From: Cyanophyceae cyanobacterium
Lineage (GTDB): Bacteria; Cyanobacteriota; Cyanobacteriia; Cyanobacteriales; JBHJGN01
Assembly: GCA_050331735.1 (NCBI GenBank)
Contig: JBHJGN010000029.1
Location: forward strand, 128,001-192,000
Length of the DNA: 64,000 nt
Reading direction: 5' to 3'
Shown here one piece after another: positions 1 to 64,000 of the stretch. The notes under the pieces are model-generated. The model made no database searches and was not told where the DNA came from. It was given only the letters and a program-made list of their open reading frames with translations. Each line of letters begins with the position of its first letter. Positions within the stretch are counted from its first letter, which is position 1. Made by a program: the position numbers and the translations under genes.

Positions 1-294
1 TCGCCGAGTTGCCTGATATTTCACTGTGTTGAGAACTGCTTCTTTCCAGGAAAAAGGATAATCAGTGGCCTTAATTGCTGGCAGCAGCTCATCCTCATAG
101 TTAGTAGTCCCATGACGTAACTGGTCGCAGGTTGCTGTCACGTATGGGGTCGGTTGGTTGAAACGAGTGTCGAGAATGCATACTTGCCCTTCATGCTCGA
201 ATGGAGGAAATATCTCAATTTTGTCTACCCAGTACCACATTTCAGCAGTCAGATTTTGCCCAGTTTTACAAGCAAAGCTCGGTTGATGCGCCAT
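1..294 (-). CDS. Hypothetical protein, 5' part only (runs off the window edge)
   Basis: ATG at 294 preceded by AGGAG overlapping the stop of the upstream ORF. Frame is open to base 1 (MAHQPSFACKTGQNLTAEMWYWVDKIEIF...). Not in the ORF track because there is no stop in the window. Confidence 0.6.
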   Translation of the reverse strand, partial: MAHQPSFACKTGQNLTAEMWYWVDKIEIFPPFEHEGQVCILDTRFNQPTPYVTATCDQLRHGTTNYEDELLPAIKATDYPFSWKEAVLNTVKYQATRR

Positions 295-302
295 TTTTAC
301 TC

Positions 303-884
303 CTAAACTTGAATATTGTGAGTTGATAAAGTTTGCCCCAGCCAAGCCTGCATGAGTTGCTGTTGTGGCGTTAAAGATAATGTGTCGGGAATATATTGAC
401 TAACAACATCTTTTAGTTCAAGAAGCTCTTGAAAAGGAAGCGAACTGTCCTCTCCTAATCCTTGACGGAGAGAATTATACTGCTCCACTCTCAATTCAAT
501 TTCTGCTTTAAAGCGCTCAAACTCTAGGGTTTCTTGATGAATTACTGCTATAATTTTCAAGCATTCTTGCCAAGCTTGCTTCGTTCTAAAGTTGAACCCT
601 TGCCCCCTAATTTGAGGATAGTTTTGGCGAAGCTCTTGAACGGTTCTCAATCCCGTAATGGAATATACCCGAGCTTTCAAAGAAGCTAAAGTTTGCTTCT
701 GAAGTACGTTTTTGACTTTCTGATGATGAGCAATTCTTCTTTGCAGTTGAGGACTAGATAAACCCTGTTGAAGGCAACGTTGATATTCATTTTCCAATAC
801 CGCCTTTTTAGCATTAAGCTTAATGCTGCTTATTCCCGCTTGCTTGTATGGTCTAAGGTAATTCTGTAGCTCGGCATACTTCAT
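303..884 (-). CDS. Hypothetical protein (Q/K/L-rich, AT-rich gene)
   Basis: 193-aa ORF with no recognisable motif. Confidence 0.65.
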   Translation of the reverse strand: MKYAELQNYLRPYKQAGISSIKLNAKKAVLENEYQRCLQQGLSSPQLQRRIAHHQKVKNVLQKQTLASLKARVYSITGLRTVQELRQNYPQIRGQGFNFRTKQAWQECLKIIAVIHQETLEFERFKAEIELRVEQYNSLRQGLGEDSSLPFQELLELKDVVSQYIPDTLSLTPQQQLMQAWLGQTLSTHNIQV

Positions 885-1130
885 AATAGAGTAACTCTTG
901 CTAAAAACTCAGACAATAAGAAAGCAATTCTTTGCTCTGGATCAATCTTTTAAATGGGATTGTTGAAATTTATTTCTAAGTAATAAAATTATGGCCTATT
1001 GATATAAAGATGTCCAATACAGTAAAAACCACGTCGAAAAGTGGCACAGGCCGAGCGCTGTTCTCAAATCCGAAGATTAGGCTAGAAATGCAGAGCTATT
1101 GCTAAAGCGCCATCTTTAGCAACTTGAATC

Positions 1131-2534
1131 ATGGTTTCAGAAAAGTTCCGCTATCAGCTTCGGGAAGAACTCGCTCAGTGGCAGGCGGAAGGAATTGTCA
1201 GTCATAATATCTCCGAACAACTTGCCAACCGCTATGGGTTGAGCGAGCTAGATACAGCTAGCCGTGATCGCTTTGTAACGATTCTGCTCGGCTTAGGCAG
1301 CGTTCTCCTCGGTTTAGCCGCGATTACGTTCGTCGCGGCAAACTGGCAGCAGTGGACGCGAGAGATTAAAGTGTTTCTTCTGCTTAGCTTATTTATCAGC
1401 GTCAGCGCTGGTGGTTTTTACCTATGGCAGCATTCTACACGGCAGCGCCTCGGACAGGCGCTACTGCTGTTAGGCAGTTTGATTTTGGGAGCGAATCTAG
1501 GGCTGATGTCTCAGATGTTTCATCTGAGTGGAGCGGCTTATCAACTTTACCTGGTTTGGTCGCTGGGAGTGCTGGCGATGGCATATAGCCTCCGCATAAC
1601 GCTGTTGGGAATACTGGCGCTTCTGCTAGCCTTTGTTGGCTACTGTCTTGGCATCCCAGATTTATTTACTTTAAGGATATCCCCCTTTGTCTTGGCGCTA
1701 CAGCATATGTCGCTTCTTGCCAGTATGCTGTTTATTCCCCTCGCCTATTGGTGTCGTTCTCCCTGGCTGTTTGGACTCGGAAGTGCCTTGGTGACTGTTG
1801 CTTTAGAAGTGAGCACCGCAGGAGCGCTCGCCGTGGCGGAAACTCCCCAACTAGCTTGGAATTCTCTAATCGCGATTGTCTTGGCTATTCCACCTCTGCT
1901 GTTGTGGGCTTATCAAGATGCCCTTTGGGGGCTCCCCTGGGCTTATTTTGATACAGTTGCCTGCCGCTTAGCCCTCATTTATCTTGCCGTAGTATGCTTT
2001 AGCCTATCCTTCAACACAGTATGGCAAGAGGCTTGGACATCCACCGCTGATGCAACCCGATCAAACTACTGGCACTGGCTCATTACAATAGATATCCTCG
2101 TGCTGCTAGGGTTAACGGTGTTTGCCTGGTGGCGTTTGGGGTATCGAGTGGGAAAGCGAGGTTGGCGACTCGACGCTACCAGTACTGCGATCGCTGGCAT
2201 GGTTGCTATAGCCACGGCTGTCGTTTGGTGGCAGATTAACATGGGGGCTTTAGGAGCGATCGCTACCTTTACGTTTAACCTGCTGCTTGCTGGGTTAGCC
2301 ATTGGCTTAATCCGAGAATCTCTTGCTAGCGGCACTCGCTTAGGTTTTTGGGGCGGCATTTTTCTGCTGGTGCTACAGCTCCTATCTCGGATGCTGGAAT
2401 ATAACACTGGCTTACTGTTAAAGTCTATCGTGCTGTTTGGCTGTGGAGTGACTGTGATGGCGGCTGGACTCTGGTTCGAGCGGTACGTTCGCCACTTTGA
2501 AACAAAGCGATTGTCTTCTCGATTGAATCCCTGA
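1131..2534 (+). CDS. DUF2157-family integral membrane protein
   Basis: N-terminal W-x-x-EGI...LGSVLLGLAAITFVAANWQ pattern, many TM segments, paired with a GDYXXLXY gene. Confidence 0.85.
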   Translation: MVSEKFRYQLREELAQWQAEGIVSHNISEQLANRYGLSELDTASRDRFVTILLGLGSVLLGLAAITFVAANWQQWTREIKVFLLLSLFISVSAGGFYLWQHSTRQRLGQALLLLGSLILGANLGLMSQMFHLSGAAYQLYLVWSLGVLAMAYSLRITLLGILALLLAFVGYCLGIPDLFTLRISPFVLALQHMSLLASMLFIPLAYWCRSPWLFGLGSALVTVALEVSTAGALAVAETPQLAWNSLIAIVLAIPPLLLWAYQDALWGLPWAYFDTVACRLALIYLAVVCFSLSFNTVWQEAWTSTADATRSNYWHWLITIDILVLLGLTVFAWWRLGYRVGKRGWRLDATSTAIAGMVAIATAVVWWQINMGALGAIATFTFNLLLAGLAIGLIRESLASGTRLGFWGGIFLLVLQLLSRMLEYNTGLLLKSIVLFGCGVTVMAAGLWFERYVRHFETKRLSSRLNP

Positions 2535-2553
2535 TTTCACCGGTAATGCACCA

Positions 2554-3201
2554 ATGACTAAACCGAATCTCGCTCAGAGCAAATTTCTGATTTCTACACG
2601 GCCTCAGCCTCACCGTGCGCTCTCGAAGTGGCGGTTTTGGCTACCGCTGCTGCTGCAAGTGGGCTTAATTGCGGCGATTCCGGCTCAAGCTTTTCATATT
2701 CTCCTGTCCGGAAGAACGGTCGTGCTTCAGACTGTCCCTGTCGATCCCTATGACCTGTTGCGGGGGTATTCCCAAACCTTAAGATACGATGTTTCTCGTG
2801 TAGACGCTCTTAAACGGCTTCCCGGCTGGAACCAAGCAGTCCAGCAGCTTGGTTCAGGCAGCCAGCTTCCCTCAGGAAGCACTCTATTCGTCATTGTAGA
2901 ATCTCCTGCTGCCTCCCCGACAGACACCACTGCTCCCCAAGCCTGGAAACCGGTTGGGGTCAGCCTGCAACGTCCCCATGAACTACCAAACAATCGCGTT
3001 GCTTTACAGGGAGTCGTCAATCGTCGCTGGATCGACTATGGTTTAGAAACCTACTATATGCCAGAAGACAGACGCGAGAAAATTAATACCGAGATATCCC
3101 AAACCCGAGAACAGGCATTTGTCGTAGAGGTTAAAGTAAACGGACGGGGAAAATCTGTGCCAGTGAGCCTGTGGGTGAGCGATCGCCACTACCGCTTCTA
3201 A
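2554..3201 (+). CDS. GDYXXLXY-domain membrane-anchored protein
   Basis: PVDPYDLLRGYSQTLRY and YGLETYYMPE motifs; usual partner of DUF2157. Confidence 0.85.
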   Translation: MTKPNLAQSKFLISTRPQPHRALSKWRFWLPLLLQVGLIAAIPAQAFHILLSGRTVVLQTVPVDPYDLLRGYSQTLRYDVSRVDALKRLPGWNQAVQQLGSGSQLPSGSTLFVIVESPAASPTDTTAPQAWKPVGVSLQRPHELPNNRVALQGVVNRRWIDYGLETYYMPEDRREKINTEISQTREQAFVVEVKVNGRGKSVPVSLWVSDRHYRF

Positions 3202-3219
3202 CCATTACGTCTGCCCATA

Positions 3220-3266
3220 GAAAAACGCCCGGGCGTCTTTCCGTGTTTCGACTCCAGGCGTTTTTC
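3220..3266. terminator. Probable bidirectional terminator
   Basis: GAAAAACGCC...GGCGTTTTTC inverted repeat between convergent genes. Confidence 0.55.
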
Positions 3267-3322
3267 ACTTTACTCCTCACCACCTGCCTCAAGTATAGAA
3301 CATCATTTGTTTTTGTCAACCC

Positions 3323-4225
3323 CTAGCTCAACCGAGCGATCGCGGCTAAGCTCCAGTGCAGCAGCAGGGGAACAAATAAACAGCCGTCAATCCAAATACT
3401 ATAAATTCGACGGGGTGTTTCTGTTGTAACCGCCCAGATATAGCTCAACGTTATTCCTGTCGCGAGCACCATTTCTGGATAGTAGACGATTTGCCCGGTT
3501 GTCCATCCCCAAGTCATGACCAGCAGCATTAAACCATTCATCGCCGTTAAGACAACTCTCGTCCCCCGCACTCCAACCAGCAGCGGTAGCGTGGTTACCC
3601 CTTTGTGGCGGTCGGATTCTACATCTCGAATATCAAAGGTATGGGAATTGGTCACGATGAACACAAACAGAAATAGCGTGGTTAGTGCGGCAACGCGGTC
3701 GAACTCTGCCCCAGCATAGGCAAGAGGCAAAGCGACCACAGCATAGGTAATTACGCTCCCAACGATCCAGGCTTTAGAACCCGGAATATCCTTCAGCCGA
3801 TACCAGCGCAGTCCTTGACGATGCCAGGGAAATAGTGGGATACCGTATAGTAACGGCACAATTCCGGCACAGCTAACGAGGCGTACTCGTGCCGGAGCAA
3901 AGTACAACAGCGCGGCTGTTGCTCCCCCGGCTGCCAAGAGTAAAATAATGATTCCTGGCTGGCGAAAGTAAGACTGAATCTGCTCTTCTGGTATTTTTTG
4001 GACATAGGAATCAAAAACTCGATCTAAGTTATAGGGAATCAGCGCCATCACAAACAGCAGCGCGATTGGCTGCCAATCTGGGGCTAGATCCATCACTTCT
4101 TGGGCAAACATTCCCAGAGAAGCAATTCCCGCTGCTACCCAGATACTGGGATAAATCAATAACTCTAGAAGGCGGCTGTAGAGCCATTGGGGAATGTAAG
4201 TTTGACCAAGCTGGTTGGAGGTCAT
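3323..4225 (-). CDS. UbiA-family prenyltransferase
   Basis: YNLDRVFD, RLKDIPGSK and FDIRDVESDRHKGVTTLP motifs; multiple TM helices. Confidence 0.8.
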   Translation of the reverse strand: MTSNQLGQTYIPQWLYSRLLELLIYPSIWVAAGIASLGMFAQEVMDLAPDWQPIALLFVMALIPYNLDRVFDSYVQKIPEEQIQSYFRQPGIIILLLAAGGATAALLYFAPARVRLVSCAGIVPLLYGIPLFPWHRQGLRWYRLKDIPGSKAWIVGSVITYAVVALPLAYAGAEFDRVAALTTLFLFVFIVTNSHTFDIRDVESDRHKGVTTLPLLVGVRGTRVVLTAMNGLMLLVMTWGWTTGQIVYYPEMVLATGITLSYIWAVTTETPRRIYSIWIDGCLFVPLLLHWSLAAIARLS

Positions 4226-4462
4226 AGTGAATCTGATTGAAGCCGAAGTAATTGAGTGAGTCTACATTTTAAAGAAATGTAAAGAACAATGCCTCTAACC
4301 ATCGAATAGGCTCGTTCTTTCTCTGGTGAGACGATTGCTTAAAAGTGATAGAGAGCAAGCTATTTCACCTTAAAATACATCACTTAAAATCTGAAACTTT
4401 GCTACTGGTAGATTCAGCCGAGTACGTCTTACAATCGACGAGTATCTTGAAAAAAAGGGTAA

Positions 4463-4942
4463 ATGACTGGGATTCGCATCGGTAACGGCTACGACATTCA
4501 TCGGTTGGTTGCAGGAAGACCGCTCATTCTAGGAGGAGTCGATATTCCTCATCATCTCGGTTTAGACGGACACAGTGACGCGGATGTTTTAACTCATGCT
4601 ATTATGGATGCCCTACTGGGAGCACTCAGCCTCGGAGATATTGGTCATTACTTTCCCCCGAGCGATCCGCAATGGGCAGGAGCAGACAGCTTACGATTAT
4701 TAGAGCAAGTCTATGAACTGATTCGGTCGCAAGGATGGCAGGTGGGTAATATTGATGCAGTCATCATTGCCGAACGCCCCAAGTTAAAGCCCCATCTTAA
4801 AGCCATGTGCGATCGCCTTACTCAAACTTTGGCCCTAGAGCTAAACCAAATTAGTGTAAAAGCCACAACCAATGAAACCCTTGGACCTGTGGGACGGGAA
4901 GAGGGAATTGCCGTTTATGCTGTTGCTTTGCTACATCGGTAA
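4463..4942 (+). CDS. ispF: 2-C-methyl-D-erythritol 2,4-cyclodiphosphate synthase
   Basis: [20 protein letters not shown] and KATTNE motifs. Confidence 0.97.
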
Positions 4943-5054
4943 AGGTTGAGTGAAAATCAGATCGAACTTGTGACTTGAGCGAATTACCAATTAACAGGTT
5001 TTAATCTTTAATAGGGTAATTTAACAAAGATGAATCAATACCAATAGCAAAAAC

Positions 5055-5801
5055 ATGGAAGCTCTCAATTTTCCAGCAGCTAAACAGACCGATGAAGCCC
5101 AAAGAATTCAGGAAGTAGCCATCGTTATTGCCGCCAAAAAATTATCTCCAACACTCGTCAGCGAAGATTTTCTGAAATTTGGCAGCATTGTTCCCCACGA
5201 CTGGGAAGTTAATAAACAGCCAGTTTTAGCTCCTAACTTTTCTCAGATTAGCTTTGATAATGGCATTAGCGTGATTGCCCAACCCGGGGCAATTACGTTT
5301 TTGCAAACCATTATTGCTAACGACCAGAGACTAGCCATTCCTGAAATCGCTCGCCGGTACGTGCAAAAACTACCCGGTGCCGAATACCAAACCTGTGAGA
5401 TCAATCCGAAGATTCTGGTTCCTTTTCTCAATCAACCCAGCGCTGCCGGAACTTATATTACTGAAACACTGCTTGCTCCTGGGCCTTGGCAGAAAATTAG
5501 CGAAGGAAGTCTACCAACGGGCATCGATTTAACCTATCAACTGGCGCGATGTCAGTTTAAACTGAGCGTCAATTCAGCCAGATTACAGTCGCAAAAATCG
5601 ACAATCACTGCTTTATTGTTCTCTGGCTCTTTTAACTATATTATTAACAACGATCCCCAGGAACGTTTGCTTCATTTAGAAAAATTGATTGAGAACGGCA
5701 GCAACGATTGGAATACCTTTAGAGACATGATTGACCAAAAGTTTTTATGGGGAGGAGAAGCCGATAAAAGTATTATTCCCAACCCGCTGTTTACACAATG
5801 A
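5055..5801 (+). CDS. Conserved hypothetical protein
   Basis: 248-aa ORF with a cyanobacterial-type PTLVSEDFLKFGSIVPHDWE N-terminus; function not recognised. Confidence 0.75.
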   Translation: MEALNFPAAKQTDEAQRIQEVAIVIAAKKLSPTLVSEDFLKFGSIVPHDWEVNKQPVLAPNFSQISFDNGISVIAQPGAITFLQTIIANDQRLAIPEIARRYVQKLPGAEYQTCEINPKILVPFLNQPSAAGTYITETLLAPGPWQKISEGSLPTGIDLTYQLARCQFKLSVNSARLQSQKSTITALLFSGSFNYIINNDPQERLLHLEKLIENGSNDWNTFRDMIDQKFLWGGEADKSIIPNPLFTQ

Positions 5802-5914
5802 ACAGAGGGCAGTGACCAGTGGCCAATGAGTCAGTCAAATAACTGATACTCAGCACGATGAATTGGTAACTGGGAATTGATATCACGGGTATCTGCTAGC
5901 ACGAATGACGACCG

Positions 5915-7018
5915 ATGAGCACTGCTTTTCAAACGTTAAAGGGTCAGCCGCCCATCGTAATTGCTCATCGTGGTGCCAGTGGAGAACGCCCCGAGCATAC
6001 CCTTGAAGCTTATCAACGGGCGATCGCCTCCGGTGCTGATTTTATTGAACCGGATCTCGTTGTCACTAAAGACGGAGTATTGGTAGCTCGTCATGAAAAT
6101 GCCCTGGCGACGATTAACTCTCAGACAAAACAAGTAGTAGAAGCGACGACCGATGTGGCCGTTCGACCGGAATTTGCTGAACGGTTAACCACTAAAATTG
6201 TTGATGGTCGAGCCGTGACAGGATGGTTCGCTGAAGATTTTACGTTAGCAGAACTGAAAACTCTCAACGCTAGAGAGCGTTTGCCGCAGCTACGCGGAAC
6301 TGAGTTTGATGGCCAGGGGCTCAAAATTCCCACCTTGCCAGAAATTATTCAGCTCATCAAACAGACTGAATCCGAAACTGGAGTCAAAGTAGGCATCTAC
6401 CCCGAAACGAAACATCCAACCTATTTTGCTCAGGAAGGAACGTTCCTCGATGGAACCCCGATTCGTTGCTCGCTCGGACAGCAGCTTATCGATACACTTT
6501 TAGCAGAAAATTTCCGCGCTCCCTGTCGGGTGTTCATTCAGTCTTTTGAGGTTAGCAACCTTCAGGAACTAGCTCAAACTATCATGCCAGCAGCCGGAGT
6601 CTGCTTTCCCTTGGTACAGCTTATTGCTGAAGCAGGTAGTCCCTACGATTTCGTTGTCAACGGTGATGGACGCAGCTATGCGGAGCTTTGCACTCTTTCC
6701 GGACTCGCTTACATTGCTACCTATGCGAGCGCCATTGGACCTTCTAAGCGATTAGTCATTCCCGAACAGCACCACCAGTTGTTAGCGCCAACAACGCTGA
6801 TTGAGGATGCCCATGCCGCCGGATTGCTGGTACACGTTTACACTCTTCGCCACGAGTCGATTTTTTTGGCAGCAGACTATCACGGTTCTCCAGAAGCCGA
6901 GTACGAGCAGTTGATTCACCTCGGCGTGGACGGCTACTTTACTGACTTTCCCGCTATGGGGCAGCAAATGCGATCGCAATTTTCAGCCGACGCACTTCAA
7001 CAGCACGAGCTGAGATAA
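5915..7018 (+). CDS. Glycerophosphodiester phosphodiesterase (GlpQ-like)
   Basis: IAHRGASGERPEHT, EPDLVVTKDGVLVARHE, ETKHP, IQSFE and DGYFTDFP motifs. Confidence 0.93.
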   Translation: MSTAFQTLKGQPPIVIAHRGASGERPEHTLEAYQRAIASGADFIEPDLVVTKDGVLVARHENALATINSQTKQVVEATTDVAVRPEFAERLTTKIVDGRAVTGWFAEDFTLAELKTLNARERLPQLRGTEFDGQGLKIPTLPEIIQLIKQTESETGVKVGIYPETKHPTYFAQEGTFLDGTPIRCSLGQQLIDTLLAENFRAPCRVFIQSFEVSNLQELAQTIMPAAGVCFPLVQLIAEAGSPYDFVVNGDGRSYAELCTLSGLAYIATYASAIGPSKRLVIPEQHHQLLAPTTLIEDAHAAGLLVHVYTLRHESIFLAADYHGSPEAEYEQLIHLGVDGYFTDFPAMGQQMRSQFSADALQQHELR

Positions 7019-7047
7019 TAAACTGTAGCTAGATACCAAAGAACACG

Positions 7048-7443
7048 ATGAAACTTAACTACATCTATACTCGGCTAAACGTCTGTGACTACCAAGCCTG
7101 CAAAAAATTCTACCGGGATGTTTTGGGGTTTGAAGTGGCGTTTGCTGACGACGATGATGAATACACCGAATTTAATACCGGAAACACGCGCCTTTCCATT
7201 TTTGATCGCCAAAAGCTGAGAGAGTTTGTCGGTCCTGACGAACCGATGAGCTACGAACGCAGCTATGCTGGCGTTGCTTTGAGCTTTCAAGTTCATAACC
7301 TCGATGAAGCTGTCGCGGAACTTAAACATCAAGGCGTGACGATTATTAGTCCTCCCTGGAACTTTCCGGATAGAGGCTTTTTGTCTGCCTGTTTTCGCGA
7401 TCCTGACGGCAACTTGATTGAGCTACAGCAGCTTCTCACCTAG
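7048..7443 (+). CDS. VOC/glyoxalase family protein
   Basis: FYRDVLGF...FRDPDGNLIEL pattern. Confidence 0.9.
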   Translation: MKLNYIYTRLNVCDYQACKKFYRDVLGFEVAFADDDDEYTEFNTGNTRLSIFDRQKLREFVGPDEPMSYERSYAGVALSFQVHNLDEAVAELKHQGVTIISPPWNFPDRGFLSACFRDPDGNLIELQQLLT

Positions 7444-7507
7444 TGGAATCAAGAGTGAAACGGTTTGGCTAACAAGTTATTTTAAAGACCAATTGGTGTA
7501 AAAATTT

Positions 7508-8188
7508 TTGTTGATGCTGACTTTATACTACGCTCGCCCGTCTCTCTACTCTCGTCCGGTATGGATAGCTCTCTTGGAAAAACAGCTTCCTGTTGAGCTT
7601 ATTCCTGTCAAGATGGACGGTTCCCAGTACGAGGCAGAATTCACCCAGATTAGTCCGTTTAGCCACATTCCCGTTTTGATAGATGACGGCTTGCGGGTGA
7701 TTGAATCTTCTGCGATTCTCGACTATTTAGAAGCCAAATACCCTCACCCATCACTGATGCCTGCTGATGCAGAGACCATTGCCAAAGTTCGGATGGTGCA
7801 GTCGGTGGCGATGAGCGAACTGTTACCTGCCGTTGCTGGACTAATAATTTATGCGCGTAAGCCCCAAGAGTTAGAGTACTGCACACAGAGAACGCATGTT
7901 GTTTTAACGTTCTTTGAGGAATTATTGGAAAATTCTTTTTTTGGTGGAGAGAATTTATCTTTAGCTGATATTGTCGCTGGAACGTTAGTGCCGATGTTGC
8001 CTAAGCTAGATGTTTCTTTAGCTAACTACTTTAAGGTTAATGATTGGACGCAGCGATTACTTTCAAGAGAGTCCTGGCAACAGATTCAGCTTAGCGTAGA
8101 AGAATGGAATTCCTTTGAACGTCATCTGGGCACTTTTGTCAAAGTGTGGCAAAAACGTCGTCGTCAATTCTTGCAAGCGAGGACATAA
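7508..8188 (+). CDS. Glutathione S-transferase family protein
   Basis: SPFSHIPVL, ESSAILDYL and LSLADI motifs. Confidence 0.9.
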   Translation: MLMLTLYYARPSLYSRPVWIALLEKQLPVELIPVKMDGSQYEAEFTQISPFSHIPVLIDDGLRVIESSAILDYLEAKYPHPSLMPADAETIAKVRMVQSVAMSELLPAVAGLIIYARKPQELEYCTQRTHVVLTFFEELLENSFFGGENLSLADIVAGTLVPMLPKLDVSLANYFKVNDWTQRLLSRESWQQIQLSVEEWNSFERHLGTFVKVWQKRRRQFLQART

Positions 8189-8195
8189 AGCGATG

Positions 8196-8562
8196 TTAGT
8201 TGTTCATTTGCTGTTTAAGCTATTCGACCTCTTTTTCTAGCTTTATCAGTCTCTCTAACAGGTTGAGGCGATCGCTATCCGCCGTCAACTGATATTCATA
8301 AAACTGATTAAACTTCTCGCTTTGCTCCACTCTTTGCTTGGCAGTTTCTTCAACCAAAATAGCAATGTCTTCTCGGCCCTGTCGAGCCAATTCTTTGAGG
8401 TTTTCTATCTGCCGACCGTTTTCTTGAATCTGCTGACTGTTGGCCTTGACTGAATCTTGTAAGCGGGCAATATTATCGGAAGTTTTTTAGCTGCGTTTCC
8501 TGTATTTGCCGTTGTAGGGCCAGCATCTGCTCAATTGTGGCTCTAATCTCTTCTAGTGTCAT
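8196..8562 (-). pseudogene. Frameshifted coiled-coil hypothetical gene
   Basis: ATG at 8562 gives MTLEEIRATIEQMLALQRQIQETQLK, then a shift at an A6 run (8483-8488). The +1 frame continues TSDNIARLQ...DSDRLNLLERLIKLEKEVE to TAG (8220-8222), then LKQQMNN-TAA. Confidence 0.7.
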
Positions 8563-8780
8563 CTAGTTTTTCGGTCGCCTACTGAGACTGGATATCATTC
8601 AGCATAGCGCAAGCCTAACGAGCCAAATGCCGAGCATCTTTTCAAGCCAGAGAAACTATACTTAATAGGCGTAATCTGTCTGTCGCTCGCAGCCTCGATC
8701 CTCTCTTTTTTTACAGAAAGAGTGTCGAGATCGGGCTAAGGTTGAAGGCAACCCTTTACACACACGCATTGGCAAGAACT

Positions 8781-10232
8781 ATGACCAACCGAAATTTTGG
8801 CGTAATTGGTTTAGCAGTCATGGGGGAAAACCTGGCTCTTAATGTGGAAAGCCGTGGTTTTCCAATTTCTGTCTATAACCGTACCGGCGCTAAAACCGAG
8901 ACTTTTATGGCGGAACGGGCAAACGGCAAGGACATCAAACCCGCCTATTCCGTCGAAGAATTTGTGCAGACCCTCGAACGTCCTCGGCAAATTCTGGTGA
9001 TGGTGAAGGCAGGCAAACCGGTTGACGCGGTTATTCAGCAGCTTAAACCACTGCTCGATGAGGGAGATTTGCTCATCGACGGCGGTAATTCCCTGTATGA
9101 CGACACCGAACGACGCACCGAAGAGTTAGAAGCCGCGGGACTTGGCTACATGGGGATGGGAGTCAGCGGCGGTGAAGAAGGAGCGCTCAATGGTCCTAGC
9201 CTGATGCCTGGAGGTACAGAAGATGCTTACCAGAAAGTAGAGCCAATTTTGACAAAAATTGCGGCTCAGGTTGAGGACGGACCCTGCGTCACCTATATTG
9301 GACCTGGGGGGGCAGGGCACTACGTCAAGATGGTGCATAACGGCATTGAGTACGGCGATATGCAGCTTATTGCTGAAGCCTACGATTTGCTCAAAAACGC
9401 CCTCGGACTCAGCAACGAGCAGCTACACGAAGTATTTGCCGAATGGAATACGACCGAGGAGCTAGATTCGTTCCTCATTGAAATTACTGCCGACATCTTC
9501 AAGTACAAAGAAAACGGCAGTGAGTATTTAATCGATAAAATTCTCGATTCAGCCGGACAAAAAGGCACGGGACGCTGGACGGTGGTTAATTCTCTGGAAA
9601 TCGGCGTACCCATCCCCACTATCTACGCTGCCGTTAACGCCCGCGTAATGTCTTCTTTTAAGGATCAGCGCGTCGCTGCTGCTAAAGCTCTGGGGAACGA
9701 AACCAAGCGATACGATGGCGATGTTAAATCCTTTATCAATAAGATTCGGGATGCTCTCTACTGTTCTAAAATGTGCTCCTATGCCCAGGGCATGGCGCTG
9801 CTGCAAGCCGCTTCTCGGGAGTTTAACTACCACCTGAATTTATCGGAGACGGCACGGATTTGGAAAGGCGGCTGTATCATTCGGGCGCGATTTCTGGGTA
9901 AGATTCAGCAGGCTTTTATCGATAATCCTAATCTTGATAACCTCCTGCTAGCACCGGAATTTAAGCAAACCATTCTAGACCGCCAGCAGGCGTGGAGAGA
10001 TGTATTATCGGTTGCTAACCAAATTGGCATTTCGGTACCCGCATTCAGTGCTTCTTTGGATTACTTTGATGCCTATCGACGTGATCGCCTGCCTCAAAAC
10101 CTGACTCAGGCTCAGCGGGACTACTTCGGCGCACACACCTATGAGCGCATCGACAAGCCCAGAGATGAGTTTTTCCATACCGAATGGACGAAAACTGATG
10201 TTGAATCTACGCAAGTAGGCAGCACTGACTAA
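8781..10232 (+). CDS. gnd: 6-phosphogluconate dehydrogenase, decarboxylating
   Basis: [35 protein letters not shown] and [12 protein letters not shown] motifs. ATG at 8781 chosen over the upstream TTG. Confidence 0.97.
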
Positions 10233-10322
10233 ACGTTCGCCCCGTTAGCGTTCGCGTAGCGTGTCTGTAGGACTCAGCTCCTCTGAAAGAGACTTCGTCC
10301 GGGTGCTGCGTTTAGCTAGACT

Positions 10323-10347
10323 TTTGGGTGGGCGAAGCCCACCTAAA
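10323..10347 (+). terminator. Hairpin downstream of gnd
   Basis: TTTGGGTGGGC-GAA-GCCCACCTAAA stem-loop. Confidence 0.6.
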
Positions 10348-10400
10348 TTGTTTGGCCTGACGGCGGAGCAATACGGGAGATATCTTCACAAATACAAGAC

Positions 10401-12461
10401 ATGCTCCGAAACGGGACTTTATTTGCAGATTTATTAACGCAACCGCAAGCTAATCAAACTCTATCTTCTCCTCTTTTAGTGGTGGGAGGCTCTACGGCTG
10501 CTTATTCAGCCACCTTAGCGGCTTTACAGGGAGGAGGCGCGGTTTGCTTAGTCCAGCCACAGCAGATCGTTGGCGGCCAGTTTACCGCTCAAGCACTGCC
10601 GGCCTCGGATGATGGTAAGCTGATAGCGAAAAGAAATGGTATCGGGGGAGAATCCTTTGCCATTTCCCGTTCTTACCGCCGCTTTCGCCAGCGTCAGCGA
10701 GAATTACAGCCCATCAATGGTAGAGTCGTTGCTAATCCTGGTGGCGGCTGGGTCAGCCATCTGTGCGTCACCCCTGCTGTCGCTGCCCAGGCTCTTCAAG
10801 AGCCACTGATAGACTATCTCAAGCAAGGAAAATTAATTATCATTACCCATGCTGAACCGATAGCGGTATTGACGAAGATTGAGGGACAGCGACGGTGCAT
10901 TACGGGAGTGGAGTTTCAACGACGTGGAGATAAATTCACCGTTGATGCTCAGGTGGTCATTGAAGCCACCGATTTGGGCGATCTGCTGGAGTTGTCAGGA
11001 ATAGAGTCGCGCGTTGGGCAAGAGTCTCGCCACGATACTGGGGAAGCCATTCTGCCCGATCGCGCTTTTCCTCTCTGTCAGCAAGCAATTACCTTTTGTG
11101 CGGTGGTCGAAAAAAAACCTGCCGAAGGAGTCACTATCGGTAAACCAAGCGAATACGATCGCCAGCCGTGGCTAAATATCCAGGATTTTACCAGCACCTT
11201 CTGGATGCACAAAGACCAGAACCCTCCCTGGAAAAGACAAGATTTTTTCGATGACTTCGGAATCTTTACCTATCGCCGCATCTATCGAAGTCATCAAAGC
11301 AATGCGGCTCAAGACGGCGATATCACCATCATTAATTGGGGAACGAGTCCTCGGGGGGATGGCGACAAGCCTCCGCGCGATGCTGCGGTGTGCTGCGGAA
11401 ACGATTATTTGTGGGGTGTTCTAGTTGGCGTGAGTCGGGAGGAAAGACAGGAAAATATCAGGAGAGCACGCGATCGCACTCAAGCCTATCTTCACTGGCT
11501 GCAAACGAACGGCATCAACCTGAAACCTCGCGGCGATCTTACCGGGACAGCAAACGGCATTGCCCTGGAACCCTATATTCGAGAGGCGAGAAGAGGCGTT
11601 GCCTTAACCACCATTCGCCATGAAGATATCGCCCAAAAGTTTTTTCCTAGGGCAGCGAGGGCACGATGTTTCCCCGATAGCGTCGGTATCGGGCAGTATC
11701 ACTACATTGATTTTCATCCTAATAATGCTCCTGGACACGTTGACCTGGGCGATGGCAAAGCCACGCTGCCCTTTACTCTTCCTCTTGGTGCTTTAATTCC
11801 GACTAATACAGACGGATTGATTTTGTCTGCCAAAAGTATCGGCACGACGCACATTACCAATGCGGCCTATCGCATGCATCCGGTAGAGTGGGCCATTGGA
11901 GAAGCCAGCGGATATTTAGCAGCTTTTGCCCTCGAAAAAGAGTGCGAGGTTCGTCGTATAGCCACAGACCCCAATCTTACCCGGCAATTGCAGGACTGGC
12001 TGACTCAGCAGGGCGTTCCCCTATGCTGGTTCGATGATGTCGGACACGACGATCCTGATTTTACGGCGATTCAAGTGCTAGCTGTTGCTGGCATATTGCC
12101 GAGAGAGCGAGAATCTCTGCATTTTATGCCGGAAGCAGCAGTCACTCGGGGAGCGATCGCTACAGCGGTGGTCAAGCTTGTTGATTTGACGTTAAGCTAT
12201 CCTCCGGCTTCCCCATTTCAAGACGTTTCCCCAGAACACCCAGCTTACACCGATATTGTTGCTCTCCACCAACAGGGCATCGTCGTCGGCATTGGAAATC
12301 ACCAGTTTGCTCCCGAACTGGCCTGCAAACGGCAACATTTAGCGATCATTGTTCGTAAACTAGGATTTGAGCCTGAGCAAGCATTCTCCGGCATTCCCAG
12401 TAGCGGTCATTTGACCCGCAGAGAACTGGCCAGAATTTTGTATAGACTTAAGAACACATGA
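10401..12461 (+). CDS. FAD-dependent oxidoreductase with C-terminal SLH-like domain(s)
   Basis: LVVGGSTAAYSA, GGQFT, EATDLGDL, PYIREARR and AYRMHPVEWAIGEA motifs; SLH-like FQDVSPEHPAY...GIVVG...FAPE. Confidence 0.85.
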   Translation: MLRNGTLFADLLTQPQANQTLSSPLLVVGGSTAAYSATLAALQGGGAVCLVQPQQIVGGQFTAQALPASDDGKLIAKRNGIGGESFAISRSYRRFRQRQRELQPINGRVVANPGGGWVSHLCVTPAVAAQALQEPLIDYLKQGKLIIITHAEPIAVLTKIEGQRRCITGVEFQRRGDKFTVDAQVVIEATDLGDLLELSGIESRVGQESRHDTGEAILPDRAFPLCQQAITFCAVVEKKPAEGVTIGKPSEYDRQPWLNIQDFTSTFWMHKDQNPPWKRQDFFDDFGIFTYRRIYRSHQSNAAQDGDITIINWGTSPRGDGDKPPRDAAVCCGNDYLWGVLVGVSREERQENIRRARDRTQAYLHWLQTNGINLKPRGDLTGTANGIALEPYIREARRGVALTTIRHEDIAQKFFPRAARARCFPDSVGIGQYHYIDFHPNNAPGHVDLGDGKATLPFTLPLGALIPTNTDGLILSAKSIGTTHITNAAYRMHPVEWAIGEASGYLAAFALEKECEVRRIATDPNLTRQLQDWLTQQGVPLCWFDDVGHDDPDFTAIQVLAVAGILPRERESLHFMPEAAVTRGAIATAVVKLVDLTLSYPPASPFQDVSPEHPAYTDIVALHQQGIVVGIGNHQFAPELACKRQHLAIIVRKLGFEPEQAFSGIPSSGHLTRRELARILYRLKNT

Positions 12462-12494
12462 ACAATCAACAATCAACAGACAACTCAGAAGCTA

Positions 12495-12644
12495 TACCAT
12501 TTATCAAAAGTAGTCAGAGAGTTCCCCAAACTCTCAAAGAGTTGGAAGTTAACTGGGAAAAACTGGTGCCCCTTCCCCTTGACCCGTTCTGACACCGAAC
12601 TATTTTCCCCAACCAACCAATCTCATTACTTTTTCTAATTGGTA
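12495..12644 (-). mobile_element. ~150-bp MITE, diverged copy
   Basis: TACCATTTATCAAAAGTAG...TTACTTTTTCTAATTGGTA termini; flanks CTA/TTA; homologous to copies at 14.7, 34.4, 34.7 and 37.3 kb. Confidence 0.8.
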
Positions 12645-12728
12645 TTAGTCTGTCCCTCCGATTGAAAACTGCTGGCTTCTGGCTTCAGGATGAAATGCTA
12701 AGTTGAAGATAGTTTCGTTTCCTAAAAA

Positions 12729-14663
12729 ATGAGTATTTTCACTCTCCAGTCAGTCAAAAAAGATTTCGGCCTTAAAGAAATTTTGCGAGATGCTAACTTT
12801 AGCCTCGATGCCGGAGACAAAGTGGGTCTGATCGGAACAAATGGCTCTGGTAAATCAACTCTCCTCAAGATTCTCGCCGGAATTGAACCGATTGACGGAG
12901 GGCAGATTTTGGTAAACTCCAATCTGCGTCGGGTTTACCTGCCTCAACAGCCAGATATTGATGAGAAACATACCGTTCTAGAGCAGGTCTTTGCCGATAG
13001 TGGCGAGCAGATGTCGCTAGTGCGCGAGTATGAGGAATTATCGCATCAACTGGCCCGTTCTTCAACCCAAGAAGCGCTCCTGTCGCGCCTTACTGCCGTT
13101 ACCGAAAAGATAGACGCGACTAATGCTTGGGAACTGGAAACCAATGCCAAAATTGTGCTTACTCAGCTAGGCATTCAAGACTTCGACACTCCCGTTGGCA
13201 ATCTCTCTGGCGGCTATCGTAAGCGGATTGCTCTAGCGGCGGCACTGCTGTCTGAACCAGATATTCTGCTGATGGATGAACCTACAAACCATCTCGATGC
13301 TTTGTCTGTAGAGTGGCTTCAGGACTATCTCCAGCGCTACCGAGGAGCCATTTTTCTCGTCACCCATGATCGCTATTTTCTCGATCGCGTCACCAACCGC
13401 ATTATCGAACTCGACCGCGGCGACCTGTTTACCTACAATGGCAACTATTCCTACTACTTGGAGAAGAAAGCCCTCGCTGAAGAAGCAGATGCTAGCAGTC
13501 AACGCAAGTTCCAAGGAGTTCTGCGACGAGAGTTAGCGTGGCTGCAACAAGGACCAAAAGCCCGCAGCACCAAGCAAAAAGCCCGCATTCAGCGCATTGA
13601 AGAAATGCAGGGACAGGAGTTTAAAGCAGCGCTTGGAAAAGTGAGCCTGGGAACTCCCACGCGCCGGATTGGCAAAAAGGTGATTGAACTCGCCCACATT
13701 TCCAAAGCCTACGGAGAGAGAACCATCATCAAAGACTTCTCCTACGAGTTTAGCCCCGAAGACCGCGTTGGCATTATTGGTCCCAATGGAGTGGGGAAAT
13801 CAACCTTAATGGATATTATTACTGAACGCACTGAACCAGATTCTGGCACAGTAGAGGTAGGGGCTACCATTGCCTTTGGCTATTTCAATCAGCACTCCGA
13901 CGACCTGCTGGTGGCGCTTAAAGACAATCAGCGCGTCATTGACTACCTTAAAGAGGTGGGCGAGTACGTAAAATTGGCCGACGGGACTCAAATTAGTGCG
14001 TCTCAAATGCTAGAGCGCTTTCTCTTTCCCCCCAATCAGCAGTATCTTCCCCTCGAAAAGCTTTCGGGGGGAGAAAAGCGCCGTCTGTTTCTGCTGCGGG
14101 TGCTAATGTTGGCTCCTAACGTGCTGATTCTCGATGAACCGACAAACGATTTGGATGTCCAAACCTTAGCGGTATTAGAAGAATACTTAGAAGAGTTTCA
14201 AGGCTGCGTCATTGTGGTGTCTCACGATCGCTATTTCCTCGATCGGTGCGTTGAGAAGATATTTGCCTTTGAAGACGGTCATTTACGGTCTTACCCAGGC
14301 AACTATTCGGTTTACTTAGAGTACAAGCATAGAGAAGCCAATCAAGCGAAAGAATTCTCAGACAAGAAAGCATCTAAAGCTGTCAGCAAAAGTACTCGCG
14401 GTCCTTCTCCCTCTCAACCTTCTAAAGCATCAGCTCATCGCCCCCGCCGTTTGTCTAACTACGAAAGACGAGAATACGAGCAGCTTGAAAGCAAGATTAC
14501 TGAAATGGAATCTGAAAAAGAAGGATTAGAAAAAACTTTATACCACGATCCTCCGGCTGGTTTTACCCAAGTCCAAGAACTGTCTGAGCAGTTAGCAGCA
14601 TTAACCCAGGAAATAGAGCGAGCAACTGAACGCTGGATGGATCTTGCTCAGAGAGATTCCTAA
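12729..14663 (+). CDS. ABC-F family ATP-binding protein (Uup-like)
   Basis: Two ABC cassettes (GTNGSGKS/LSGG/DEPTNHLD and GPNGVGKS/LSGGE/DEPTNDLD), GPKARSTK linker, C-terminal coiled coil, no TM segments. Confidence 0.92.
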   Translation: MSIFTLQSVKKDFGLKEILRDANFSLDAGDKVGLIGTNGSGKSTLLKILAGIEPIDGGQILVNSNLRRVYLPQQPDIDEKHTVLEQVFADSGEQMSLVREYEELSHQLARSSTQEALLSRLTAVTEKIDATNAWELETNAKIVLTQLGIQDFDTPVGNLSGGYRKRIALAAALLSEPDILLMDEPTNHLDALSVEWLQDYLQRYRGAIFLVTHDRYFLDRVTNRIIELDRGDLFTYNGNYSYYLEKKALAEEADASSQRKFQGVLRRELAWLQQGPKARSTKQKARIQRIEEMQGQEFKAALGKVSLGTPTRRIGKKVIELAHISKAYGERTIIKDFSYEFSPEDRVGIIGPNGVGKSTLMDIITERTEPDSGTVEVGATIAFGYFNQHSDDLLVALKDNQRVIDYLKEVGEYVKLADGTQISASQMLERFLFPPNQQYLPLEKLSGGEKRRLFLLRVLMLAPNVLILDEPTNDLDVQTLAVLEEYLEEFQGCVIVVSHDRYFLDRCVEKIFAFEDGHLRSYPGNYSVYLEYKHREANQAKEFSDKKASKAVSKSTRGPSPSQPSKASAHRPRRLSNYERREYEQLESKITEMESEKEGLEKTLYHDPPAGFTQVQELSEQLAALTQEIERATERWMDLAQRDS

Positions 14664-14740
14664 AGCTCATCGCTGCTGCCGATAGCAAGAGCTGTAATTG
14701 CTGCCATTTCCTCTTTCCTATAGCTTTTTAATTGTACGAG

Positions 14741-14889
14741 AGCTATTTACCGAAAGTAGTCAGATAGTTCCTTAAACTAACCAAGCATTGGAGGTTCAAG
14801 AGCAAAGAGCTGCTGTGCTTCCCTTTCCCCTTGACCCCTTCCCCTTTCCCCCAACTCATCAAGTCTCCTATTACTTTTTCTAATTGGTA
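14741..14889 (-). mobile_element. ~149-bp MITE copy with one degenerate end
   Basis: Near-identical, in reverse complement, to 34673-34821; ends CTAATTGGTA followed by TTA. Confidence 0.88.
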
Positions 14890-15113
14890 TTAATCAGTTA
14901 TTTTATGTATTGCCGAATACTAAAAATAATGACTGAATTGTGTTGTTCTAGCTAAAAAGCTTTGAGAAAGAAGCAGGTTTGGTTAATTGTGTTAGCAGTG
15001 CAAACTAAAAATGGAGATCGCTACCGTTGACTTTGTAGGGTTTGTCTTCGCTCTTTAAGAAGAGGTAATTCTTATTCTATGCAAAGGTTAAGAAAAAAAT
15101 TCAGAAAAAAATA

Positions 15114-15142
15114 TTGATTTAGTAATACGTTTGTACTAATAT
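15114..15142 (+). promoter_or_regulatory. Sigma70-type promoter containing a LexA-like box
   Basis: TTGATT-17 nt-TAATAT. AATACGTTTGTACT (15124-15137) lies between the boxes, one mismatch from RGTAC-NNN-DGTWCB. Confidence 0.55.
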
Positions 15143-15176
15143 ACGAGTGGATTACTAAATACTAAATATGTGACTC

Positions 15177-15656
15177 ATGAAAACATCAGCACGAGGTGCG
15201 AAAGGTTTAGCCCCGTCCTCCTCTTTAGCGCAAGAACAATTAACCCCTGGTGCGCGTAAAGCAATTGAACTGTTTCCCATTAAACCGCCGAGAAGAATTG
15301 AGCTCGTTCAAAACAAACCTCACTCTAAAGACAAGCCCGGTGGCGTTGCTAGCCCGAGAAACACGCACCAGTCGCGAGTGGAAACGAACCTCAAACGGCT
15401 AGAAAAGCAAGTCCAAAAGATTAATCGGCTTTCGGTACAGACGGAAGAGGCTCTTCGAGAACTGAAGACGATTGCCACCAGGGTTAATCAAGATATTCGC
15501 CGTGTACGCCGTCAGCATCGCCGCTTAAACGTCTGCGAGTATCGTGAAGTTCGTCTTCCGGTCGTTCGTCAAAAGTCGGATGGTCGTTTAGTCTTGATGT
15601 CTCGTTCTGTTGATTTATCTGCTGTGTCTTCAAACACGACAGTGGCTAAATCCTAA
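15177..15656 (+). CDS. Hypothetical basic coiled-coil protein
   Basis: 159-aa ORF with a promoter upstream; CEYREVRLPVV...RSVDL C-terminus. Confidence 0.7.
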   Translation: MKTSARGAKGLAPSSSLAQEQLTPGARKAIELFPIKPPRRIELVQNKPHSKDKPGGVASPRNTHQSRVETNLKRLEKQVQKINRLSVQTEEALRELKTIATRVNQDIRRVRRQHRRLNVCEYREVRLPVVRQKSDGRLVLMSRSVDLSAVSSNTTVAKS

Positions 15657-15694
15657 CCAAAGACTGAGCCAAGCCGACCTTAATTAATTCTCGT

Positions 15695-16168
15695 ATGCGC
15701 GACCAACAGCTACAGCCCACTAATGCCGCTGCGCGTCTTTTGAAAATTCTGCTTAAGGCTCACGTTATCGGTAACTCTTTTGCCAACGACAGTGCCATGA
15801 GCATTTTTGCCAGAGCGATGGAAAAGGAATTAAAAATTAACGTTGAATCGTTAATTAGCAACGTCAATCAATCTCAACTAGAGCCAAGTCTTCAGTTTTT
15901 ACTGCGAAAGAGACTCACGGATATTCGCAATGCGATTGAAAACTATCAGTTCTACGGGGTGGCTGCTATAGAACAGGAAGTAGAAGCAAGCCTAGGAGCG
16001 CTCGCTCTCAACAAAGATAAGTTTGAGAAAGAGCGCCACCAGCCATTAGTGATTAGCTTCTTCCGACTGATTAAAGACCTGCTTGATATTGTTTCTAATA
16101 CCAAGCAACTCTTCTCTAAAAAAGTGATTGTCTCAATTAGAAACCTGTTGCCAGGCAGCATTATTTAA
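15695..16168 (+). CDS. Hypothetical protein
   Basis: 157-aa helical ORF, 38 bp after the previous gene. Confidence 0.65.
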   Translation: MRDQQLQPTNAAARLLKILLKAHVIGNSFANDSAMSIFARAMEKELKINVESLISNVNQSQLEPSLQFLLRKRLTDIRNAIENYQFYGVAAIEQEVEASLGALALNKDKFEKERHQPLVISFFRLIKDLLDIVSNTKQLFSKKVIVSIRNLLPGSII

Positions 16169-16273
16169 TAGTGACCAGTAAACAGTTATTAATAATCGCC
16201 CGATGCGGTTGAAGTTCTCTCTTTCTCTAAATAAAGCTTCAACAAGTCATTGAACTGGTCACTGTTCACGGTT

Positions 16274-17428
16274 TCAGGATTCAGCCATCACTCTAGCCGC
16301 AGCAGCAACTCCCGCTCCTGGGGTCATGCTTTCGTAACCTAGCTCGCGCAGCGTCGCTTCTAGGGCCGATATAGCGGCTAAAATATCGCGATCGCACACA
16401 AAGCCCAGATGACCGATGCGGAACAGCTTGCCCTTCATGTGGTCTTGGCCGCCAGCGAGGGCAATATCAAAGCGCTTCTTCATAATGGCGCGAATTTGCT
16501 CCGCCTCTACGTTCGTCGGGGCGATCGCCGTGACTGCTGTACTGGCGTTGCTATCGGGAGCAAACAGAGGCAACCCTAACGCCTTGACCGCGGCTCGCGT
16601 TGCCTGAGTCAGACGGCGGTGACGGGCAAAAATATTTTCTAGTCCCTCCTCCTTCATCATCCGCAGCGCCACCTGTAATCCAAACATGAGGTTCACAGGG
16701 GGAGTAAAGGGAGAGCTATCTTTATCGTTCGACTTTTTGTAGGTTTTCAGATCGAGATAAAACTTGGGCAATCTAGCGTCTTCGTAAGCTTGCCACGCTT
16801 TTGGACCAACGGCAACAAAGCCTAACCCAGGAGGCACCATATAGCCTTTTTGCGCTCCGGAAGCGACGACATCTAAACCCCACTCGTCGATAGGGATATT
16901 GATCGCGCCCAGGCTGGTAACGGCATCCACGATCGTTAGGCATTCCCCATGAGCTTTAGCGTGGCGGTTGATGGTTTCGAGGTCGTTAAGAACTCCGGTA
17001 GAGGTTTCGGAGTGGGTAATAATGACGGCCTTAATTTGCCGCTCTTTGTCCGCCTCTAGCTTGGCGCGGAACTCTTCCGGGTCGAGGGGGTGACCCCACT
17101 CAGCAGTAACGGTGTCTACCTCTAAGCCAAACGCTTTACTCATTTTCGCCCAGCGATCGCCAAATTTCCCGTTGCTGCCCACCAACACGCGATCGCCCGG
17201 ACTTAAAAAGTTAATAATACCAGCCTCCATCGCTCCCGTACCGCTAACGGTGAGAGTGAGTACATCATGCTGAGTTTGGTGTAGCCATTGCAGATGTTCG
17301 TTAACCTCGGCAATGACCTTGCTGAAGTCTGAGCTACGGTGTCCAATTGGATGCTTGGCCAAAGCCAGCAGCACCTGTTCAGGAACAGGTGTTGGTCCCG
17401 GAATCATGAGCATATGCTTATCTTCCAT
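16274..17428 (-). CDS. Alanine--glyoxylate / serine--pyruvate aminotransferase family (class V PLP)
   Basis: LMIPGPTPVP, HSETSTG, VDAVTS, SGAQKG (PLP lysine) and FRIGHLG motifs. Confidence 0.93.
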   Translation of the reverse strand: MEDKHMLMIPGPTPVPEQVLLALAKHPIGHRSSDFSKVIAEVNEHLQWLHQTQHDVLTLTVSGTGAMEAGIINFLSPGDRVLVGSNGKFGDRWAKMSKAFGLEVDTVTAEWGHPLDPEEFRAKLEADKERQIKAVIITHSETSTGVLNDLETINRHAKAHGECLTIVDAVTSLGAINIPIDEWGLDVVASGAQKGYMVPPGLGFVAVGPKAWQAYEDARLPKFYLDLKTYKKSNDKDSSPFTPPVNLMFGLQVALRMMKEEGLENIFARHRRLTQATRAAVKALGLPLFAPDSNASTAVTAIAPTNVEAEQIRAIMKKRFDIALAGGQDHMKGKLFRIGHLGFVCDRDILAAISALEATLRELGYESMTPGAGVAAAARVMAES

Positions 17429-17509
17429 TATTTCCTCCCAGTTGTCGTGATAGTAATTGGCTCAATCTGTGGCGTTAAAAATACTCTGTATGCAACGGCT
17501 TAATTGCCA

Positions 17510-17791
17510 TCAAAAGCTATCCTCGACTGTTTGACCATTCGCCAAAGGAGAGTTTCCGTTGTTGCTAGGACTATTTAAGGACCAACGGTAATCATACGGC
17601 TTGCCAGTCTGCTCACAAATTGCCTCTAACTGCTTCTGCTGCGCTAACGCTTTTCGTAAAATGACGATCAACTGACGCACTTTCTCTTTAATAGCTGGCT
17701 CATGGCTAGCAGCCGCCATCGTTTGGCGCTCTAATAACTGCAGAACGAGTTCATAATGTACGCGAGAGGGCAGAGGAATTGGCTCCATCAA
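17510..17791 (-). CDS. Small conserved cyanobacterial protein (DUF5340-like)
   Basis: PIPLPSRVHYELVLQLLERQT...LRKALAQQKQLE...YRWSLN; lies next to trpC. Confidence 0.8.
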   Translation of the reverse strand: MMEPIPLPSRVHYELVLQLLERQTMAAASHEPAIKEKVRQLIVILRKALAQQKQLEAICEQTGKPYDYRWSLNSPSNNGNSPLANGQTVEDSF

Positions 17792-18024
17792 ACTTCCTAA
17801 GTAAGAATTTATAGTGTCAAAGGCGTTCAGGGCCTACATCATTAAGCCTATTTTTCGTTTTAACCGAAAACTTCCTCACTAGCTGACTGAGCCAATACAT
17901 TTAGACCAAATTTTAGCTGCCTAACTATTTGCTCTCATCCTAGCCTACAGGAATCTTCTCAATCTACCACTTTTGTTTTTCTGTTAGTGATATTTTTTTC
18001 TGCGCCCCAAGAATCGGTTCCGGA

Positions 18025-18148
18025 AGGGGAATATTGCTGCGCGATGGGGAAAGGGGAAACTGTCCCTCTGGGACGGGGAAGGGGGAAAGGGAAAGAGGAG
18101 AGTTTGTTCCTTTCTCCCTTTCCCTTTTCCCTGCGCCTGCGGCGCTTT
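18025..18148. repeat. Inverted G-rich/C-rich short-repeat tract with 3 micro-hairpins
   Basis: GGGGAAA-type units followed by TTTCCCT-type units; hairpins at 18033-45, 18062-74 and 18133-45. Confidence 0.8.
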
Positions 18149-18150
18149 GT

Positions 18151-19035
18151 CTAGGCAGAAAATAGCTTCGCAATAGCGGCTTTCGGGTCTGGCTGTTTCA
18201 CTAAAGATTCGCCAATCAGGACAGCATCGGCTCCTGCCAGTCTGACTTGTTCTAAATCGTTATACTGATGCAGACCTGATTCACTAACAATAGTAATTTT
18301 TCGCTCTTTGATGGCTTGGGAACGGTGCTCAAGCAACTGGCACGTCGTTTGTAAATCAACCGAAAAGTCTTCTAAGTTTCGATTGTTGATGCCAATTACG
18401 GTGACATCCTTGAGCGACAGAACCCGATCTAACTCCTCAAGTGTGTGGACCTCGAGCAGCGGTGTCATCCCGATGGCGCGGGTAATTTTGATGAAATATT
18501 GCAGGTCGCTGTCGCTTAAAATGGCCGCAATGAACAAGACTGCATCGGCTCCTTTGGCGCGAGCCATATAAATCTGGTAAGGATAAATAATGAACTCTTT
18601 GCAAAGCAGCGGTAAATCTACCGCTCCGCGTACTAAAGCAAGGTTATCAAAACTGCCAGCAAAGAATTTGGCATCTGTCAGCACTGACAAGCAGCTTGCT
18701 CCACCCTGTTCATAGGCTTGAGCAATCTGTACTGGATTAAAGTTCTCGCAAATAATGCCTCTACTGGGAGAGGCTTTTTTGACTTCGGCAATCAGGGCAG
18801 GTTGCGTCTTTCCCTGTCGCAGGGCCGCCACAAAATCGCGGGCGGGGCCAACCTCTCGCACCTGCTTCTGCAACTCAAGGAGAGACAGGCGCGATCGCAT
18901 TTGCTCGACTTCTTTTTCTTTGTGCCAAACAATCTCTTCTAAAATATGGCGCGGCTGGGCACCCGGGAGATTGACCTGATAGCGTAGGATACTAATATCG
19001 ACGGGAGGATTGGGCTGTCTTCTTCTAATCTGCAT
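18151..19035 (-). CDS. trpC: Indole-3-glycerol phosphate synthase
   Basis: [30 protein letters not shown] and LIGESL motifs. Confidence 0.96.
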
Positions 19036-19058
19036 GGATTCATGACGTGAGTGAGGGT

Positions 19059-20480
19059 CTAAGCAGCGACTTCGGCTCGCTTGTAGGCTTCATCGAGAAC
19101 TTCAGAAAGGGTGGGGTGGGTGTGGACGGTAAAGGCAAGGTTTTGCACCGTTTGCCGCTGGGCGATCGCGTTGGCTGCCTCCTGAATCAGGTCGGCGGCG
19201 TGCATACCGATAATATGTACGCCGAGAACTTCCCCGGTATCTTGCCGATACACAACCTTGGCTAAGCCATCGGTTTCCCCTTCTGCCAGGGCTTTGGAGT
19301 TGCCTTTAAAGTACGTCTTCACCGAGGCTACTGGAAATCCTTCCTGGTCTCCGAGTTCCTTGGCGGCGGGTTCTGTGTAGCCCACGTAGCTAATTTCTGG
19401 ATGGGTAAAGGCCGCAGCGGGAATAGAGCGGTAGTCTACGATATGCTCGCGTCCGCAGATGTTTTCTACCGCAACGATTCCCTGACCAGAAGCCGCATGA
19501 GCTAGCATCATCTTTCCCGTCGCATCGCCCACTGCCCACAGGTGAGGCACTGGCTGACCGTCCCGCAGCACCGCCATCTGGTCATCGACCGGAATAAAGC
19601 CACGGCGGTCGGTTTCGACCCCTAACGTTTCTAATCCGAGGTTCTTGGTAGCGGGAATGCGACCTGTCGCCACCAGACAGGCATCGACTTCTAAGACCTC
19701 ATTCACTTCCTTCGTTTTCGGATCGGCGAGTTCAATGACGACCGGAGAACCTGGCTTGACGGTTTTGGCAATTTTGCCCACGCGGGTTTCAATGTCGCGG
19801 GTGGCAATCAGGACTCGTTGAGCAATTTTGGCGATTTCTGGGTCGAAACCAGGCATGAGAGTATCGAGAGCCTCAATCATGGTAATCTCGCATCCCAGGG
19901 CTGTATACACGTCGGAGAATTCTAATCCAATATAGCCACTGCCGATAATGGCAATCCAGTCAGGAAGAGACTCTAGCTTGATCGCGTCATCGCTGGTAAA
20001 CACGGTTTTGCCGTCAAGTTCAATTCCTGGAGGCACAAACGGCACTGAACCAGGACAGAGCAGAATATCTTGAGCGGTAATTGTTCTTTCTCCGTTCTCG
20101 GTTTGAACGGTTACTTTCTGCGGTCCTGAGACTTTTCCCCAGCCCCGAATGGTATCAACTTTGAGGCGCTTAAGGCTGTTGGTGAGATCGCCCCGAATTT
20201 TGCTGACTAAGTTAAGAGCATGGTCGGCGATCGCCTGTCGTTCAAACTGTACTCCGTCAACCTGAATGCCCAGTTCCTGGAGGTGTTCGCTGCCCAACTC
20301 CCTGACCCTTCCTGAAGCGGCGAGAAGGGCTTTAGACGGAATGCAGCCTCGATTAACGCAGGTTCCTCCCATGTCCTGGGCTTCGATAATGGCCGTTTTC
20401 AAACCGCACTTAACGGCGTGTAGGGCTGCACCATGCCCGCCAACGCCAGCCCCAATAATGACTAAATCGTAATCGAACAT
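19059..20480 (-). CDS. lpdA: Dihydrolipoamide dehydrogenase
   Basis: [19 protein letters not shown] redox disulfide and HTHPTLSE motifs. Confidence 0.96.
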
Positions 20481-20564
20481 CTATCTTAAAGTCCGTAATC
20501 ATTCCTCTCTTTATCGTAATCGATGCGATCGCTCTCTTTTGAGAGATGCTGAGCATTGATAAGA

Positions 20565-21359
20565 CTACTCCCCCTGACCCCGAATCAGAGAGCGCTGTCG
20601 CCTCGCTTCGTACAGCAAGAGGGCGGCGGCGATCGCTACGTTTAACGACTCGACTCCATTACGAAGGGGAATTTGAACCTGTCGATCGGCTAGAGTGACT
20701 AACTCCCTCGATAAACCCGCTCCTTCGTTGCCCAGTAAAATTAAGGTTGGTACGCTCCAGTCAAGTTCCCAATAGGCTTGAGTCGCTTGAGGACGAGTCG
20801 CCACGATTTGTGTTCCCTGCTGTTGATAGTGGACTACGGTGGCGGCCAAATTGTCACTGTGGGCGATCGGGGCTTGGAACCAAGACCCGGCTGATGCTCT
20901 CATTACTTTAGGATTGTGCAGCTCTACGCTATCTTGGCTCAGCCAGAGGCGATCAGTGCTAGTGGCCACTGCCGTCCGTAAAATGGTTCCTAAATTTCCC
21001 GGATCTTGGAGCCTTTCCAGCATTAGACCGAGGCTAAGGTCTGACGATGCGAGGAGCGTTCTGGGAGGGATGGTAGCGACCACTCCATCCGGATTGACGG
21101 TTGTTGCTAGCTTAGCTAAGACTTCCGGGGAGACGAGTTCGGTTCGGGCTGCTTTTTGGGAGACGGTTTGCCACAGGCAAGGCTGGCGTTCCTGCCATTG
21201 AGGAGTACAGCACACCGTTACTAAGGAATGATTGGCATCGCAAGCAGCCTGAAGCAGATGCGTTCCTTCCAATAAGTACAGGTTTTGTTCGCGCCTCGCT
21301 TTGGCACGATGCAGCTTCCGCATCTGCTTAATCAAAGGATTTTGCAGACTGGTCAACAT
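20565..21359 (-). CDS. TrmH/SpoU family RNA methyltransferase
   Basis: QDPGNLGTILRT, LGNEGAG and ESLNVAIA motifs. Confidence 0.93.
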   Translation of the reverse strand: MLTSLQNPLIKQMRKLHRAKARREQNLYLLEGTHLLQAACDANHSLVTVCCTPQWQERQPCLWQTVSQKAARTELVSPEVLAKLATTVNPDGVVATIPPRTLLASSDLSLGLMLERLQDPGNLGTILRTAVATSTDRLWLSQDSVELHNPKVMRASAGSWFQAPIAHSDNLAATVVHYQQQGTQIVATRPQATQAYWELDWSVPTLILLGNEGAGLSRELVTLADRQVQIPLRNGVESLNVAIAAALLLYEARRQRSLIRGQGE

Positions 21360-21387
21360 AGAGCCGTGAGTAAGCTTTTCAAGTTAA

Positions 21388-21471
21388 TGCGGAACCCGGG
21401 ACTTGAACCCGGAAGTCCTTGCAGACACTAGAACCTGAATCTAGCGCGTCTACCAATTCCGCCAGTTCCGC
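21388..21471 (-). tRNA. tRNA-Leu(CAG)
   Basis: GCGGAAC acceptor stem, D-loop GGAATTGGTAGAC, anticodon arm CTAGA-TTCAGGT-TCTAG, long variable arm, GGTTCAAGTCC T-loop; CCA not encoded. Confidence 0.96.
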
Positions 21472-21630
21472 ACAATTTTATTCGCGATCTATTATTTTTT
21501 CAAAGACAGAGCAGATTGTCAAGCAATTAGTCCTGTTATGCTGAGCAAAAAATATTTCTGGATTCAAGCAACCCTAAGTCTTACTTTCGGGTAGAATCAA
21601 ACCAAATTTTGTCACTAGGAGGGCACGGCC

Positions 21631-22986
21631 ATTACTTCTCCATCTTTAAAGACCTTAACTGAATCGCCCCAGCACCCGCCAGTTTTAAAAATCGGCGGGC
21701 AAGCCTCTTTACAGGGTCACGTTCAGATCAGCGGCGCCAAAAATTCTGCCTTGGCGATTATGGCAGGAGCTTTACTTTGCCCAGATGACTGCCGCATTCG
21801 CAATCTGCCGGAGCTTGTTGATTTGACCCGGATGGGCCAAGTGTTAGCAGCACTTGGAATCAACATTAAACGACACGGCGATATTTTAGATGTCAATGCC
21901 AGCACGATTGGTCAACATCGCGCTCCTTACGAACTTGTTTCTCAGCTACGAGCGAGCTTTTTCATTATTGGTCCCCTCATTGCTCGGTTAGGTATTGCTG
22001 AGATTCCTCTTCCCGGTGGATGCGCCATTGGAGCGAGACCCGTTGACATTCACGTGCGCGGCCTGCAGGCTCTCGGGGCAGACGTGCGGATCGAGCACGG
22101 CATTGTTCATGCCTGCGTAAATCAGCGTCGCGGACGCTTACAGGGGACAAAAATTTATCTAGATTATCCGAGCGTTGGTGCAACGGAAACCATCATGATG
22201 GCCGCAACTCTCGCTGACGGGGAAACCACCATCGAAAATGCTGCTCAAGAACCAGAAGTGAGCGATTTGGCTAACTTCTGTCGCGCGATGGGAGCCAACA
22301 TCAAGGGCTCTGGAACCAACACAATTACAATTTCTGGGGTAGAGCGTCTGCATGCGGTGGATTACTCGGTGATTCCCGACCGGATTGAAGCCGGAACCTT
22401 TCTAGTCGCTGGAGCCATGACCCATTCCGAGCTGACGCTGGCGCCGGTGATTCCGGATCATCTTACCGCCGTCATTGCTAAACTCCGCGAAATCGGGGCT
22501 CACGTTATCGTCGAAGAGCCGCGCTGCCTGCGGATTGTGCCGGGCGAGAACCGCGCCACCGACATCGAGACCCTCCCTTTTCCGGGTTTTCCCACCGATA
22601 TGCAGGCGCAGTTTATGGCCCTGCTTGCCCTGGCCGAGGGAAACAGCATGATTAGCGAAACGGTGTTTGAAAATCGCCTGCGTCATGTTGCCGAACTCAA
22701 TCGCATGGGCGCCGATATCCGCATTAAAGGGAACCACGCTATTGTGCGAGGAGTCCCCTTTTTATCGGGAGCGCCAGTCATGGCCACTGACTTACGAGCC
22801 TCCGCCGCCCTCGTGCTGGCTGGTTTAGCCGCTCGCGGTGAAACCATCGTGCAGGGACTTCATCATCTCGATCGCGGGTACGACAACTTAGAAAACAAGC
22901 TCCGTCAGCTTGGGGCTCGCCTAGAGCGTGTTGGAGCAGCGACAGCGGCAGTTCCGATGCCAGATAAAACTGACATTAAGATTTAA
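21631..22986 (+). CDS. murA: UDP-N-acetylglucosamine 1-carboxyvinyltransferase (probable ATT start)
   Basis: [29 protein letters not shown] and FPTDMQ motifs. The conserved ISGAKNS lies upstream of the ORF-track TTG at 21751, so the start is extended to ATT 21631. Confidence 0.93.
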
Positions 22987-23217
22987 TCCCTCTGAACCTA
23001 GACTAGCTGTGATTAGCTGTCTCCTTGTGCTCTTGACCACACTTAGCCTTTGCTCTTCCACACACTCTGCTCTGGTTGATAGCGTTTACTCATCCCGTTA
23101 TTGAGGATAGCTGCTACACAAACTAGAGAGCTGACTCCCTGACTCCTCACCTCGATTTGAAATCGGTTTCACTTCTGGTGAACCCGTTCGATGCTCATTG
23201 ATCGGCGCTCGAAACAG

Positions 23218-23814
23218 TCACTCTGTCCCTGGTTTTGGCATCACTTCGGAGGAATTGGCCACAATTTCTGCGATCGCGTTTACGTGTTTTAAGTAAGCCT
23301 TTTCTGCCAAAACAGGAGTGCTGCCTGCCAGCGAAACCGGTTTAGCTAGATCGATCCAAGACTGACAGCCGCCGTACTCCTGCCGATAGGGGATTTCTAC
23401 CGGCTGCGGTAGCTGATAGGTGCGCAGAAGTAAAACGGAAAGAGGCTGGCGCGGTTTCCACTGAAAACGTTCTGTCACGAAGCGTTCGTTCCAAATATGG
23501 TAAGGCAGTAACTGGTGAACCACTGACTCGTCACTGACACAGAAGAGATGAGTAATGGTGGCCCAGCTAGCGATCATCACGGTATTGGAATGCCAGCCAG
23601 AGGTCACCGAGGTCACGGGGTACCCTGTTTTCAACAGATGGGGCTGTTGATGTTCGTAAGTTGGATACAGCACAACCTGTTGGTAGCGAACCTGAAAGCG
23701 TCCGCCCGCTTCTCGAATGCCTCCTTTGCGCAGCAGTAAAATGGTGTCCCCGGATTCTAAGGCTCGGAGAGCGATCGCCCATTCTTTAAGAGCATGAGTA
23801 GTAGCAGAGAGCAT
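23218..23814 (-). CDS. DUF1802 family protein
   Basis: ALKEWA, LLRKGGIRE, YPTYEHQ and YGGCQSW motifs. Confidence 0.88.
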   Translation of the reverse strand: MLSATTHALKEWAIALRALESGDTILLLRKGGIREAGGRFQVRYQQVVLYPTYEHQQPHLLKTGYPVTSVTSGWHSNTVMIASWATITHLFCVSDESVVHQLLPYHIWNERFVTERFQWKPRQPLSVLLLRTYQLPQPVEIPYRQEYGGCQSWIDLAKPVSLAGSTPVLAEKAYLKHVNAIAEIVANSSEVMPKPGTE

Positions 23815-24070
23815 TGGACTTGCCGGTTAGCGATTTACTTCATCGTAGTGCGATTAGGCAGTCAAAATTTGAAATTTACCTTGAGACGAACCACTGAGAA
23901 ATCAGGGATTTAAGCTCAGGACTGCTAGGAAAGCTGGTTCCTGCTTGAATGTCTAACTTTGAATTGTGCCTCTCCAAGCGGTTTTCAGTTGAAGCAGAAG
24001 CCTTGAATGGATTAAAAGCGTGTCAATAGGGCAGTCCCCGTGTTAACCTATCACCATTAATTGCTGAACT

Positions 24071-24084
24071 AATACGCTTGTACC
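24071..24084. promoter_or_regulatory. LexA-like box upstream of smc
   Basis: AATACGCTTGTACC, 35 bp before the ATG; same variant as 15124-15137. Confidence 0.4.
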
Positions 24085-24119
24085 GATCTGACTTGCTATT
24101 GCCTCTCTAGCCAGCGCCT

Positions 24120-27100
24120 ATGGTTCATATTAAGCGCGTGGAACTTTCACACTTTAAATCTTTTGGCGGTACAGCTCGGATTCCGATACTGCCCGGATTT
24201 ACCGTCGTCTCGGGGCCTAATGGTTCAGGAAAATCAAACATTCTTGATGCACTGCTGTTTTGCCTCGGACTCGCTACCTCTAGAGGAATGCGGGCAGAAC
24301 GGCTTCCCGATTTGGTCAATCATAATCGCACGAACGGTCGCCGCGCCGCCGAAACGACCGTCTCTGTTACCTTCGCTCTTTCTGACGGCTTGGAGACCGA
24401 GCCATTCGCCGAGTCAGATGATTCCTCCAATGGTCACAACGGCAGTAAAATAGCCTCAGAATGGACCGTGACCCGTCGCCTGCGTGTCGGTCAAGGCGGC
24501 AATTACTCCTCCACCTACTACATCAACGGAGCCGTCTGTACCGCGAGCGAACTCCACGAACAGCTTAGCCGTCTGCGCATCTATCCTGAAGGCTATAACG
24601 TTGTGCTACAGGGGGACGTAACCCGCATTATCACGATGAATTCGCGGGAGAGGCGAGAAATTATCGACGAACTGGCGGGAGTCGCAGAATTCGATCGCCG
24701 GATCGAGCAGGCCAAGCAGACCCTCGAAGACGTGCGCGAACGGGAAGACCGGTGCCGCATCCTCGAGCAAGAGCTGATTAAGTCCCGCGATCGCTTGGCG
24801 GCTGACCGCGTGAAGGCGGAGAAATATCACAAGCTCAAAGGCAAAATTCAGGAACAGCAGCAGCAGGAAAAGCTCCTGATTTGGCACTCGCTGCATCAGC
24901 AGGAACGCCAGCTCCAGGGGCAGATGACCGCCCGAGAGCAGCAGCTCGCGCAGCTCACCCAACAGCTCAGCGCGCTAGACACCGACATTAACCAAGCCAC
25001 GGCTCAGCTCGCCGAACTGAACCGCCGCGTTAAAGCCCTCGGAGAAGACGAACAGCTATCGGTGGCCTCAAAGCTAGCCACTCAAAAAGCCAAGCATCAG
25101 CAGCTTGAGCAGCGCCAGCAGGAGCGACAAACCCTAGCGCAGCAGAATCAAGAGGCGATCGCCCGCACTCAAGGAGAGCTAGCCCACTATCACCACTCTT
25201 TGTCAGCCCTCGAGCAACGCCAGTCCCACCTCCAGGCCACTCTCCCCACCACCGCCCAACGGCGCGAGCAAGCCCAGGCTACCCTGCAAACGAGCCGGGA
25301 ACAGGCCGATGCGATCGCTGCGGCTTCCGACGCCTGGATTCAGGAACAAGCCGCCCTCAGCCGCCAGATCGCCACTCTCCAGAAGACCCTGAATCCTCTT
25401 CAGAATGAACAGGCACAGTTACAAGAGCGCACCAGTCAGCGACAAAATCAGCTCACAGAACAGTATCAGCTTCAACAAATTAATCAGCAGGAACGAGAGG
25501 CGAACAGAGCTGAGAGCACGGCATTATCTGAGAGACTCGCCGCGTTTGAGCAACAGATCCAGCTCCTCGCCCATCAACTCGCCACTGCCGAACAAGAATG
25601 CACCATTAGCCAGGAAACTCAGACTCGTCTGCTGCGAGAACAGCGAGAGAAACAGCGCCAGCTCGATAAGCTAGAGGCGACGAAAGAGGCTCAGCAGGAC
25701 GCCCAGGGCACCACCGCCACCAGAACGATTCTCCAGGCCAACCTACCCGGAGTGTGTGGCTTGGTCGCTCAGCTCGGACAGGTTGAGCCTCGCTATCAGT
25801 TAGCGCTGGAAACCGCCGCTGGCGGCAGACTGGGATTTATCGTGGTCGAAGACGACCAGGTGGCGGCAGCGGGGATTGAGCTGCTCAGGCAGCGACGAGC
25901 CGGACGAGCGACGTTTCTCCCGCTCAACAAAATTCAGCCGCCGCGCTTTAACGAGACAGTCGTGCTGCGGTACGCCAGGGGCTTTGTTGATTTAGCGGTC
26001 AATCTGATCGATGCGCCCCTCCAGTATCGGAAAATCTTTGCCTACGTTTTCGGCGGGACGGTCGTGTTTGAAACGATCGATGAGGCTCGTCCTTATTTAG
26101 GCAAACAGCGGATCGTAACGATGGCAGGGGATTTGCTAGAGAGTAGCGGAGCGATGACTGGAGGCAGCCGCCCTCTGCGCTCAGCGCTGCATTTTGGCAC
26201 AGCGACCCCCACAGACTCAGAAGAATTAGAGAGTCTGCGGCATCGCTTAGCGGAAATTGACCGGATTTTGGAGCGCAATGAACGCTACCTAGCACAAAAA
26301 AACACCGCTACCAGACGATTAGCCCAGGAACTCACGGACAGCAGACAGCAGGGACGAGAGCAGCAGCTTAGACGAGAACAGTTAGACCAAGAAGAAGCAC
26401 GATTAACGGCGCAGCAGGCTCAGCTTGCGGCCCAGGTTGAACGGAGTCGGGAAGAACTTCGGCAGGCCGAGCAGCGACTCCAGGACTTAGCCACCCAAAT
26501 CCCGCTGATGGAAGCGCAGCTTCAGCAAAATCAGCAGCGCTTGAGCGAGCTAGAGGCCTCGGGAACCTCCAGCGAGTGGCAACAGCTTCAGGTGCTCATT
26601 AAAGAGCAAGAAGCCGAACTACAGCAGCAGGAACGGGCGTATCGGGAAGTAGAGGAACAGCTTAAAGATGTCGCCAATCAGCAGCAGCGCCTCGTCGAAA
26701 AAATCACCGAAGCGGAGCAGCGCCTTGCCGCAGACCAGAATCGAGCGTCAGCCCTGAACCAACAGCAGCTAGAGGTAATGCAGGAACGGGCCAGTCTGGG
26801 GGAGCGTATTGCCGCCACGGAAGAGGAGTTAGCTCGCCTGTCAGAACGCCTCGGGGAAACAAAACAAGAGCGCGATCACACCGAAGCGAATCTGCGATCG
26901 CACCAGCATCAGCAGCAACAGCAGGCTTGGCAGCAGCAAAAACTGATAGAAACGCAACAGTCGCAGCAAGCCGAGTTGGCGGAACTGCGCGAAGAGATTG
27001 CGCGCCAAAGGTTAGAACTGCCGGAGCCTCTTCCCGAACCGGCGATCGCAGACCCGGATGCTGACCTCACGACTCCACTCGGCCAGCTCCAGCAGGAACT

Positions 27101-27716
27101 CCGCAGCGCCCAGAAGCGCCTAGAAGCCATGGAGCCTGTCAATATGCTGGCGCTCGAGGAATACGAACAGATGCAGGCCCGACTCGAGGAGCTATCGGCA
27201 AAACTAGCTACCCTAGAAGCCGAACGCACAGAAATCTTACTCAGAGTGGAAAACTTTACCACCCTCCGCCTTCAGGAGTTCAAAAAAGCCTTTGACGCGG
27301 TCAACGAGAACTTCCAATCTATTTTTGCCACCCTCTCTGATGGCGACGGCTATCTCCAGCTCGAAGATACTGCCGATCCGTTTAGCGGCGGGTTAAATCT
27401 AGTCGCGCATCCGAAAGGTAAACCCGTACAGCGATTAAGTTCGATGTCTGGAGGAGAAAAATCCTTAACCGCCTTGAGCTTTATCTTTGCCCTCCAGCGC
27501 TATCGTCCCTCGCCTTTTTACGCCTTTGACGAGGTAGATATGTTCTTAGACGGAGCGAACGTAGAACGATTGTCCAAAATGATCAAACACCAGGCTCAGC
27601 AGGCTCAATTCATTGTCGTCAGTCTGCGCCGTCCAATGATCGAAGCCGCCCAGCGCACCATCGGCGTGACCCAAGCCAGAGGAGCCTACACTCAAGTATT
27701 GGGGATCAAGCTATGA
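24120..27716 (+). CDS. smc: Chromosome segregation protein SMC
   Basis: FKSF, GPNGSGKSN Walker A, hinge GRATFLPL, MSGGEKS signature, DEVD Walker B; long coiled coils. Confidence 0.97.
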   Translation: MVHIKRVELSHFKSFGGTARIPILPGFTVVSGPNGSGKSNILDALLFCLGLATSRGMRAERLPDLVNHNRTNGRRAAETTVSVTFALSDGLETEPFAESDDSSNGHNGSKIASEWTVTRRLRVGQGGNYSSTYYINGAVCTASELHEQLSRLRIYPEGYNVVLQGDVTRIITMNSRERREIIDELAGVAEFDRRIEQAKQTLEDVREREDRCRILEQELIKSRDRLAADRVKAEKYHKLKGKIQEQQQQEKLLIWHSLHQQERQLQGQMTAREQQLAQLTQQLSALDTDINQATAQLAELNRRVKALGEDEQLSVASKLATQKAKHQQLEQRQQERQTLAQQNQEAIARTQGELAHYHHSLSALEQRQSHLQATLPTTAQRREQAQATLQTSREQADAIAAASDAWIQEQAALSRQIATLQKTLNPLQNEQAQLQERTSQRQNQLTEQYQLQQINQQEREANRAESTALSERLAAFEQQIQLLAHQLATAEQECTISQETQTRLLREQREKQRQLDKLEATKEAQQDAQGTTATRTILQANLPGVCGLVAQLGQVEPRYQLALETAAGGRLGFIVVEDDQVAAAGIELLRQRRAGRATFLPLNKIQPPRFNETVVLRYARGFVDLAVNLIDAPLQYRKIFAYVFGGTVVFETIDEARPYLGKQRIVTMAGDLLESSGAMTGGSRPLRSALHFGTATPTDSEELESLRHRLAEIDRILERNERYLAQKNTATRRLAQELTDSRQQGREQQLRREQLDQEEARLTAQQAQLAAQVERSREELRQAEQRLQDLATQIPLMEAQLQQNQQRLSELEASGTSSEWQQLQVLIKEQEAELQQQERAYREVEEQLKDVANQQQRLVEKITEAEQRLAADQNRASALNQQQLEVMQERASLGERIAATEEELARLSERLGETKQERDHTEANLRSHQHQQQQQAWQQQKLIETQQSQQAELAELREEIARQRLELPEPLPEPAIADPDADLTTPLGQLQQELRSAQKRLEAMEPVNMLALEEYEQMQARLEELSAKLATLEAERTEILLRVENFTTLRLQEFKKAFDAVNENFQSIFATLSDGDGYLQLEDTADPFSGGLNLVAHPKGKPVQRLSSMSGGEKSLTALSFIFALQRYRPSPFYAFDEVDMFLDGANVERLSKMIKHQAQQAQFIVVSLRRPMIEAAQRTIGVTQARGAYTQVLGIKL

Positions 27717-27730
27717 GCAGCGAAGCTGCT

Positions 27731-27930
27731 GGGGAAAAGGGGTAAGCCGCTTTTGCGGCGGGAAAAGGGCAAAGGGGAAGGGGTAAGCCGCTTTTGCGGC
27801 GGGAAAAGGGCAAAGGGGAAGGGGAAAAGGGAGGACTGATACCCAGTTCCTTAGACCCTGCGTTTTTCCCCGTCCCAACCGGGACCATTTCCCCTTTCCC
27901 CCTTCCCCCTTCCCCGTCCCAACCGGGACA
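27731..27930. repeat. Inverted G-rich/C-rich tract with a 41-bp tandem duplication and 4 micro-hairpins
   Basis: GCCGC-TTTT-GCGGC twice (27746, 27787) and GTCCC-AACC-GGGAC twice (27872, 27916); fills the gap between convergent smc and ruvA. Confidence 0.85.
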
Positions 27931-27932
27931 GA

Positions 27933-28565
27933 TCATTCCCCGTCGCTGAGCCAGGTAATCGCACTCTTAATCCAGTCTTCGACGTGGGGGTTTTTGAGCA
28001 ACAGGTTGTCTTTGCTGAGGGCGGACATGGCCTGTTCAATTTCTTCAGTGGTATAGCCGAGAGCTAGCAGAGTCATTTCCACATCTTCTAAAATGGCGGC
28101 GTTGGGCGCGGCTAAAGACCTTGACGCAGTGACTCCCGCATCCTGTCGCCACTGAGAGAGCTTCGTTTTGAGTTCTAAAGACATGCGCTCTGCGGTTTTT
28201 TTGCCGACCCCCGGTGTTTTAGAGAGAGCTCGAATATTCGTTGTCACGATCGCCTGCACTAAATCTGTGAGTCCGAGGGTATCGATCAAGGCGATCGCCA
28301 ACTGAGTGCCAATTCCGCTAACGCTGATGAGCTGACGAAATAAATCTCGTTCGGCGGCGGACGCAAACCCGTAGAGAATCTGCTGATCCTCTCGGATCTG
28401 TAGGTGAGTAAAAATCTGTGTTGTTGCTTCTAGATCATTAAAAGAACGGGCTAGGCGCGAAGGAATCTGTATCTCATAGCCGACGGAGTTGACCTCCAGA
28501 ATGAGCAAGACGCGATTGGTGCTTTTAATGACCTCAACTACCTGACCCTTAAGGTAGCTAATCAT
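27933..28565 (-). CDS. ruvA: Holliday junction branch migration protein RuvA
   Basis: MISYLKG, VGYEI, IRED..LYGF, HhH motifs VSGIG and PGVGKKTAER. Confidence 0.96.
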   Translation of the reverse strand: MISYLKGQVVEVIKSTNRVLLILEVNSVGYEIQIPSRLARSFNDLEATTQIFTHLQIREDQQILYGFASAAERDLFRQLISVSGIGTQLAIALIDTLGLTDLVQAIVTTNIRALSKTPGVGKKTAERMSLELKTKLSQWRQDAGVTASRSLAAPNAAILEDVEMTLLALGYTTEEIEQAMSALSKDNLLLKNPHVEDWIKSAITWLSDGE

Positions 28566-28589
28566 ACTCTATTGCTCCTTAGATAGCGG

Positions 28590-28803
28590 TTAGCCTTCGG
28601 CAGCTTTTAGCTGTTAGCTCTTAGCCAATCGTGACAAGTTAATAAACTTCGCTTTTTGTCAACTAGTTTTTAGCTATTAGCTGCTCAATCAGCAAGGCTC
28701 CTAAGAGCTAGCTGAAAGCTAAGAGTTCTATGCCTACTAGCTCATTGATTAGTCGGTTCTACACTTAGAAAAGCTAACAGCTAACGGCTAGTAGCTAATA
28801 GCT
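28590..28803. repeat. TAGCT-type heptamer repeats in inverted arrangement, including a ~62-bp unit also found at 63918
   Basis: TAGCTGT/TAGCTCT units on the left, AGCTAAC/AGCTAAT units on the right; 28615-28675 matches 63918-63982. Confidence 0.7.
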
Positions 28804-29551
28804 ACTCAAGAAAGCCAAAATGCTTTAAGCCTTCTAGAATACCACCTGCTGCCGATGCTTGAGCCAGGTAGCGATGGTCGGCGCAATTTTCGCGGTACCA
28901 CTGAAGCAGTTCAGGACGGGCATTGCCGACAATCACGCCTCGTTCGTCACCGCCAAATAAAGCAATGTCGTTACCCGAGTCGCCGCAGACAACCGTTTGT
29001 TCGGCGCTAATCTTCCATTTTTGCCGCAAAAACTGAATGGCTAACCCTTTATCTCCTTTGGCTGGCAAAATATCTAAATCCTCGCCTCCGCTGTAGATTA
29101 CCTTAAAGCTTAAGTTCTGCTCAGTTAGCGCTGATTCTAGTCGCGGAATCAACTCATCCGCGACTGTTTCGCTCAAGAAATAGCTGACTTTGAACGGATT
29201 TTGTTCGGAATCCGCTTGCGGAGTTAAGTCTGAAAAATGTCCGGCGATCGCCACTACTTGTTCGCGATCCCACTCCGACGATAAAATCTGCGCCCAGTTT
29301 GCATCAAAGGCATCTTGAGTGGGATCAAAATACAGTTCCGTGCCGACGGAGGTAATCAGGGCATCGGGAGGTAGCAGAGACTGTTCTTGAGTCAGTTGGC
29401 GGTAGCGAAACAGCGATCGCCCAGTAACGTAGACAATTCGCGTTTGATTTTCTTGACGATGCCGATGTAGCTGTTGATTGAGTTCTGCAAGGGCAGCCTC
29501 GTCGCCGACGAGAGTATGATCTAAATCGGTAGCAAATAAGAAGGATGACAT
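28802..29551 (-). CDS. spp: Sucrose-phosphate phosphatase (HAD)
   Basis: TDLDHTLVGD, YVTGRS, SVGTE, EQNPFKVSY and CGDSGND motifs. Confidence 0.9.
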   Translation of the reverse strand: MSSFLFATDLDHTLVGDEAALAELNQQLHRHRQENQTRIVYVTGRSLFRYRQLTQEQSLLPPDALITSVGTELYFDPTQDAFDANWAQILSSEWDREQVVAIAGHFSDLTPQADSEQNPFKVSYFLSETVADELIPRLESALTEQNLSFKVIYSGGEDLDILPAKGDKGLAIQFLRQKWKISAEQTVVCGDSGNDIALFGGDERGVIVGNARPELLQWYRENCADHRYLAQASAAGGILEGLKHFGFLE

Positions 29552-29849
29552 GGTTGCTCAGATTAGGAAACCTCACAGTTTAAAGTAAGGGGAGAGGGTC
29601 GCCTTAAGCAAGCGTTGCTCTGCGACTGTTCCTAGCGCACAGAGACAGAAATCGGGAACGGGGCCCATATTCAGCTTGTTTCTCTGTGCTGTTTTCCGTC
29701 AGCTCGCGACACTGATTGGCCAGTAAATCGGCTAAATTCTGCCTTTTACTAGGGTAGGCTTTTCTGTTTGACCTTGAAGCTCCAAGTTTCGCTGTAGCTT
29801 TTTGAGCATCATTTATCTAAACTGGGAACATTGAGCTGGAAAGAAGACG

Positions 29850-30161
29850 ATGGCATTTAAAAGCTCAGACAAAGCGAAAGAGGCTGCCCAGCGCCGAGCT
29901 AAGCAACTTCAACAGCAGAAGAAAAAGCTGGCTAAACAGCAAAAAAGACAGGTAATCGCTCAGCAGAGAAAAGCCCAGCAGGTGCAAAAACAACAGCAAC
30001 AGTTAAGAAAAAAACAGGCAAAAGCGAGGCAGCGTCCTAGTGCTCAGCCAGCGAGTCAGCGACGCAGACGACGAATTCAGCTCGGGGTGCTAGAAATTAC
30101 AGCTTTAGTATTTATCGTTCTCGCTCTTCCAATCATTATTTTTGTATTCTCTTTTATGTGA
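29850..30161 (+). CDS. Small Q/K/R-rich protein with C-terminal TM anchor
   Basis: 103-aa ORF: low-complexity basic N-terminus plus a hydrophobic tail. Confidence 0.65.
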   Translation: MAFKSSDKAKEAAQRRAKQLQQQKKKLAKQQKRQVIAQQRKAQQVQKQQQQLRKKQAKARQRPSAQPASQRRRRRIQLGVLEITALVFIVLALPIIIFVFSFM

Positions 30162-30583
30162 CAATCGTCCTATATTCTTCATAGCCACAATCGCTCTTCT
30201 ACAGCACTCTTGAGCGTCCTGGAGAGAGCTTCTACCAAAAGCTGCCGCGCTCAAGCTGTTACGCAGTCAAAATGCAGCCCCCATCCTCTTACGTCAGCAG
30301 CTTAAGAGCACCCAACGATTTGCTATGACTCAACTAGAGCTAGAAAAAAAACTTGCTTGAATGGCTCTGAACTAACGTCAGGACAAACCAGCCATGATAA
30401 ATTGCTGTTCGGTTGGGGAAAGAGTATTAATGTTTGGAGATTGCACCATTGTGCTTGTGGTTGTCGTGACAGACACTCGTTTTGGATTAATAAGATCCTA
30501 AACTAAAAGAATCTATTCCTTGTCACGCGCCGCGAATACGGTTCGATGCTCACCCTTACAAAAGCTTATTCATTGCTAAGTCT

Positions 30584-32257
30584 ATGACAGTAGATTTCGA
30601 CTTCAGTCACTACTATACCTACGACGAACTGGTTCGCTACCTCCATTCACTAGCTCAAGCATACCCTCAGTTAATTAGCCTCAAAGTAATCGGACAAAGC
30701 TACGCCGAACGAGATATCTGGATCGCAATCGTTACCACTCAAAATAAGCCTGCTCTGGAAAAGCCAGGGTACTGGATTGATGCGAATACCCACGCCGGAG
30801 AAGTAACAGGATCGGCAGTAGCTCTCTACACAATTTACACCCTACTGACGCAGTACGCACAGAATGCCCAAATTACTCATCTCTTGGATAATTATACCGT
30901 TTATGTGCTCCCCAGAATTGCTGTTGACGGGGCCGAAAAATATTTAACGACTCCTTATAAATTACGCTCCAGCATCCGAGCCTATCCTCATACGGATGAG
31001 CGGGATGGACTTTATCCCGAAGATATCGATGGCGATGGCTTAATTCTGCACATGCGGATTCAAGACCACTGCGGAGCCTGGAAAGTTTCAGACAAAGAGC
31101 CTCGGATTATGGTGCGCCGCGAACCCGATGAGTTTGGCGGCACTTACTATACGGTGCTCCAGGAAGGTTTGATTCGCAACTACGACGGCTACGAGATTCA
31201 GCCTGCTCCTAATTTGGAAGGGCTGGACTTTAACCGCAATTACCCGCATCAGTGGGAACCAGAGGCTAGTCAGCAGGGCGCGGGGGAGTTTCCGTTTTCT
31301 GAGCCCGAAACCCGTGCTGAAGCGGAATTTTGGCGCGAACATCGCAACATCAACGGCTTTATCACCTTTCATACTTACTCTGCGGTTATTCTCCGTCCTT
31401 ATGGCACTCACGCCGACGACTATTTCCCGGTCGAGGATTTAGAAATGTACAAGCTGATTGGGCGCAAAGGCACTGAGTTGACAGGCTATCGGTGTATCTC
31501 CAGCTATCACGATTTCCGCTACCACCCGAAAGAAGTCACGACGGGCATTATGGACGACTATGCCTACGATCACTTTGGCTGGTACGGCTTCACCGTGGAG
31601 CTTTGGGATGCGCCGACGGCGGCGGGAGTGGAGAAAAAAGATCTCGTAGAGTGGTTTCGCTGGCATCCTCCCGACGACGAGCTAAAAATTATGCAGTGGA
31701 ACGACGAGAAGCTAGGCGGAAAAGGATTTATCGACTGGCATCCCGTTGAACATCCCCAGCTCGGTACGGTAGAAATTGGCGGCTGGGATTTTAAACGTAT
31801 GTGGCAGAATGCCCCTACAGAGTATCTCCCGGAACTGTGCGAGAAACACTGTCGCTTTGCCATTGCCCATGCGCTGATGTCCCCTCGATTGGCAGTTGCC
31901 CGCACCTCTGTCACTCACCAAGGAGGCGATGTTTATCACGTCGTTGTGCAGCTTGAAAATCAGGGCTTTTTACCCACCTACACCAGTCAGAAAGCTCTAG
32001 AACGACAGGCGGTGAGACCAATTGAGGTAACGCTCTCTCTCCCAGAAGAGGCAACCTTAGTGAGCGGTAAACCACTACAGGAAATTGGTCACCTGGAAGG
32101 ACGCTCTAACAAAGCGCTGAGCAGTACCGCTAATGGAAATGATTATCGTTGCCATATAGAGTGGGTTGTTAAAGCGGCATCCGGCAGCCAAGTTCAAATA
32201 ACGGCCAAAGCAGAACGGGCTGGCACGGTGCGGCAAAACTTGACGCTAGCATTTTAG
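30584..32257 (+). CDS. M14 zinc carboxypeptidase family protein
   Basis: HAGE, DFNRNYP, FSEPET and FHTYS motifs. Confidence 0.92.
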   Translation: MTVDFDFSHYYTYDELVRYLHSLAQAYPQLISLKVIGQSYAERDIWIAIVTTQNKPALEKPGYWIDANTHAGEVTGSAVALYTIYTLLTQYAQNAQITHLLDNYTVYVLPRIAVDGAEKYLTTPYKLRSSIRAYPHTDERDGLYPEDIDGDGLILHMRIQDHCGAWKVSDKEPRIMVRREPDEFGGTYYTVLQEGLIRNYDGYEIQPAPNLEGLDFNRNYPHQWEPEASQQGAGEFPFSEPETRAEAEFWREHRNINGFITFHTYSAVILRPYGTHADDYFPVEDLEMYKLIGRKGTELTGYRCISSYHDFRYHPKEVTTGIMDDYAYDHFGWYGFTVELWDAPTAAGVEKKDLVEWFRWHPPDDELKIMQWNDEKLGGKGFIDWHPVEHPQLGTVEIGGWDFKRMWQNAPTEYLPELCEKHCRFAIAHALMSPRLAVARTSVTHQGGDVYHVVVQLENQGFLPTYTSQKALERQAVRPIEVTLSLPEEATLVSGKPLQEIGHLEGRSNKALSSTANGNDYRCHIEWVVKAASGSQVQITAKAERAGTVRQNLTLAF

Positions 32258-32622
32258 ATTAAAGTGAAGAGCTGTTGGCCACTAAGTCAAGAAATTTCTC
32301 TAGTGTATCTACTGAAAGCTATAGTTCGCACTTCATCCTATCTGCTGAAAGAACGGATCTGTATTGTAAACAGCAACATAAACAGATACATAACTCGCTA
32401 AGACTAACCACAATAGACGAAAGAGTATAAGCAGTGAAGCTTTTCGACTTACACAAAAATAATAGCTGCATACCACCAGCGAAACGAGCTACGAATCTCC
32501 AATTGTTCTCTCATTTTAATGATATTTACCTCACATAAAAATTTGCTGCCTTGTTCATCAGCTTTGCCCTGAAGATGCCGATCAACTCCATGAGTTTTTT
32601 TATTTCTTCTACGCTTGTAGAA

Positions 32623-33096
32623 TCACTGTTGAATTAAGTTAAAGAAAAAATCGTCAAGATCGTATCCGAGGGTTTGGGTCATCGATTTGAGGCGAGATTG
32701 ACTGGGGATCGACTGCTGCTGTAGCCACTGAGATAGAATAAAAACTTTCTGCATCACAAAAATTTCTAGCGCCTCTGGGTTGTACTGAATCCCTTCAGTG
32801 CGGTTAAATTGGTGGGGAACGAGCATCGCCGTGTAGCGAGCTAACTCTCCGGCTTTCCAGTCGAGCAGGAAAGGGAGCCAAGGATAGTGGGCATCAAGGC
32901 GAACAAACCACAGTCGCACTTCGGGAATTTCGGAAAGTTCTCTAGGATCGCTCTCACTGCGAGGCCAATCAATGTTCAAACGAAGCTGCTGTTCGTAGTC
33001 AGCAATGTGGGGCAGCACTGGCTCGATGGCTTGCTGAACTGGAGAAAGATCTAAATGTTGCAGGTGATCGGAGTTAACGGTGACTACAAGTGACAC
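32623..33096 (-). CDS. CRR6 / DUF1817 NDH-1 assembly factor
   Basis: DPRELSEIPEVRLWFVRLDAHYPWLP and YNPEALEIF motifs. Confidence 0.88.
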   Translation of the reverse strand: MSLVVTVNSDHLQHLDLSPVQQAIEPVLPHIADYEQQLRLNIDWPRSESDPRELSEIPEVRLWFVRLDAHYPWLPFLLDWKAGELARYTAMLVPHQFNRTEGIQYNPEALEIFVMQKVFILSQWLQQQSIPSQSRLKSMTQTLGYDLDDFFFNLIQQ

Positions 33097-33205
33097 GGAG
33101 ATTCAATGGTTTTTGTTGATGGTTGATTGCTACTCTGCTTCAGAGTTTACTGTATCTGACTGTTCCCAGAAGCGCTATAGCATTGTGGAGGGGGTGGAGG
33201 TGAAA

Positions 33206-34006
33206 ATGAATCAAAAACATGCCATCATTACGGGGGGCTCTAGCGGCATTGGCAAGGAAACGGCCAAGCTACTCGCCCAAGCAGGATACAGTATTTCTAT
33301 TATTGCCCGTAATCTGGACAAACTCGAAGCGGCAAAGACAGAAATTCAGCGAGCAACAAGCCAAGAGCAACAGGTTATTACTATCGCTGCTGATGTATCT
33401 CAGCAGCCCCAGGCAGCACAGGCGATTGAACAGGCGATCGCTCAACTCGGTTCCCCCACGCTTCTAATCACCTCCGCTGGCGTTGCTCATCCAGGTTATT
33501 TCCGGGAACTACCCCTAGAAATATTTGAACGCACAATGGCAGTCAATTACTTTGGCTCCCTGTACTGTATCAAAGCTGCGTTACCAGCCATGCAGCCAGA
33601 AAGTCAGATCGTGTTGATTTCCTCGGGGGCAGGCTTAATTGGTCTTTACGGCTATACTCCCTACAGTCCGACTAAATTTGCTCTTAGAGGGTTAGCGGAG
33701 TCGTTGCGCGGCGAACTGAAGCCATTGGGAATACAGGTGGCGATTGTTTATCCCCCTGATACCGATACTCCTCAGCTTGCCGCCGAGAATCGAACGAAAC
33801 CAGTGGAAACAAAAAAAATTACTGCAACCGCTGCAACCTGGAGTGCTGAAAACGTTGCCCAGGAAATTCTCAAAGGAGTCTACAAGCGCTCATTTATGAT
33901 TACTCCCGGACTTGAAATGACAGCACTGGGACGACTACATAGTTTGTTAGCCCCAGGATTAAATTGGTACTTTGATCGTCTGGTCACGAAGGTGCGACGT
34001 TCGTAA
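33206..34006 (+). CDS. SDR oxidoreductase, 3-ketodihydrosphingosine reductase-like
   Basis: TGGSSGIG, YSPTK (YxxxK) and YPPDTDTP...ENRTKP motifs. ATG at 33206 follows GGAGG. Confidence 0.85.
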   Translation: MNQKHAIITGGSSGIGKETAKLLAQAGYSISIIARNLDKLEAAKTEIQRATSQEQQVITIAADVSQQPQAAQAIEQAIAQLGSPTLLITSAGVAHPGYFRELPLEIFERTMAVNYFGSLYCIKAALPAMQPESQIVLISSGAGLIGLYGYTPYSPTKFALRGLAESLRGELKPLGIQVAIVYPPDTDTPQLAAENRTKPVETKKITATAATWSAENVAQEILKGVYKRSFMITPGLEMTALGRLHSLLAPGLNWYFDRLVTKVRRS

Positions 34007-34379
34007 GCTCTCTCAACCGTCCGCTCCAACGTGTTGTTAGACTTCGCTTTCGCGATCAGTCCACAACTTCTCTTCCGCTCTCCGCTTGCTGCTTTTGCGT
34101 GCTACAGCAATTTGTGGGGAGTGATTGTTCGCTTACTGAACGCAGCCCCCAGTTAGCAGAGTTCCTCTATTTTTCAGAGTGAGGATTATTAAGTACAAAG
34201 GGAAGCAACCAAAATCCTCATGAGTTCTTCTAAATCAGCCGGAACGCGGTAGAGATTAAGACCTTGGCTAATTTGTCGCTCCTCACGCTGGAGTAAGCCA
34301 AACTGCCAAATATCTCCCGTCGATACAGCTCCCAACAGTACCGATTGGTCAGAATCTGTCCACGCGTCTAGAGCAATGA

Positions 34380-34528
34380 TACCAATTAGAAAAAGTCATG
34401 AGAGACTTGAGCCGTTGGGGAAAAGGGGAAAGGGTCAGGGGGAAAGGTAAACACAGCCAGCCTTTCCCTTTTAAGAGCCAACTCTTTGTTAGTGAGGAGA
34501 ACTATCTCACTCCTTTCGGTCAATGGTA
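34380..34528 (+). mobile_element. 149-bp MITE with TGA target duplication
   Basis: tga-TACCAATTAG...CAATGGTA-tga. Removing the element plus one TGA restores GAA CTC ATT GCT in the host gene. Confidence 0.92.
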
Positions 34529-34672
34529 TGAGTTCTACAGCTAATTGGGTGAAACCTTTTGCTAAATCTGCGTTCTTGGCTTCGACAACTAAGAGTTTTC
34601 GGTCTGTATAAAGGTAATAGTCGAGTGTTCCTTTAAGACGCTCGGTTACCGCTAGCGGGTATTCAATTCTAA

Positions 34673-34821
34673 TACCAATTAGAAAAAGTCATAGGAGACT
34701 TGATGAGTTGGGGGAAAGGGGAAGGGGTCAAGGGGAAAGGGAAGCACAGCAGCTCTTTGCCCTTGAACCTCCAATGCTTAGTTAGTTTAAGGAACTATCT
34801 GACTACTTTCGGTTAATGGTA
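34673..34821 (+). mobile_element. 149-bp MITE with TAA target duplication
   Basis: taa-TACCAATTAG...TAATGGTA-taa. Confidence 0.92.
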
Positions 34822-35125
34822 TAATATATATAAGGCGGGCTTTCTTCTAACCTGGCCTTGAGGTCGGCAAGACGATTAAGTTCTGTGTTAGCTAGGGGGA
34901 AGTTGAGGTGCGATCGCCTCAAGGTGTAGCCAAGCTCAGCTAGGGTATCTTCAGGCTCATAGGGTAACTCATAATAGCTTCTAAAGGTGTAGGACTGACC
35001 GGGCTGAAGAATGGGAGCGCGACTCATAGCCTGAGAAGTGAATAGCACTAACTAATTTTATGCTCGCTCCAAAGCTTCTTTAATAGCACGACTGTTGCTA
35101 GCAGTGCCGATTGTCTCGTCACCCC

Positions 35126-35154
35126 AAAAAACCCCTCAAAATACCGAGGGGTTT
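35126..35154 (-). terminator. Intrinsic terminator of the beta-helix gene
   Basis: On the minus strand: AAACCCCTC-loop-GAGGGGTTTTTT. Confidence 0.7.
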
Positions 35155-35228
35155 CAGGCATTGCAGGTTTGGAGAGCACAACCCTGAATTTTTATATAAA
35201 AAACAATGAACAATCAACAATTGTTCAA

Positions 35229-36632
35229 TTAAGCAAATTCGATGGTGGTGTTGCTGCCATCATCGATGATGTCGTCCATGCTAAGGTTAGTACCAGCGAG
35301 GACTTCAATGGTGTTGTTTTCACCAGTAACAACGACCGCTCCGTTGCCGTTGCCCAGGAAGGTGACATCTTCGCCAAGAGTAACGAAGTTATTATCTCCG
35401 GCGACTTCTAGTCCCCATTCGCCGTTACCGATGATGTCGGTCTCGACGAGTTCAAGAGTATTGTCATCGCCAAGAATGTCGATACCGTCTCCGTCATTCG
35501 TAAAGATGGCCGTGTCATTGACTACGAGATTGTTATCGGCTCCCGTTATATCAATGGTTAAGCCACTCACACCATTCGAGAAGATGAAGCTGTCGTTGAT
35601 GGTAGCTTCGTTATTATCGCCATCAATTTCAAAGCCTTGATCTTCGTTTAATTCAATTTCTACGTTATCCAAAGTGATGGTGTTCTGACCGCCCAAGATA
35701 TCGACGCCGTCGTCACTGTTTCCTCGGAATCCGCTGTCAGAAATATTAACGGTATTGTTGATGCCTTGGAAATCGATCAAGAAACCATCTAAGTTGCCAT
35801 CGAAAGCGCTTCGGTTTTCAATGGTCACTTGGTTATCGCGACCGTCAATCTCGAAGCCTGCTTCAGCATTATCTTCAAAAACACTGTTGTTTAAGGTAAT
35901 TGCCTGATCAGCGCCTTCGATGTCAAACCCGTCATCACCATTTTGGCGGAATTGGCTAGTAGAAAAGGTAAACGTATTACCCGTAGAAGTCGCATCGTCG
36001 CCGAAGCCGTCTGCACCATTGCCGCCAAAAAGGCTGGTTGTACCGGTAACTGTGTTGTCACTACCATCAATTTCAAAGCCATCTTCAGCGTTGCCAGTGG
36101 AAGAAGCGCTGTCTAGGTTGAAGGTATTTTCGATGCCGAAGAGGTCGAGTCCGTCATCTGTGTTGTCAAAAAAGGCCGAGCGAGTGATGTTGAACGTGTT
36201 GCCTACACCATTACGAGCAACTTCGAGTCCGTCGAGGTTGGCTTCAAATTCGCTGAGTTCGATATTGATTTCGTTGTTGGTTCCATCAACTTCGAGTCCT
36301 GCCGCCTCATTAAAAGCTGATTCCACGCGAGATAGGTTTAGGGTATTGCTGTCACCAAAGTTGTCAATACCGTCGTCGCCATTCTCGTTGAAAGTTGATT
36401 CATTAATATTGGCCGTGACGTTCTCGGTAGAACCGCGAAAGTCGATACCGTCATCTCCGTTGCTCAGGGATTCAACTCGGGTAAGCTCGACTTCGGCATC
36501 TTCCGCATCGATAACGGCAATCCCATCTGCTTCAAAGTCCTGGAAAATCTCGCTTTCTACGTCGATAGAACCGACGACCGTTAGCCCGTTTCCTTCGATG
36601 TCGATTACATTTTGGTTCATATCTTCGTCCAT
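35229..36632 (-). CDS. Highly acidic right-handed parallel beta-helix repeat protein
   Basis: ~24-aa repeats of the form (S)xFxxNxxDG(F/I/L)x(I/L)xGxxN; AGGAG Shine-Dalgarno; own terminator. Confidence 0.85.
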   Translation of the reverse strand: MDEDMNQNVIDIEGNGLTVVGSIDVESEIFQDFEADGIAVIDAEDAEVELTRVESLSNGDDGIDFRGSTENVTANINESTFNENGDDGIDNFGDSNTLNLSRVESAFNEAAGLEVDGTNNEINIELSEFEANLDGLEVARNGVGNTFNITRSAFFDNTDDGLDLFGIENTFNLDSASSTGNAEDGFEIDGSDNTVTGTTSLFGGNGADGFGDDATSTGNTFTFSTSQFRQNGDDGFDIEGADQAITLNNSVFEDNAEAGFEIDGRDNQVTIENRSAFDGNLDGFLIDFQGINNTVNISDSGFRGNSDDGVDILGGQNTITLDNVEIELNEDQGFEIDGDNNEATINDSFIFSNGVSGLTIDITGADNNLVVNDTAIFTNDGDGIDILGDDNTLELVETDIIGNGEWGLEVAGDNNFVTLGEDVTFLGNGNGAVVVTGENNTIEVLAGTNLSMDDIIDDGSNTTIEFA

Positions 36633-37306
36633 GATGTTGCTCCTTTATGATTTACGCTTGTTAGCTAATTTTATGTGGCCATTACATGAGCTAACACTCA
36701 ACAGACTCCCACCTGAAGGTTAAACAAAAATATGTTTCTGTTAAATTCCTGGTCAAGAAACGATTATTAAAGATTAAATACTAAAGCAAAAATATACATC
36801 GAAAGGAAGAGACGCAAAAAAGACAATTTTTTTGATGAATAGCTTGAGCAAAATACAGGCGAATAGTTAACCCCTATTTGTAATAATGCCTGTAGTTGCA
36901 AGTAACAAAAATATATATCGACTTGCCAGCTTTCTTTGATATTAAAGCCCCAAAAAAGCGCTTTCTAGTTTATTTTGGCTTTTAATTGGCAGATAATTTT
37001 ACTGTCCTAATTCAGCACCACTACACAGAGAGAGGTGTTAACAAAAACGTTAATTAAATTTAGTTTTTTCTTAACATAGTCTGACTGTACTAGTTTCCAA
37101 AAATGGAAAAATTATTTAACTAAAGCCAACTGTTTCATGCAGCGGACTTAACTTTAATTAAGCAAGCAAATTTACTCTAAAGCCCGCCTGTTTAGAAAAA
37201 AACATTTATAAGCAAGAAAAAACATCATCTATCTTTAGAATGAATTATCTTGGTTGTTTACTAAAGTGATGAAAATAACTGGAGGATGTCAATGAAAGAA
37301 TTGTTA

Positions 37307-37454
37307 TACCAATTAGAAAAAGTAATAGGAGACTTGATGAATTGGGGGAAAGGGGAAGGGGTCAAGGGGAAAGGGAAGCACAGCAGCTCTTTGCCCTTGA
37401 ACCTCCAATTGTTGGTTGGTTTGGGCACTATCTGACTACTTTCGGTAAATGGTG
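37307..37454 (+). mobile_element. 148-bp MITE with TTA target duplication
   Basis: tta-TACCAATTAG...AAATGGTG-tta; body nearly identical to 34673-34821. Confidence 0.92.
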
Positions 37455-37620
37455 TTAGCCTCAATGTGGAGGCACTGATTCGCGATCGCCTCTTCTCTGA
37501 GCAGCGACAAAACGATACATGCAGGCGATCGCTCACCACAGCTCTAGCAGATGATAGACGCAGAGGGACTAGAGAAGCGCTACATTAGCTATGACAAGCG
37601 CGATTAAACAAGGAGACCTA

Positions 37621-38424
37621 ATGCTAGAGCTATATCAGTTTGAGCTATCGCAGTATTCAGAGAAAGTCCGCCTGATCCTCGATTACAAGCAGCTACCCTA
37701 TCGTAAAGTGGAGGTTACTCCTGGCGTTGGCCAAGTTGAATTGTTTCAGAAGTGCGGTCAACGGCAGGTTCCCGTCTTAAAAGACGGCAATACCTTTATT
37801 GCCGATTCAACAGAGATTGCCCTCTATCTAGAGAGAAAATACCCCGAAAGACCGATTATCCCCACCGACCCCAAAGAACGGGGCTACTGTCTGCTCATTG
37901 AGGAATGGGCGGATGAATCGATTGGCAGCAAAGGACGCACAGCTTTTATCGGTGCCGCCAATCAAAATCCTAGCTTTCGGACGGCGGTTTTCTCCTCGCT
38001 CATTCCGCAAAACGTCCCGGACGTTCTCAAGACTGTTGTCGGGTCTGTGCCTTCAGAGTTGCTTAACGTTTTAGGAACAGGCGTTGGTTACGGAAAGGAA
38101 TCGGTGAAAAAAGCCAATACCAGCCTCAAGCAGGATTTAGAAGCGCTCAGCCTCATTTTGCAGGACCGCACTTATTTAGTCAGCGACTATCCTACGCTGG
38201 CCGATTTTGCCGTCGCCGGACTGAGTATGATTATTAAGTTCCCGGAAGGGCCCTACCTCCACTTACCCGAACAGCTTAAAGGCAAAGGAATTCCCGGACT
38301 GGCCGACAACAGCTTCTATGCCAACTTTTTTAACTGGCGCGATCGCCTCTACGGGGAATTTCGCAAACCCTTAGATAGTATGACTCCTGTCGGTTCAACG
38401 CCCACGGCTATCGAAATTGAATAA
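37621..38424 (+). CDS. Glutathione S-transferase family protein
   Basis: MLELYQFELSQYSEKVR, GQRQVPVL, DSTEI and PTLADFAV motifs; AGGAGA before ATG 37621. Confidence 0.9.
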   Translation: MLELYQFELSQYSEKVRLILDYKQLPYRKVEVTPGVGQVELFQKCGQRQVPVLKDGNTFIADSTEIALYLERKYPERPIIPTDPKERGYCLLIEEWADESIGSKGRTAFIGAANQNPSFRTAVFSSLIPQNVPDVLKTVVGSVPSELLNVLGTGVGYGKESVKKANTSLKQDLEALSLILQDRTYLVSDYPTLADFAVAGLSMIIKFPEGPYLHLPEQLKGKGIPGLADNSFYANFFNWRDRLYGEFRKPLDSMTPVGSTPTAIEIE

Positions 38425-38496
38425 TGGAGATTAGGGATGAGTTGGCAAGAGCTCAGCATCAGGTTTGGCTTCTGAGCTGTTTCTGCCTGCAATTCC

Positions 38497-38874
38497 CTAG
38501 TTCCTCCCCGCTTGAATCTCGTCAATTTTTTGTTTGAGAGCTTGCCAGGTGGAAGCTGTATGGCAGCAGTTTGTCAAGGGATCGTAGCCTTGCCATGCCT
38601 GGGTTTTGCAAATAAACCAGTCGCAGTAAAAACCGTTATCATCAAAATCTCCCTCTAGCATCATCCATTCGCCACCTAGCGGAAGGCCGTCGCGCGCAAA
38701 AGCTTCTAGTTGAGGTAGTAGCCACTCCCACAGCTCCTCAAACTGAGCAAAAATTCCGGGATGCCAGTAGAACTGGGTTCCTAGTCCGCTCATCTCAACT
38801 CGATAACCAGCGAGAACCTGGTAAATGCGGACTTCGATACTTTGATACTCAATTGCTTGGATCAGAACGCTCAT
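38497..38874 (-). CDS. Hypothetical Trp-rich protein
   Basis: 125-aa ORF with no recognised family; start uncertain. Confidence 0.6.
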   Translation of the reverse strand: MSVLIQAIEYQSIEVRIYQVLAGYRVEMSGLGTQFYWHPGIFAQFEELWEWLLPQLEAFARDGLPLGGEWMMLEGDFDDNGFYCDWFICKTQAWQGYDPLTNCCHTASTWQALKQKIDEIQAGRN

Positions 38875-39072
38875 TAATACAGTTCGTCGATTCTAGAGTG
38901 GGAATGGAAATATTGCTCCCCAAACCCTACACTCCGTTAACTGTAATGCGTACTGCTCTCTTCAAAATTCCTCAAGCTAGCCCTGACAATAATAGCGATA
39001 CACTAAGGCACTTTTATAGCGTGGGCTTTGGCGATCGCTCGTTATTCGCCTAGGATAAAAAGTAAAACGAAC

Positions 39073-40215
39073 ATGAGCGCAGCAGAATTTACCCTTGGCG
39101 TTGAAGAAGAATATCAGATTGTTGACCCGCAAACGCGAGAGCTAGCTGGACGAGCCGAACAGGTGATTGCCTCGGCTAAAGAAGAACTCGGCGATGCCGT
39201 TCAGCCAGAGATCCATCGCTCTCAAATTGAAACCGTCACCTCCGTCTGCTCTACTCTACAAGACGTGCGCGCTCAGGTCAGCGAATCCCGCCGCTCCGTG
39301 ATTGAAGCCGCCGCGAGAGAGCACAAGGCGATCGCTGCTGCTGGCACCCATCCGTTTTCTAGCTGGCAGCAGCAGTTAATTACCCCTAAAGAGCGCTACC
39401 AGGGGTTAGAACAGCACTATCAGCAGGTGATTCGCGAATTAGTCATCTTTGGCAGTCACGTTCATATTGGTGTGGCGGATCGCGAAATGGCCGTGGCCGT
39501 TGTCAATCGCGCTCGCATCTGGCTGGCGGTGCTGCTAGCGCTGACGGCTAATTCTCCTTTTTGGTTAGGTAACGACACCGGATATACCAGCTATCGCACC
39601 GAACTCTGGTATCGTATTCCCCTCGCCGGACCCCCACCCCTGCTGAAGGATTATGAGGACTATCGCCACTTAGTGAAGGCGCTTGTCTCTTCCGAGGTGA
39701 TTGAAGATGCCACTAAAATTTACTGGGATGCGCGTTTGTCTGAGAAATTTCCGACCGTTGAATTTCGCGTCGCGGATGTTTGCCTTACGGTAGATGAAGC
39801 CGTAATGTATGCCGGATTGGTACGGGGACTGGCGCGAACCTGCTATGAGGAAGCAACAAACGATGTCGTCTTTAAGCCCGTGTCTGCGCAGTTATTGCGA
39901 GCCGCTCATTGGCAGGCAGCAAGATATGGACTGCGAGGTAAACTCATCGACGTGGTGCAAGCGACACCGGTAGCAGCGCCGGAACTCGTCCAGACTTTTC
40001 TCACCTACATTCGCCCGGCCCTAGAAGAGTTTGGCGATTGGGAGGAAGTCTCGTTCCTCGTCGAAAAAACTCTCCATCACGGCAACGGCGGCGAAAGGCA
40101 GTATCACGTTTACCAACGTCGAGGCAGCTATGAAGAGGTGGTGGACTACCTTATCGAGCAAACCAAGCAAGGAACAGTGAGCAGTGAGCAGACAACGAGC
40201 AACAATCAACATTAA
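39073..40215 (+). CDS. Carboxylate-amine ligase, YbdK/GCS2 family (glutamate--cysteine ligase-like)
   Basis: TLGVEEEYQ, AGTHPF, GSHVHIG, ANSPFW and YWDAR...TVEFRVAD motifs. Confidence 0.92.
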   Translation: MSAAEFTLGVEEEYQIVDPQTRELAGRAEQVIASAKEELGDAVQPEIHRSQIETVTSVCSTLQDVRAQVSESRRSVIEAAAREHKAIAAAGTHPFSSWQQQLITPKERYQGLEQHYQQVIRELVIFGSHVHIGVADREMAVAVVNRARIWLAVLLALTANSPFWLGNDTGYTSYRTELWYRIPLAGPPPLLKDYEDYRHLVKALVSSEVIEDATKIYWDARLSEKFPTVEFRVADVCLTVDEAVMYAGLVRGLARTCYEEATNDVVFKPVSAQLLRAAHWQAARYGLRGKLIDVVQATPVAAPELVQTFLTYIRPALEEFGDWEEVSFLVEKTLHHGNGGERQYHVYQRRGSYEEVVDYLIEQTKQGTVSSEQTTSNNQH

Positions 40216-40218
40216 ATA

Positions 40219-41040
40219 ATGCCAGAAGGACCAGAAATTAAACGAGCTGCCGATGCGATCGCCTCTGCCCTCGTTGAACGACCGGTTGTGGAACTCTTTT
40301 TTGCCTTTGAGCGGCTGAAGCTTTATGAGCAGAAGCTTGCCGGAACAACGGTAACAACGGTACAGCCGCGAGGAAAAGCAATGCTGATTCGCTTTGACAA
40401 CGAACTGAGTATCTACAGCCACAATCAGCTTTACGGTCAGTGGATTGTTCGCAACGCTTATTCTTATCCGGAGACTAATCGCCAATTACGTCTGGCGATT
40501 CACAATTCCCAAAAATCAGCGCTCCTCTACAGTGCTTCGGATATTGAGGTGCTTAACGACGATGATATTGCCATGCACCCTTTCCTAAGCAAGCTTGGTC
40601 CCGATGTTCTCGCGCCATCAACAACAGTAGAACAGGTCGAGCAACGCCTGCAAGACCAGCGCTTTGCTCGCCGACAGTTCACTTCTTTGCTTTTAGATCA
40701 GCATTTCTTGAGCGGATTGGGAAACTACCTGCGCAGCGAAATCCTGTTTGTGGCAAGAATTCATCCCACTCAACGACCGATAGATTGTCTGCCTAAGCTC
40801 CCTCGCCTAGCGGCGGCAAGTCTTTCTGTTTCTCGGCAATCCTACGAGACAGGAGGGATTACCAACGATCTCGAACAAGCGCGTCGGCTCAAGGAGCAAG
40901 GAGTTAAACGGGCCGAGTATCGTCACTGGGTTTTCAACCGCGCAGAGCGTCCGTGCTTTGCTTGTGACACTAAAATAGTCAAGGCGGTGTCGGGAGGACG
41001 GCGCTATTACTACTGTCCCTACTGTCAGTCAAAGACTTAA
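40219..41040 (+). CDS. nei: Endonuclease VIII (Fpg/Nei DNA glycosylase)
   Basis: MPEGPE N-terminus, RGKAML, YSHNQLYG, LLDQ..SGLGNYLRSE, C-terminal Cys zinc finger. Confidence 0.93.
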   Translation: MPEGPEIKRAADAIASALVERPVVELFFAFERLKLYEQKLAGTTVTTVQPRGKAMLIRFDNELSIYSHNQLYGQWIVRNAYSYPETNRQLRLAIHNSQKSALLYSASDIEVLNDDDIAMHPFLSKLGPDVLAPSTTVEQVEQRLQDQRFARRQFTSLLLDQHFLSGLGNYLRSEILFVARIHPTQRPIDCLPKLPRLAAASLSVSRQSYETGGITNDLEQARRLKEQGVKRAEYRHWVFNRAERPCFACDTKIVKAVSGGRRYYYCPYCQSKT

Positions 41041-41148
41041 TTCCAATTCTGAGAAGTAAGATTATAGATGCGTATTAGGGGAAACGGGGAAAGGGTAAGG
41101 GGGAGAGGTCATTTTCTACCCGGAGCGCGTCTACCTTGAAAAACGATA
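41041..41148 (+). mobile_element. Degenerate ~108-bp relative of the TACCA MITE
   Basis: taa-TTCCAATTCTGAGAAGTAA...G-rich tract...CTACCTTGAAAAACGATA-taa. Confidence 0.45.
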
Positions 41149-41175
41149 TAACCTGCACTCATAGCGATTGTACGG

Positions 41176-41868
41176 ATGAAAAAAATCCTGATTGTTGTTC
41201 ATCAAGCGACTTCTACCCCTGGTTTAGTGGGCAAGCTGCTGCAAACGAGGGGCTATGAGTTGGATATCCGGAAACCAAGCTTGGGCGATCGCCTGCCAGA
41301 AACGATGGCTGAGCATGAAGCCGTGATTATTTTTGGCGGTCCGATGAGTGCCAATGACGATCGCACCCTGCCCCACATTCGTCAAGAACTGGACTGGATA
41401 CCTGTTGCGCTTAACTCCAACAAACCGTTTCTGGGCATTTGCCTAGGAGCACAACTGCTGGCACGAGTGCTCGGGGCTAAGGTCACTCCTCACCCAGAAG
41501 GCATGAGAGAAATTGGCTACTATCCAATTCGCACCACGCCAGCCGGACAAGCGCAGTTTGATTCACTAAAGTACGTTTACCACTGGCACCAAGAAGGCTT
41601 TGATTTACCGAGCGGAGCCGTGGCTCTAGCGGAGGGAGAAACGTTTGCTAATCAAGCTTTTCGTTACGGGAAACGGGCCTACGGCTTTCAGTTCCATCCA
41701 GAAATGACGAGAGCCTTAATGAGGTTATGGATGTCAAAGGCCGCCGAGCAACTCAGCTTTCCTGGCGCACAGTCGCCGAGTCAACAGCTACAGCTTCAGG
41801 CACTCTATGGCAGACAAGGCAAACAGTGGCTCAAAGAATTCCTAAGCACTTGGTTGAACGGTAGCTGA
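41176..41868 (+). CDS. Class I glutamine amidotransferase family protein
   Basis: GGPMSAND, LGICLGAQL and QFHPE catalytic motifs. Confidence 0.9.
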   Translation: MKKILIVVHQATSTPGLVGKLLQTRGYELDIRKPSLGDRLPETMAEHEAVIIFGGPMSANDDRTLPHIRQELDWIPVALNSNKPFLGICLGAQLLARVLGAKVTPHPEGMREIGYYPIRTTPAGQAQFDSLKYVYHWHQEGFDLPSGAVALAEGETFANQAFRYGKRAYGFQFHPEMTRALMRLWMSKAAEQLSFPGAQSPSQQLQLQALYGRQGKQWLKEFLSTWLNGS

Positions 41869-42249
41869 GTCACTGGCGTATCTCCAATAGTCTAGACCAA
41901 CCCCGTTTAAGTAATGACAATTAACGATTAACAATTATTCCACCTAACCACTATTTATCCAGTGACGCCGCTTTTAAAACTCGACCTGTCGCTCATGTAA
42001 CCGCATCACTCTTCAGCACATACGCTATCGGACAGACATTGCTCTAGAACCAATGGTAATTAGTGACCGTTTTTCTATCCTATGGAATATGCAGAAAGGA
42101 AGAAGCGCACTGTAGACTAGCTAACATTCTGGAAGACTATTCATGCGTCTCGACTGCTGGCGAGCTGGTTAGCCGGTAGCTCAACAAATACTGCTTGGCT
42201 CAGTCGAGGTTCTCCTTCCTAGAAACTGTTGACAAGTAGTGACCGATCC

Positions 42250-45200
42250 ATGAGTGCTTCAACAGCAAAGGCAGACAACTTTTTTATTATTGGCATTGGG
42301 GCTTCTGCTGGTGGCGTTCAGGCGTTAGAGGCTTTCTTTAAGCATCTGCCCGATCACCCGAATGGAGCCTTTGTGGTGGTCCAGCATCTGTCACCCAGTC
42401 ATAAAAGCATGATGACGGAAATCTTACAGCGCCGGACGACGCTGCCTGTACAGGAAATTGCCAACAATATGAGGGTTGAGCCCGGTCATGTTTATGTCCT
42501 ACCACCGGGCAAAAATCTCGTCCTCCAGAAACGCCAGTTTCGCCTTCAGAAACAGACCAATACGCTTGATTATCCCATCGACCAGTTTTTTCGCTCCCTC
42601 GCGCAGGGGTGGGGAGAACGAACGGTGGCGATTTTGCTGTCGGGAACGGGCAATGACGGAACGGAAGGACTCCAGGCAATTAGTCGCGTCGGCGGAGTGG
42701 CACTCGTCCAGTCGCCGGAAACGGCTCATTTCACGAGTATGCCGACCAGTCCGATTCCTTCTGGCTTAGTCGATGAAATCTTGTCTCCTCAAGACCTGGC
42801 TCAAACTGTCTACGAACTGATTCGCTATTCCGACAACTTCCCGCAGCCGACTTCAGAAGAGGTCAATCTGATCGATCCGGCTCAGCTCCAGCAGATTTTA
42901 GATATCTTAGCAGAACGAGAAGAGATCGACTTTTCCCACTACAAAGTCAGTACGCTCAGCCGTCGCATCTACCATCGCTGTGCTTTGACCAACAGCAGCG
43001 ATTTAAACAGCTACATTGAGCAGCTCAAAAATTCCGACGAAGAACAAAAACGGCTGCGTCAGGATTTATTAATCGGGGCCACCTGCTTTTTTCGCGATCC
43101 GCCAGCGTGGGAATTTCTCGAGGAGCAGGTATTGCCACAGCTAATTGCGAGTATACAGCCCCAGCAGCAGCTACGAGTGTGGGTTTCGGCCTGTGCCACT
43201 GGAGAAGAAGCCTACTCCGTGGCGATTCTCATTGATGAGGCGATCGCCAAGGCGAAGAAACCCATGTCCGTAAAAATCTTTGCCACTGATTTGGATGCCG
43301 AAGCCCTCGAAGCGGCGGCCAGAGGAGTTTACCCAGAAAATATTGCCAGTCACGTTTCTCCGGAGCGATTGGAGAAATATTTTACTCGCACAAACGATGG
43401 CTATCAGGTCAAGCCATCCCTCAGAGAGATGTTGACGGTTGCTCCCCACGACCTGACCAAAAACGCTGGTTTTTCAAAAATGCAGCTAGTGAGCTGTCGT
43501 AACGTACTCATTTATATGCAGCCCCAGCTTCAGCAACAGGTAATCCGCCTCCTTCAGTTTGCCCTAGCGTCCCAGGGTGTTCTTTTTCTCGGTCACTCGG
43601 AATCCCTCGGCGATTTTGCCGGAGACTTCACCACGCTAGAGCCGAAGTGGAAGATTTTCCGCAAGCGCCGAGAAGCACGGCTGTCGCTGATGCCCATTGC
43701 CCGACAGACGGTTGTGGCTCCCCTGCGACCCTCAACACGAATCAAAAATCGCCTGAATACCCTAGAGCGTCAGCTTGGAGAAGTCTTTAAATATTGCTTA
43801 AACGAGCGGCAGATGACCTGTTTACTCGTCGATCACAACAATCAACTGCTGCGCGTTTTTTACAACACCACTGGGTTGCTTCAGTTTCCAGTCGGAGAAG
43901 CCAATTTTGAGGTCACGGAGATCGTGCCAGCGGCGCTAAAGCTACCGCTCAGTACGGCGCTCCACCGAACGAAGCGAGATCGAGAAACCGTGCTCTACGC
44001 CGGAATTAAACTAGAGCGAGAGGGGCAAGAACAAAACGTGAGCTTGCGAGTCGGACCCGACCGCAGCTCGGCGCTAGAAGATAGTTTCATCATTGTGATA
44101 GAAGTAGAAGTGCCGCCATCCCCAACCTCTGCTATTCAGTTAGATGTTGGCGAAGAAGCGTCGCAACAGATTAGCGAACTGGAGTACGAACTTCAGCAAA
44201 CCCGCGAGAATTTGCAGGTCACCATTGAAGAACTAGAAACGAGCAACGAAGAGCAGCAGGCTACCAACGAAGAACTGCTCGCCTCTAATGAGGAGCTCCA
44301 AAGTACCAACGAAGAACTACAGTCGGTCAACGAGGAACTTTACACCGTCAATGCTGAGTACCAGAGCAAAATCCAGGAATTGACCCAGCTCAATAGCGAC
44401 ATGGACAATTTGCTCCGCAGTACTGAAATTGGCGTACTCTTTCTCGACGATCGCCTGAATATTCGCAAGTTTACGCCCGCCGTTACTCAAGTTGTCAACC
44501 TTAAGTCAGCGGATTTGGGTCGTCCTCTAGCCGATCTCACCAACAATCTCGATTGCCCCAATTTACTCGCCATGCTTCAGCAGACTCTCGATAGTGGAGA
44601 AGCTTCAGAGCAGGAAGTGAAAACTTCAGAGGGCGTGTTGCTGATGCGGATTAATCCTTATCTTGAAACCAACGATGGTCAAAATGGGGTTGTTGTAACG
44701 TTTATCAGTATTGACGAACAAAAAAACGTTCAGGAGCAACTCGATCGCTTAAACGCCATTTTAGAAAATATCTATGCAACCAGCCCAGCGGGTTTAAGCC
44801 TCTTCGATCAGAACCTGAGATACTCCAAGGTTAACCAGGCGTTAGCCGATATCAACGGTGTTTCGGTTGAAGAACATCTTGGTAAAACCGTCAGAGAAGT
44901 TTTGCCAGAGTTAGCAGAACGGATCGAGCCAATCTTGCAGCAGGTCATTGCTAGCGGTGAGCCGATTAAAAATATTGAAATTCGGGGCCGGACATCATCA
45001 GCTCCCGAGCAAGAGCGCTGCTGGACAGCAAGTTACTACCCCGTCGATCTCCTGGACGACAAGCGAGGCGTGGGGGCGGTCGTGGTCGAAATGACTGAGC
45101 GCCTTCAGGCAGAAGAGGCGCTGCAACGCAGCGAGGCGAAGCTTTTAGAGGCACAACATCTCGCCGGACTCGGCAATTGGGAATTAACGGAGGAAGAATT

Positions 45201-46710
45201 TAAGTTGACCACGGCGCGACCAGTCTGGTCGAAGGAACTGTATCGCATCTACGGATTTGACCCGCAACAGCCGCCTCCTATCTTGGCTCAACTGCTGGAG
45301 CACCACGCTCCAGACGACCGCGTACTGCTAGAAGGCGCGCTTGCCCGCCTTGTTGCCGAGGGAGCCTCCTTTCGCCTGGATGTCAAATTTCAGCGCCCGG
45401 ATGGAGAGGAGCGCTACCTCAACATGACCGGACGAGGGATGCAGGACGAGCAGGGAGTGATCAAGATTTATGGAACCGTCACAGACATCACAGAGCGCAA
45501 GCAAGCTGAAGCCAGCCTGCTCCAGCAGAAACAGGCGTTGGAAGAAGCGATCGCCGTGGCTCAAGCTGCTGACTCTGCTAATCAGGCCAAGAGCGAGTTC
45601 CTGGCCAATATGAGCCACGAAATTCGTACGCCCCTCAATTCGATGCTCGGTTTTTGCGAACTGCTGTCTCGAACTCAACTTAACCCCGTTCAATCCCAGT
45701 ATTTGAAAACGATTCAAGCAAATGGCAAAAATCTCTTGACGGTCATTAGCGATATTCTCGATCTGTCTAAACTAGAAGCGAGGGAACTGCGGCTAGATCT
45801 GCGCGAGTTTGACGTTAGTAGTTTATCTCAGTCAGTTCTTAATTCCTTTGCTCCCCAAGCGGAAGCCAAAGGACTGAACTTAGTCTCTACAATCGCTGCG
45901 GATATTCCCCAACGCTCAGTTGGAGATGATTTTCGCCTTCAGCAAGTCCTTGGCAATCTGCTGAGCAACGCCATTAAATTCACTGAAACCGGGCAGATCG
46001 AGCTAGCCGTTTCAGTTGATCGCTCAGCACAGCAGCCCCGGCTGCGTTTTCGCATTCGAGATACAGGCATCGGCATTGCTGATGAGGAACAAGAAAAGTT
46101 ATTTCAGCCCTTTACGCAAGCAGATGCCTCAATTACTCGTCAGTACGGCGGTACGGGCCTAGGATTAACCATTTGCCGGAGAATTGTGCAGTTAATGGGT
46201 GGCACGATTGGCGTAGACAGCACCCCAGGGGAAGGCTCGACGTTCTGGTTTGCGGTCCCCCTAATTTCGGCAGCAGAGGAGGCGGGGAAGAGCGATTTAA
46301 ACCCATCCTCTACCTCAGCTCCTGCTCGTTTAGAGGAATTAAGGGTGCTAGTGGTGGATGATCGCCCAGATGGACGGAACCTGATGCTCCTGTTGCTAGA
46401 GGATTTGGGCTGTCAGACTCATTGGGCGAGTGACGGTCAGGAGGCTCTCGCCCGTCTAGCTGAACGCGAGTACGATGTTGTGCTGATGGACTGTCAAATG
46501 CCCGTGATGGACGGGTATCAGGCGACGCGAAGGCTGCGCCAGCGGAACGGGCAGCACCAGCCAGTTGTGATCGGGCTCACGGCTCATGCCCTTGAGGGCG
46601 ATCGCGAAAAGTGTTTGGCGGCGGGAATGGATGATTATTTGAGTAAACCCATTGATATCGACCTCTTGGAACAGCGCCTCTTACAGTGGTCGGAAGCGCG
46701 CAGAAGCTAG
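42250..46710 (+). CDS. CheB-CheR-PAS hybrid histidine kinase / response regulator
   Basis: CheB (GASAGG, QHL, GNDG), CheR ([22 protein letters not shown]), NEELQ coiled coil, PAS domains, [27 protein letters not shown], receiver (LMDCQMP, KP). Confidence 0.93.
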
Positions 46711-47681
46711 CGATGGGTTAAGACAATCTTGCCAACGGCATGACTTTTTTCGCTGTAGTCGTGGGCTTTAACAATTTCCGAGAGGGGATAAACCCGATCA
46801 ATGACGGAGTGAACTTTGCCAGATTCAACGAGCTGCCGGAGTGCCTTGAGGTCGCGGTAGCTTGGTTGAGCCAACACCAATTTGGCCTTCTTACAGGGTA
46901 GCAAGGAGGATATCAAGGACGGAGCCAGATTGAGGGGAGTTGGGAGCGTAGAAATATAAATTCCTTGAGGGGTGAGTGCCTGTTCGCACTCAAAAAACGT
47001 TCGTTTGCCCACAGCATCGAAAATAATGTCGTACTCCTTAAGCAGTTGGGTAAAGTCTTGCTGAGAGTAATCGATAACGGCTTCAGCCCCCAAAGACTGC
47101 ACGAGGTCGAAGTTTTTGGAGCTGCACACCGCCGTTACTTGGGCAAACATCGCTTTGGCAATCTGCACGGCAAACGTCCCGACTCCGCCAGAAGCTCCAT
47201 TAATGAGCACCTGCTGTCCGGGGCGCATCTGGCCTAAATCGAGCAAGGACTGTAGCGCCGTGAGCGCCGCCACTGGAACCGCCGCCGCTTCCTCAAAGCT
47301 CATATTGCCAGGTTTAGGGGCCGTTCCTGACTCCGGAGCCGCAACATACTCTGCATAGGCTCCTCCGTCTAGCGGATTGACCATGCCGTACACCTCATCG
47401 CCCGGTTGAAACAGAGTCACCTCTGCGCCAACGGCTTCTACGACTCCCGCGAAATCGCAGCCGAGGATGAGGGGAAAGTCATAGCCCGACAGAAGCTGGA
47501 GGTCGCCTTTCCTAATCTTCCAATCTACCGGATTTACGCTAGAGGCATACACTCTCACGAGGAGGCGGTTGGGGGCAAGTGCTGGCTGGTCTACGTCTCG
47601 GTACTGCAAGACATCGGAGAGACCGTATTGATTAATCGTGACGGCTTTCATCGCAGGTGGGATCGGCAGGAAGGTTTTCAA
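46707..47681 (-). CDS. MDR-family NAD(P)-dependent oxidoreductase (quinone reductase-like)
   Basis: [22 protein letters not shown] and GKIVL motifs. Confidence 0.9.
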
Positions 47682-47918
47682 TCATCTTAAGCGGATTCTG
47701 CCGTCATTTTAATGCCGAGAGGTGCGGCGATATTCGATGCTGACAGTGGCAGCAGTACCGCAAATAGGCCGCTCTACGTCTGTTAACTCTAGCTCTGGGA
47801 CTGCGCTAGTTCTTCCTCAGACAGAGGCCAAGGAGGACCATCGCCTGCTGCCAGTCGGGGTCGAGGTTGAATAAAAATGAAGCAGTGATGATTTAAGTTT
47901 AACGGTGTCGGCAACGTC

Positions 47919-48668
47919 ATGTCCCAAATTCAACTACTCGAAGAACTCTCCCTCAATGCTTGGCCTGCCCTCCAGCAAATCCTCTACGATGGCTGGCTAC
48001 TCCGATTTGCGGAAGGATATACAAAACGCGCCAATTCGGTAAATGTCGTCTATCCGGGACGGCGAAATTTGCGAGAAAAAGTGACCAGGTGCGAACAAAT
48101 TTATCGCCGTAAAAACCTTACGCCCATTTTTCGGATCACTCCTTTAGCTCCCCCTGATTTAGATCGACTATTAGCGAACAGCGGCTACGGTAAACGAGAT
48201 TTAGTGAGCGTTCGAGTGAGAGATTTAAGCGACGCTCAGTTCATCACGCCATCAAAGCAGGCATCATTTCACAGTGAAAACTGGTTGACCCAAGAATGGC
48301 TCGATCACTTCGTCCACATCAGTCATCTGCCGCTCACCGAGTGGGAACTGCTCGCCGCTATTCTGCAAAACATTGCGGCTCAAACCTGCTTTGCGTTTTT
48401 GGTCAAGAATGCTCAAGTTGTCTCCTGCGGCATAGGAGTTCTCGAAAAACACTCCTTGGGACTGTTTGACATCATTACGGCTCAGTCTCAGCGGCGACAG
48501 GGCTATGCTCAGGAGCTGATTGCCGGAATGATAGCGTGGGGAAAAAACCACGGAGCTACTCAGGCTTATCTGCAAGTTGTAATGGAGAATAAACCAGCTC
48601 TGGAGCTGTATCGCCAGCTCGGATTCGAGGAAGTCTATCAGTATTATTACCGAATTAAGCAGCAGTAA
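47919..48668 (+). CDS. GNAT family N-acetyltransferase
   Basis: GWLLRFAEGYTKRANSV, RRQGYA and AYLQV...N..A..LYRQLGF motifs. Confidence 0.9.
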   Translation: MSQIQLLEELSLNAWPALQQILYDGWLLRFAEGYTKRANSVNVVYPGRRNLREKVTRCEQIYRRKNLTPIFRITPLAPPDLDRLLANSGYGKRDLVSVRVRDLSDAQFITPSKQASFHSENWLTQEWLDHFVHISHLPLTEWELLAAILQNIAAQTCFAFLVKNAQVVSCGIGVLEKHSLGLFDIITAQSQRRQGYAQELIAGMIAWGKNHGATQAYLQVVMENKPALELYRQLGFEEVYQYYYRIKQQ

Positions 48669-48795
48669 CTTGACCTGGATACCGGGCGATCGCTAGTTTG
48701 TTATCGGTTATAGTAAGCTGAGGGTAAGGAGTTGGTCATCGATCAAGACTGCTTCCCACTGACCTAAGCTCAACTTCTCTAATTCTTGTCAACCA

Positions 48796-49689
48796 TCAAC
48801 CATCTTGGGGATAATCTACAAGAGCAGATGGAGATACTGAAAAAGTAATTTGAACGCGGATACGATTGTAGAGGAGTGCAATCTTCTGAAATACAGTTGA
48901 AAAAGGCTGAAAAAATTTTCGTCCCGAGCGCTCAATCTGACGCTGCTTCTCAAAATAGACAATCTTCGCCTCTGGCGTAGTTTGTCCTTTTCTAATTTTA
49001 GTTCTTTCGATGCGATCATCAAAGAAGTCTAAGCCAGCCATTTCGCTACGGTAAACGGGAAAATGACTTTTGCCCGCAGCTAAAGCCATAGCATAGGTTG
49101 GGTGTTTATGCATTCCCAAGGTATCAGCATAGATTGCCAGCTCCCCCCACGTCTTCAGAAAGTCATACTCTCGTCCTTCATCAGCCGTAACGACAAACAA
49201 AAACTCATTGATGAATTTCAATTCTGTAGATTTAAGCTCAACACCGACTCGGGCAGCCATTTTGTCAATGACTTGCTTTTTGTGCTGAAACTTAGGCGAG
49301 TCGGCATGTTTGTTCAATTGTTTGTTGAGATGTTCCTGTAAACTTCCACAGCTACGTGCCGTCAAGCCAGGAAGAAAATGAAGCGGAGGAACCGGAGCAC
49401 AAATTCTGACATCGGCATCTAAGTACATGACGGAAGAAGCTCTAGAAAGAGCTTCCCAGATTACAAATCTTCTTTCGTGGTAAGGCATTACTCCTCGGCA
49501 CGAATGTTTGACTGCCTGTACGTTCGGGCAGCCTTCGAATAGATGAGGTCTATCTGTATAAACAAGCAAGAGGAAACCTGGAGCGAATTCGTGTAAATCT
49601 TGAGCGAGAAGCTGTGCCATCAGATTATACTTCTCGCCAAAAGCAGATGTACAAAAACAAAGAGACGAGTTGGCTTTACTGTCTTCCAT
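48796..49689 (-). CDS. Putative GT-A glycosyltransferase
   Basis: FCTSAFGEKY N-terminus, VYTD, YLDAD (DxD motif). Confidence 0.6.
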   Translation of the reverse strand: MEDSKANSSLCFCTSAFGEKYNLMAQLLAQDLHEFAPGFLLLVYTDRPHLFEGCPNVQAVKHSCRGVMPYHERRFVIWEALSRASSVMYLDADVRICAPVPPLHFLPGLTARSCGSLQEHLNKQLNKHADSPKFQHKKQVIDKMAARVGVELKSTELKFINEFLFVVTADEGREYDFLKTWGELAIYADTLGMHKHPTYAMALAAGKSHFPVYRSEMAGLDFFDDRIERTKIRKGQTTPEAKIVYFEKQRQIERSGRKFFQPFSTVFQKIALLYNRIRVQITFSVSPSALVDYPQDG

Positions 49690-49818
49690 AAGGTAAGGGA
49701 TATCGGCCCGCCAACTAGATGCAGGCGATTAATATTTCGTTTAAAGTTAAACACCAACGCTGCCATTTTATGCTGTTACTTTCTATCGGTCAAAAGTAAG
49801 CGAGAAACAGCGGTCGGG

Positions 49819-50661
49819 CTATAAGATTGGACCAAATATCTCCTCAGAAAGTTCATTGAGTTCTTTGTTTGCTAAGACCTTTAGCATGACTGGGTGATCT
49901 AAGTATTTTTGATATCGAAGCAGCACAGGCATTTGACTTGCCTTACCATCATAAGCCGTTTTGTCAAAAGAACTACCCCGACCAACAGCAGAAACCGTAT
50001 CAATGCCAGCATCTGTAAAAGATAACCCTAGAGATTGAGCAAGTTCCTGTCTATACTGCTTGTCGGTAAACCAGTAATTATAGTTGACAGAAACTCGATT
50101 TTGAAGGTAGCTCGATAACCCTAAGTATTCCTTGGCATGGTCTATCCATTTTTGAATGACCGCATGGGGATCGTCGAGCTTTTCGCCTCGCTTAATCAAG
50201 CTAGCGAAAGTATTATAAGGATCTCGCAAGAGCAGAAGATCAAAGCAACGTTGGCTTTTTCCTAAAAATTTCGTTCGTTTTTCCTCAAACCACGAGCCAA
50301 GAACCTGACTCAGAGTATAATGCTCGTAACTATGAATCAGTAAAGTCTTAAACTGTATTCTTAATTGTTCTCGATCTAGTTCTGGGCGGTTTCCTCCATA
50401 AATGTATGCAACATCAGGCTGTAGCGAATATTTGATGAAGCGGCGAAATTTAACGACGCCTTGATGATAAACAAGCGGATTAATTCCGCTGATGGTGGCT
50501 TCTGCAAAGCTTTTATAAGGATCTTTGTTCGTATAGAGTTTGACGTTGTTTAAATGAACAAAAGAGTCATTGTTTTGCTTAACAATCCAGTTTATAAGAG
50601 CATGATTGCCACTACGACGTAAACCAAAACAACTTATTTCCCGATTATTAACGTAGCTCAT
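49819..50661 (-). CDS. Putative sulfotransferase-fold protein
   Basis: GLRRSGNHA resembles the 5'-PAPS-binding loop; LLRDPYNTFAS resembles the 3'-phosphate-binding motif. Confidence 0.6.
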   Translation of the reverse strand: MSYVNNREISCFGLRRSGNHALINWIVKQNNDSFVHLNNVKLYTNKDPYKSFAEATISGINPLVYHQGVVKFRRFIKYSLQPDVAYIYGGNRPELDREQLRIQFKTLLIHSYEHYTLSQVLGSWFEEKRTKFLGKSQRCFDLLLLRDPYNTFASLIKRGEKLDDPHAVIQKWIDHAKEYLGLSSYLQNRVSVNYNYWFTDKQYRQELAQSLGLSFTDAGIDTVSAVGRGSSFDKTAYDGKASQMPVLLRYQKYLDHPVMLKVLANKELNELSEEIFGPIL

Positions 50662-50858
50662 TGTCTAATTTTTATTGCCAGCTTGAGGTTGGTTAATTAA
50701 ATTTTCTTGTATAATGCCTAATGAAACAGTGCCAAAAACTATTCTCTTGTTAGACTCACAAACCTCTAAGTCAATAGCAGTTAATTGGTTTAAGATCATA
50801 CTGACAGCCTTTACTCACCTGTCAATTAGTTTTACTGAAGTTTCTAAGAGGCTAGACA

Positions 50859-51782
50859 TCAATTATTGAAATCTAATGTGCTTTTAAGTTTTTCTTTAAT
50901 TTGCTGCCATCGACTCGGTTTGGTTGTGAGTTCCCTATCGGGTGGCGCTGAGGAATGAAGATAGCGGTAGTGCTTCCAAATATCCCAGTAAGGACAACCG
51001 GGATAAATTCGGATGCCTGCCCAATGGAGATATTGCAGAGGTTGATTCGTTTTTGGATCAATTAGAATGTTATCTTTCCTTTGAAAATGGTCACTGCCTG
51101 CCCAGCTACCGGGAGCTTTTCCAGGTCTGCGCACAATGTTAAAGCGTCGTTTAATTCGCTTTAACACCAAATAATTGATAATTGGCTGGTCTGACGTTTT
51201 TTGAGAAAAGTCGAAGTATTCTGGATGAGCGGCACATTCAGCAAATGATTCATAGAGTTCCGCTTCGGAAATGGCGTTTTTCTTCGAAGCCCAAAAGCCG
51301 CTGTTGAAAATATCGAGAAGATCGTCTTGGGTGAAAAGCTTTTCTTCAATGACTTTTGATGTAAAAACATTTTCAATGCCTCCAGTGTATTGATAATCGC
51401 AGCACAGAAAATCATAGTCTGTGAGGTAATTGAGATTGTCTACCAGTTTTTCAAAAACAACAACGTCTGTATCGATGTAGAGAAATTCATCAAATTCTCC
51501 TAACCAGCAGGCTAGCTTGCGTAGCTGATTAATGGGACGAGCAAAAAAACCTTGGCCAAAAATATCGTTGAGCTTTTGAGATAGCCTTTCAATCACTTCT
51601 AAATCGGCATAAACTTTGACTCCGTAATCTTTTGCTAGCAGACGAGCTAGGTTTTCGTAGTGATCGTTGTAGGGAATCAAGACAATCGGGGTCTGCGGAT
51701 CATACAGCCGAATGCTGTTCAGCAGGGCGATCGCCTGTTCGGTCACTTTGTCGTTGGCGGTAATATAAATTCCACGGCTCAT
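50859..51782 (-). CDS. Putative GT-A glycosyltransferase (Npun_R2821/R2822-like)
   Basis: GIYITAND, ALLNSI, YIDTD, FNSGF, DQPIINY and YLHW motifs. Confidence 0.75.
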   Translation of the reverse strand: MSRGIYITANDKVTEQAIALLNSIRLYDPQTPIVLIPYNDHYENLARLLAKDYGVKVYADLEVIERLSQKLNDIFGQGFFARPINQLRKLACWLGEFDEFLYIDTDVVVFEKLVDNLNYLTDYDFLCCDYQYTGGIENVFTSKVIEEKLFTQDDLLDIFNSGFWASKKNAISEAELYESFAECAAHPEYFDFSQKTSDQPIINYLVLKRIKRRFNIVRRPGKAPGSWAGSDHFQRKDNILIDPKTNQPLQYLHWAGIRIYPGCPYWDIWKHYRYLHSSAPPDRELTTKPSRWQQIKEKLKSTLDFNN

Positions 51783-51792
51783 GATTGACTCC

Positions 51793-52785
51793 TCACTTAA
51801 GTCCTAACTTCCGGGCTACCTTAGCGATCATACTAGGAGGCTGGTTATACGGCTGGGGCTTGGTGGTAAACTGCGGTCTGTTTTCGGGGTCGTGAAGATA
51901 GCGATAGTGAAGAAATAAATCTCGATAGGGAAAATCAACATTTTCTCCAGCACAGGCTCGAGCAAATAATCTTGAAGACAAGCCGATATAGTGAATGTAG
52001 GTTAAGCGGTTGTCCTGATCGTAGAGAACGTTGTTCTTGGTTTGAAAGTGACTAGAAGTTACGCAGCAGCCTGTTGTGTCTGCTGGCGGTAACTGCAAAG
52101 CAAAGTTGTAAATCGAGGATTGAGTCCTCATCATCATATAGTTAATTAAAGTTTGGTCGGGAGCCATCGGATAAAGAATTTCAGCCTCACCTGAACCTAG
52201 CTGTGCAATCAACCACTCTCTTTTTTCTTCTGGAAATAAATTCTGTTGAGAAGCGTAAAACCCAGAACAAAAGATCTGGGTGTCAATTTGCGGCTGCGGA
52301 AAAATTGCCGTCAGCCGAGGAGCAGAAAGCTCGTATACGTGGCTTGGATCTTTGTACTGGAAGTCGTAAACCACACAGTCATGGTGCTGTAGTTGAGCAA
52401 ACACTGATTCTACTGGTCCCATCAGCAAAGTATCAGCATCCATGTAGAGAAACTGCTGAAAAGGACCGTCAAAAGCGCAGTAGCGTCTGTGAGTACCAAA
52501 GCGATGGTAGCCGGCGCTTCCAGCTTGTTGCCACCGCTGGCGAGCCGTCGGATGAGTATCCCAGGCTGCCTGAGCAAAACGATCCCATCGCTGTAGTGAC
52601 TCTCGCTCGTCGTAGAGCTGCACTTGAGGACGATGAGCAATGGCAGCAGCAATTCGTTCAGTGCGCTCGTCGTAAGGATAGATACAGACGGGAGTTTCTC
52701 GTCCGAGGATGTCTTCGATGCTGTTCAGCAGAGCAATGAGCTGGTCGTACACCCGATCGTTCGCTAGAGTACAGATTCCGTTCAT
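51793..52785 (-). CDS. Putative GT-A glycosyltransferase (Npun_R2821/R2822-like paralogue)
   Basis: GICTLAND, ALLNSI, YMDAD, FCSGF, DQTLINY and YIHY motifs. Confidence 0.75.
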   Translation of the reverse strand: MNGICTLANDRVYDQLIALLNSIEDILGRETPVCIYPYDERTERIAAAIAHRPQVQLYDERESLQRWDRFAQAAWDTHPTARQRWQQAGSAGYHRFGTHRRYCAFDGPFQQFLYMDADTLLMGPVESVFAQLQHHDCVVYDFQYKDPSHVYELSAPRLTAIFPQPQIDTQIFCSGFYASQQNLFPEEKREWLIAQLGSGEAEILYPMAPDQTLINYMMMRTQSSIYNFALQLPPADTTGCCVTSSHFQTKNNVLYDQDNRLTYIHYIGLSSRLFARACAGENVDFPYRDLFLHYRYLHDPENRPQFTTKPQPYNQPPSMIAKVARKLGLK

Positions 52786-52827
52786 GGCTAATTAAGACCT
52801 TCAATGGTGAGGCGACGGTATTGTTTT

Positions 52828-53781
52828 CTATGAGAACTGGCTGACGTAGTTGGAAAGCCACTCTAAGAGATTGAGCTTGTGCAGAATGACCTGTCTGGCT
52901 TCAGCGATCGCCTCTTTGGCTTCGTACCAAGCATCGGGAGTCGCCGTCACCTCTTTGATATGAGCAATGCCCTTTTCGTCCATACTGGGTAATCTTAAAA
53001 AGCTGCCGGGAGGCAGTAACCGATCGGCTGCCGTCCCCCCATAGTAAATTGGCAAACACCAGGCCAACAGAGCATCCCATAGTTTTTCGCTCACGTACCA
53101 TTCGTTGTCAGCATAGTTTTCAACGGCAAGATTATAGTAATAGGGGGCCATGGCGTACCACTTGTTATCTACAGATCCCAGACTCCTTGACCAGTCTGGC
53201 AGCCGTCGTCCGTACAGATCAAATTCAACGCTGCTTTCCTGAAGCTGCTTAAGAAAAGCTAAGCGCTGACGATGATTCTGAGTGCGGTCAATGCCGGACG
53301 TAATCCACGAGCACGCTCTCGTTTTTTCGGGTGGCCCCATTTCGTTTAGTTCGCGAAAAGAATTGGCGTGATACCAAATAGCGGGCATGTAGTCAGGAAC
53401 GGGAGCAAAGCGATCGGGACCAGAAACATAGCCACAGTATTTGCTAGCCGCCGCATAATTCTTCTGATTTTGAGTGACGATCTTCTCGAGTGGGGGTTCG
53501 CGCATCAAGAAAATCATGTTCTCTTTAGGAACACCGCGAAACTGAACTGTCGGGTCGTCTAACGTTTGTTTATGCCAGCGCTTCCACCAAGGACTTTGAG
53601 TCTGGTGCAGACGATGGCAGCTAAACTGATACAGGAGCAGAAAATCTGGCGAGGATGCCGTTGCCAGCATTTGCACTTTTCCCCAAACACCAAAAGGCTG
53701 TGGCGTTTGCTTCCACAGCCAATCCCTTTGGGAGTTGAGACTTTTATAGCTGGTGATCATCCCGACGATTTTTGGATTCAT
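52828..53781 (-). CDS. Glycosyltransferase family 10-like (fucosyltransferase-type) protein
   Basis: YYYNLAVEN...YVSEKLWDALLAWCLPIYYG matches the GT10 alpha-1,3-FucT motif. Confidence 0.8.
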   Translation of the reverse strand: MNPKIVGMITSYKSLNSQRDWLWKQTPQPFGVWGKVQMLATASSPDFLLLYQFSCHRLHQTQSPWWKRWHKQTLDDPTVQFRGVPKENMIFLMREPPLEKIVTQNQKNYAAASKYCGYVSGPDRFAPVPDYMPAIWYHANSFRELNEMGPPEKTRACSWITSGIDRTQNHRQRLAFLKQLQESSVEFDLYGRRLPDWSRSLGSVDNKWYAMAPYYYNLAVENYADNEWYVSEKLWDALLAWCLPIYYGGTAADRLLPPGSFLRLPSMDEKGIAHIKEVTATPDAWYEAKEAIAEARQVILHKLNLLEWLSNYVSQFS

Positions 53782-53889
53782 TTCCGGCAGGCTAGTTAGG
53801 GACAGACGAGATCAATTATGCCCCAGTCTTTCTCGAACGACATCATAAACCGCGCAAAAACCTAGCTCGTGACCCAGCTTAGCTCAATT

Positions 53890-54165
53890 TGGGAAAAGGG
53901 TAAGGGGGAAAGGGTCAGAACTTTTCGCTGCCTTAACAAGACTCTGTACTGAATGCCAGCACAAGTATTAAGTACGCCTCGTTAGGCTACGAGGGGGTTG
54001 CCGACAGCAAAGCTGTCAGAGCCAAAAATAAAACTCGCCCCAGAAACTCTCGACTTTAGAGAGTAGAAGCGAGTTAACAATCGGGAAAGTCTTCAGCAGA
54101 GAACAATTGACGAGAAAAGACGATTAACGCTCTCCCTTTTCCCCTGACCCTTTTCCCTTTCCCCG
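53890..54165. repeat. G-rich and C-rich arms enclosing several hairpins
   Basis: GGGAAAAGGGTAAGGGGGAAAGGGTCA (53891) and TCCCTTTTCCCCTGACCCTTTTCCC (~54135); internal stems near 53978, 54003 and 54032. Confidence 0.6.
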
Positions 54166-54177
54166 TCTCAGAGCGGC

Positions 54178-55398
54178 TTAAGGCGCTAAAGCGTGACCGC
54201 GCAGCAGGCTACCAACCGTTTTAGCGGTAATTTTTAACTGGACTAAAGGATTAGCGGGAACAACGGTTTTATAGAGATAGCTGTCAAAGGTCATTTTTTG
54301 TACATCTCTGTCTGCACACATTTCTACAAACGCCTCGCGGGTCGCATCCGAGCGATAGAAGACGCTTTGGAGAATGTCTAAGACCTTGTAGGTCATACCG
54401 TATTTCTTATCCCACCGCTTTAGGTACAGCTTAAGATCGGTTTCGGTAGGAATGCGAGTGCCACCATTAGAGGTTTCCACAATGGTTTCAGCACACATCC
54501 GAGCCGATTTAGCGGCAAAATAAATGCCTTCTCCAGAAGACTTAGTGACGGTTCCGGCGGCATCACCTACAAGCGCGACGCGACCAGCGACGCGGCGAGG
54601 ACGGGGATGTTCAGGAATGGGATGAGCCTCAACTTTAATAATTTGCCCTCCCTCTAGGCGACGGGCAGCACGAGCGCGGATTCCGGCTTGCAGGTGCTTG
54701 ATCTGGGTTTTATTGATCTTCATGGTGCCAGTGCCCACGGCAACGTGGTCGTATTTGGGAAACACCCAGGCGTAGAAGTCGGGGGAGACATCGTTGCCCA
54801 CGTACATCTCTGCCCGATCTTCGTAGTACTGCATTAGAGGTTCCGGGAGGCGAATCCGTTCCTGGAAGGCGATCGCGTAGTTGTAGTCTCCCGCGTCAAT
54901 TGCCTTGGCAATGCGGGAATTCGCGCCATCAGCGCCAATTACCACGTCAACTTTAAGAGTCTTCATGACCCCTTTGCCATCGCCGTTGGAGTGGTCGGTG
55001 TAGTGCAGCGTGTAGGGTTCTGTTTGGGTTTTAGGAATATCTAATTGGTAAACGGTGCCGTTGATAAGCTGAGCCCCTAGCTTGGCAGCGCGATCGCGCA
55101 TAAAGCCATCGAGGATCTCACGGCGGCACATTCCGATATATTCGTTTTCGTTATCTAAATTAATATCAACTTCAACGTTGGAAGGCGAGATCATCTTCAT
55201 CTTGCGAACTCGCCGATCCACGATTTCTGGCGGCAGATCAAATTCACTGACCATGCATAGGGGAATAGCTCCACCGCAGGGCTTAGCATTGTCGAGCTTG
55301 CGCTCAAACAAATACGTTTCAATTCCGGATTTGGCTAGCGTTTCAGCGGCGGAGGAACCCGCCGGTCCTGAACCAACAACAGCAACCCTTATTCCCAA
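54178..55398 (-). CDS. chlP: Geranylgeranyl reductase
   Basis: RVAVVGSGPAG, AKPCGGAIPLCM, GADGANS and SSGEGIYFA motifs. TTG start at 55398 follows AGGAGA. Confidence 0.96.
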   Translation of the reverse strand: MGIRVAVVGSGPAGSSAAETLAKSGIETYLFERKLDNAKPCGGAIPLCMVSEFDLPPEIVDRRVRKMKMISPSNVEVDINLDNENEYIGMCRREILDGFMRDRAAKLGAQLINGTVYQLDIPKTQTEPYTLHYTDHSNGDGKGVMKTLKVDVVIGADGANSRIAKAIDAGDYNYAIAFQERIRLPEPLMQYYEDRAEMYVGNDVSPDFYAWVFPKYDHVAVGTGTMKINKTQIKHLQAGIRARAARRLEGGQIIKVEAHPIPEHPRPRRVAGRVALVGDAAGTVTKSSGEGIYFAAKSARMCAETIVETSNGGTRIPTETDLKLYLKRWDKKYGMTYKVLDILQSVFYRSDATREAFVEMCADRDVQKMTFDSYLYKTVVPANPLVQLKITAKTVGSLLRGHALAP

Positions 55399-55573
55399 GG
55401 CTTTTCTCCTATCTTTATCCACGAGCTACGCAGAGCATCGTATCACGCTCTTCTGACGCAATCGGCTCTAGACAGGGGAAGATGCCCAAAGTTGAAATAG
55501 AGTTTAACAAACTAGTCAATAAAGCTTAACAGTGAGCAGTTACCAAATTAAGCCGCTGGTCACTGCTCACTGA

Positions 55574-55903
55574 CTAGACTGGCGGGAGTCCCTTCATCTG
55601 GCGAATAGCGTTCACGCAGGCGATACAGTCGCAGCCGAAGAGGGCGATCGCTGCATCACTTTCTGCTTCACTAAACTCCAGCATCGGAGCGTCTTCTGAA
55701 AAGTGACGGGGCGCTTGTAGCGAGTTTGGCTGCGATCGCGTACAGGTTAAGTTACCCATGCCAGTCGAACTGCATGCTGAAGTCGGGGCTTCAAACGTTA
55801 ATTCTTGCGAATGAGCGGGCGCTGTAACGAGGGTAGAAATAATCGGTGCTAAAAATACGGGGAAAGTCAGCAGGTTGAGGAAAATTTTGTTGGTACGTAT
55901 CAT
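55574..55903 (-). CDS. Small exported protein with C-terminal CxCxxC motif
   Basis: Signal-peptide-like N-terminus (APAHS) and ESDAAIALFGCDCIACVNAIRQ. Confidence 0.75.
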   Translation of the reverse strand: MIRTNKIFLNLLTFPVFLAPIISTLVTAPAHSQELTFEAPTSACSSTGMGNLTCTRSQPNSLQAPRHFSEDAPMLEFSEAESDAAIALFGCDCIACVNAIRQMKGLPPV

Positions 55904-56610
55904 AAGCGATCGTCCTTAATACAGGGCAGCATTGCGCAGCAGCATAGCGGCATTTGAATATTAGCATTCAAATTAGCGACCTTAACTGAGCTGCTCGACA
56001 CGATTATACTGATCAGAGCACAAATGCGTAATCCTTTGCCATTTTTTTCTTGGATATGGATGAGAAAATTCTGACGGTGGAATTTCTTGATAGTTTAAGG
56101 AGAGAATTCACCAAATTTTATAACTAGTCAAGCTAGACAACCTGAGTCGGGGTAAGAATAGCGGTGGTTAAAACCACTGCTACACAAACAAAACCTGCTG
56201 GCGCAGATCTCTTAAATCGGCATGAAAATTCGGATTGAGTAGATTGCATTTGGAGTAGGGAAGATTCAGATACAGAAGCGATGCTAAATACCACGCCTTT
56301 AACAGTTGATTTCACCAAAGAAGAGTCAGTTTTATAGAGCTTGCCAAAATCACCACAATCAAGTCAGCCAGTGGCATGGAACACAGTTTACTTTGGGCAT
56401 CACCGTCAGCCTAGTCATGAAACACCTTAATACTCTTCTCCCCAACACTCTCTTAGCATTGATCTTGGACGCGCGACCGCGGTAGAAAGATGGTGAGGAA
56501 GTGGATGCTTTAAGAGGAAAACTGTCAGACACGTAGACACCACAATTTATGCGGCCAATGTTCCTCAAAAGCAACGCTGGGATAGAGAAGGTGAATTCAT
56601 TTTAGAATAG

Positions 56611-57273
56611 CTAGGCAAGCAAATCTTGGATAATCTGCCGACGTTTCTCCTGGCGATTTTGGCTCTGAACTTTGACCCTTGCTACCACTTCAGCCGGAGC
56701 GGTGTGAGGAGAACCAGACTGGAATGGGGGAGCCGGATTGTATTCCATCGCTAGCTGAATTTCTTGGGCGATCGCTTCGTCAAATAATTCGGCAGCGATC
56801 GCTAAACCAAAGTCAATCCCTGCCGTCACTCCCCCACCTGTAATTCGGTTGCGGTCAATTACAACTCGTTCTGCTACGGTCTCTACCCCAAACATCTCTA
56901 GGAGTTCAAGCGACTGCCAGTGGGTGGTGGCGCGATACCCTTGCAGCAATCCTGCTGCTGCCAGTAATAGTGAACCGGTGCAGACCGAGGTCACGTATTG
57001 GGCTTGGTCACCGAGAGTTTTTAAACACCGCAGGAATGAGCGATCTTCTAGCTTGAGATTGACTCCCCCTCCTCCTGGAACAAACAGCACATTTAGAGCT
57101 AGATTTTGGGCCAGCGTCGCGTTGGGGAAAAAAGCCATGTTCCCGCTCTGAACTGGTTCGAGAGTTTCTGCCAATAGGTAGAGCCGTGTATCGGGTAACC
57201 GGGTAAAAACTTCGTAGGGACTCGTCAGATCTAACTGCGTGAGGTTGGGAAACACAACCATGCCAATCTTCAT
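56611..57273 (-). CDS. DJ-1/PfpI family protein (isonitrile hydratase-like)
   Basis: TQLDLTSP, VPGG, SVCTGS, ATTHW, GGVTAGID and EYNPAPPF motifs. Confidence 0.9.
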   Translation of the reverse strand: MKIGMVVFPNLTQLDLTSPYEVFTRLPDTRLYLLAETLEPVQSGNMAFFPNATLAQNLALNVLFVPGGGGVNLKLEDRSFLRCLKTLGDQAQYVTSVCTGSLLLAAAGLLQGYRATTHWQSLELLEMFGVETVAERVVIDRNRITGGGVTAGIDFGLAIAAELFDEAIAQEIQLAMEYNPAPPFQSGSPHTAPAEVVARVKVQSQNRQEKRRQIIQDLLA

Positions 57274-57279
57274 GCTGCT

Positions 57280-57759
57280 CTAAGCGGCTCTCCGCTTTGT
57301 AAAACCGTGTCTTTGGGGAACTCCTTGAGAAATAATCTGATGCAGGAGCGGAATTTTGGCACTATTATAGACCCGAAACTCGCTCTCGACGGTAGCTGCT
57401 GCGGTACGCACTGCCTGGTTAATCACGAGGGAACCATCGGGATCGGAGACGGAGCGATGAAAAGTACCGGGAGGAATCCGCAGTATATCGCTGTTAGCTT
57501 CTAAGCGCACAACGTGATAGGGATATTCCCACGAAAGATTAACTAGATAAAAGGTTCTACCTCCTGAAAGCGCCAGCAGGTTATCTTCCTGACGAGGGTG
57601 GAGATAAAACTGCCAGTTGCCGCTTGCGCTATTGTAAGGACTAACTGCCGGACCATCGTGAAAGACCAGATCGCGGGCATTAGAATGGGGAATTGTAATG
57701 TCAAAAAAGCGAACGTTCGGGGTATCTCGGAATTTGTGATAGGTAAGTAATTCAAACAC
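57280..57759 (-). CDS. Cupin-like conserved protein
   Basis: FYLHPRQEDNL and IPPGTFHRS resemble the two cupin motifs. Confidence 0.75.
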   Translation of the reverse strand: MFELLTYHKFRDTPNVRFFDITIPHSNARDLVFHDGPAVSPYNSASGNWQFYLHPRQEDNLLALSGGRTFYLVNLSWEYPYHVVRLEANSDILRIPPGTFHRSVSDPDGSLVINQAVRTAAATVESEFRVYNSAKIPLLHQIISQGVPQRHGFTKRRAA

Positions 57760-57840
57760 AGCTCTTCACACCAAGGTCTAGGGTTCTTTTCTGTAGCCTA
57801 GCCTTTACATTTTTTAACGTCAAAACTGATCGAGAATCTT

Positions 57841-57863
57841 ATCTATGCACAAAGCGGATAGAT
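57841..57863. promoter_or_regulatory. Probable LysR recognition site
   Basis: Perfect ATCTAT-N11-ATAGAT dyad containing T-N11-A, in the divergent intergenic region. Confidence 0.6.
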
Positions 57864-57881
57864 CAACCTTGCTAAGGACAG

Positions 57882-58757
57882 ATGAACCTTTATCAGCTCA
57901 AGATTTTGCTAGTTGTTGCCGAGACAGGGAATTTTTCCGTAGCGGCGCTCAAGCTCAACGTATCTCAATCCTCAGTGAGTCGAGCGATCGCCTCTTTAGA
58001 AGAAGAACTGGGAGTGCCGCTGTTTTCGCGAGGACGGTTTGGGGCTCGTCTGACGCTGGTGGGCGAGAAAATTGTCGTTCACGCTCGTCGCATTTTAGAG
58101 ATTCGAGAAAGCATCGAGCAAGAGGTAAATCTCGAAAAAGGTTTACACCGAGGACGGGTCCGAGTGGCTTCGTTTCGCAGTGCCGCCACTCACTTACTGC
58201 CGCCGACGATCGCGCGCTTTAGTCGGCAGTTTCCTAACGTTGAAGTGACTCTCACAGAGCGAGATCCACTCGGAGTCGAGCAGGCTTTGCGAGACGGAGA
58301 AGCCGACATTGGTTTGCTGCCGTTACCTCGTTCGGAAGAATTTGACACGTGGGAAATTGCCAGAGACGAGTATGTTGTGCTGTTGCCTCCAACGGCGGGG
58401 ATCGTTTCCCCTTTGACTTGGAAGCAGCTCTCTTCCTACTCGTTTATTTTGTTTAACTACGCAGAATGTACCTCAGCGGTGCGGGAACACTGGGCTAGTT
58501 GGGGACAAAGCTTAGAAGTTGCCCACGCCATTAAAGAAGATTCCACGATTGTCAGTATGGTGGCTCAAGGGCTAGGCGCAGCCATTCTTCCTCGTTTAGC
58601 CGCACTACCGATTCCTGAAAGCATTCAGGTTGAGTCTTTACCCGTTCCCCTAGAAAGAGTCATCGGTGCGGCTATTCTAGCTAATTCCCTGCAAACAACC
58701 GCTACCTTTGCTTTTCTAGATGTTTTAAGAGGCACAGGGGTGTTTGCGGACAAATAA
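57882..58757 (+). CDS. LysR family transcriptional regulator
   Basis: NFSVAALKLNVSQSSVSRAIASLEEELGVPLF HTH followed by a substrate-binding domain. Confidence 0.95.
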   Translation: MNLYQLKILLVVAETGNFSVAALKLNVSQSSVSRAIASLEEELGVPLFSRGRFGARLTLVGEKIVVHARRILEIRESIEQEVNLEKGLHRGRVRVASFRSAATHLLPPTIARFSRQFPNVEVTLTERDPLGVEQALRDGEADIGLLPLPRSEEFDTWEIARDEYVVLLPPTAGIVSPLTWKQLSSYSFILFNYAECTSAVREHWASWGQSLEVAHAIKEDSTIVSMVAQGLGAAILPRLAALPIPESIQVESLPVPLERVIGAAILANSLQTTATFAFLDVLRGTGVFADK

Positions 58758-58807
58758 TCAGTGATCGCTAATGAGGAATTCAGTCCGATTTCTGTCTCTC
58801 TACACCG

Positions 58808-59092
58808 TCACGCTGCACTTGACCAGCCCTGCACTTTCTGCCCAATTTTAAAAATAACCGAGCTTCCTAAACCTAACTGCTGAGCGACAGCAAGAAGCGT
58901 TGCTATCTGTTTCTGAGTGGTTGCTATTGAGTGAGGGCAAGCTTCAAAATTGAGACACAGGACAGTAGAGCAGCCCCACGGTTCCCGAAACACTCGACAA
59001 GCCTGGGGAAGACAGTTTGTTAAAGAGCGAAATCGGTTCATGGCTGCTTTTTCAAAGTCTGTGCTTGTACTCTTTAATGATTGATTCGCCAT
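58808..59092 (-). CDS. Small conserved cyanobacterial hypothetical protein
   Basis: 94 aa with a CRVFREPWGCSTVLCLNF motif. Confidence 0.7.
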   Translation of the reverse strand: MANQSLKSTSTDFEKAAMNRFRSLTNCLPQACRVFREPWGCSTVLCLNFEACPHSIATTQKQIATLLAVAQQLGLGSSVIFKIGQKVQGWSSAA

Positions 59093-59211
59093 AATTTTTC
59101 TCCGCTAGTCAGCAACGCTTCGCTTGAACTCTTTCATCTGTAACACAGCAGCGTAGAACAATTTGTACTTTACGCTGCTATTTTAGCCTACCCGCCAGCA
59201 CCCTCATGGGC

Positions 59212-59844
59212 TTAGCGGCCTAGAGCGTACATCTGATTAATCACATCAGCACAGTGCTGAGTGACCTTCGCTAACTCTTCCCGCTTCGTCGAGGGCGGTG
59301 GGGCGATCGCCTTGCCGATACGCACCGTCACCGAGACCGGTCGCGGGAAGGTTCCTTGCAAAATTCCTTCGGTTCCCCACAGGCTCAACGGCACTAGCGG
59401 GACTTTGGCTTTGGCCGCAATCATCGCCGCTCCTAATTTTGGCTCGATAATCCGTGCGTCTGACGTTCGCTGTCCAGTTAAAAATAGCCCCACGGCCCAC
59501 CCTTGCTGAAGCTTGGTCATGGCGGCGCGAATGGCGCTGCGGTCTGCGGTTTGCCGCTTCACGGGATAGGCGCCGTACAGATGAATCGCTTGCCTGAGAA
59601 CAGGAACGGTAAACAGTTCTGCTTTCGCCATAAAAGCCACCGGACGACGAACACAGCAGGACACAATCGGTGGATCGAAGTAGCTAGCATGATTACTCAC
59701 GATCACGACTGGACCGGTTTGGGGCACATTTTCTGGTCCATGAATCCGTCCCCGAAAGTAAGCATGCAGCATGGGGCTGACCACTGACCACTTAAATAAG
59801 TGATACAAAACCAAGCTAGCGACAGGTTCTCTTTCGGCATCCAC
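59212..59844 (-). CDS. plsC: 1-acyl-sn-glycerol-3-phosphate acyltransferase
   Basis: SNHASYFD (HxxxxD) and FMAKAELF motifs. Confidence 0.9.
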   Translation of the reverse strand: MDAEREPVASLVLYHLFKWSVVSPMLHAYFRGRIHGPENVPQTGPVVIVSNHASYFDPPIVSCCVRRPVAFMAKAELFTVPVLRQAIHLYGAYPVKRQTADRSAIRAAMTKLQQGWAVGLFLTGQRTSDARIIEPKLGAAMIAAKAKVPLVPLSLWGTEGILQGTFPRPVSVTVRIGKAIAPPPSTKREELAKVTQHCADVINQMYALGR

Positions 59845-59924
59845 TAGAAATCGTCAGTCAAATGATTGGAAAGCGTTTAGCGCTTAGCGTTTTACTGTAG
59901 CTGATGAATGAAAAACAGCATCGC

Positions 59925-60800
59925 TTAGAGGCTAGACAAGCTAGTAAAATCGCTGATATTCTTCAACTCTAGCTCTTTACAGGTTCTTTTAAGTAAGCCC
60001 GTGAGGACTTTACCTGGACCAACTTCAATTGCCTGGGAGACTTCCTCCTCAGAGAGCTTGAGCATAATTTCTCGCCAGCGGACTGTTCCAGTCATCTGCT
60101 GGACGAGGCGCTCTTTCAGTTCTACTCCCGACTGCGTTGGCTGAGGATCGACATTAGAGAGTACCGGAATCTTCGCATCCGCAAAGGCCACGGTCTGCAA
60201 CATTGCTGCAAACTGCTGAGCCGGGGTAGCCATCCCGGCAGAATGAAAAGCACCAGAAACGTTGAGCAGCACGGCTCGCTTGGCTTTTACCTGAGTCATC
60301 GCCTTCTCCACCGCTTCAGGCGTACCGGAAATCACGATCTGCTCAGCACTGTTATCGTTAGCAACAGCCACATCAGCCTCTGCGAGTACTTGATGAAGCT
60401 GCTCCCGATCGAATTTCATCAGTGCTGCCATCCGGCCTCCCGCCGCTGCATCCATCAATTCCGCTCTTCTCTTGACTAAATCAAGGCCCGTTTCAAACTC
60501 CAATACTCCAGCGACCGTTAAAGCGACATACTCGCCCAAGCTATGACCTGCCACTACATCAGGACAATGCCCCTGCTGCCTCAGTAAGTCAGCTAAGATG
60601 TTTTCCAGCACGTAGAGACAAGGCTGAGTATACAGCGTTCGATTTACCTGTTCTTGCTGACAGAGCTCAAGCACTGACCACCCTAAGATTGCTTCCGCTT
60701 GAGAAAATTTAGCTCGTGCTTCCGGAAGTGCGGCTAAATCCGCTTCCATCCCCACAGACTGAGAACCTTGTCCGGGAAATACCCATGCAGTTTTAGTCAT
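59925..60800 (-). CDS. fabD: Malonyl-CoA:ACP transacylase
   Basis: VFPGQGSQ, GHSLGEY, VSGAFHS and EVGPGKVL motifs. ATG at 60800; the ORF-track extension runs through repeat DNA. Confidence 0.95.
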   Translation of the reverse strand: MTKTAWVFPGQGSQSVGMEADLAALPEARAKFSQAEAILGWSVLELCQQEQVNRTLYTQPCLYVLENILADLLRQQGHCPDVVAGHSLGEYVALTVAGVLEFETGLDLVKRRAELMDAAAGGRMAALMKFDREQLHQVLAEADVAVANDNSAEQIVISGTPEAVEKAMTQVKAKRAVLLNVSGAFHSAGMATPAQQFAAMLQTVAFADAKIPVLSNVDPQPTQSGVELKERLVQQMTGTVRWREIMLKLSEEEVSQAIEVGPGKVLTGLLKRTCKELELKNISDFTSLSSL

Positions 60801-60820
60801 AATCGAAGTCACTCTGTAAT

Positions 60821-60980
60821 GACAGCGCCACAGGCGCAGGAAAAGCCGCTGTCGCGGTGGGAAAAAGGAAAGCGCCACAGGCGCGGGGAAAGGGGGAAAT
60901 CAATCAGCGGCTCTCTCAATCCTAGGGTCTTTTCCCGTCGCCAAGCGACAGTTTCCCCTTTCCCCGTCCCGCTAGGGACA
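60821..60980. repeat. Inverted G-rich/C-rich tract with 5 micro-hairpins
   Basis: Hairpins at 60825-37, 60845-58, 60872-84, 60937-49 and 60966-79. Confidence 0.85.
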
Positions 60981-60984
60981 TCAA

Positions 60985-61803
60985 CTAGGAAGACTTGGGT
61001 GCTAGCTTAACATTCTTGGCTAAGCCAACAAACTGTAGGCAGCGAATCATCATCCAGGTCGTATCAATTTCCCACCACTGCAAACCGTGGCGAGCCGAAT
61101 ACTGGTAAGCATGATGATTGTTGTGCCAGCCTTCTCCGAAGGTTAACAGGGCTACCCACCAGCAGTTACGGGAATTATCGTGGGACTCGTGGCTTTTGTA
61201 GCCAAATCGATGAGTGGCGCTGTTGACAAACCAGGTAAAGTGAAACACCAACGCGAGGCGGACGAAAATGCCCCAGATAACGGTCGGCCATCCTCCTAAC
61301 CAGAGGAGCAGCAGGCCAAAAACGATCTGAATCGGCAAAAAGTATTTCTGGAAAAATTGATAGACCGGATCGTTAGCGATATCTTGGGTGTAGCGCGGAA
61401 TGTCTTTGTCGGCGGGAATTTTAAACAGCATCCAGCCGACATGACTCCACCAAAAGCCTCGGTTGGAATCGTGGGGATCGGGTTCTGTATCCGAATGCTT
61501 ATGGTGAATTCGGTGGAGACCAATCCAGTCGATTGGACCCCCTTGACAGGCCAGAGTACCGCAAAATACGAAGAAATACTCGAGCCACTTGGGGGTTTGA
61601 AAACTGCGATGGGCGACTAAGCGATGATAGCCTAAAGTAATCCCTAACCCTCCGGTAATGATATAGAGTACAAAGGCAATGCCGATGGCTCTCCAGCTAA
61701 AGTTACTGGGAAATAGGGCCAGTAAAGCCATCAAATGGATGACGACGATACCGATGATAAAGCTCCATTCTGGAGTCCGTTGATTTGAGGTTGCTACAGT
61801 CAT
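60985..61803 (-). CDS. desC: Delta-9 acyl-lipid desaturase
   Basis: His boxes HRLVAH, HRIHH and HNNHH; GEGW motif. Confidence 0.9.
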   Translation of the reverse strand: MTVATSNQRTPEWSFIIGIVVIHLMALLALFPSNFSWRAIGIAFVLYIITGGLGITLGYHRLVAHRSFQTPKWLEYFFVFCGTLACQGGPIDWIGLHRIHHKHSDTEPDPHDSNRGFWWSHVGWMLFKIPADKDIPRYTQDIANDPVYQFFQKYFLPIQIVFGLLLLWLGGWPTVIWGIFVRLALVFHFTWFVNSATHRFGYKSHESHDNSRNCWWVALLTFGEGWHNNHHAYQYSARHGLQWWEIDTTWMMIRCLQFVGLAKNVKLAPKSS

Positions 61804-61990
61804 GCAGTAATTTAAGTTCACTCCTTAACAGTTAAATATCAGCAACATTCGAGCTTGCCGTTCCTGCGAATCACTCAGGTCAACAAAGACTGAGCAAGCT
61901 AGAAACATCGCTGAGATTACCACTCATTTAGTTTAAAGTTATCTTTGGGTGGCTCAAAGAATCATTCCAAAATCTTACAAAAATGACTTC

Positions 61991-63214
61991 ATGAATCGCT
62001 TAGAGCTGCTAGAAGCAGCAGCAGAAGCACTCTGTCCGATCTTTGCTGATATTGATGCTCAGGTCAAGCAGAACCTGAGAAAGGTCTTGGAAGCTTTTAA
62101 AGAACAGCGCGTTGGTGTTCATCATTTCTCGAGCGTGAGCGGCTATGGACATGACGATCTCGGACGGGATACCCTTGACCGCGTGTTTGCTCAAGTTCTG
62201 GGAGCTGAAGCCGCAGCGGCGCGGATCCAGTTTGTTTCTGGCACTCATGCGATCGCCTGCGCGTTGTTTGGCGTTCTTCGTCCAGGAGACGAAATGTTGG
62301 CCGTTGTTGGTTCCCCCTACGACACCTTAGAGGAAGTGATTGGCTTGCGCGGCAACGGACAAGGTTCTCTCAAAGACTTTAACATTCAGTATCGACAGTT
62401 ACCTCTAGCCAATGAAGGAAGTGTCGATTGGCAAGCTCTCAGCACTGCGGTAGAAGCCAAAACTCGACTGGTATTTATTCAGCGTTCCTGTGGCTATTCC
62501 TGGCGAACCAGTTTGTCGATTGCAGAAATCGCTCGGATCGTTGGCTTAGTTAAACAGCAAAATCCTCATGCAGTTTGCTTTGTAGATAACTGCTACGGAG
62601 AGTTTGTGGAGCAGAAAGAACCGACTCAGGTGGGGGCTGATTTAATCGCCGGGTCTCTGATCAAAAATCCGGGGGGGACCATTGCCTCCGCTGGCGGTTA
62701 CGTGGCCGGACAGTCTCGGTGGGTAGAAGCCGCCTGTTGCCGTCTGACCGCTCCCGGAATTGGCCGTGCTGGAGGAGCCACCTTCGAGCAGCGGCTGCTG
62801 TATCAAGGGTTATTTCTCGCACCGCAAATGGTGGGAGAAGCGCTCAAGGGAAGTCATCTGATTGCCTATGTATTGGACAAATTAGGATACCGCGTTAACC
62901 CGCTCCCGCTCGTGCCTCGTCGGGATGTCATTCAGGCGATCGAGCTTGGTTCCCCAGACAAACTCATGGCCTTCTGTCGAGCGATTCAGCAGCATTCACC
63001 AGTGGGTTCCTATCTCGACCCCGTTCCTGCTCAAATGCCGGGGTACGACAGCCAGCTCGTCATGGCTGGAGGTACGTTCGTCGACGGCAGCACCTCAGAA
63101 TTTTCTGCTGATGGTCCCTTGAGAGAACCCTACGTCGTTTTTTGCCAGGGAGGAACGCACTGGACCCATGTTGCGATCGCTCTAGAAGCCGCTATTGCCG
63201 CCGTAGAAAGCTAA
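61991..63214 (+). CDS. Methionine gamma-lyase family / aluminium-resistance (YnbB-like) protein
   Basis: SGYGHDDLGR, VSGTHAI, VDNCYGEF, GSLIKNPGG and MAGGTF motifs. Confidence 0.9.
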   Translation: MNRLELLEAAAEALCPIFADIDAQVKQNLRKVLEAFKEQRVGVHHFSSVSGYGHDDLGRDTLDRVFAQVLGAEAAAARIQFVSGTHAIACALFGVLRPGDEMLAVVGSPYDTLEEVIGLRGNGQGSLKDFNIQYRQLPLANEGSVDWQALSTAVEAKTRLVFIQRSCGYSWRTSLSIAEIARIVGLVKQQNPHAVCFVDNCYGEFVEQKEPTQVGADLIAGSLIKNPGGTIASAGGYVAGQSRWVEAACCRLTAPGIGRAGGATFEQRLLYQGLFLAPQMVGEALKGSHLIAYVLDKLGYRVNPLPLVPRRDVIQAIELGSPDKLMAFCRAIQQHSPVGSYLDPVPAQMPGYDSQLVMAGGTFVDGSTSEFSADGPLREPYVVFCQGGTHWTHVAIALEAAIAAVES

Positions 63215-63280
63215 ATTAAAAAGTGTTGGCTTGGTCACTTATTAGGGAAAAATAGTAGGCAGGGCCTTATTTTAGAACCG

Positions 63281-63886
63281 ATGACACATTCAGAAAATAC
63301 CCGGCTGCTCGATATCATGCCTGCTTCCGGGCGCATGTTTACCAAAATCGTCAGCAAACCCCAGCAGGCTAAAGTCATAGATGCCCCGTTTCCGTTGCCC
63401 TGGAACCGGGAAAGACGCTCGATTTTGATCAATTTCGATCTCTGGCAGCGGCTACCTCAGCCGCAGCAAGATCTGCTAATTTTAAGGGCAGTTAGCAGTG
63501 TCATGCAAATCAAGTGGTTCAAGCCCGATATCTATCAAGGTATTACGTTGGCAGGAGTCGTCGGGCTAGCAACAGAGCTGGTGCAGCGAGATGCTGTGGG
63601 GGTTGCTGTGGCTGGCGGATTGAGTGTGATCGCCCTCAGCCAGATTTGGCGCAGCAACCGCAGTGTTCAAACCCAACTAACCGCCGATGAAGCCGCTATT
63701 AAAGTAGCGACCAGACGAGGATATACAGAAGCGGAGGCGGCAAGCCATCTGTTAGCAGCCCTCGAATCAGTCGCACAGCTTGAAGGTCGCAGCTTCAACT
63801 TTACCGAACTGATTCGCTCGCAAAACCTCAAAGTGATCGCTAATCTCTCTCCCGTTGGCGTTCCCGAAAGTATCCGCCAGGAATAA
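63281..63886 (+). CDS. DUF3318-like membrane protein
   Basis: RLLDIMPASGRM, INFDLW and ADEAAIKVATRRGY motifs. Confidence 0.8.
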   Translation: MTHSENTRLLDIMPASGRMFTKIVSKPQQAKVIDAPFPLPWNRERRSILINFDLWQRLPQPQQDLLILRAVSSVMQIKWFKPDIYQGITLAGVVGLATELVQRDAVGVAVAGGLSVIALSQIWRSNRSVQTQLTADEAAIKVATRRGYTEAEAASHLLAALESVAQLEGRSFNFTELIRSQNLKVIANLSPVGVPESIRQE

Positions 63887-63917
63887 AATCAGTCCGTCGC
63901 TGGGCAGCATCAAAGAG

Positions 63918-63982
63918 TAGCTCTTAGCCAATCGTGACAAGTTATCATATAGACTTCGCGATTTGTCAACTAGTTTTTAGCT
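63918..63982 (+). repeat. Second copy of the TAGCTCTTAGCCAATCGTGACAAGTT...TTTGTCAACTAGTTTTTAGCT unit
   Basis: Both flanks are identical to 28615-28675; only the central loop differs. Confidence 0.8.
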
Positions 63983-64000
63983 GTTGGCTTGACTCTGTTT

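Follow-up and report, generated by a model that had tools for sequence, protein, structure and literature searches.

The window, a 64,000-nucleotide stretch of a cyanobacterial contig, contains three intergenic loci, at each of which a G-rich arm is followed by a C-rich arm, as originally predicted. The first (18025-18148), in which a shortened centre separates the two arms, lies between the stop codon side of trpC (IGPS; 18151-19035, minus strand) and a DUF5340 gene (17510-17791, minus strand). On its plus strand it carries the hairpins ATTGC-tgc-GCGAT (18033-18045), which has four Watson-Crick pairs and one T·G pair and is followed by GGGGAA, and GTCCC-tct-GGGAC (18062-18074; class 1, see below), with the linker CT before it and GGGGAA after it. 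A third hairpin, the class-2 unit GCGCC-gca-GGCGC in the G-rich-strand reading (18133-18145, minus strand), is located 5 nt from the trpC stop codon. The shortened centre (18085-18118) appears to be inverted relative to the arm classes, given that its family-centre score is higher on the minus strand (34 versus 26).

The second locus (27717-27931) takes up the entire intergenic space separating smc (24120-27716, plus strand) from ruvA (27933-28565, minus strand), two genes that converge on it. Directly 3' of the smc stop codon is a hairpin absent from the twelve originally listed, GCAGC-gaa-GCTGC (27717-27729, plus strand), bringing their number to thirteen. It is followed by an exact tandem duplication of a 41-nt module (27739-27820, plus strand; copies 27739-27779 and 27780-27820), each copy of which holds GCCGC-tttt-GCGGC (27746-27759 and 27787-27800) and heptamers. 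A diverged family centre with adjoining tracts (27799-27874, minus strand) aligns over 78 nt with a canonical copy from contig C1 at 82% identity, and two class-1 hairpins, both GTCCC-ggtt-GGGAC on the minus strand, occur at 27872-27885 and 27916-27929. The latter adjoins the final ruvA codons and stop codon, which themselves consist of tract-like sequence.

The third locus (60821-60980) lies in the spacer between the stop codon side of a fatty-acid desaturase gene (60985-61821, minus strand) and a fabD-like acyltransferase gene (59925-60800, minus strand; likely ATG at 60800). Two class-2 hairpins with the sequence GCGCC-aca-GGCGC (60825-60837 and 60872-60884, plus strand) flank GCCGC-tgtc-GCGGT (60845-60858, plus strand), in which the G·T is the outer pair. 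The family centre (60887-60938, minus strand) was detected with a profile from the other copies (E = 7.1e-07). The class-1 hairpin GTCGC-ttg-GCGAC (60937-60949, minus strand) belongs to the arm that adjoins the centre at its AGAACACAG side, the usual arrangement in the family, and the terminal module is the class-1 hairpin GTCCC-tagc-GGGAC (60966-60979, minus strand), 6 nt from the desaturase stop codon.

All twelve hairpins of the original prediction were located. Their stems are 5 bp long and closed by a C-G pair, their loops measure 3-4 nt, and in the G-rich-strand reading RGGRAA follows without a gap. Ten have perfect Watson-Crick stems, and the other two (ATTGC/GCGAT and GCCGC/GCGGT) contain one G·T wobble each. 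The genome-wide comparison with controls proposed along with that prediction put the pattern far above chance: among the 20417 RGGRAA sites in the whole genome, 608 perfect 5-bp hairpins end exactly at the motif, as against 32, 23 and 31 in three first-order Markov genomes of equal length. Another 376 end 1 base short of RGGRAA, and counts at most other offsets are roughly 25-60, with a 7-nt periodicity. When 13-14 nt non-purine interruptions between tract units were picked by context alone, 160 of 564 proved to be perfect hairpins, compared with 14 of 11280 shuffled versions. The hairpin pattern read backwards had 0 matches in this genome. The predicted fixed register within the heptamers was also recovered, in that gaps between hairpins of the same arm peak at 7k+2 nt and GGG directly follows the hairpin. 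It should be noted that the genome is a short-read metagenome-assembled genome held by only one run, the public contigs of which break inside the tracts, and hence exact module numbers per tract depend on this assembly.

Profile searches at E < 0.01 recovered 168 centres across the genome, including that at 60887-60938 of the window, and the family amounts to 285 elements; a shared centre is visible when copies are compared. Along the orientation of the centre, the element runs from a G-rich arm through a conserved, asymmetric centre of ~45 nt, which includes AGAACACAG and AAGGAAYAAGCT, to a C-rich arm. The G-rich arm consists of degenerate GGGGAAA-type heptamers broken up by class-1 hairpins, with stems GTCCC, GTCGC or GTTCC and loops that are mostly T-N-C, and the C-rich arm holds the class-2 hairpins (GCGCC, GTTGC, GCAGC and GCCGC). 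The G-arm precedes the C-arm in 78 of 78 mixed-strand tract clusters and the reverse order does not occur. In the arm adjoining AGAACACAG the stems are GTCCC (78), GTCGC (45), GTTCC (39), GCGCC (10) and GTTGC (1), while the opposite arm has GCGCC (92), GTTGC (53), GCAGC (22), GTCGC (20) and GTCCC (4). As the copies share ancestry, the 78:0 polarity and the arm specificity are not independent events. The stems are themselves polar, with GTCCC...GGGAC at 192 loci versus GGGAC...GTCCC at 3.

Each of 164 elements was paired with its best partner (identity median 87%, maximum 97%), and paralogue alignments were colinear over 117-179 nt through hairpins, tracts and centre; the best unrelated pairs had 0-1 gaps. 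This colinearity over up to 179 nt establishes that the composite gets copied to new places as a unit. In our assessment, the three loci probably represent copies of a single composite intergenic repeat, palindromic and non-coding, which is lineage-restricted among the genomes searched and has spread as a unit. No target-site duplication was found at the elements, and no parent insertion sequence sharing the ends of the repeat was found. Within copies each arm changes on its own; the modules gained or lost are single hairpins, or hairpins accompanied by one or two heptamers, and exact tandem duplications are among these events. Hairpin-holding indels fall into gap sequences of 15-16 nt (4), 18-23 nt (9) and 27-32 nt (8), 27 pairs of neighbouring hairpins are identical, and the number of hairpins in one arm does not correlate with that in the other (Spearman -0.03 across 143 elements).

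Comparison of 136 paralogue pairs revealed differences at 95 of 2240 stem sites (4.2%), 215 of 718 loop sites (29.9%) and 1290 of 12100 other sites (10.7%), the low divergence outside loops being partly inflated by the choice of best partners and by the low-complexity tracts. In 3-nt loops the middle position had changed in 71 of 138. Across 224 aligned hairpins the stem was identical in 169, compensated in 29 and imperfect in 26, so that 29 of 55 changed stems were fully compensated; the 5-bp stems keep their complementarity while the loops drift, and the structural conservation and covariation originally predicted for the hairpin unit hold across the family. Single stem mismatches were C·A (13), T·G (7), G·T (4) and A·C (3), with a wobble excess on neither strand, and this lack of a G·U bias points to a constraint at the DNA level. 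Such a constraint may act on DNA hairpins or cruciforms, either via a DNA-binding or mobilising protein that would require the hairpin beside a G-run, or via template switching in near-palindromes, which would restore complementarity without selection. A possible, if doubtful, extension of the latter is that the covariation is altogether a mutational by-product of intramolecular template switching during replication. Known from E. coli work as quasipalindrome mutagenesis, this process turns short near-palindromes into perfect ones, so that stems lacking any function would remain perfect and would change by paired substitutions. It is favoured by the excess of 29 fully compensated stems over 19 single-site stem differences, by C:G to G:C flips among the compensated changes without a wobble intermediate, and by the preference for perfect Watson-Crick pairing without wobble bias on either strand. 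However, it leaves unexplained the existence of the hairpins, their fixed-register tie to G-runs, the strict 5'-G...C stem polarity and the T-N-C loop preference; being a maintenance mechanism, it is also compatible with every other reading.

The original prediction had mainly envisaged a free micro-element inserting into heptamer tracts. In this scenario, the mobile unit, akin to the small dispersed repeats of Nostoc, would be the hairpin of 13-14 nt and a linker of 2-3 nt; it would enter, and perhaps leave, G-rich heptamer tracts at a fixed register, and the composites would only be its preferred landing pads. In at least four paralogue pairs, one member indeed has exactly one hairpin and its 2-3 nt linker (15-16 nt in total) more than the other, and such presence/absence is seen between ~90% identical paralogues; for example, a GTTGC-tcc-GCAAC unit with its linker is present in one copy and nothing is found at that point in another. 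The 7k+2 nt register, the mosaic nature of the arms (stems differ in 172 of 223 neighbouring hairpins), the recurrence of identical 13-mers 28-45 times and the longer, nested-looking hairpins of some copies are in line with it as well. Nevertheless, a hairpin between direct GGGRAA repeats is a classic substrate for deletion by slippage, and the precise one-hairpin differences may thus be losses; they fit independent insertion as well as deletion. Moreover, heptamers are included in 17 of the 21 hairpin-containing gap sequences. The binding of stem classes to one side of an asymmetric centre would be unexpected if only the local tract were read, and loops at homologous positions are the most diverged part rather than the least, which argues against a recent origin of the hairpins from a master copy. 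Hairpins are almost never found away from tracts (of 702 hairpins with the five main stems, 49 are more than 14 nt from any tract unit) and empty long heptamer arrays are almost absent, with (GGGGAAA)x3 occurring only 8 times in this genome. Given the shared centre, the arm-tied stems and the colinear copies, we consider insertion of a free unit quite unlikely as the main story, though still conceivable in view of the one-unit differences between paralogues.

The composite lands or survives right after stop codons: the distance from element edge to flanking stop codon has a median of 12.5 nt and is <=10 nt in 47%. By spacer type, 57 of the 168 centres are convergent, 94 tandem and 10 divergent, with 6 inside ORFs; against genome-wide totals of 758, 2573 and 752 spacers, whose contexts rest on gene calls by a crude longest-ORF heuristic, this corresponds to occupancies of 7.5%, 3.7% and 1.3%, and divergent promoter spacers are avoided. 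A functional signal at the 3' ends of genes, acting as RNA or DNA and spread by selection for its usefulness, would account for this enrichment in convergent spacers next to stop codons, as for the filling of the whole smc-ruvA spacer by the second copy. It could be a bidirectional terminator, a pause site or an mRNA 3'-end protector, with a long, protein-bound G-arm/C-arm stem and side hairpins. Predicted RNA folds are stabler than shuffles (z = -4.2, -4.6 and -2.8), the stems are conserved with compensatory changes, and G-rich heptamer repeats of Xanthomonas and Nostoc likewise lie ~28 nt after ORFs according to one report (PMC4692102). We nonetheless judge such a signal unlikely. Scans for canonical terminators (hairpin plus U-run) gave 0, 1 and 1 sites, not above the 0.9, 0.8 and 0.3 of shuffles, and Rfam has no match at the loci. 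The orientation of the centre relative to the upstream gene shows no preference (53 same, 41 opposite), and the same genes in relatives do without the element. The branched 3'-end signal offered as an alternative in the original prediction agrees with the position after stop codons, but is weakened by the uncorrelated hairpin numbers and by the absence of an RNA-type wobble bias: arms whose lengths and hairpin numbers are uncorrelated imply no fixed branched shape, and G·U pairs are not favoured among the mismatches. A selfish repeat, too, would end up at 3' ends if insertions that disrupt promoters were selected against, and the family is probably in the main such a REP/BIME/REPIN-like repeat. 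It would be tolerated at these sites, where its transcript would fold into a long G:C-rich stem with a possible protective effect on 3' ends.

A further reading invokes G-quadruplexes of the G-rich arms that would hold the micro-hairpins in their loops as quadruplex-duplex hybrids, the hairpin/G-run junction being the conserved part. A run of three to five G directly follows the hairpin, G3-5 runs recur every 7 nt, and related G-rich heptamers form quadruplexes in vitro (PMC4692102). Yet copies usually have a complementary C-rich arm as well, and duplex formation with it would be in competition with a quadruplex, and equally regular hairpins occur on the C-rich arm, where that strand cannot form a quadruplex, making this reading very improbable.

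A loose hairpin pattern had 438 matches here, compared with 0-23 in each of 400 genomes drawn from the order; for a strict pattern the figures were 318 here and 0-3 in each of 400 genomes drawn from the phylum. The hairpin unit is thus at background level in both samples. Relatives from the same order carry plain arrays of the GGGTAAA or GGGAACA type, and the element is absent at the same genes. Empty sites for comparison are lacking, as neither the genome collection, whose nearest member shares ~75% DNA identity in smc, nor metagenome contigs, with <=71% amino-acid identity in ruvA, include a close relative. The RAYT/HUH link originally suggested found no support: the search yielded none, the repeat flanks 0 of 8 Y1-transposase matches, and no recurrent transposase was found among the 468 genes flanking elements.

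The kin of this family are the REP/BIME-, SDR- and STRR-type small bacterial intergenic repeats. The repeat here is small, non-coding and high-copy, with inverted arms. Small dispersed repeats of Nostoc reportedly have units of 21-27 nt, often inside tandem heptamer repeats, with differing sequences but a common hairpin and compensatory changes; to our knowledge, their mobilisation mechanism is unsolved. SDR1-8 of Nostoc punctiforme and relatives are said to go back to Elhai et al. 2008. The originally noted likeness to them is apt, given the very short dispersed units, the heptamer setting and the compensated hairpins. However, the present unit measures 13-14 nt, or 15-16 nt with its linker, it occurs in another family, its pattern stays at background in the order sample of 400 other genomes, and its hairpins are parts of a larger repeat, which has a conserved centre and in which each arm has its own hairpin classes. 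One report (PMC5861425) mentions that no SDRs were found outside Nostocaceae. The REP/BIME elements of enterobacteria and the REPIN doublets of Pseudomonas are similar in being extragenic palindromes in inverted pairs with hundreds of copies, forming mosaics with other short motifs at gene 3' ends without target-site duplication; in contrast, the hairpins here are much shorter (5-bp stems), the arms consist of degenerate heptamers, and there is no GTAG or CGTC tag and no repeat-flanked Y1/RAYT gene. BOX elements of Streptococcus pneumoniae are modular and intergenic, with a variable number of internal modules and stable predicted folds. All these features are shared by the present repeat, but the sequences are unrelated, and its modules are far smaller and its arms heptamer-based. 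Finally, the STRR heptamers of heterocystous cyanobacteria and GGGNATC-type repeats show a comparable G-rich 7-nt periodicity in intergenic positions just downstream of ORFs, as described in Rehm et al. 2015 (PMC4692102), whereas the heptamer runs here are short, interrupted by hairpins at a fixed register, and form inverted arms flanking a conserved centre.

Scanning the window for hairpins with a 5-bp stem, a 3–4 nt loop and a C-G closing pair, followed by RGGRA, we recovered every one of the twelve micro-hairpins named in the original prediction, and the three intergenic loci that carry them read as they had been described there. Ten of these hairpins are perfect and two contain one G·T pair. 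The same scan added a thirteenth, GCAGC-gaa-GCTGC (27717–27729), directly 3' of the smc stop codon. The neighbors of the three loci are ordinary genes: copy 1 (18025–18148) is flanked by trpC and a DUF5340 gene, copy 2 (27717–27931) by smc and ruvA, the entire spacer between which it occupies, and copy 3 (60821–60980) by a desaturase gene and an acyltransferase gene.

The host is a cyanobacterial metagenome-assembled genome, rich in HIP1 (4855 GCGATCGC sites), which comprises 99 contigs and 5.57 Mb. The genome-wide pattern search against controls that had been proposed with the prediction gave a strong excess: at the 20417 RGGRAA sites, 608 perfect hairpins end exactly at the motif, as against 32, 23 and 31 in three first-order Markov genomes. 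A further 376 end one base earlier, most other offsets give about 25–60, and the counts by offset display a clear 7-nt periodicity. The stems are also strongly polar, with GTCCC-loop-GGGAC found at 192 loci (RGGRAA follows directly at 158) and GGGAC-loop-GTCCC at only 3. Ten stem types together define 935 hairpin loci, of which 613 are flanked on one side only by an RGGRAA no more than one base away; a large part of the remainder adjoin slightly different tract units. For the five main stems, a tract unit lies within 14 nt of 653 of 702 hairpins, leaving 49 without one. The converse approach, in which 564 non-purine interruptions between tract units were chosen by tract context alone, returned 160 perfect hairpins and 37 with one mismatch, compared with 14 perfect hairpins in 11280 shuffled versions.

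Clustering of runs of G3–6 A2–4 used as seeds revealed the larger unit to which the hairpins belong. All 78 clusters containing both strands are ordered from G-arm to C-arm, and they share an asymmetric centre containing AGAACACAG and AAGGAAYAAGCT, of which an iterated profile detected 168 copies in the genome at E < 0.01. Merging tracts, hairpins and centres gave 285 elements with both tract and hairpin, which have a median length of 101 nt (maximum 256) and 1–6 hairpins apiece; together they account for 669 of the 935 hairpin loci. The heptamer units of the arms are degenerate, with only 8 perfect triple repeats of GGGGAAA, and their 7-nt periodicity is clear. Successive hairpins of the same arm are most often separated by 9, 16 or 23 nt (7k+2), which bears out the proposal of a fixed register within the heptamer tracts. 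The hairpins are bounded by (A/T)A at the 5' side and GGGG at the 3' side, and the two arms draw on different stems. The arm on the AGAACACAG side is dominated by the class-1 stems GTCCC (78), GTCGC (45) and GTTCC (39), with GCGCC (10) and GTTGC (1) in the minority, and the opposite arm contains GCGCC (92), GTTGC (53), GCAGC (22), GTCGC (20) and GTCCC (4). Class-1 hairpins have a 2-nt linker (TA, CT or TT) at their 5' side, and their loops favor T-N-C on the G-rich strand. The best-supported reading of this architecture is a family of composite repeats resembling the REP/BIME/REPIN elements. In some copies outside the window, on two other contigs of the host (C24, ~40530–40570; C22, ~68280–68320), nested-looking longer hairpins occur at module positions, with an outer stem of 5–7 bp around a second hairpin, CTTCC-nnn-GGAAG.

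Copy 3 has a centre at 60887–60938 on the minus strand (E = 7.1e-07 with the genome-iterated centre profile), and copy 2 is 82% identical to a canonical copy over 78 nt and includes an exact tandem duplication of a 41-nt module (27739–27820). The centre of copy 1 (18085–18118) is shortened and matches the family centre better in the orientation opposite to that expected from its arm classes; its loop could have been flipped by recombination between the inverted arms. Five more short G-rich heptamer tracts lie in the window (14818–14852, 34417–34434, 34710–34744, 37344–37378 and 54148–54164); a scan for 4 or 5 pairs followed by RGGRA detected no hairpin in them, and they may be eroded arms.

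We measured divergence at aligned positions in 136 best-partner pairs of elements. Differing sites make up 95 of 2240 stem positions (4.2%), 215 of 718 loop positions (29.9%) and 1290 of 12100 positions elsewhere (10.7%), the figure for the outside being lowered by the choice of best partners. Stems thus evolve about seven times slower than their own loops, a gap beyond what best-partner choice can explain. The stems are identical in 169 of the 224 aligned hairpins; in 29 they have changed and are nevertheless perfect, and in 26 they are imperfect, 19 of these with one difference. The covariation claimed for the stems is accordingly upheld, with 29 of 55 changed stems fully compensated, including flips from C:G to G:C. 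(MAFFT misaligned the 3-nt and 4-nt loop groups among the 13 window hairpins, and its alignment was left out of the pair counting.) Where stems are identical, the loops differ mostly by point changes, and in 3-nt loops the middle position differs in 71 of 138 cases. Loop inversion was considered as a cause of this variability and rejected, as only 3 of 169 loops are reverse complements. With the G-rich strand as reference, the single stem mismatches comprise 13 C·A, 7 T·G, 4 G·T and 3 A·C, with no excess of wobble-compatible mismatches on either strand. This lack of a wobble signature suggests that selection acts on the DNA form and not on RNA. In our reading the pattern reflects a constraint acting on hairpins in DNA, or else the self-correction that template switching brings about in near-palindromes, a process known from work in E. 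coli, rather than selection on one transcript. Maintenance of the micro-hairpins at the DNA level forms part of the best-supported account.

With genes approximated crudely by longest ORFs (4182, spanning 82% of the genome), we found 162 of the 168 centres to lie outside ORFs. Convergent spacers contain 57 of the centres, tandem spacers 94 and divergent spacers 10; a further 6 fall within ORFs and 1 at the edge of a contig. As the genome overall has 758 convergent, 2573 tandem and 752 divergent spacers, the convergent type is favored over each of the other two. The edge of an element lies a median of 12.5 nt from the flanking stop codon, within 10 nt in 47% and within 30 nt in 70%. A quarter of the distances measured genome-wide are zero or negative, so that the ORFs concerned stop at the border of an element or within it. 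In the window, the final codons and stop codon of ruvA (27933–27950) fall in tract-like sequence at the edge of copy 2, and the ruvA relatives examined end otherwise. Elements abutting stop codons, with tract-like sequence supplying the end of a gene such as ruvA, call for caution in the assembly and annotation of such metagenome genomes.

A selected function at gene 3' ends is possible. The centre shows no orientation preference with respect to the upstream gene (53 same, 41 opposite), and a search for Rho-independent terminators, in the form of a G+C-rich hairpin and a T run, gave 0, 1 and 1 sites at the three loci against shuffle means of 0.9, 0.8 and 0.3. The original prediction had offered, as its alternative, a branched 3'-end RNA or single-stranded DNA signal bound by a protein. 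Predicted RNA folds at the three loci (z = -4.2, -4.6 and -2.8) do pair the arms and present some micro-hairpins as side branches. The symmetric form of this idea finds no support in the elements themselves: across 143 of them the two arms are uncorrelated in hairpin number (Spearman -0.03) and in length (-0.10), and thus vary independently.

The best partner of each element has a median identity of 87% and a maximum of 97% (164 elements of at least 80 nt), and paralogue alignments are colinear over 117–179 nt, through hairpins, tracts and centre, which indicates that the composite is copied as a unit. An indel survey of 291 element pairs with at least 85% identity revealed gap sequences holding a hairpin in three size groups, 15–16 nt (n=4), 18–23 nt (n=9) and 27–32 nt (n=8), corresponding to the hairpin alone, with one heptamer and with two heptamers. 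The 15–16 nt gaps are clean, with hairpin and linker present in one copy and missing in the other and the tract units intact on either side, and 27 pairs of neighboring hairpins are identical. The best-supported account is that the composite is copied as a unit and kept at gene 3' ends, with local remodelling through gain and loss of modules.

A more radical possibility, close to the insertion at a fixed register originally envisaged, is that the 15–16 nt hairpin unit would itself be the smallest mobile DNA yet seen, defined by shape and not by sequence, which a structure-specific enzyme would insert or remove precisely at the junction of A-run and G-run in heptamer tracts, the composite repeat being the accumulated product. 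This micro-insertion reading survives on the strength of several paralogues whose difference is precisely one unit, but the specificity of stems for arms and the old, diverged loops speak against free insertion, and we consider it an unlikely, minority reading. Features expected of mobile elements were sought throughout the genome. None of its 8 matches to the Y1-transposase domain (PF01797), several of which lie beside an apparent second transposon gene that no search could put a name to, has tracts or hairpins alongside, and the suggested link to a RAYT/HUH nuclease was therefore not found. No gene recurs among 468 neighbors of elements, and no autonomous insertion sequence with the same ends was found, all matches to the centre being short elements. 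Target-site duplications of k = 2–8 were not detected at 51 elements, where the observed counts equal those of re-paired flanks, although the element ends are not sharply defined and a 2-nt duplication could be missed. The conserved sequence after the centre in three copies was considered as a parent element and rejected, being a separate repeat of ~155 nt with well over 100 copies. One copy of this intergenic family (74% identity) is found in the window at ~12489–12649 (contig C29 of the host, 140489–140649); in three places elsewhere the family lies directly after the element centre, at the same point each time.

The 30 nearest genomes belong to the same order and every one of them to another family; their smc genes show ~75% identity, and none of their spacers could be aligned. 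The G-rich heptamer arrays found in relatives are plain and free of hairpins. Relatives of ruvA on metagenome contigs reach at most 71% amino-acid identity; no tract follows ruvA in the seven nearest examined, and the unit pattern has no match in 246 kb of such contigs. A loose unit pattern has 438 matches in the host versus 0–23 per genome in 400 genomes sampled from the order, and a strict pattern has 318 versus 0–3 per genome in 400 sampled from the phylum, 25 of which have any match. In four genomes whose matches were inspected, which include the three with most matches, the loose-pattern matches are mostly not hairpins, and one string that recurs in other genomes resembles coding sequence. 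Among the genomes searched, the only sign of a similar unit outside the host is in one sampled genome (G217) from another family of the same order, with a true family of 7 hairpins, GCCGC-aga-GCGGC, each followed by GGGGAA (for example C4:11508–11526). The family of the host itself was not found in those searched, which are samples.

Short repeats between genes, among them REP, BIME, SDR and STRR, are common, and to our knowledge neither the mechanism by which most of them are copied nor the reason why their hairpins are retained is known. The Nostoc SDRs of Elhai et al. 2008 are reportedly dispersed units of 21–27 nt. Compared with this description, the present hairpins are like them in being embedded in heptamer tracts (653 of 702) and in keeping a common secondary structure through compensatory changes, but differ in size, with hairpins of 13–14 nt and unit-only indels of 15–16 nt. 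Where PMC5861425 treats SDRs, it records none outside Nostocaceae. The other nearest described systems are the REP/BIME/REPIN palindromes (PMC3116915) and the G-rich heptamer repeats, which a passage of PMC4692102 places ~28 nt after ORFs. Like the former, our elements are made up of inverted palindromic units outside genes, most of which lie after gene 3' ends. However, they lack the tetranucleotide GTAG or CGTC that PMC3733652 gives for one end of REP palindromes, having (A/T)A and GGGG flanks instead, and no repeat-flanked RAYT gene accompanies them among the 8 PF01797 matches. Unlike MITEs, they have no detected target-site duplication or same-ended autonomous insertion sequence. In the full-text literature searched, we found no published description of the hairpin/G-tract element. 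The family is an unusually clean case, with hundreds of copies in one genome, a background level in 800 sampled relatives and a modular build, and it offers a concrete means of telling apart three readings: selection for structure in DNA, mutagenesis by which palindromes correct themselves, and genuine mobility of the micro-unit.

The sole public run found to contain this stretch is a stromatolite metagenome, which may be the source of this DNA; no RNA run was listed as containing it. The contigs of the metagenome run end inside tracts and their joints cross-match among paralogous tracts, and hence the contigs of this one run offered no usable tract polymorphism. The run also contains minor-variant contigs at about 1/4 to 1/3 depth (window 16376, 22893–22895, 27237–27290, 31139, 31837 and 34231), none bridging a tract, which suggests that a second close strain is present in the sample. 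No Rfam match at gathering score falls on the three loci; the only two in the window lie elsewhere and are unrelated to the element, namely a Cyano-1 RNA at 3217–3286 (42.9 bits against a cut-off of 41) and a tRNA gene at 21388–21471, both on the minus strand.
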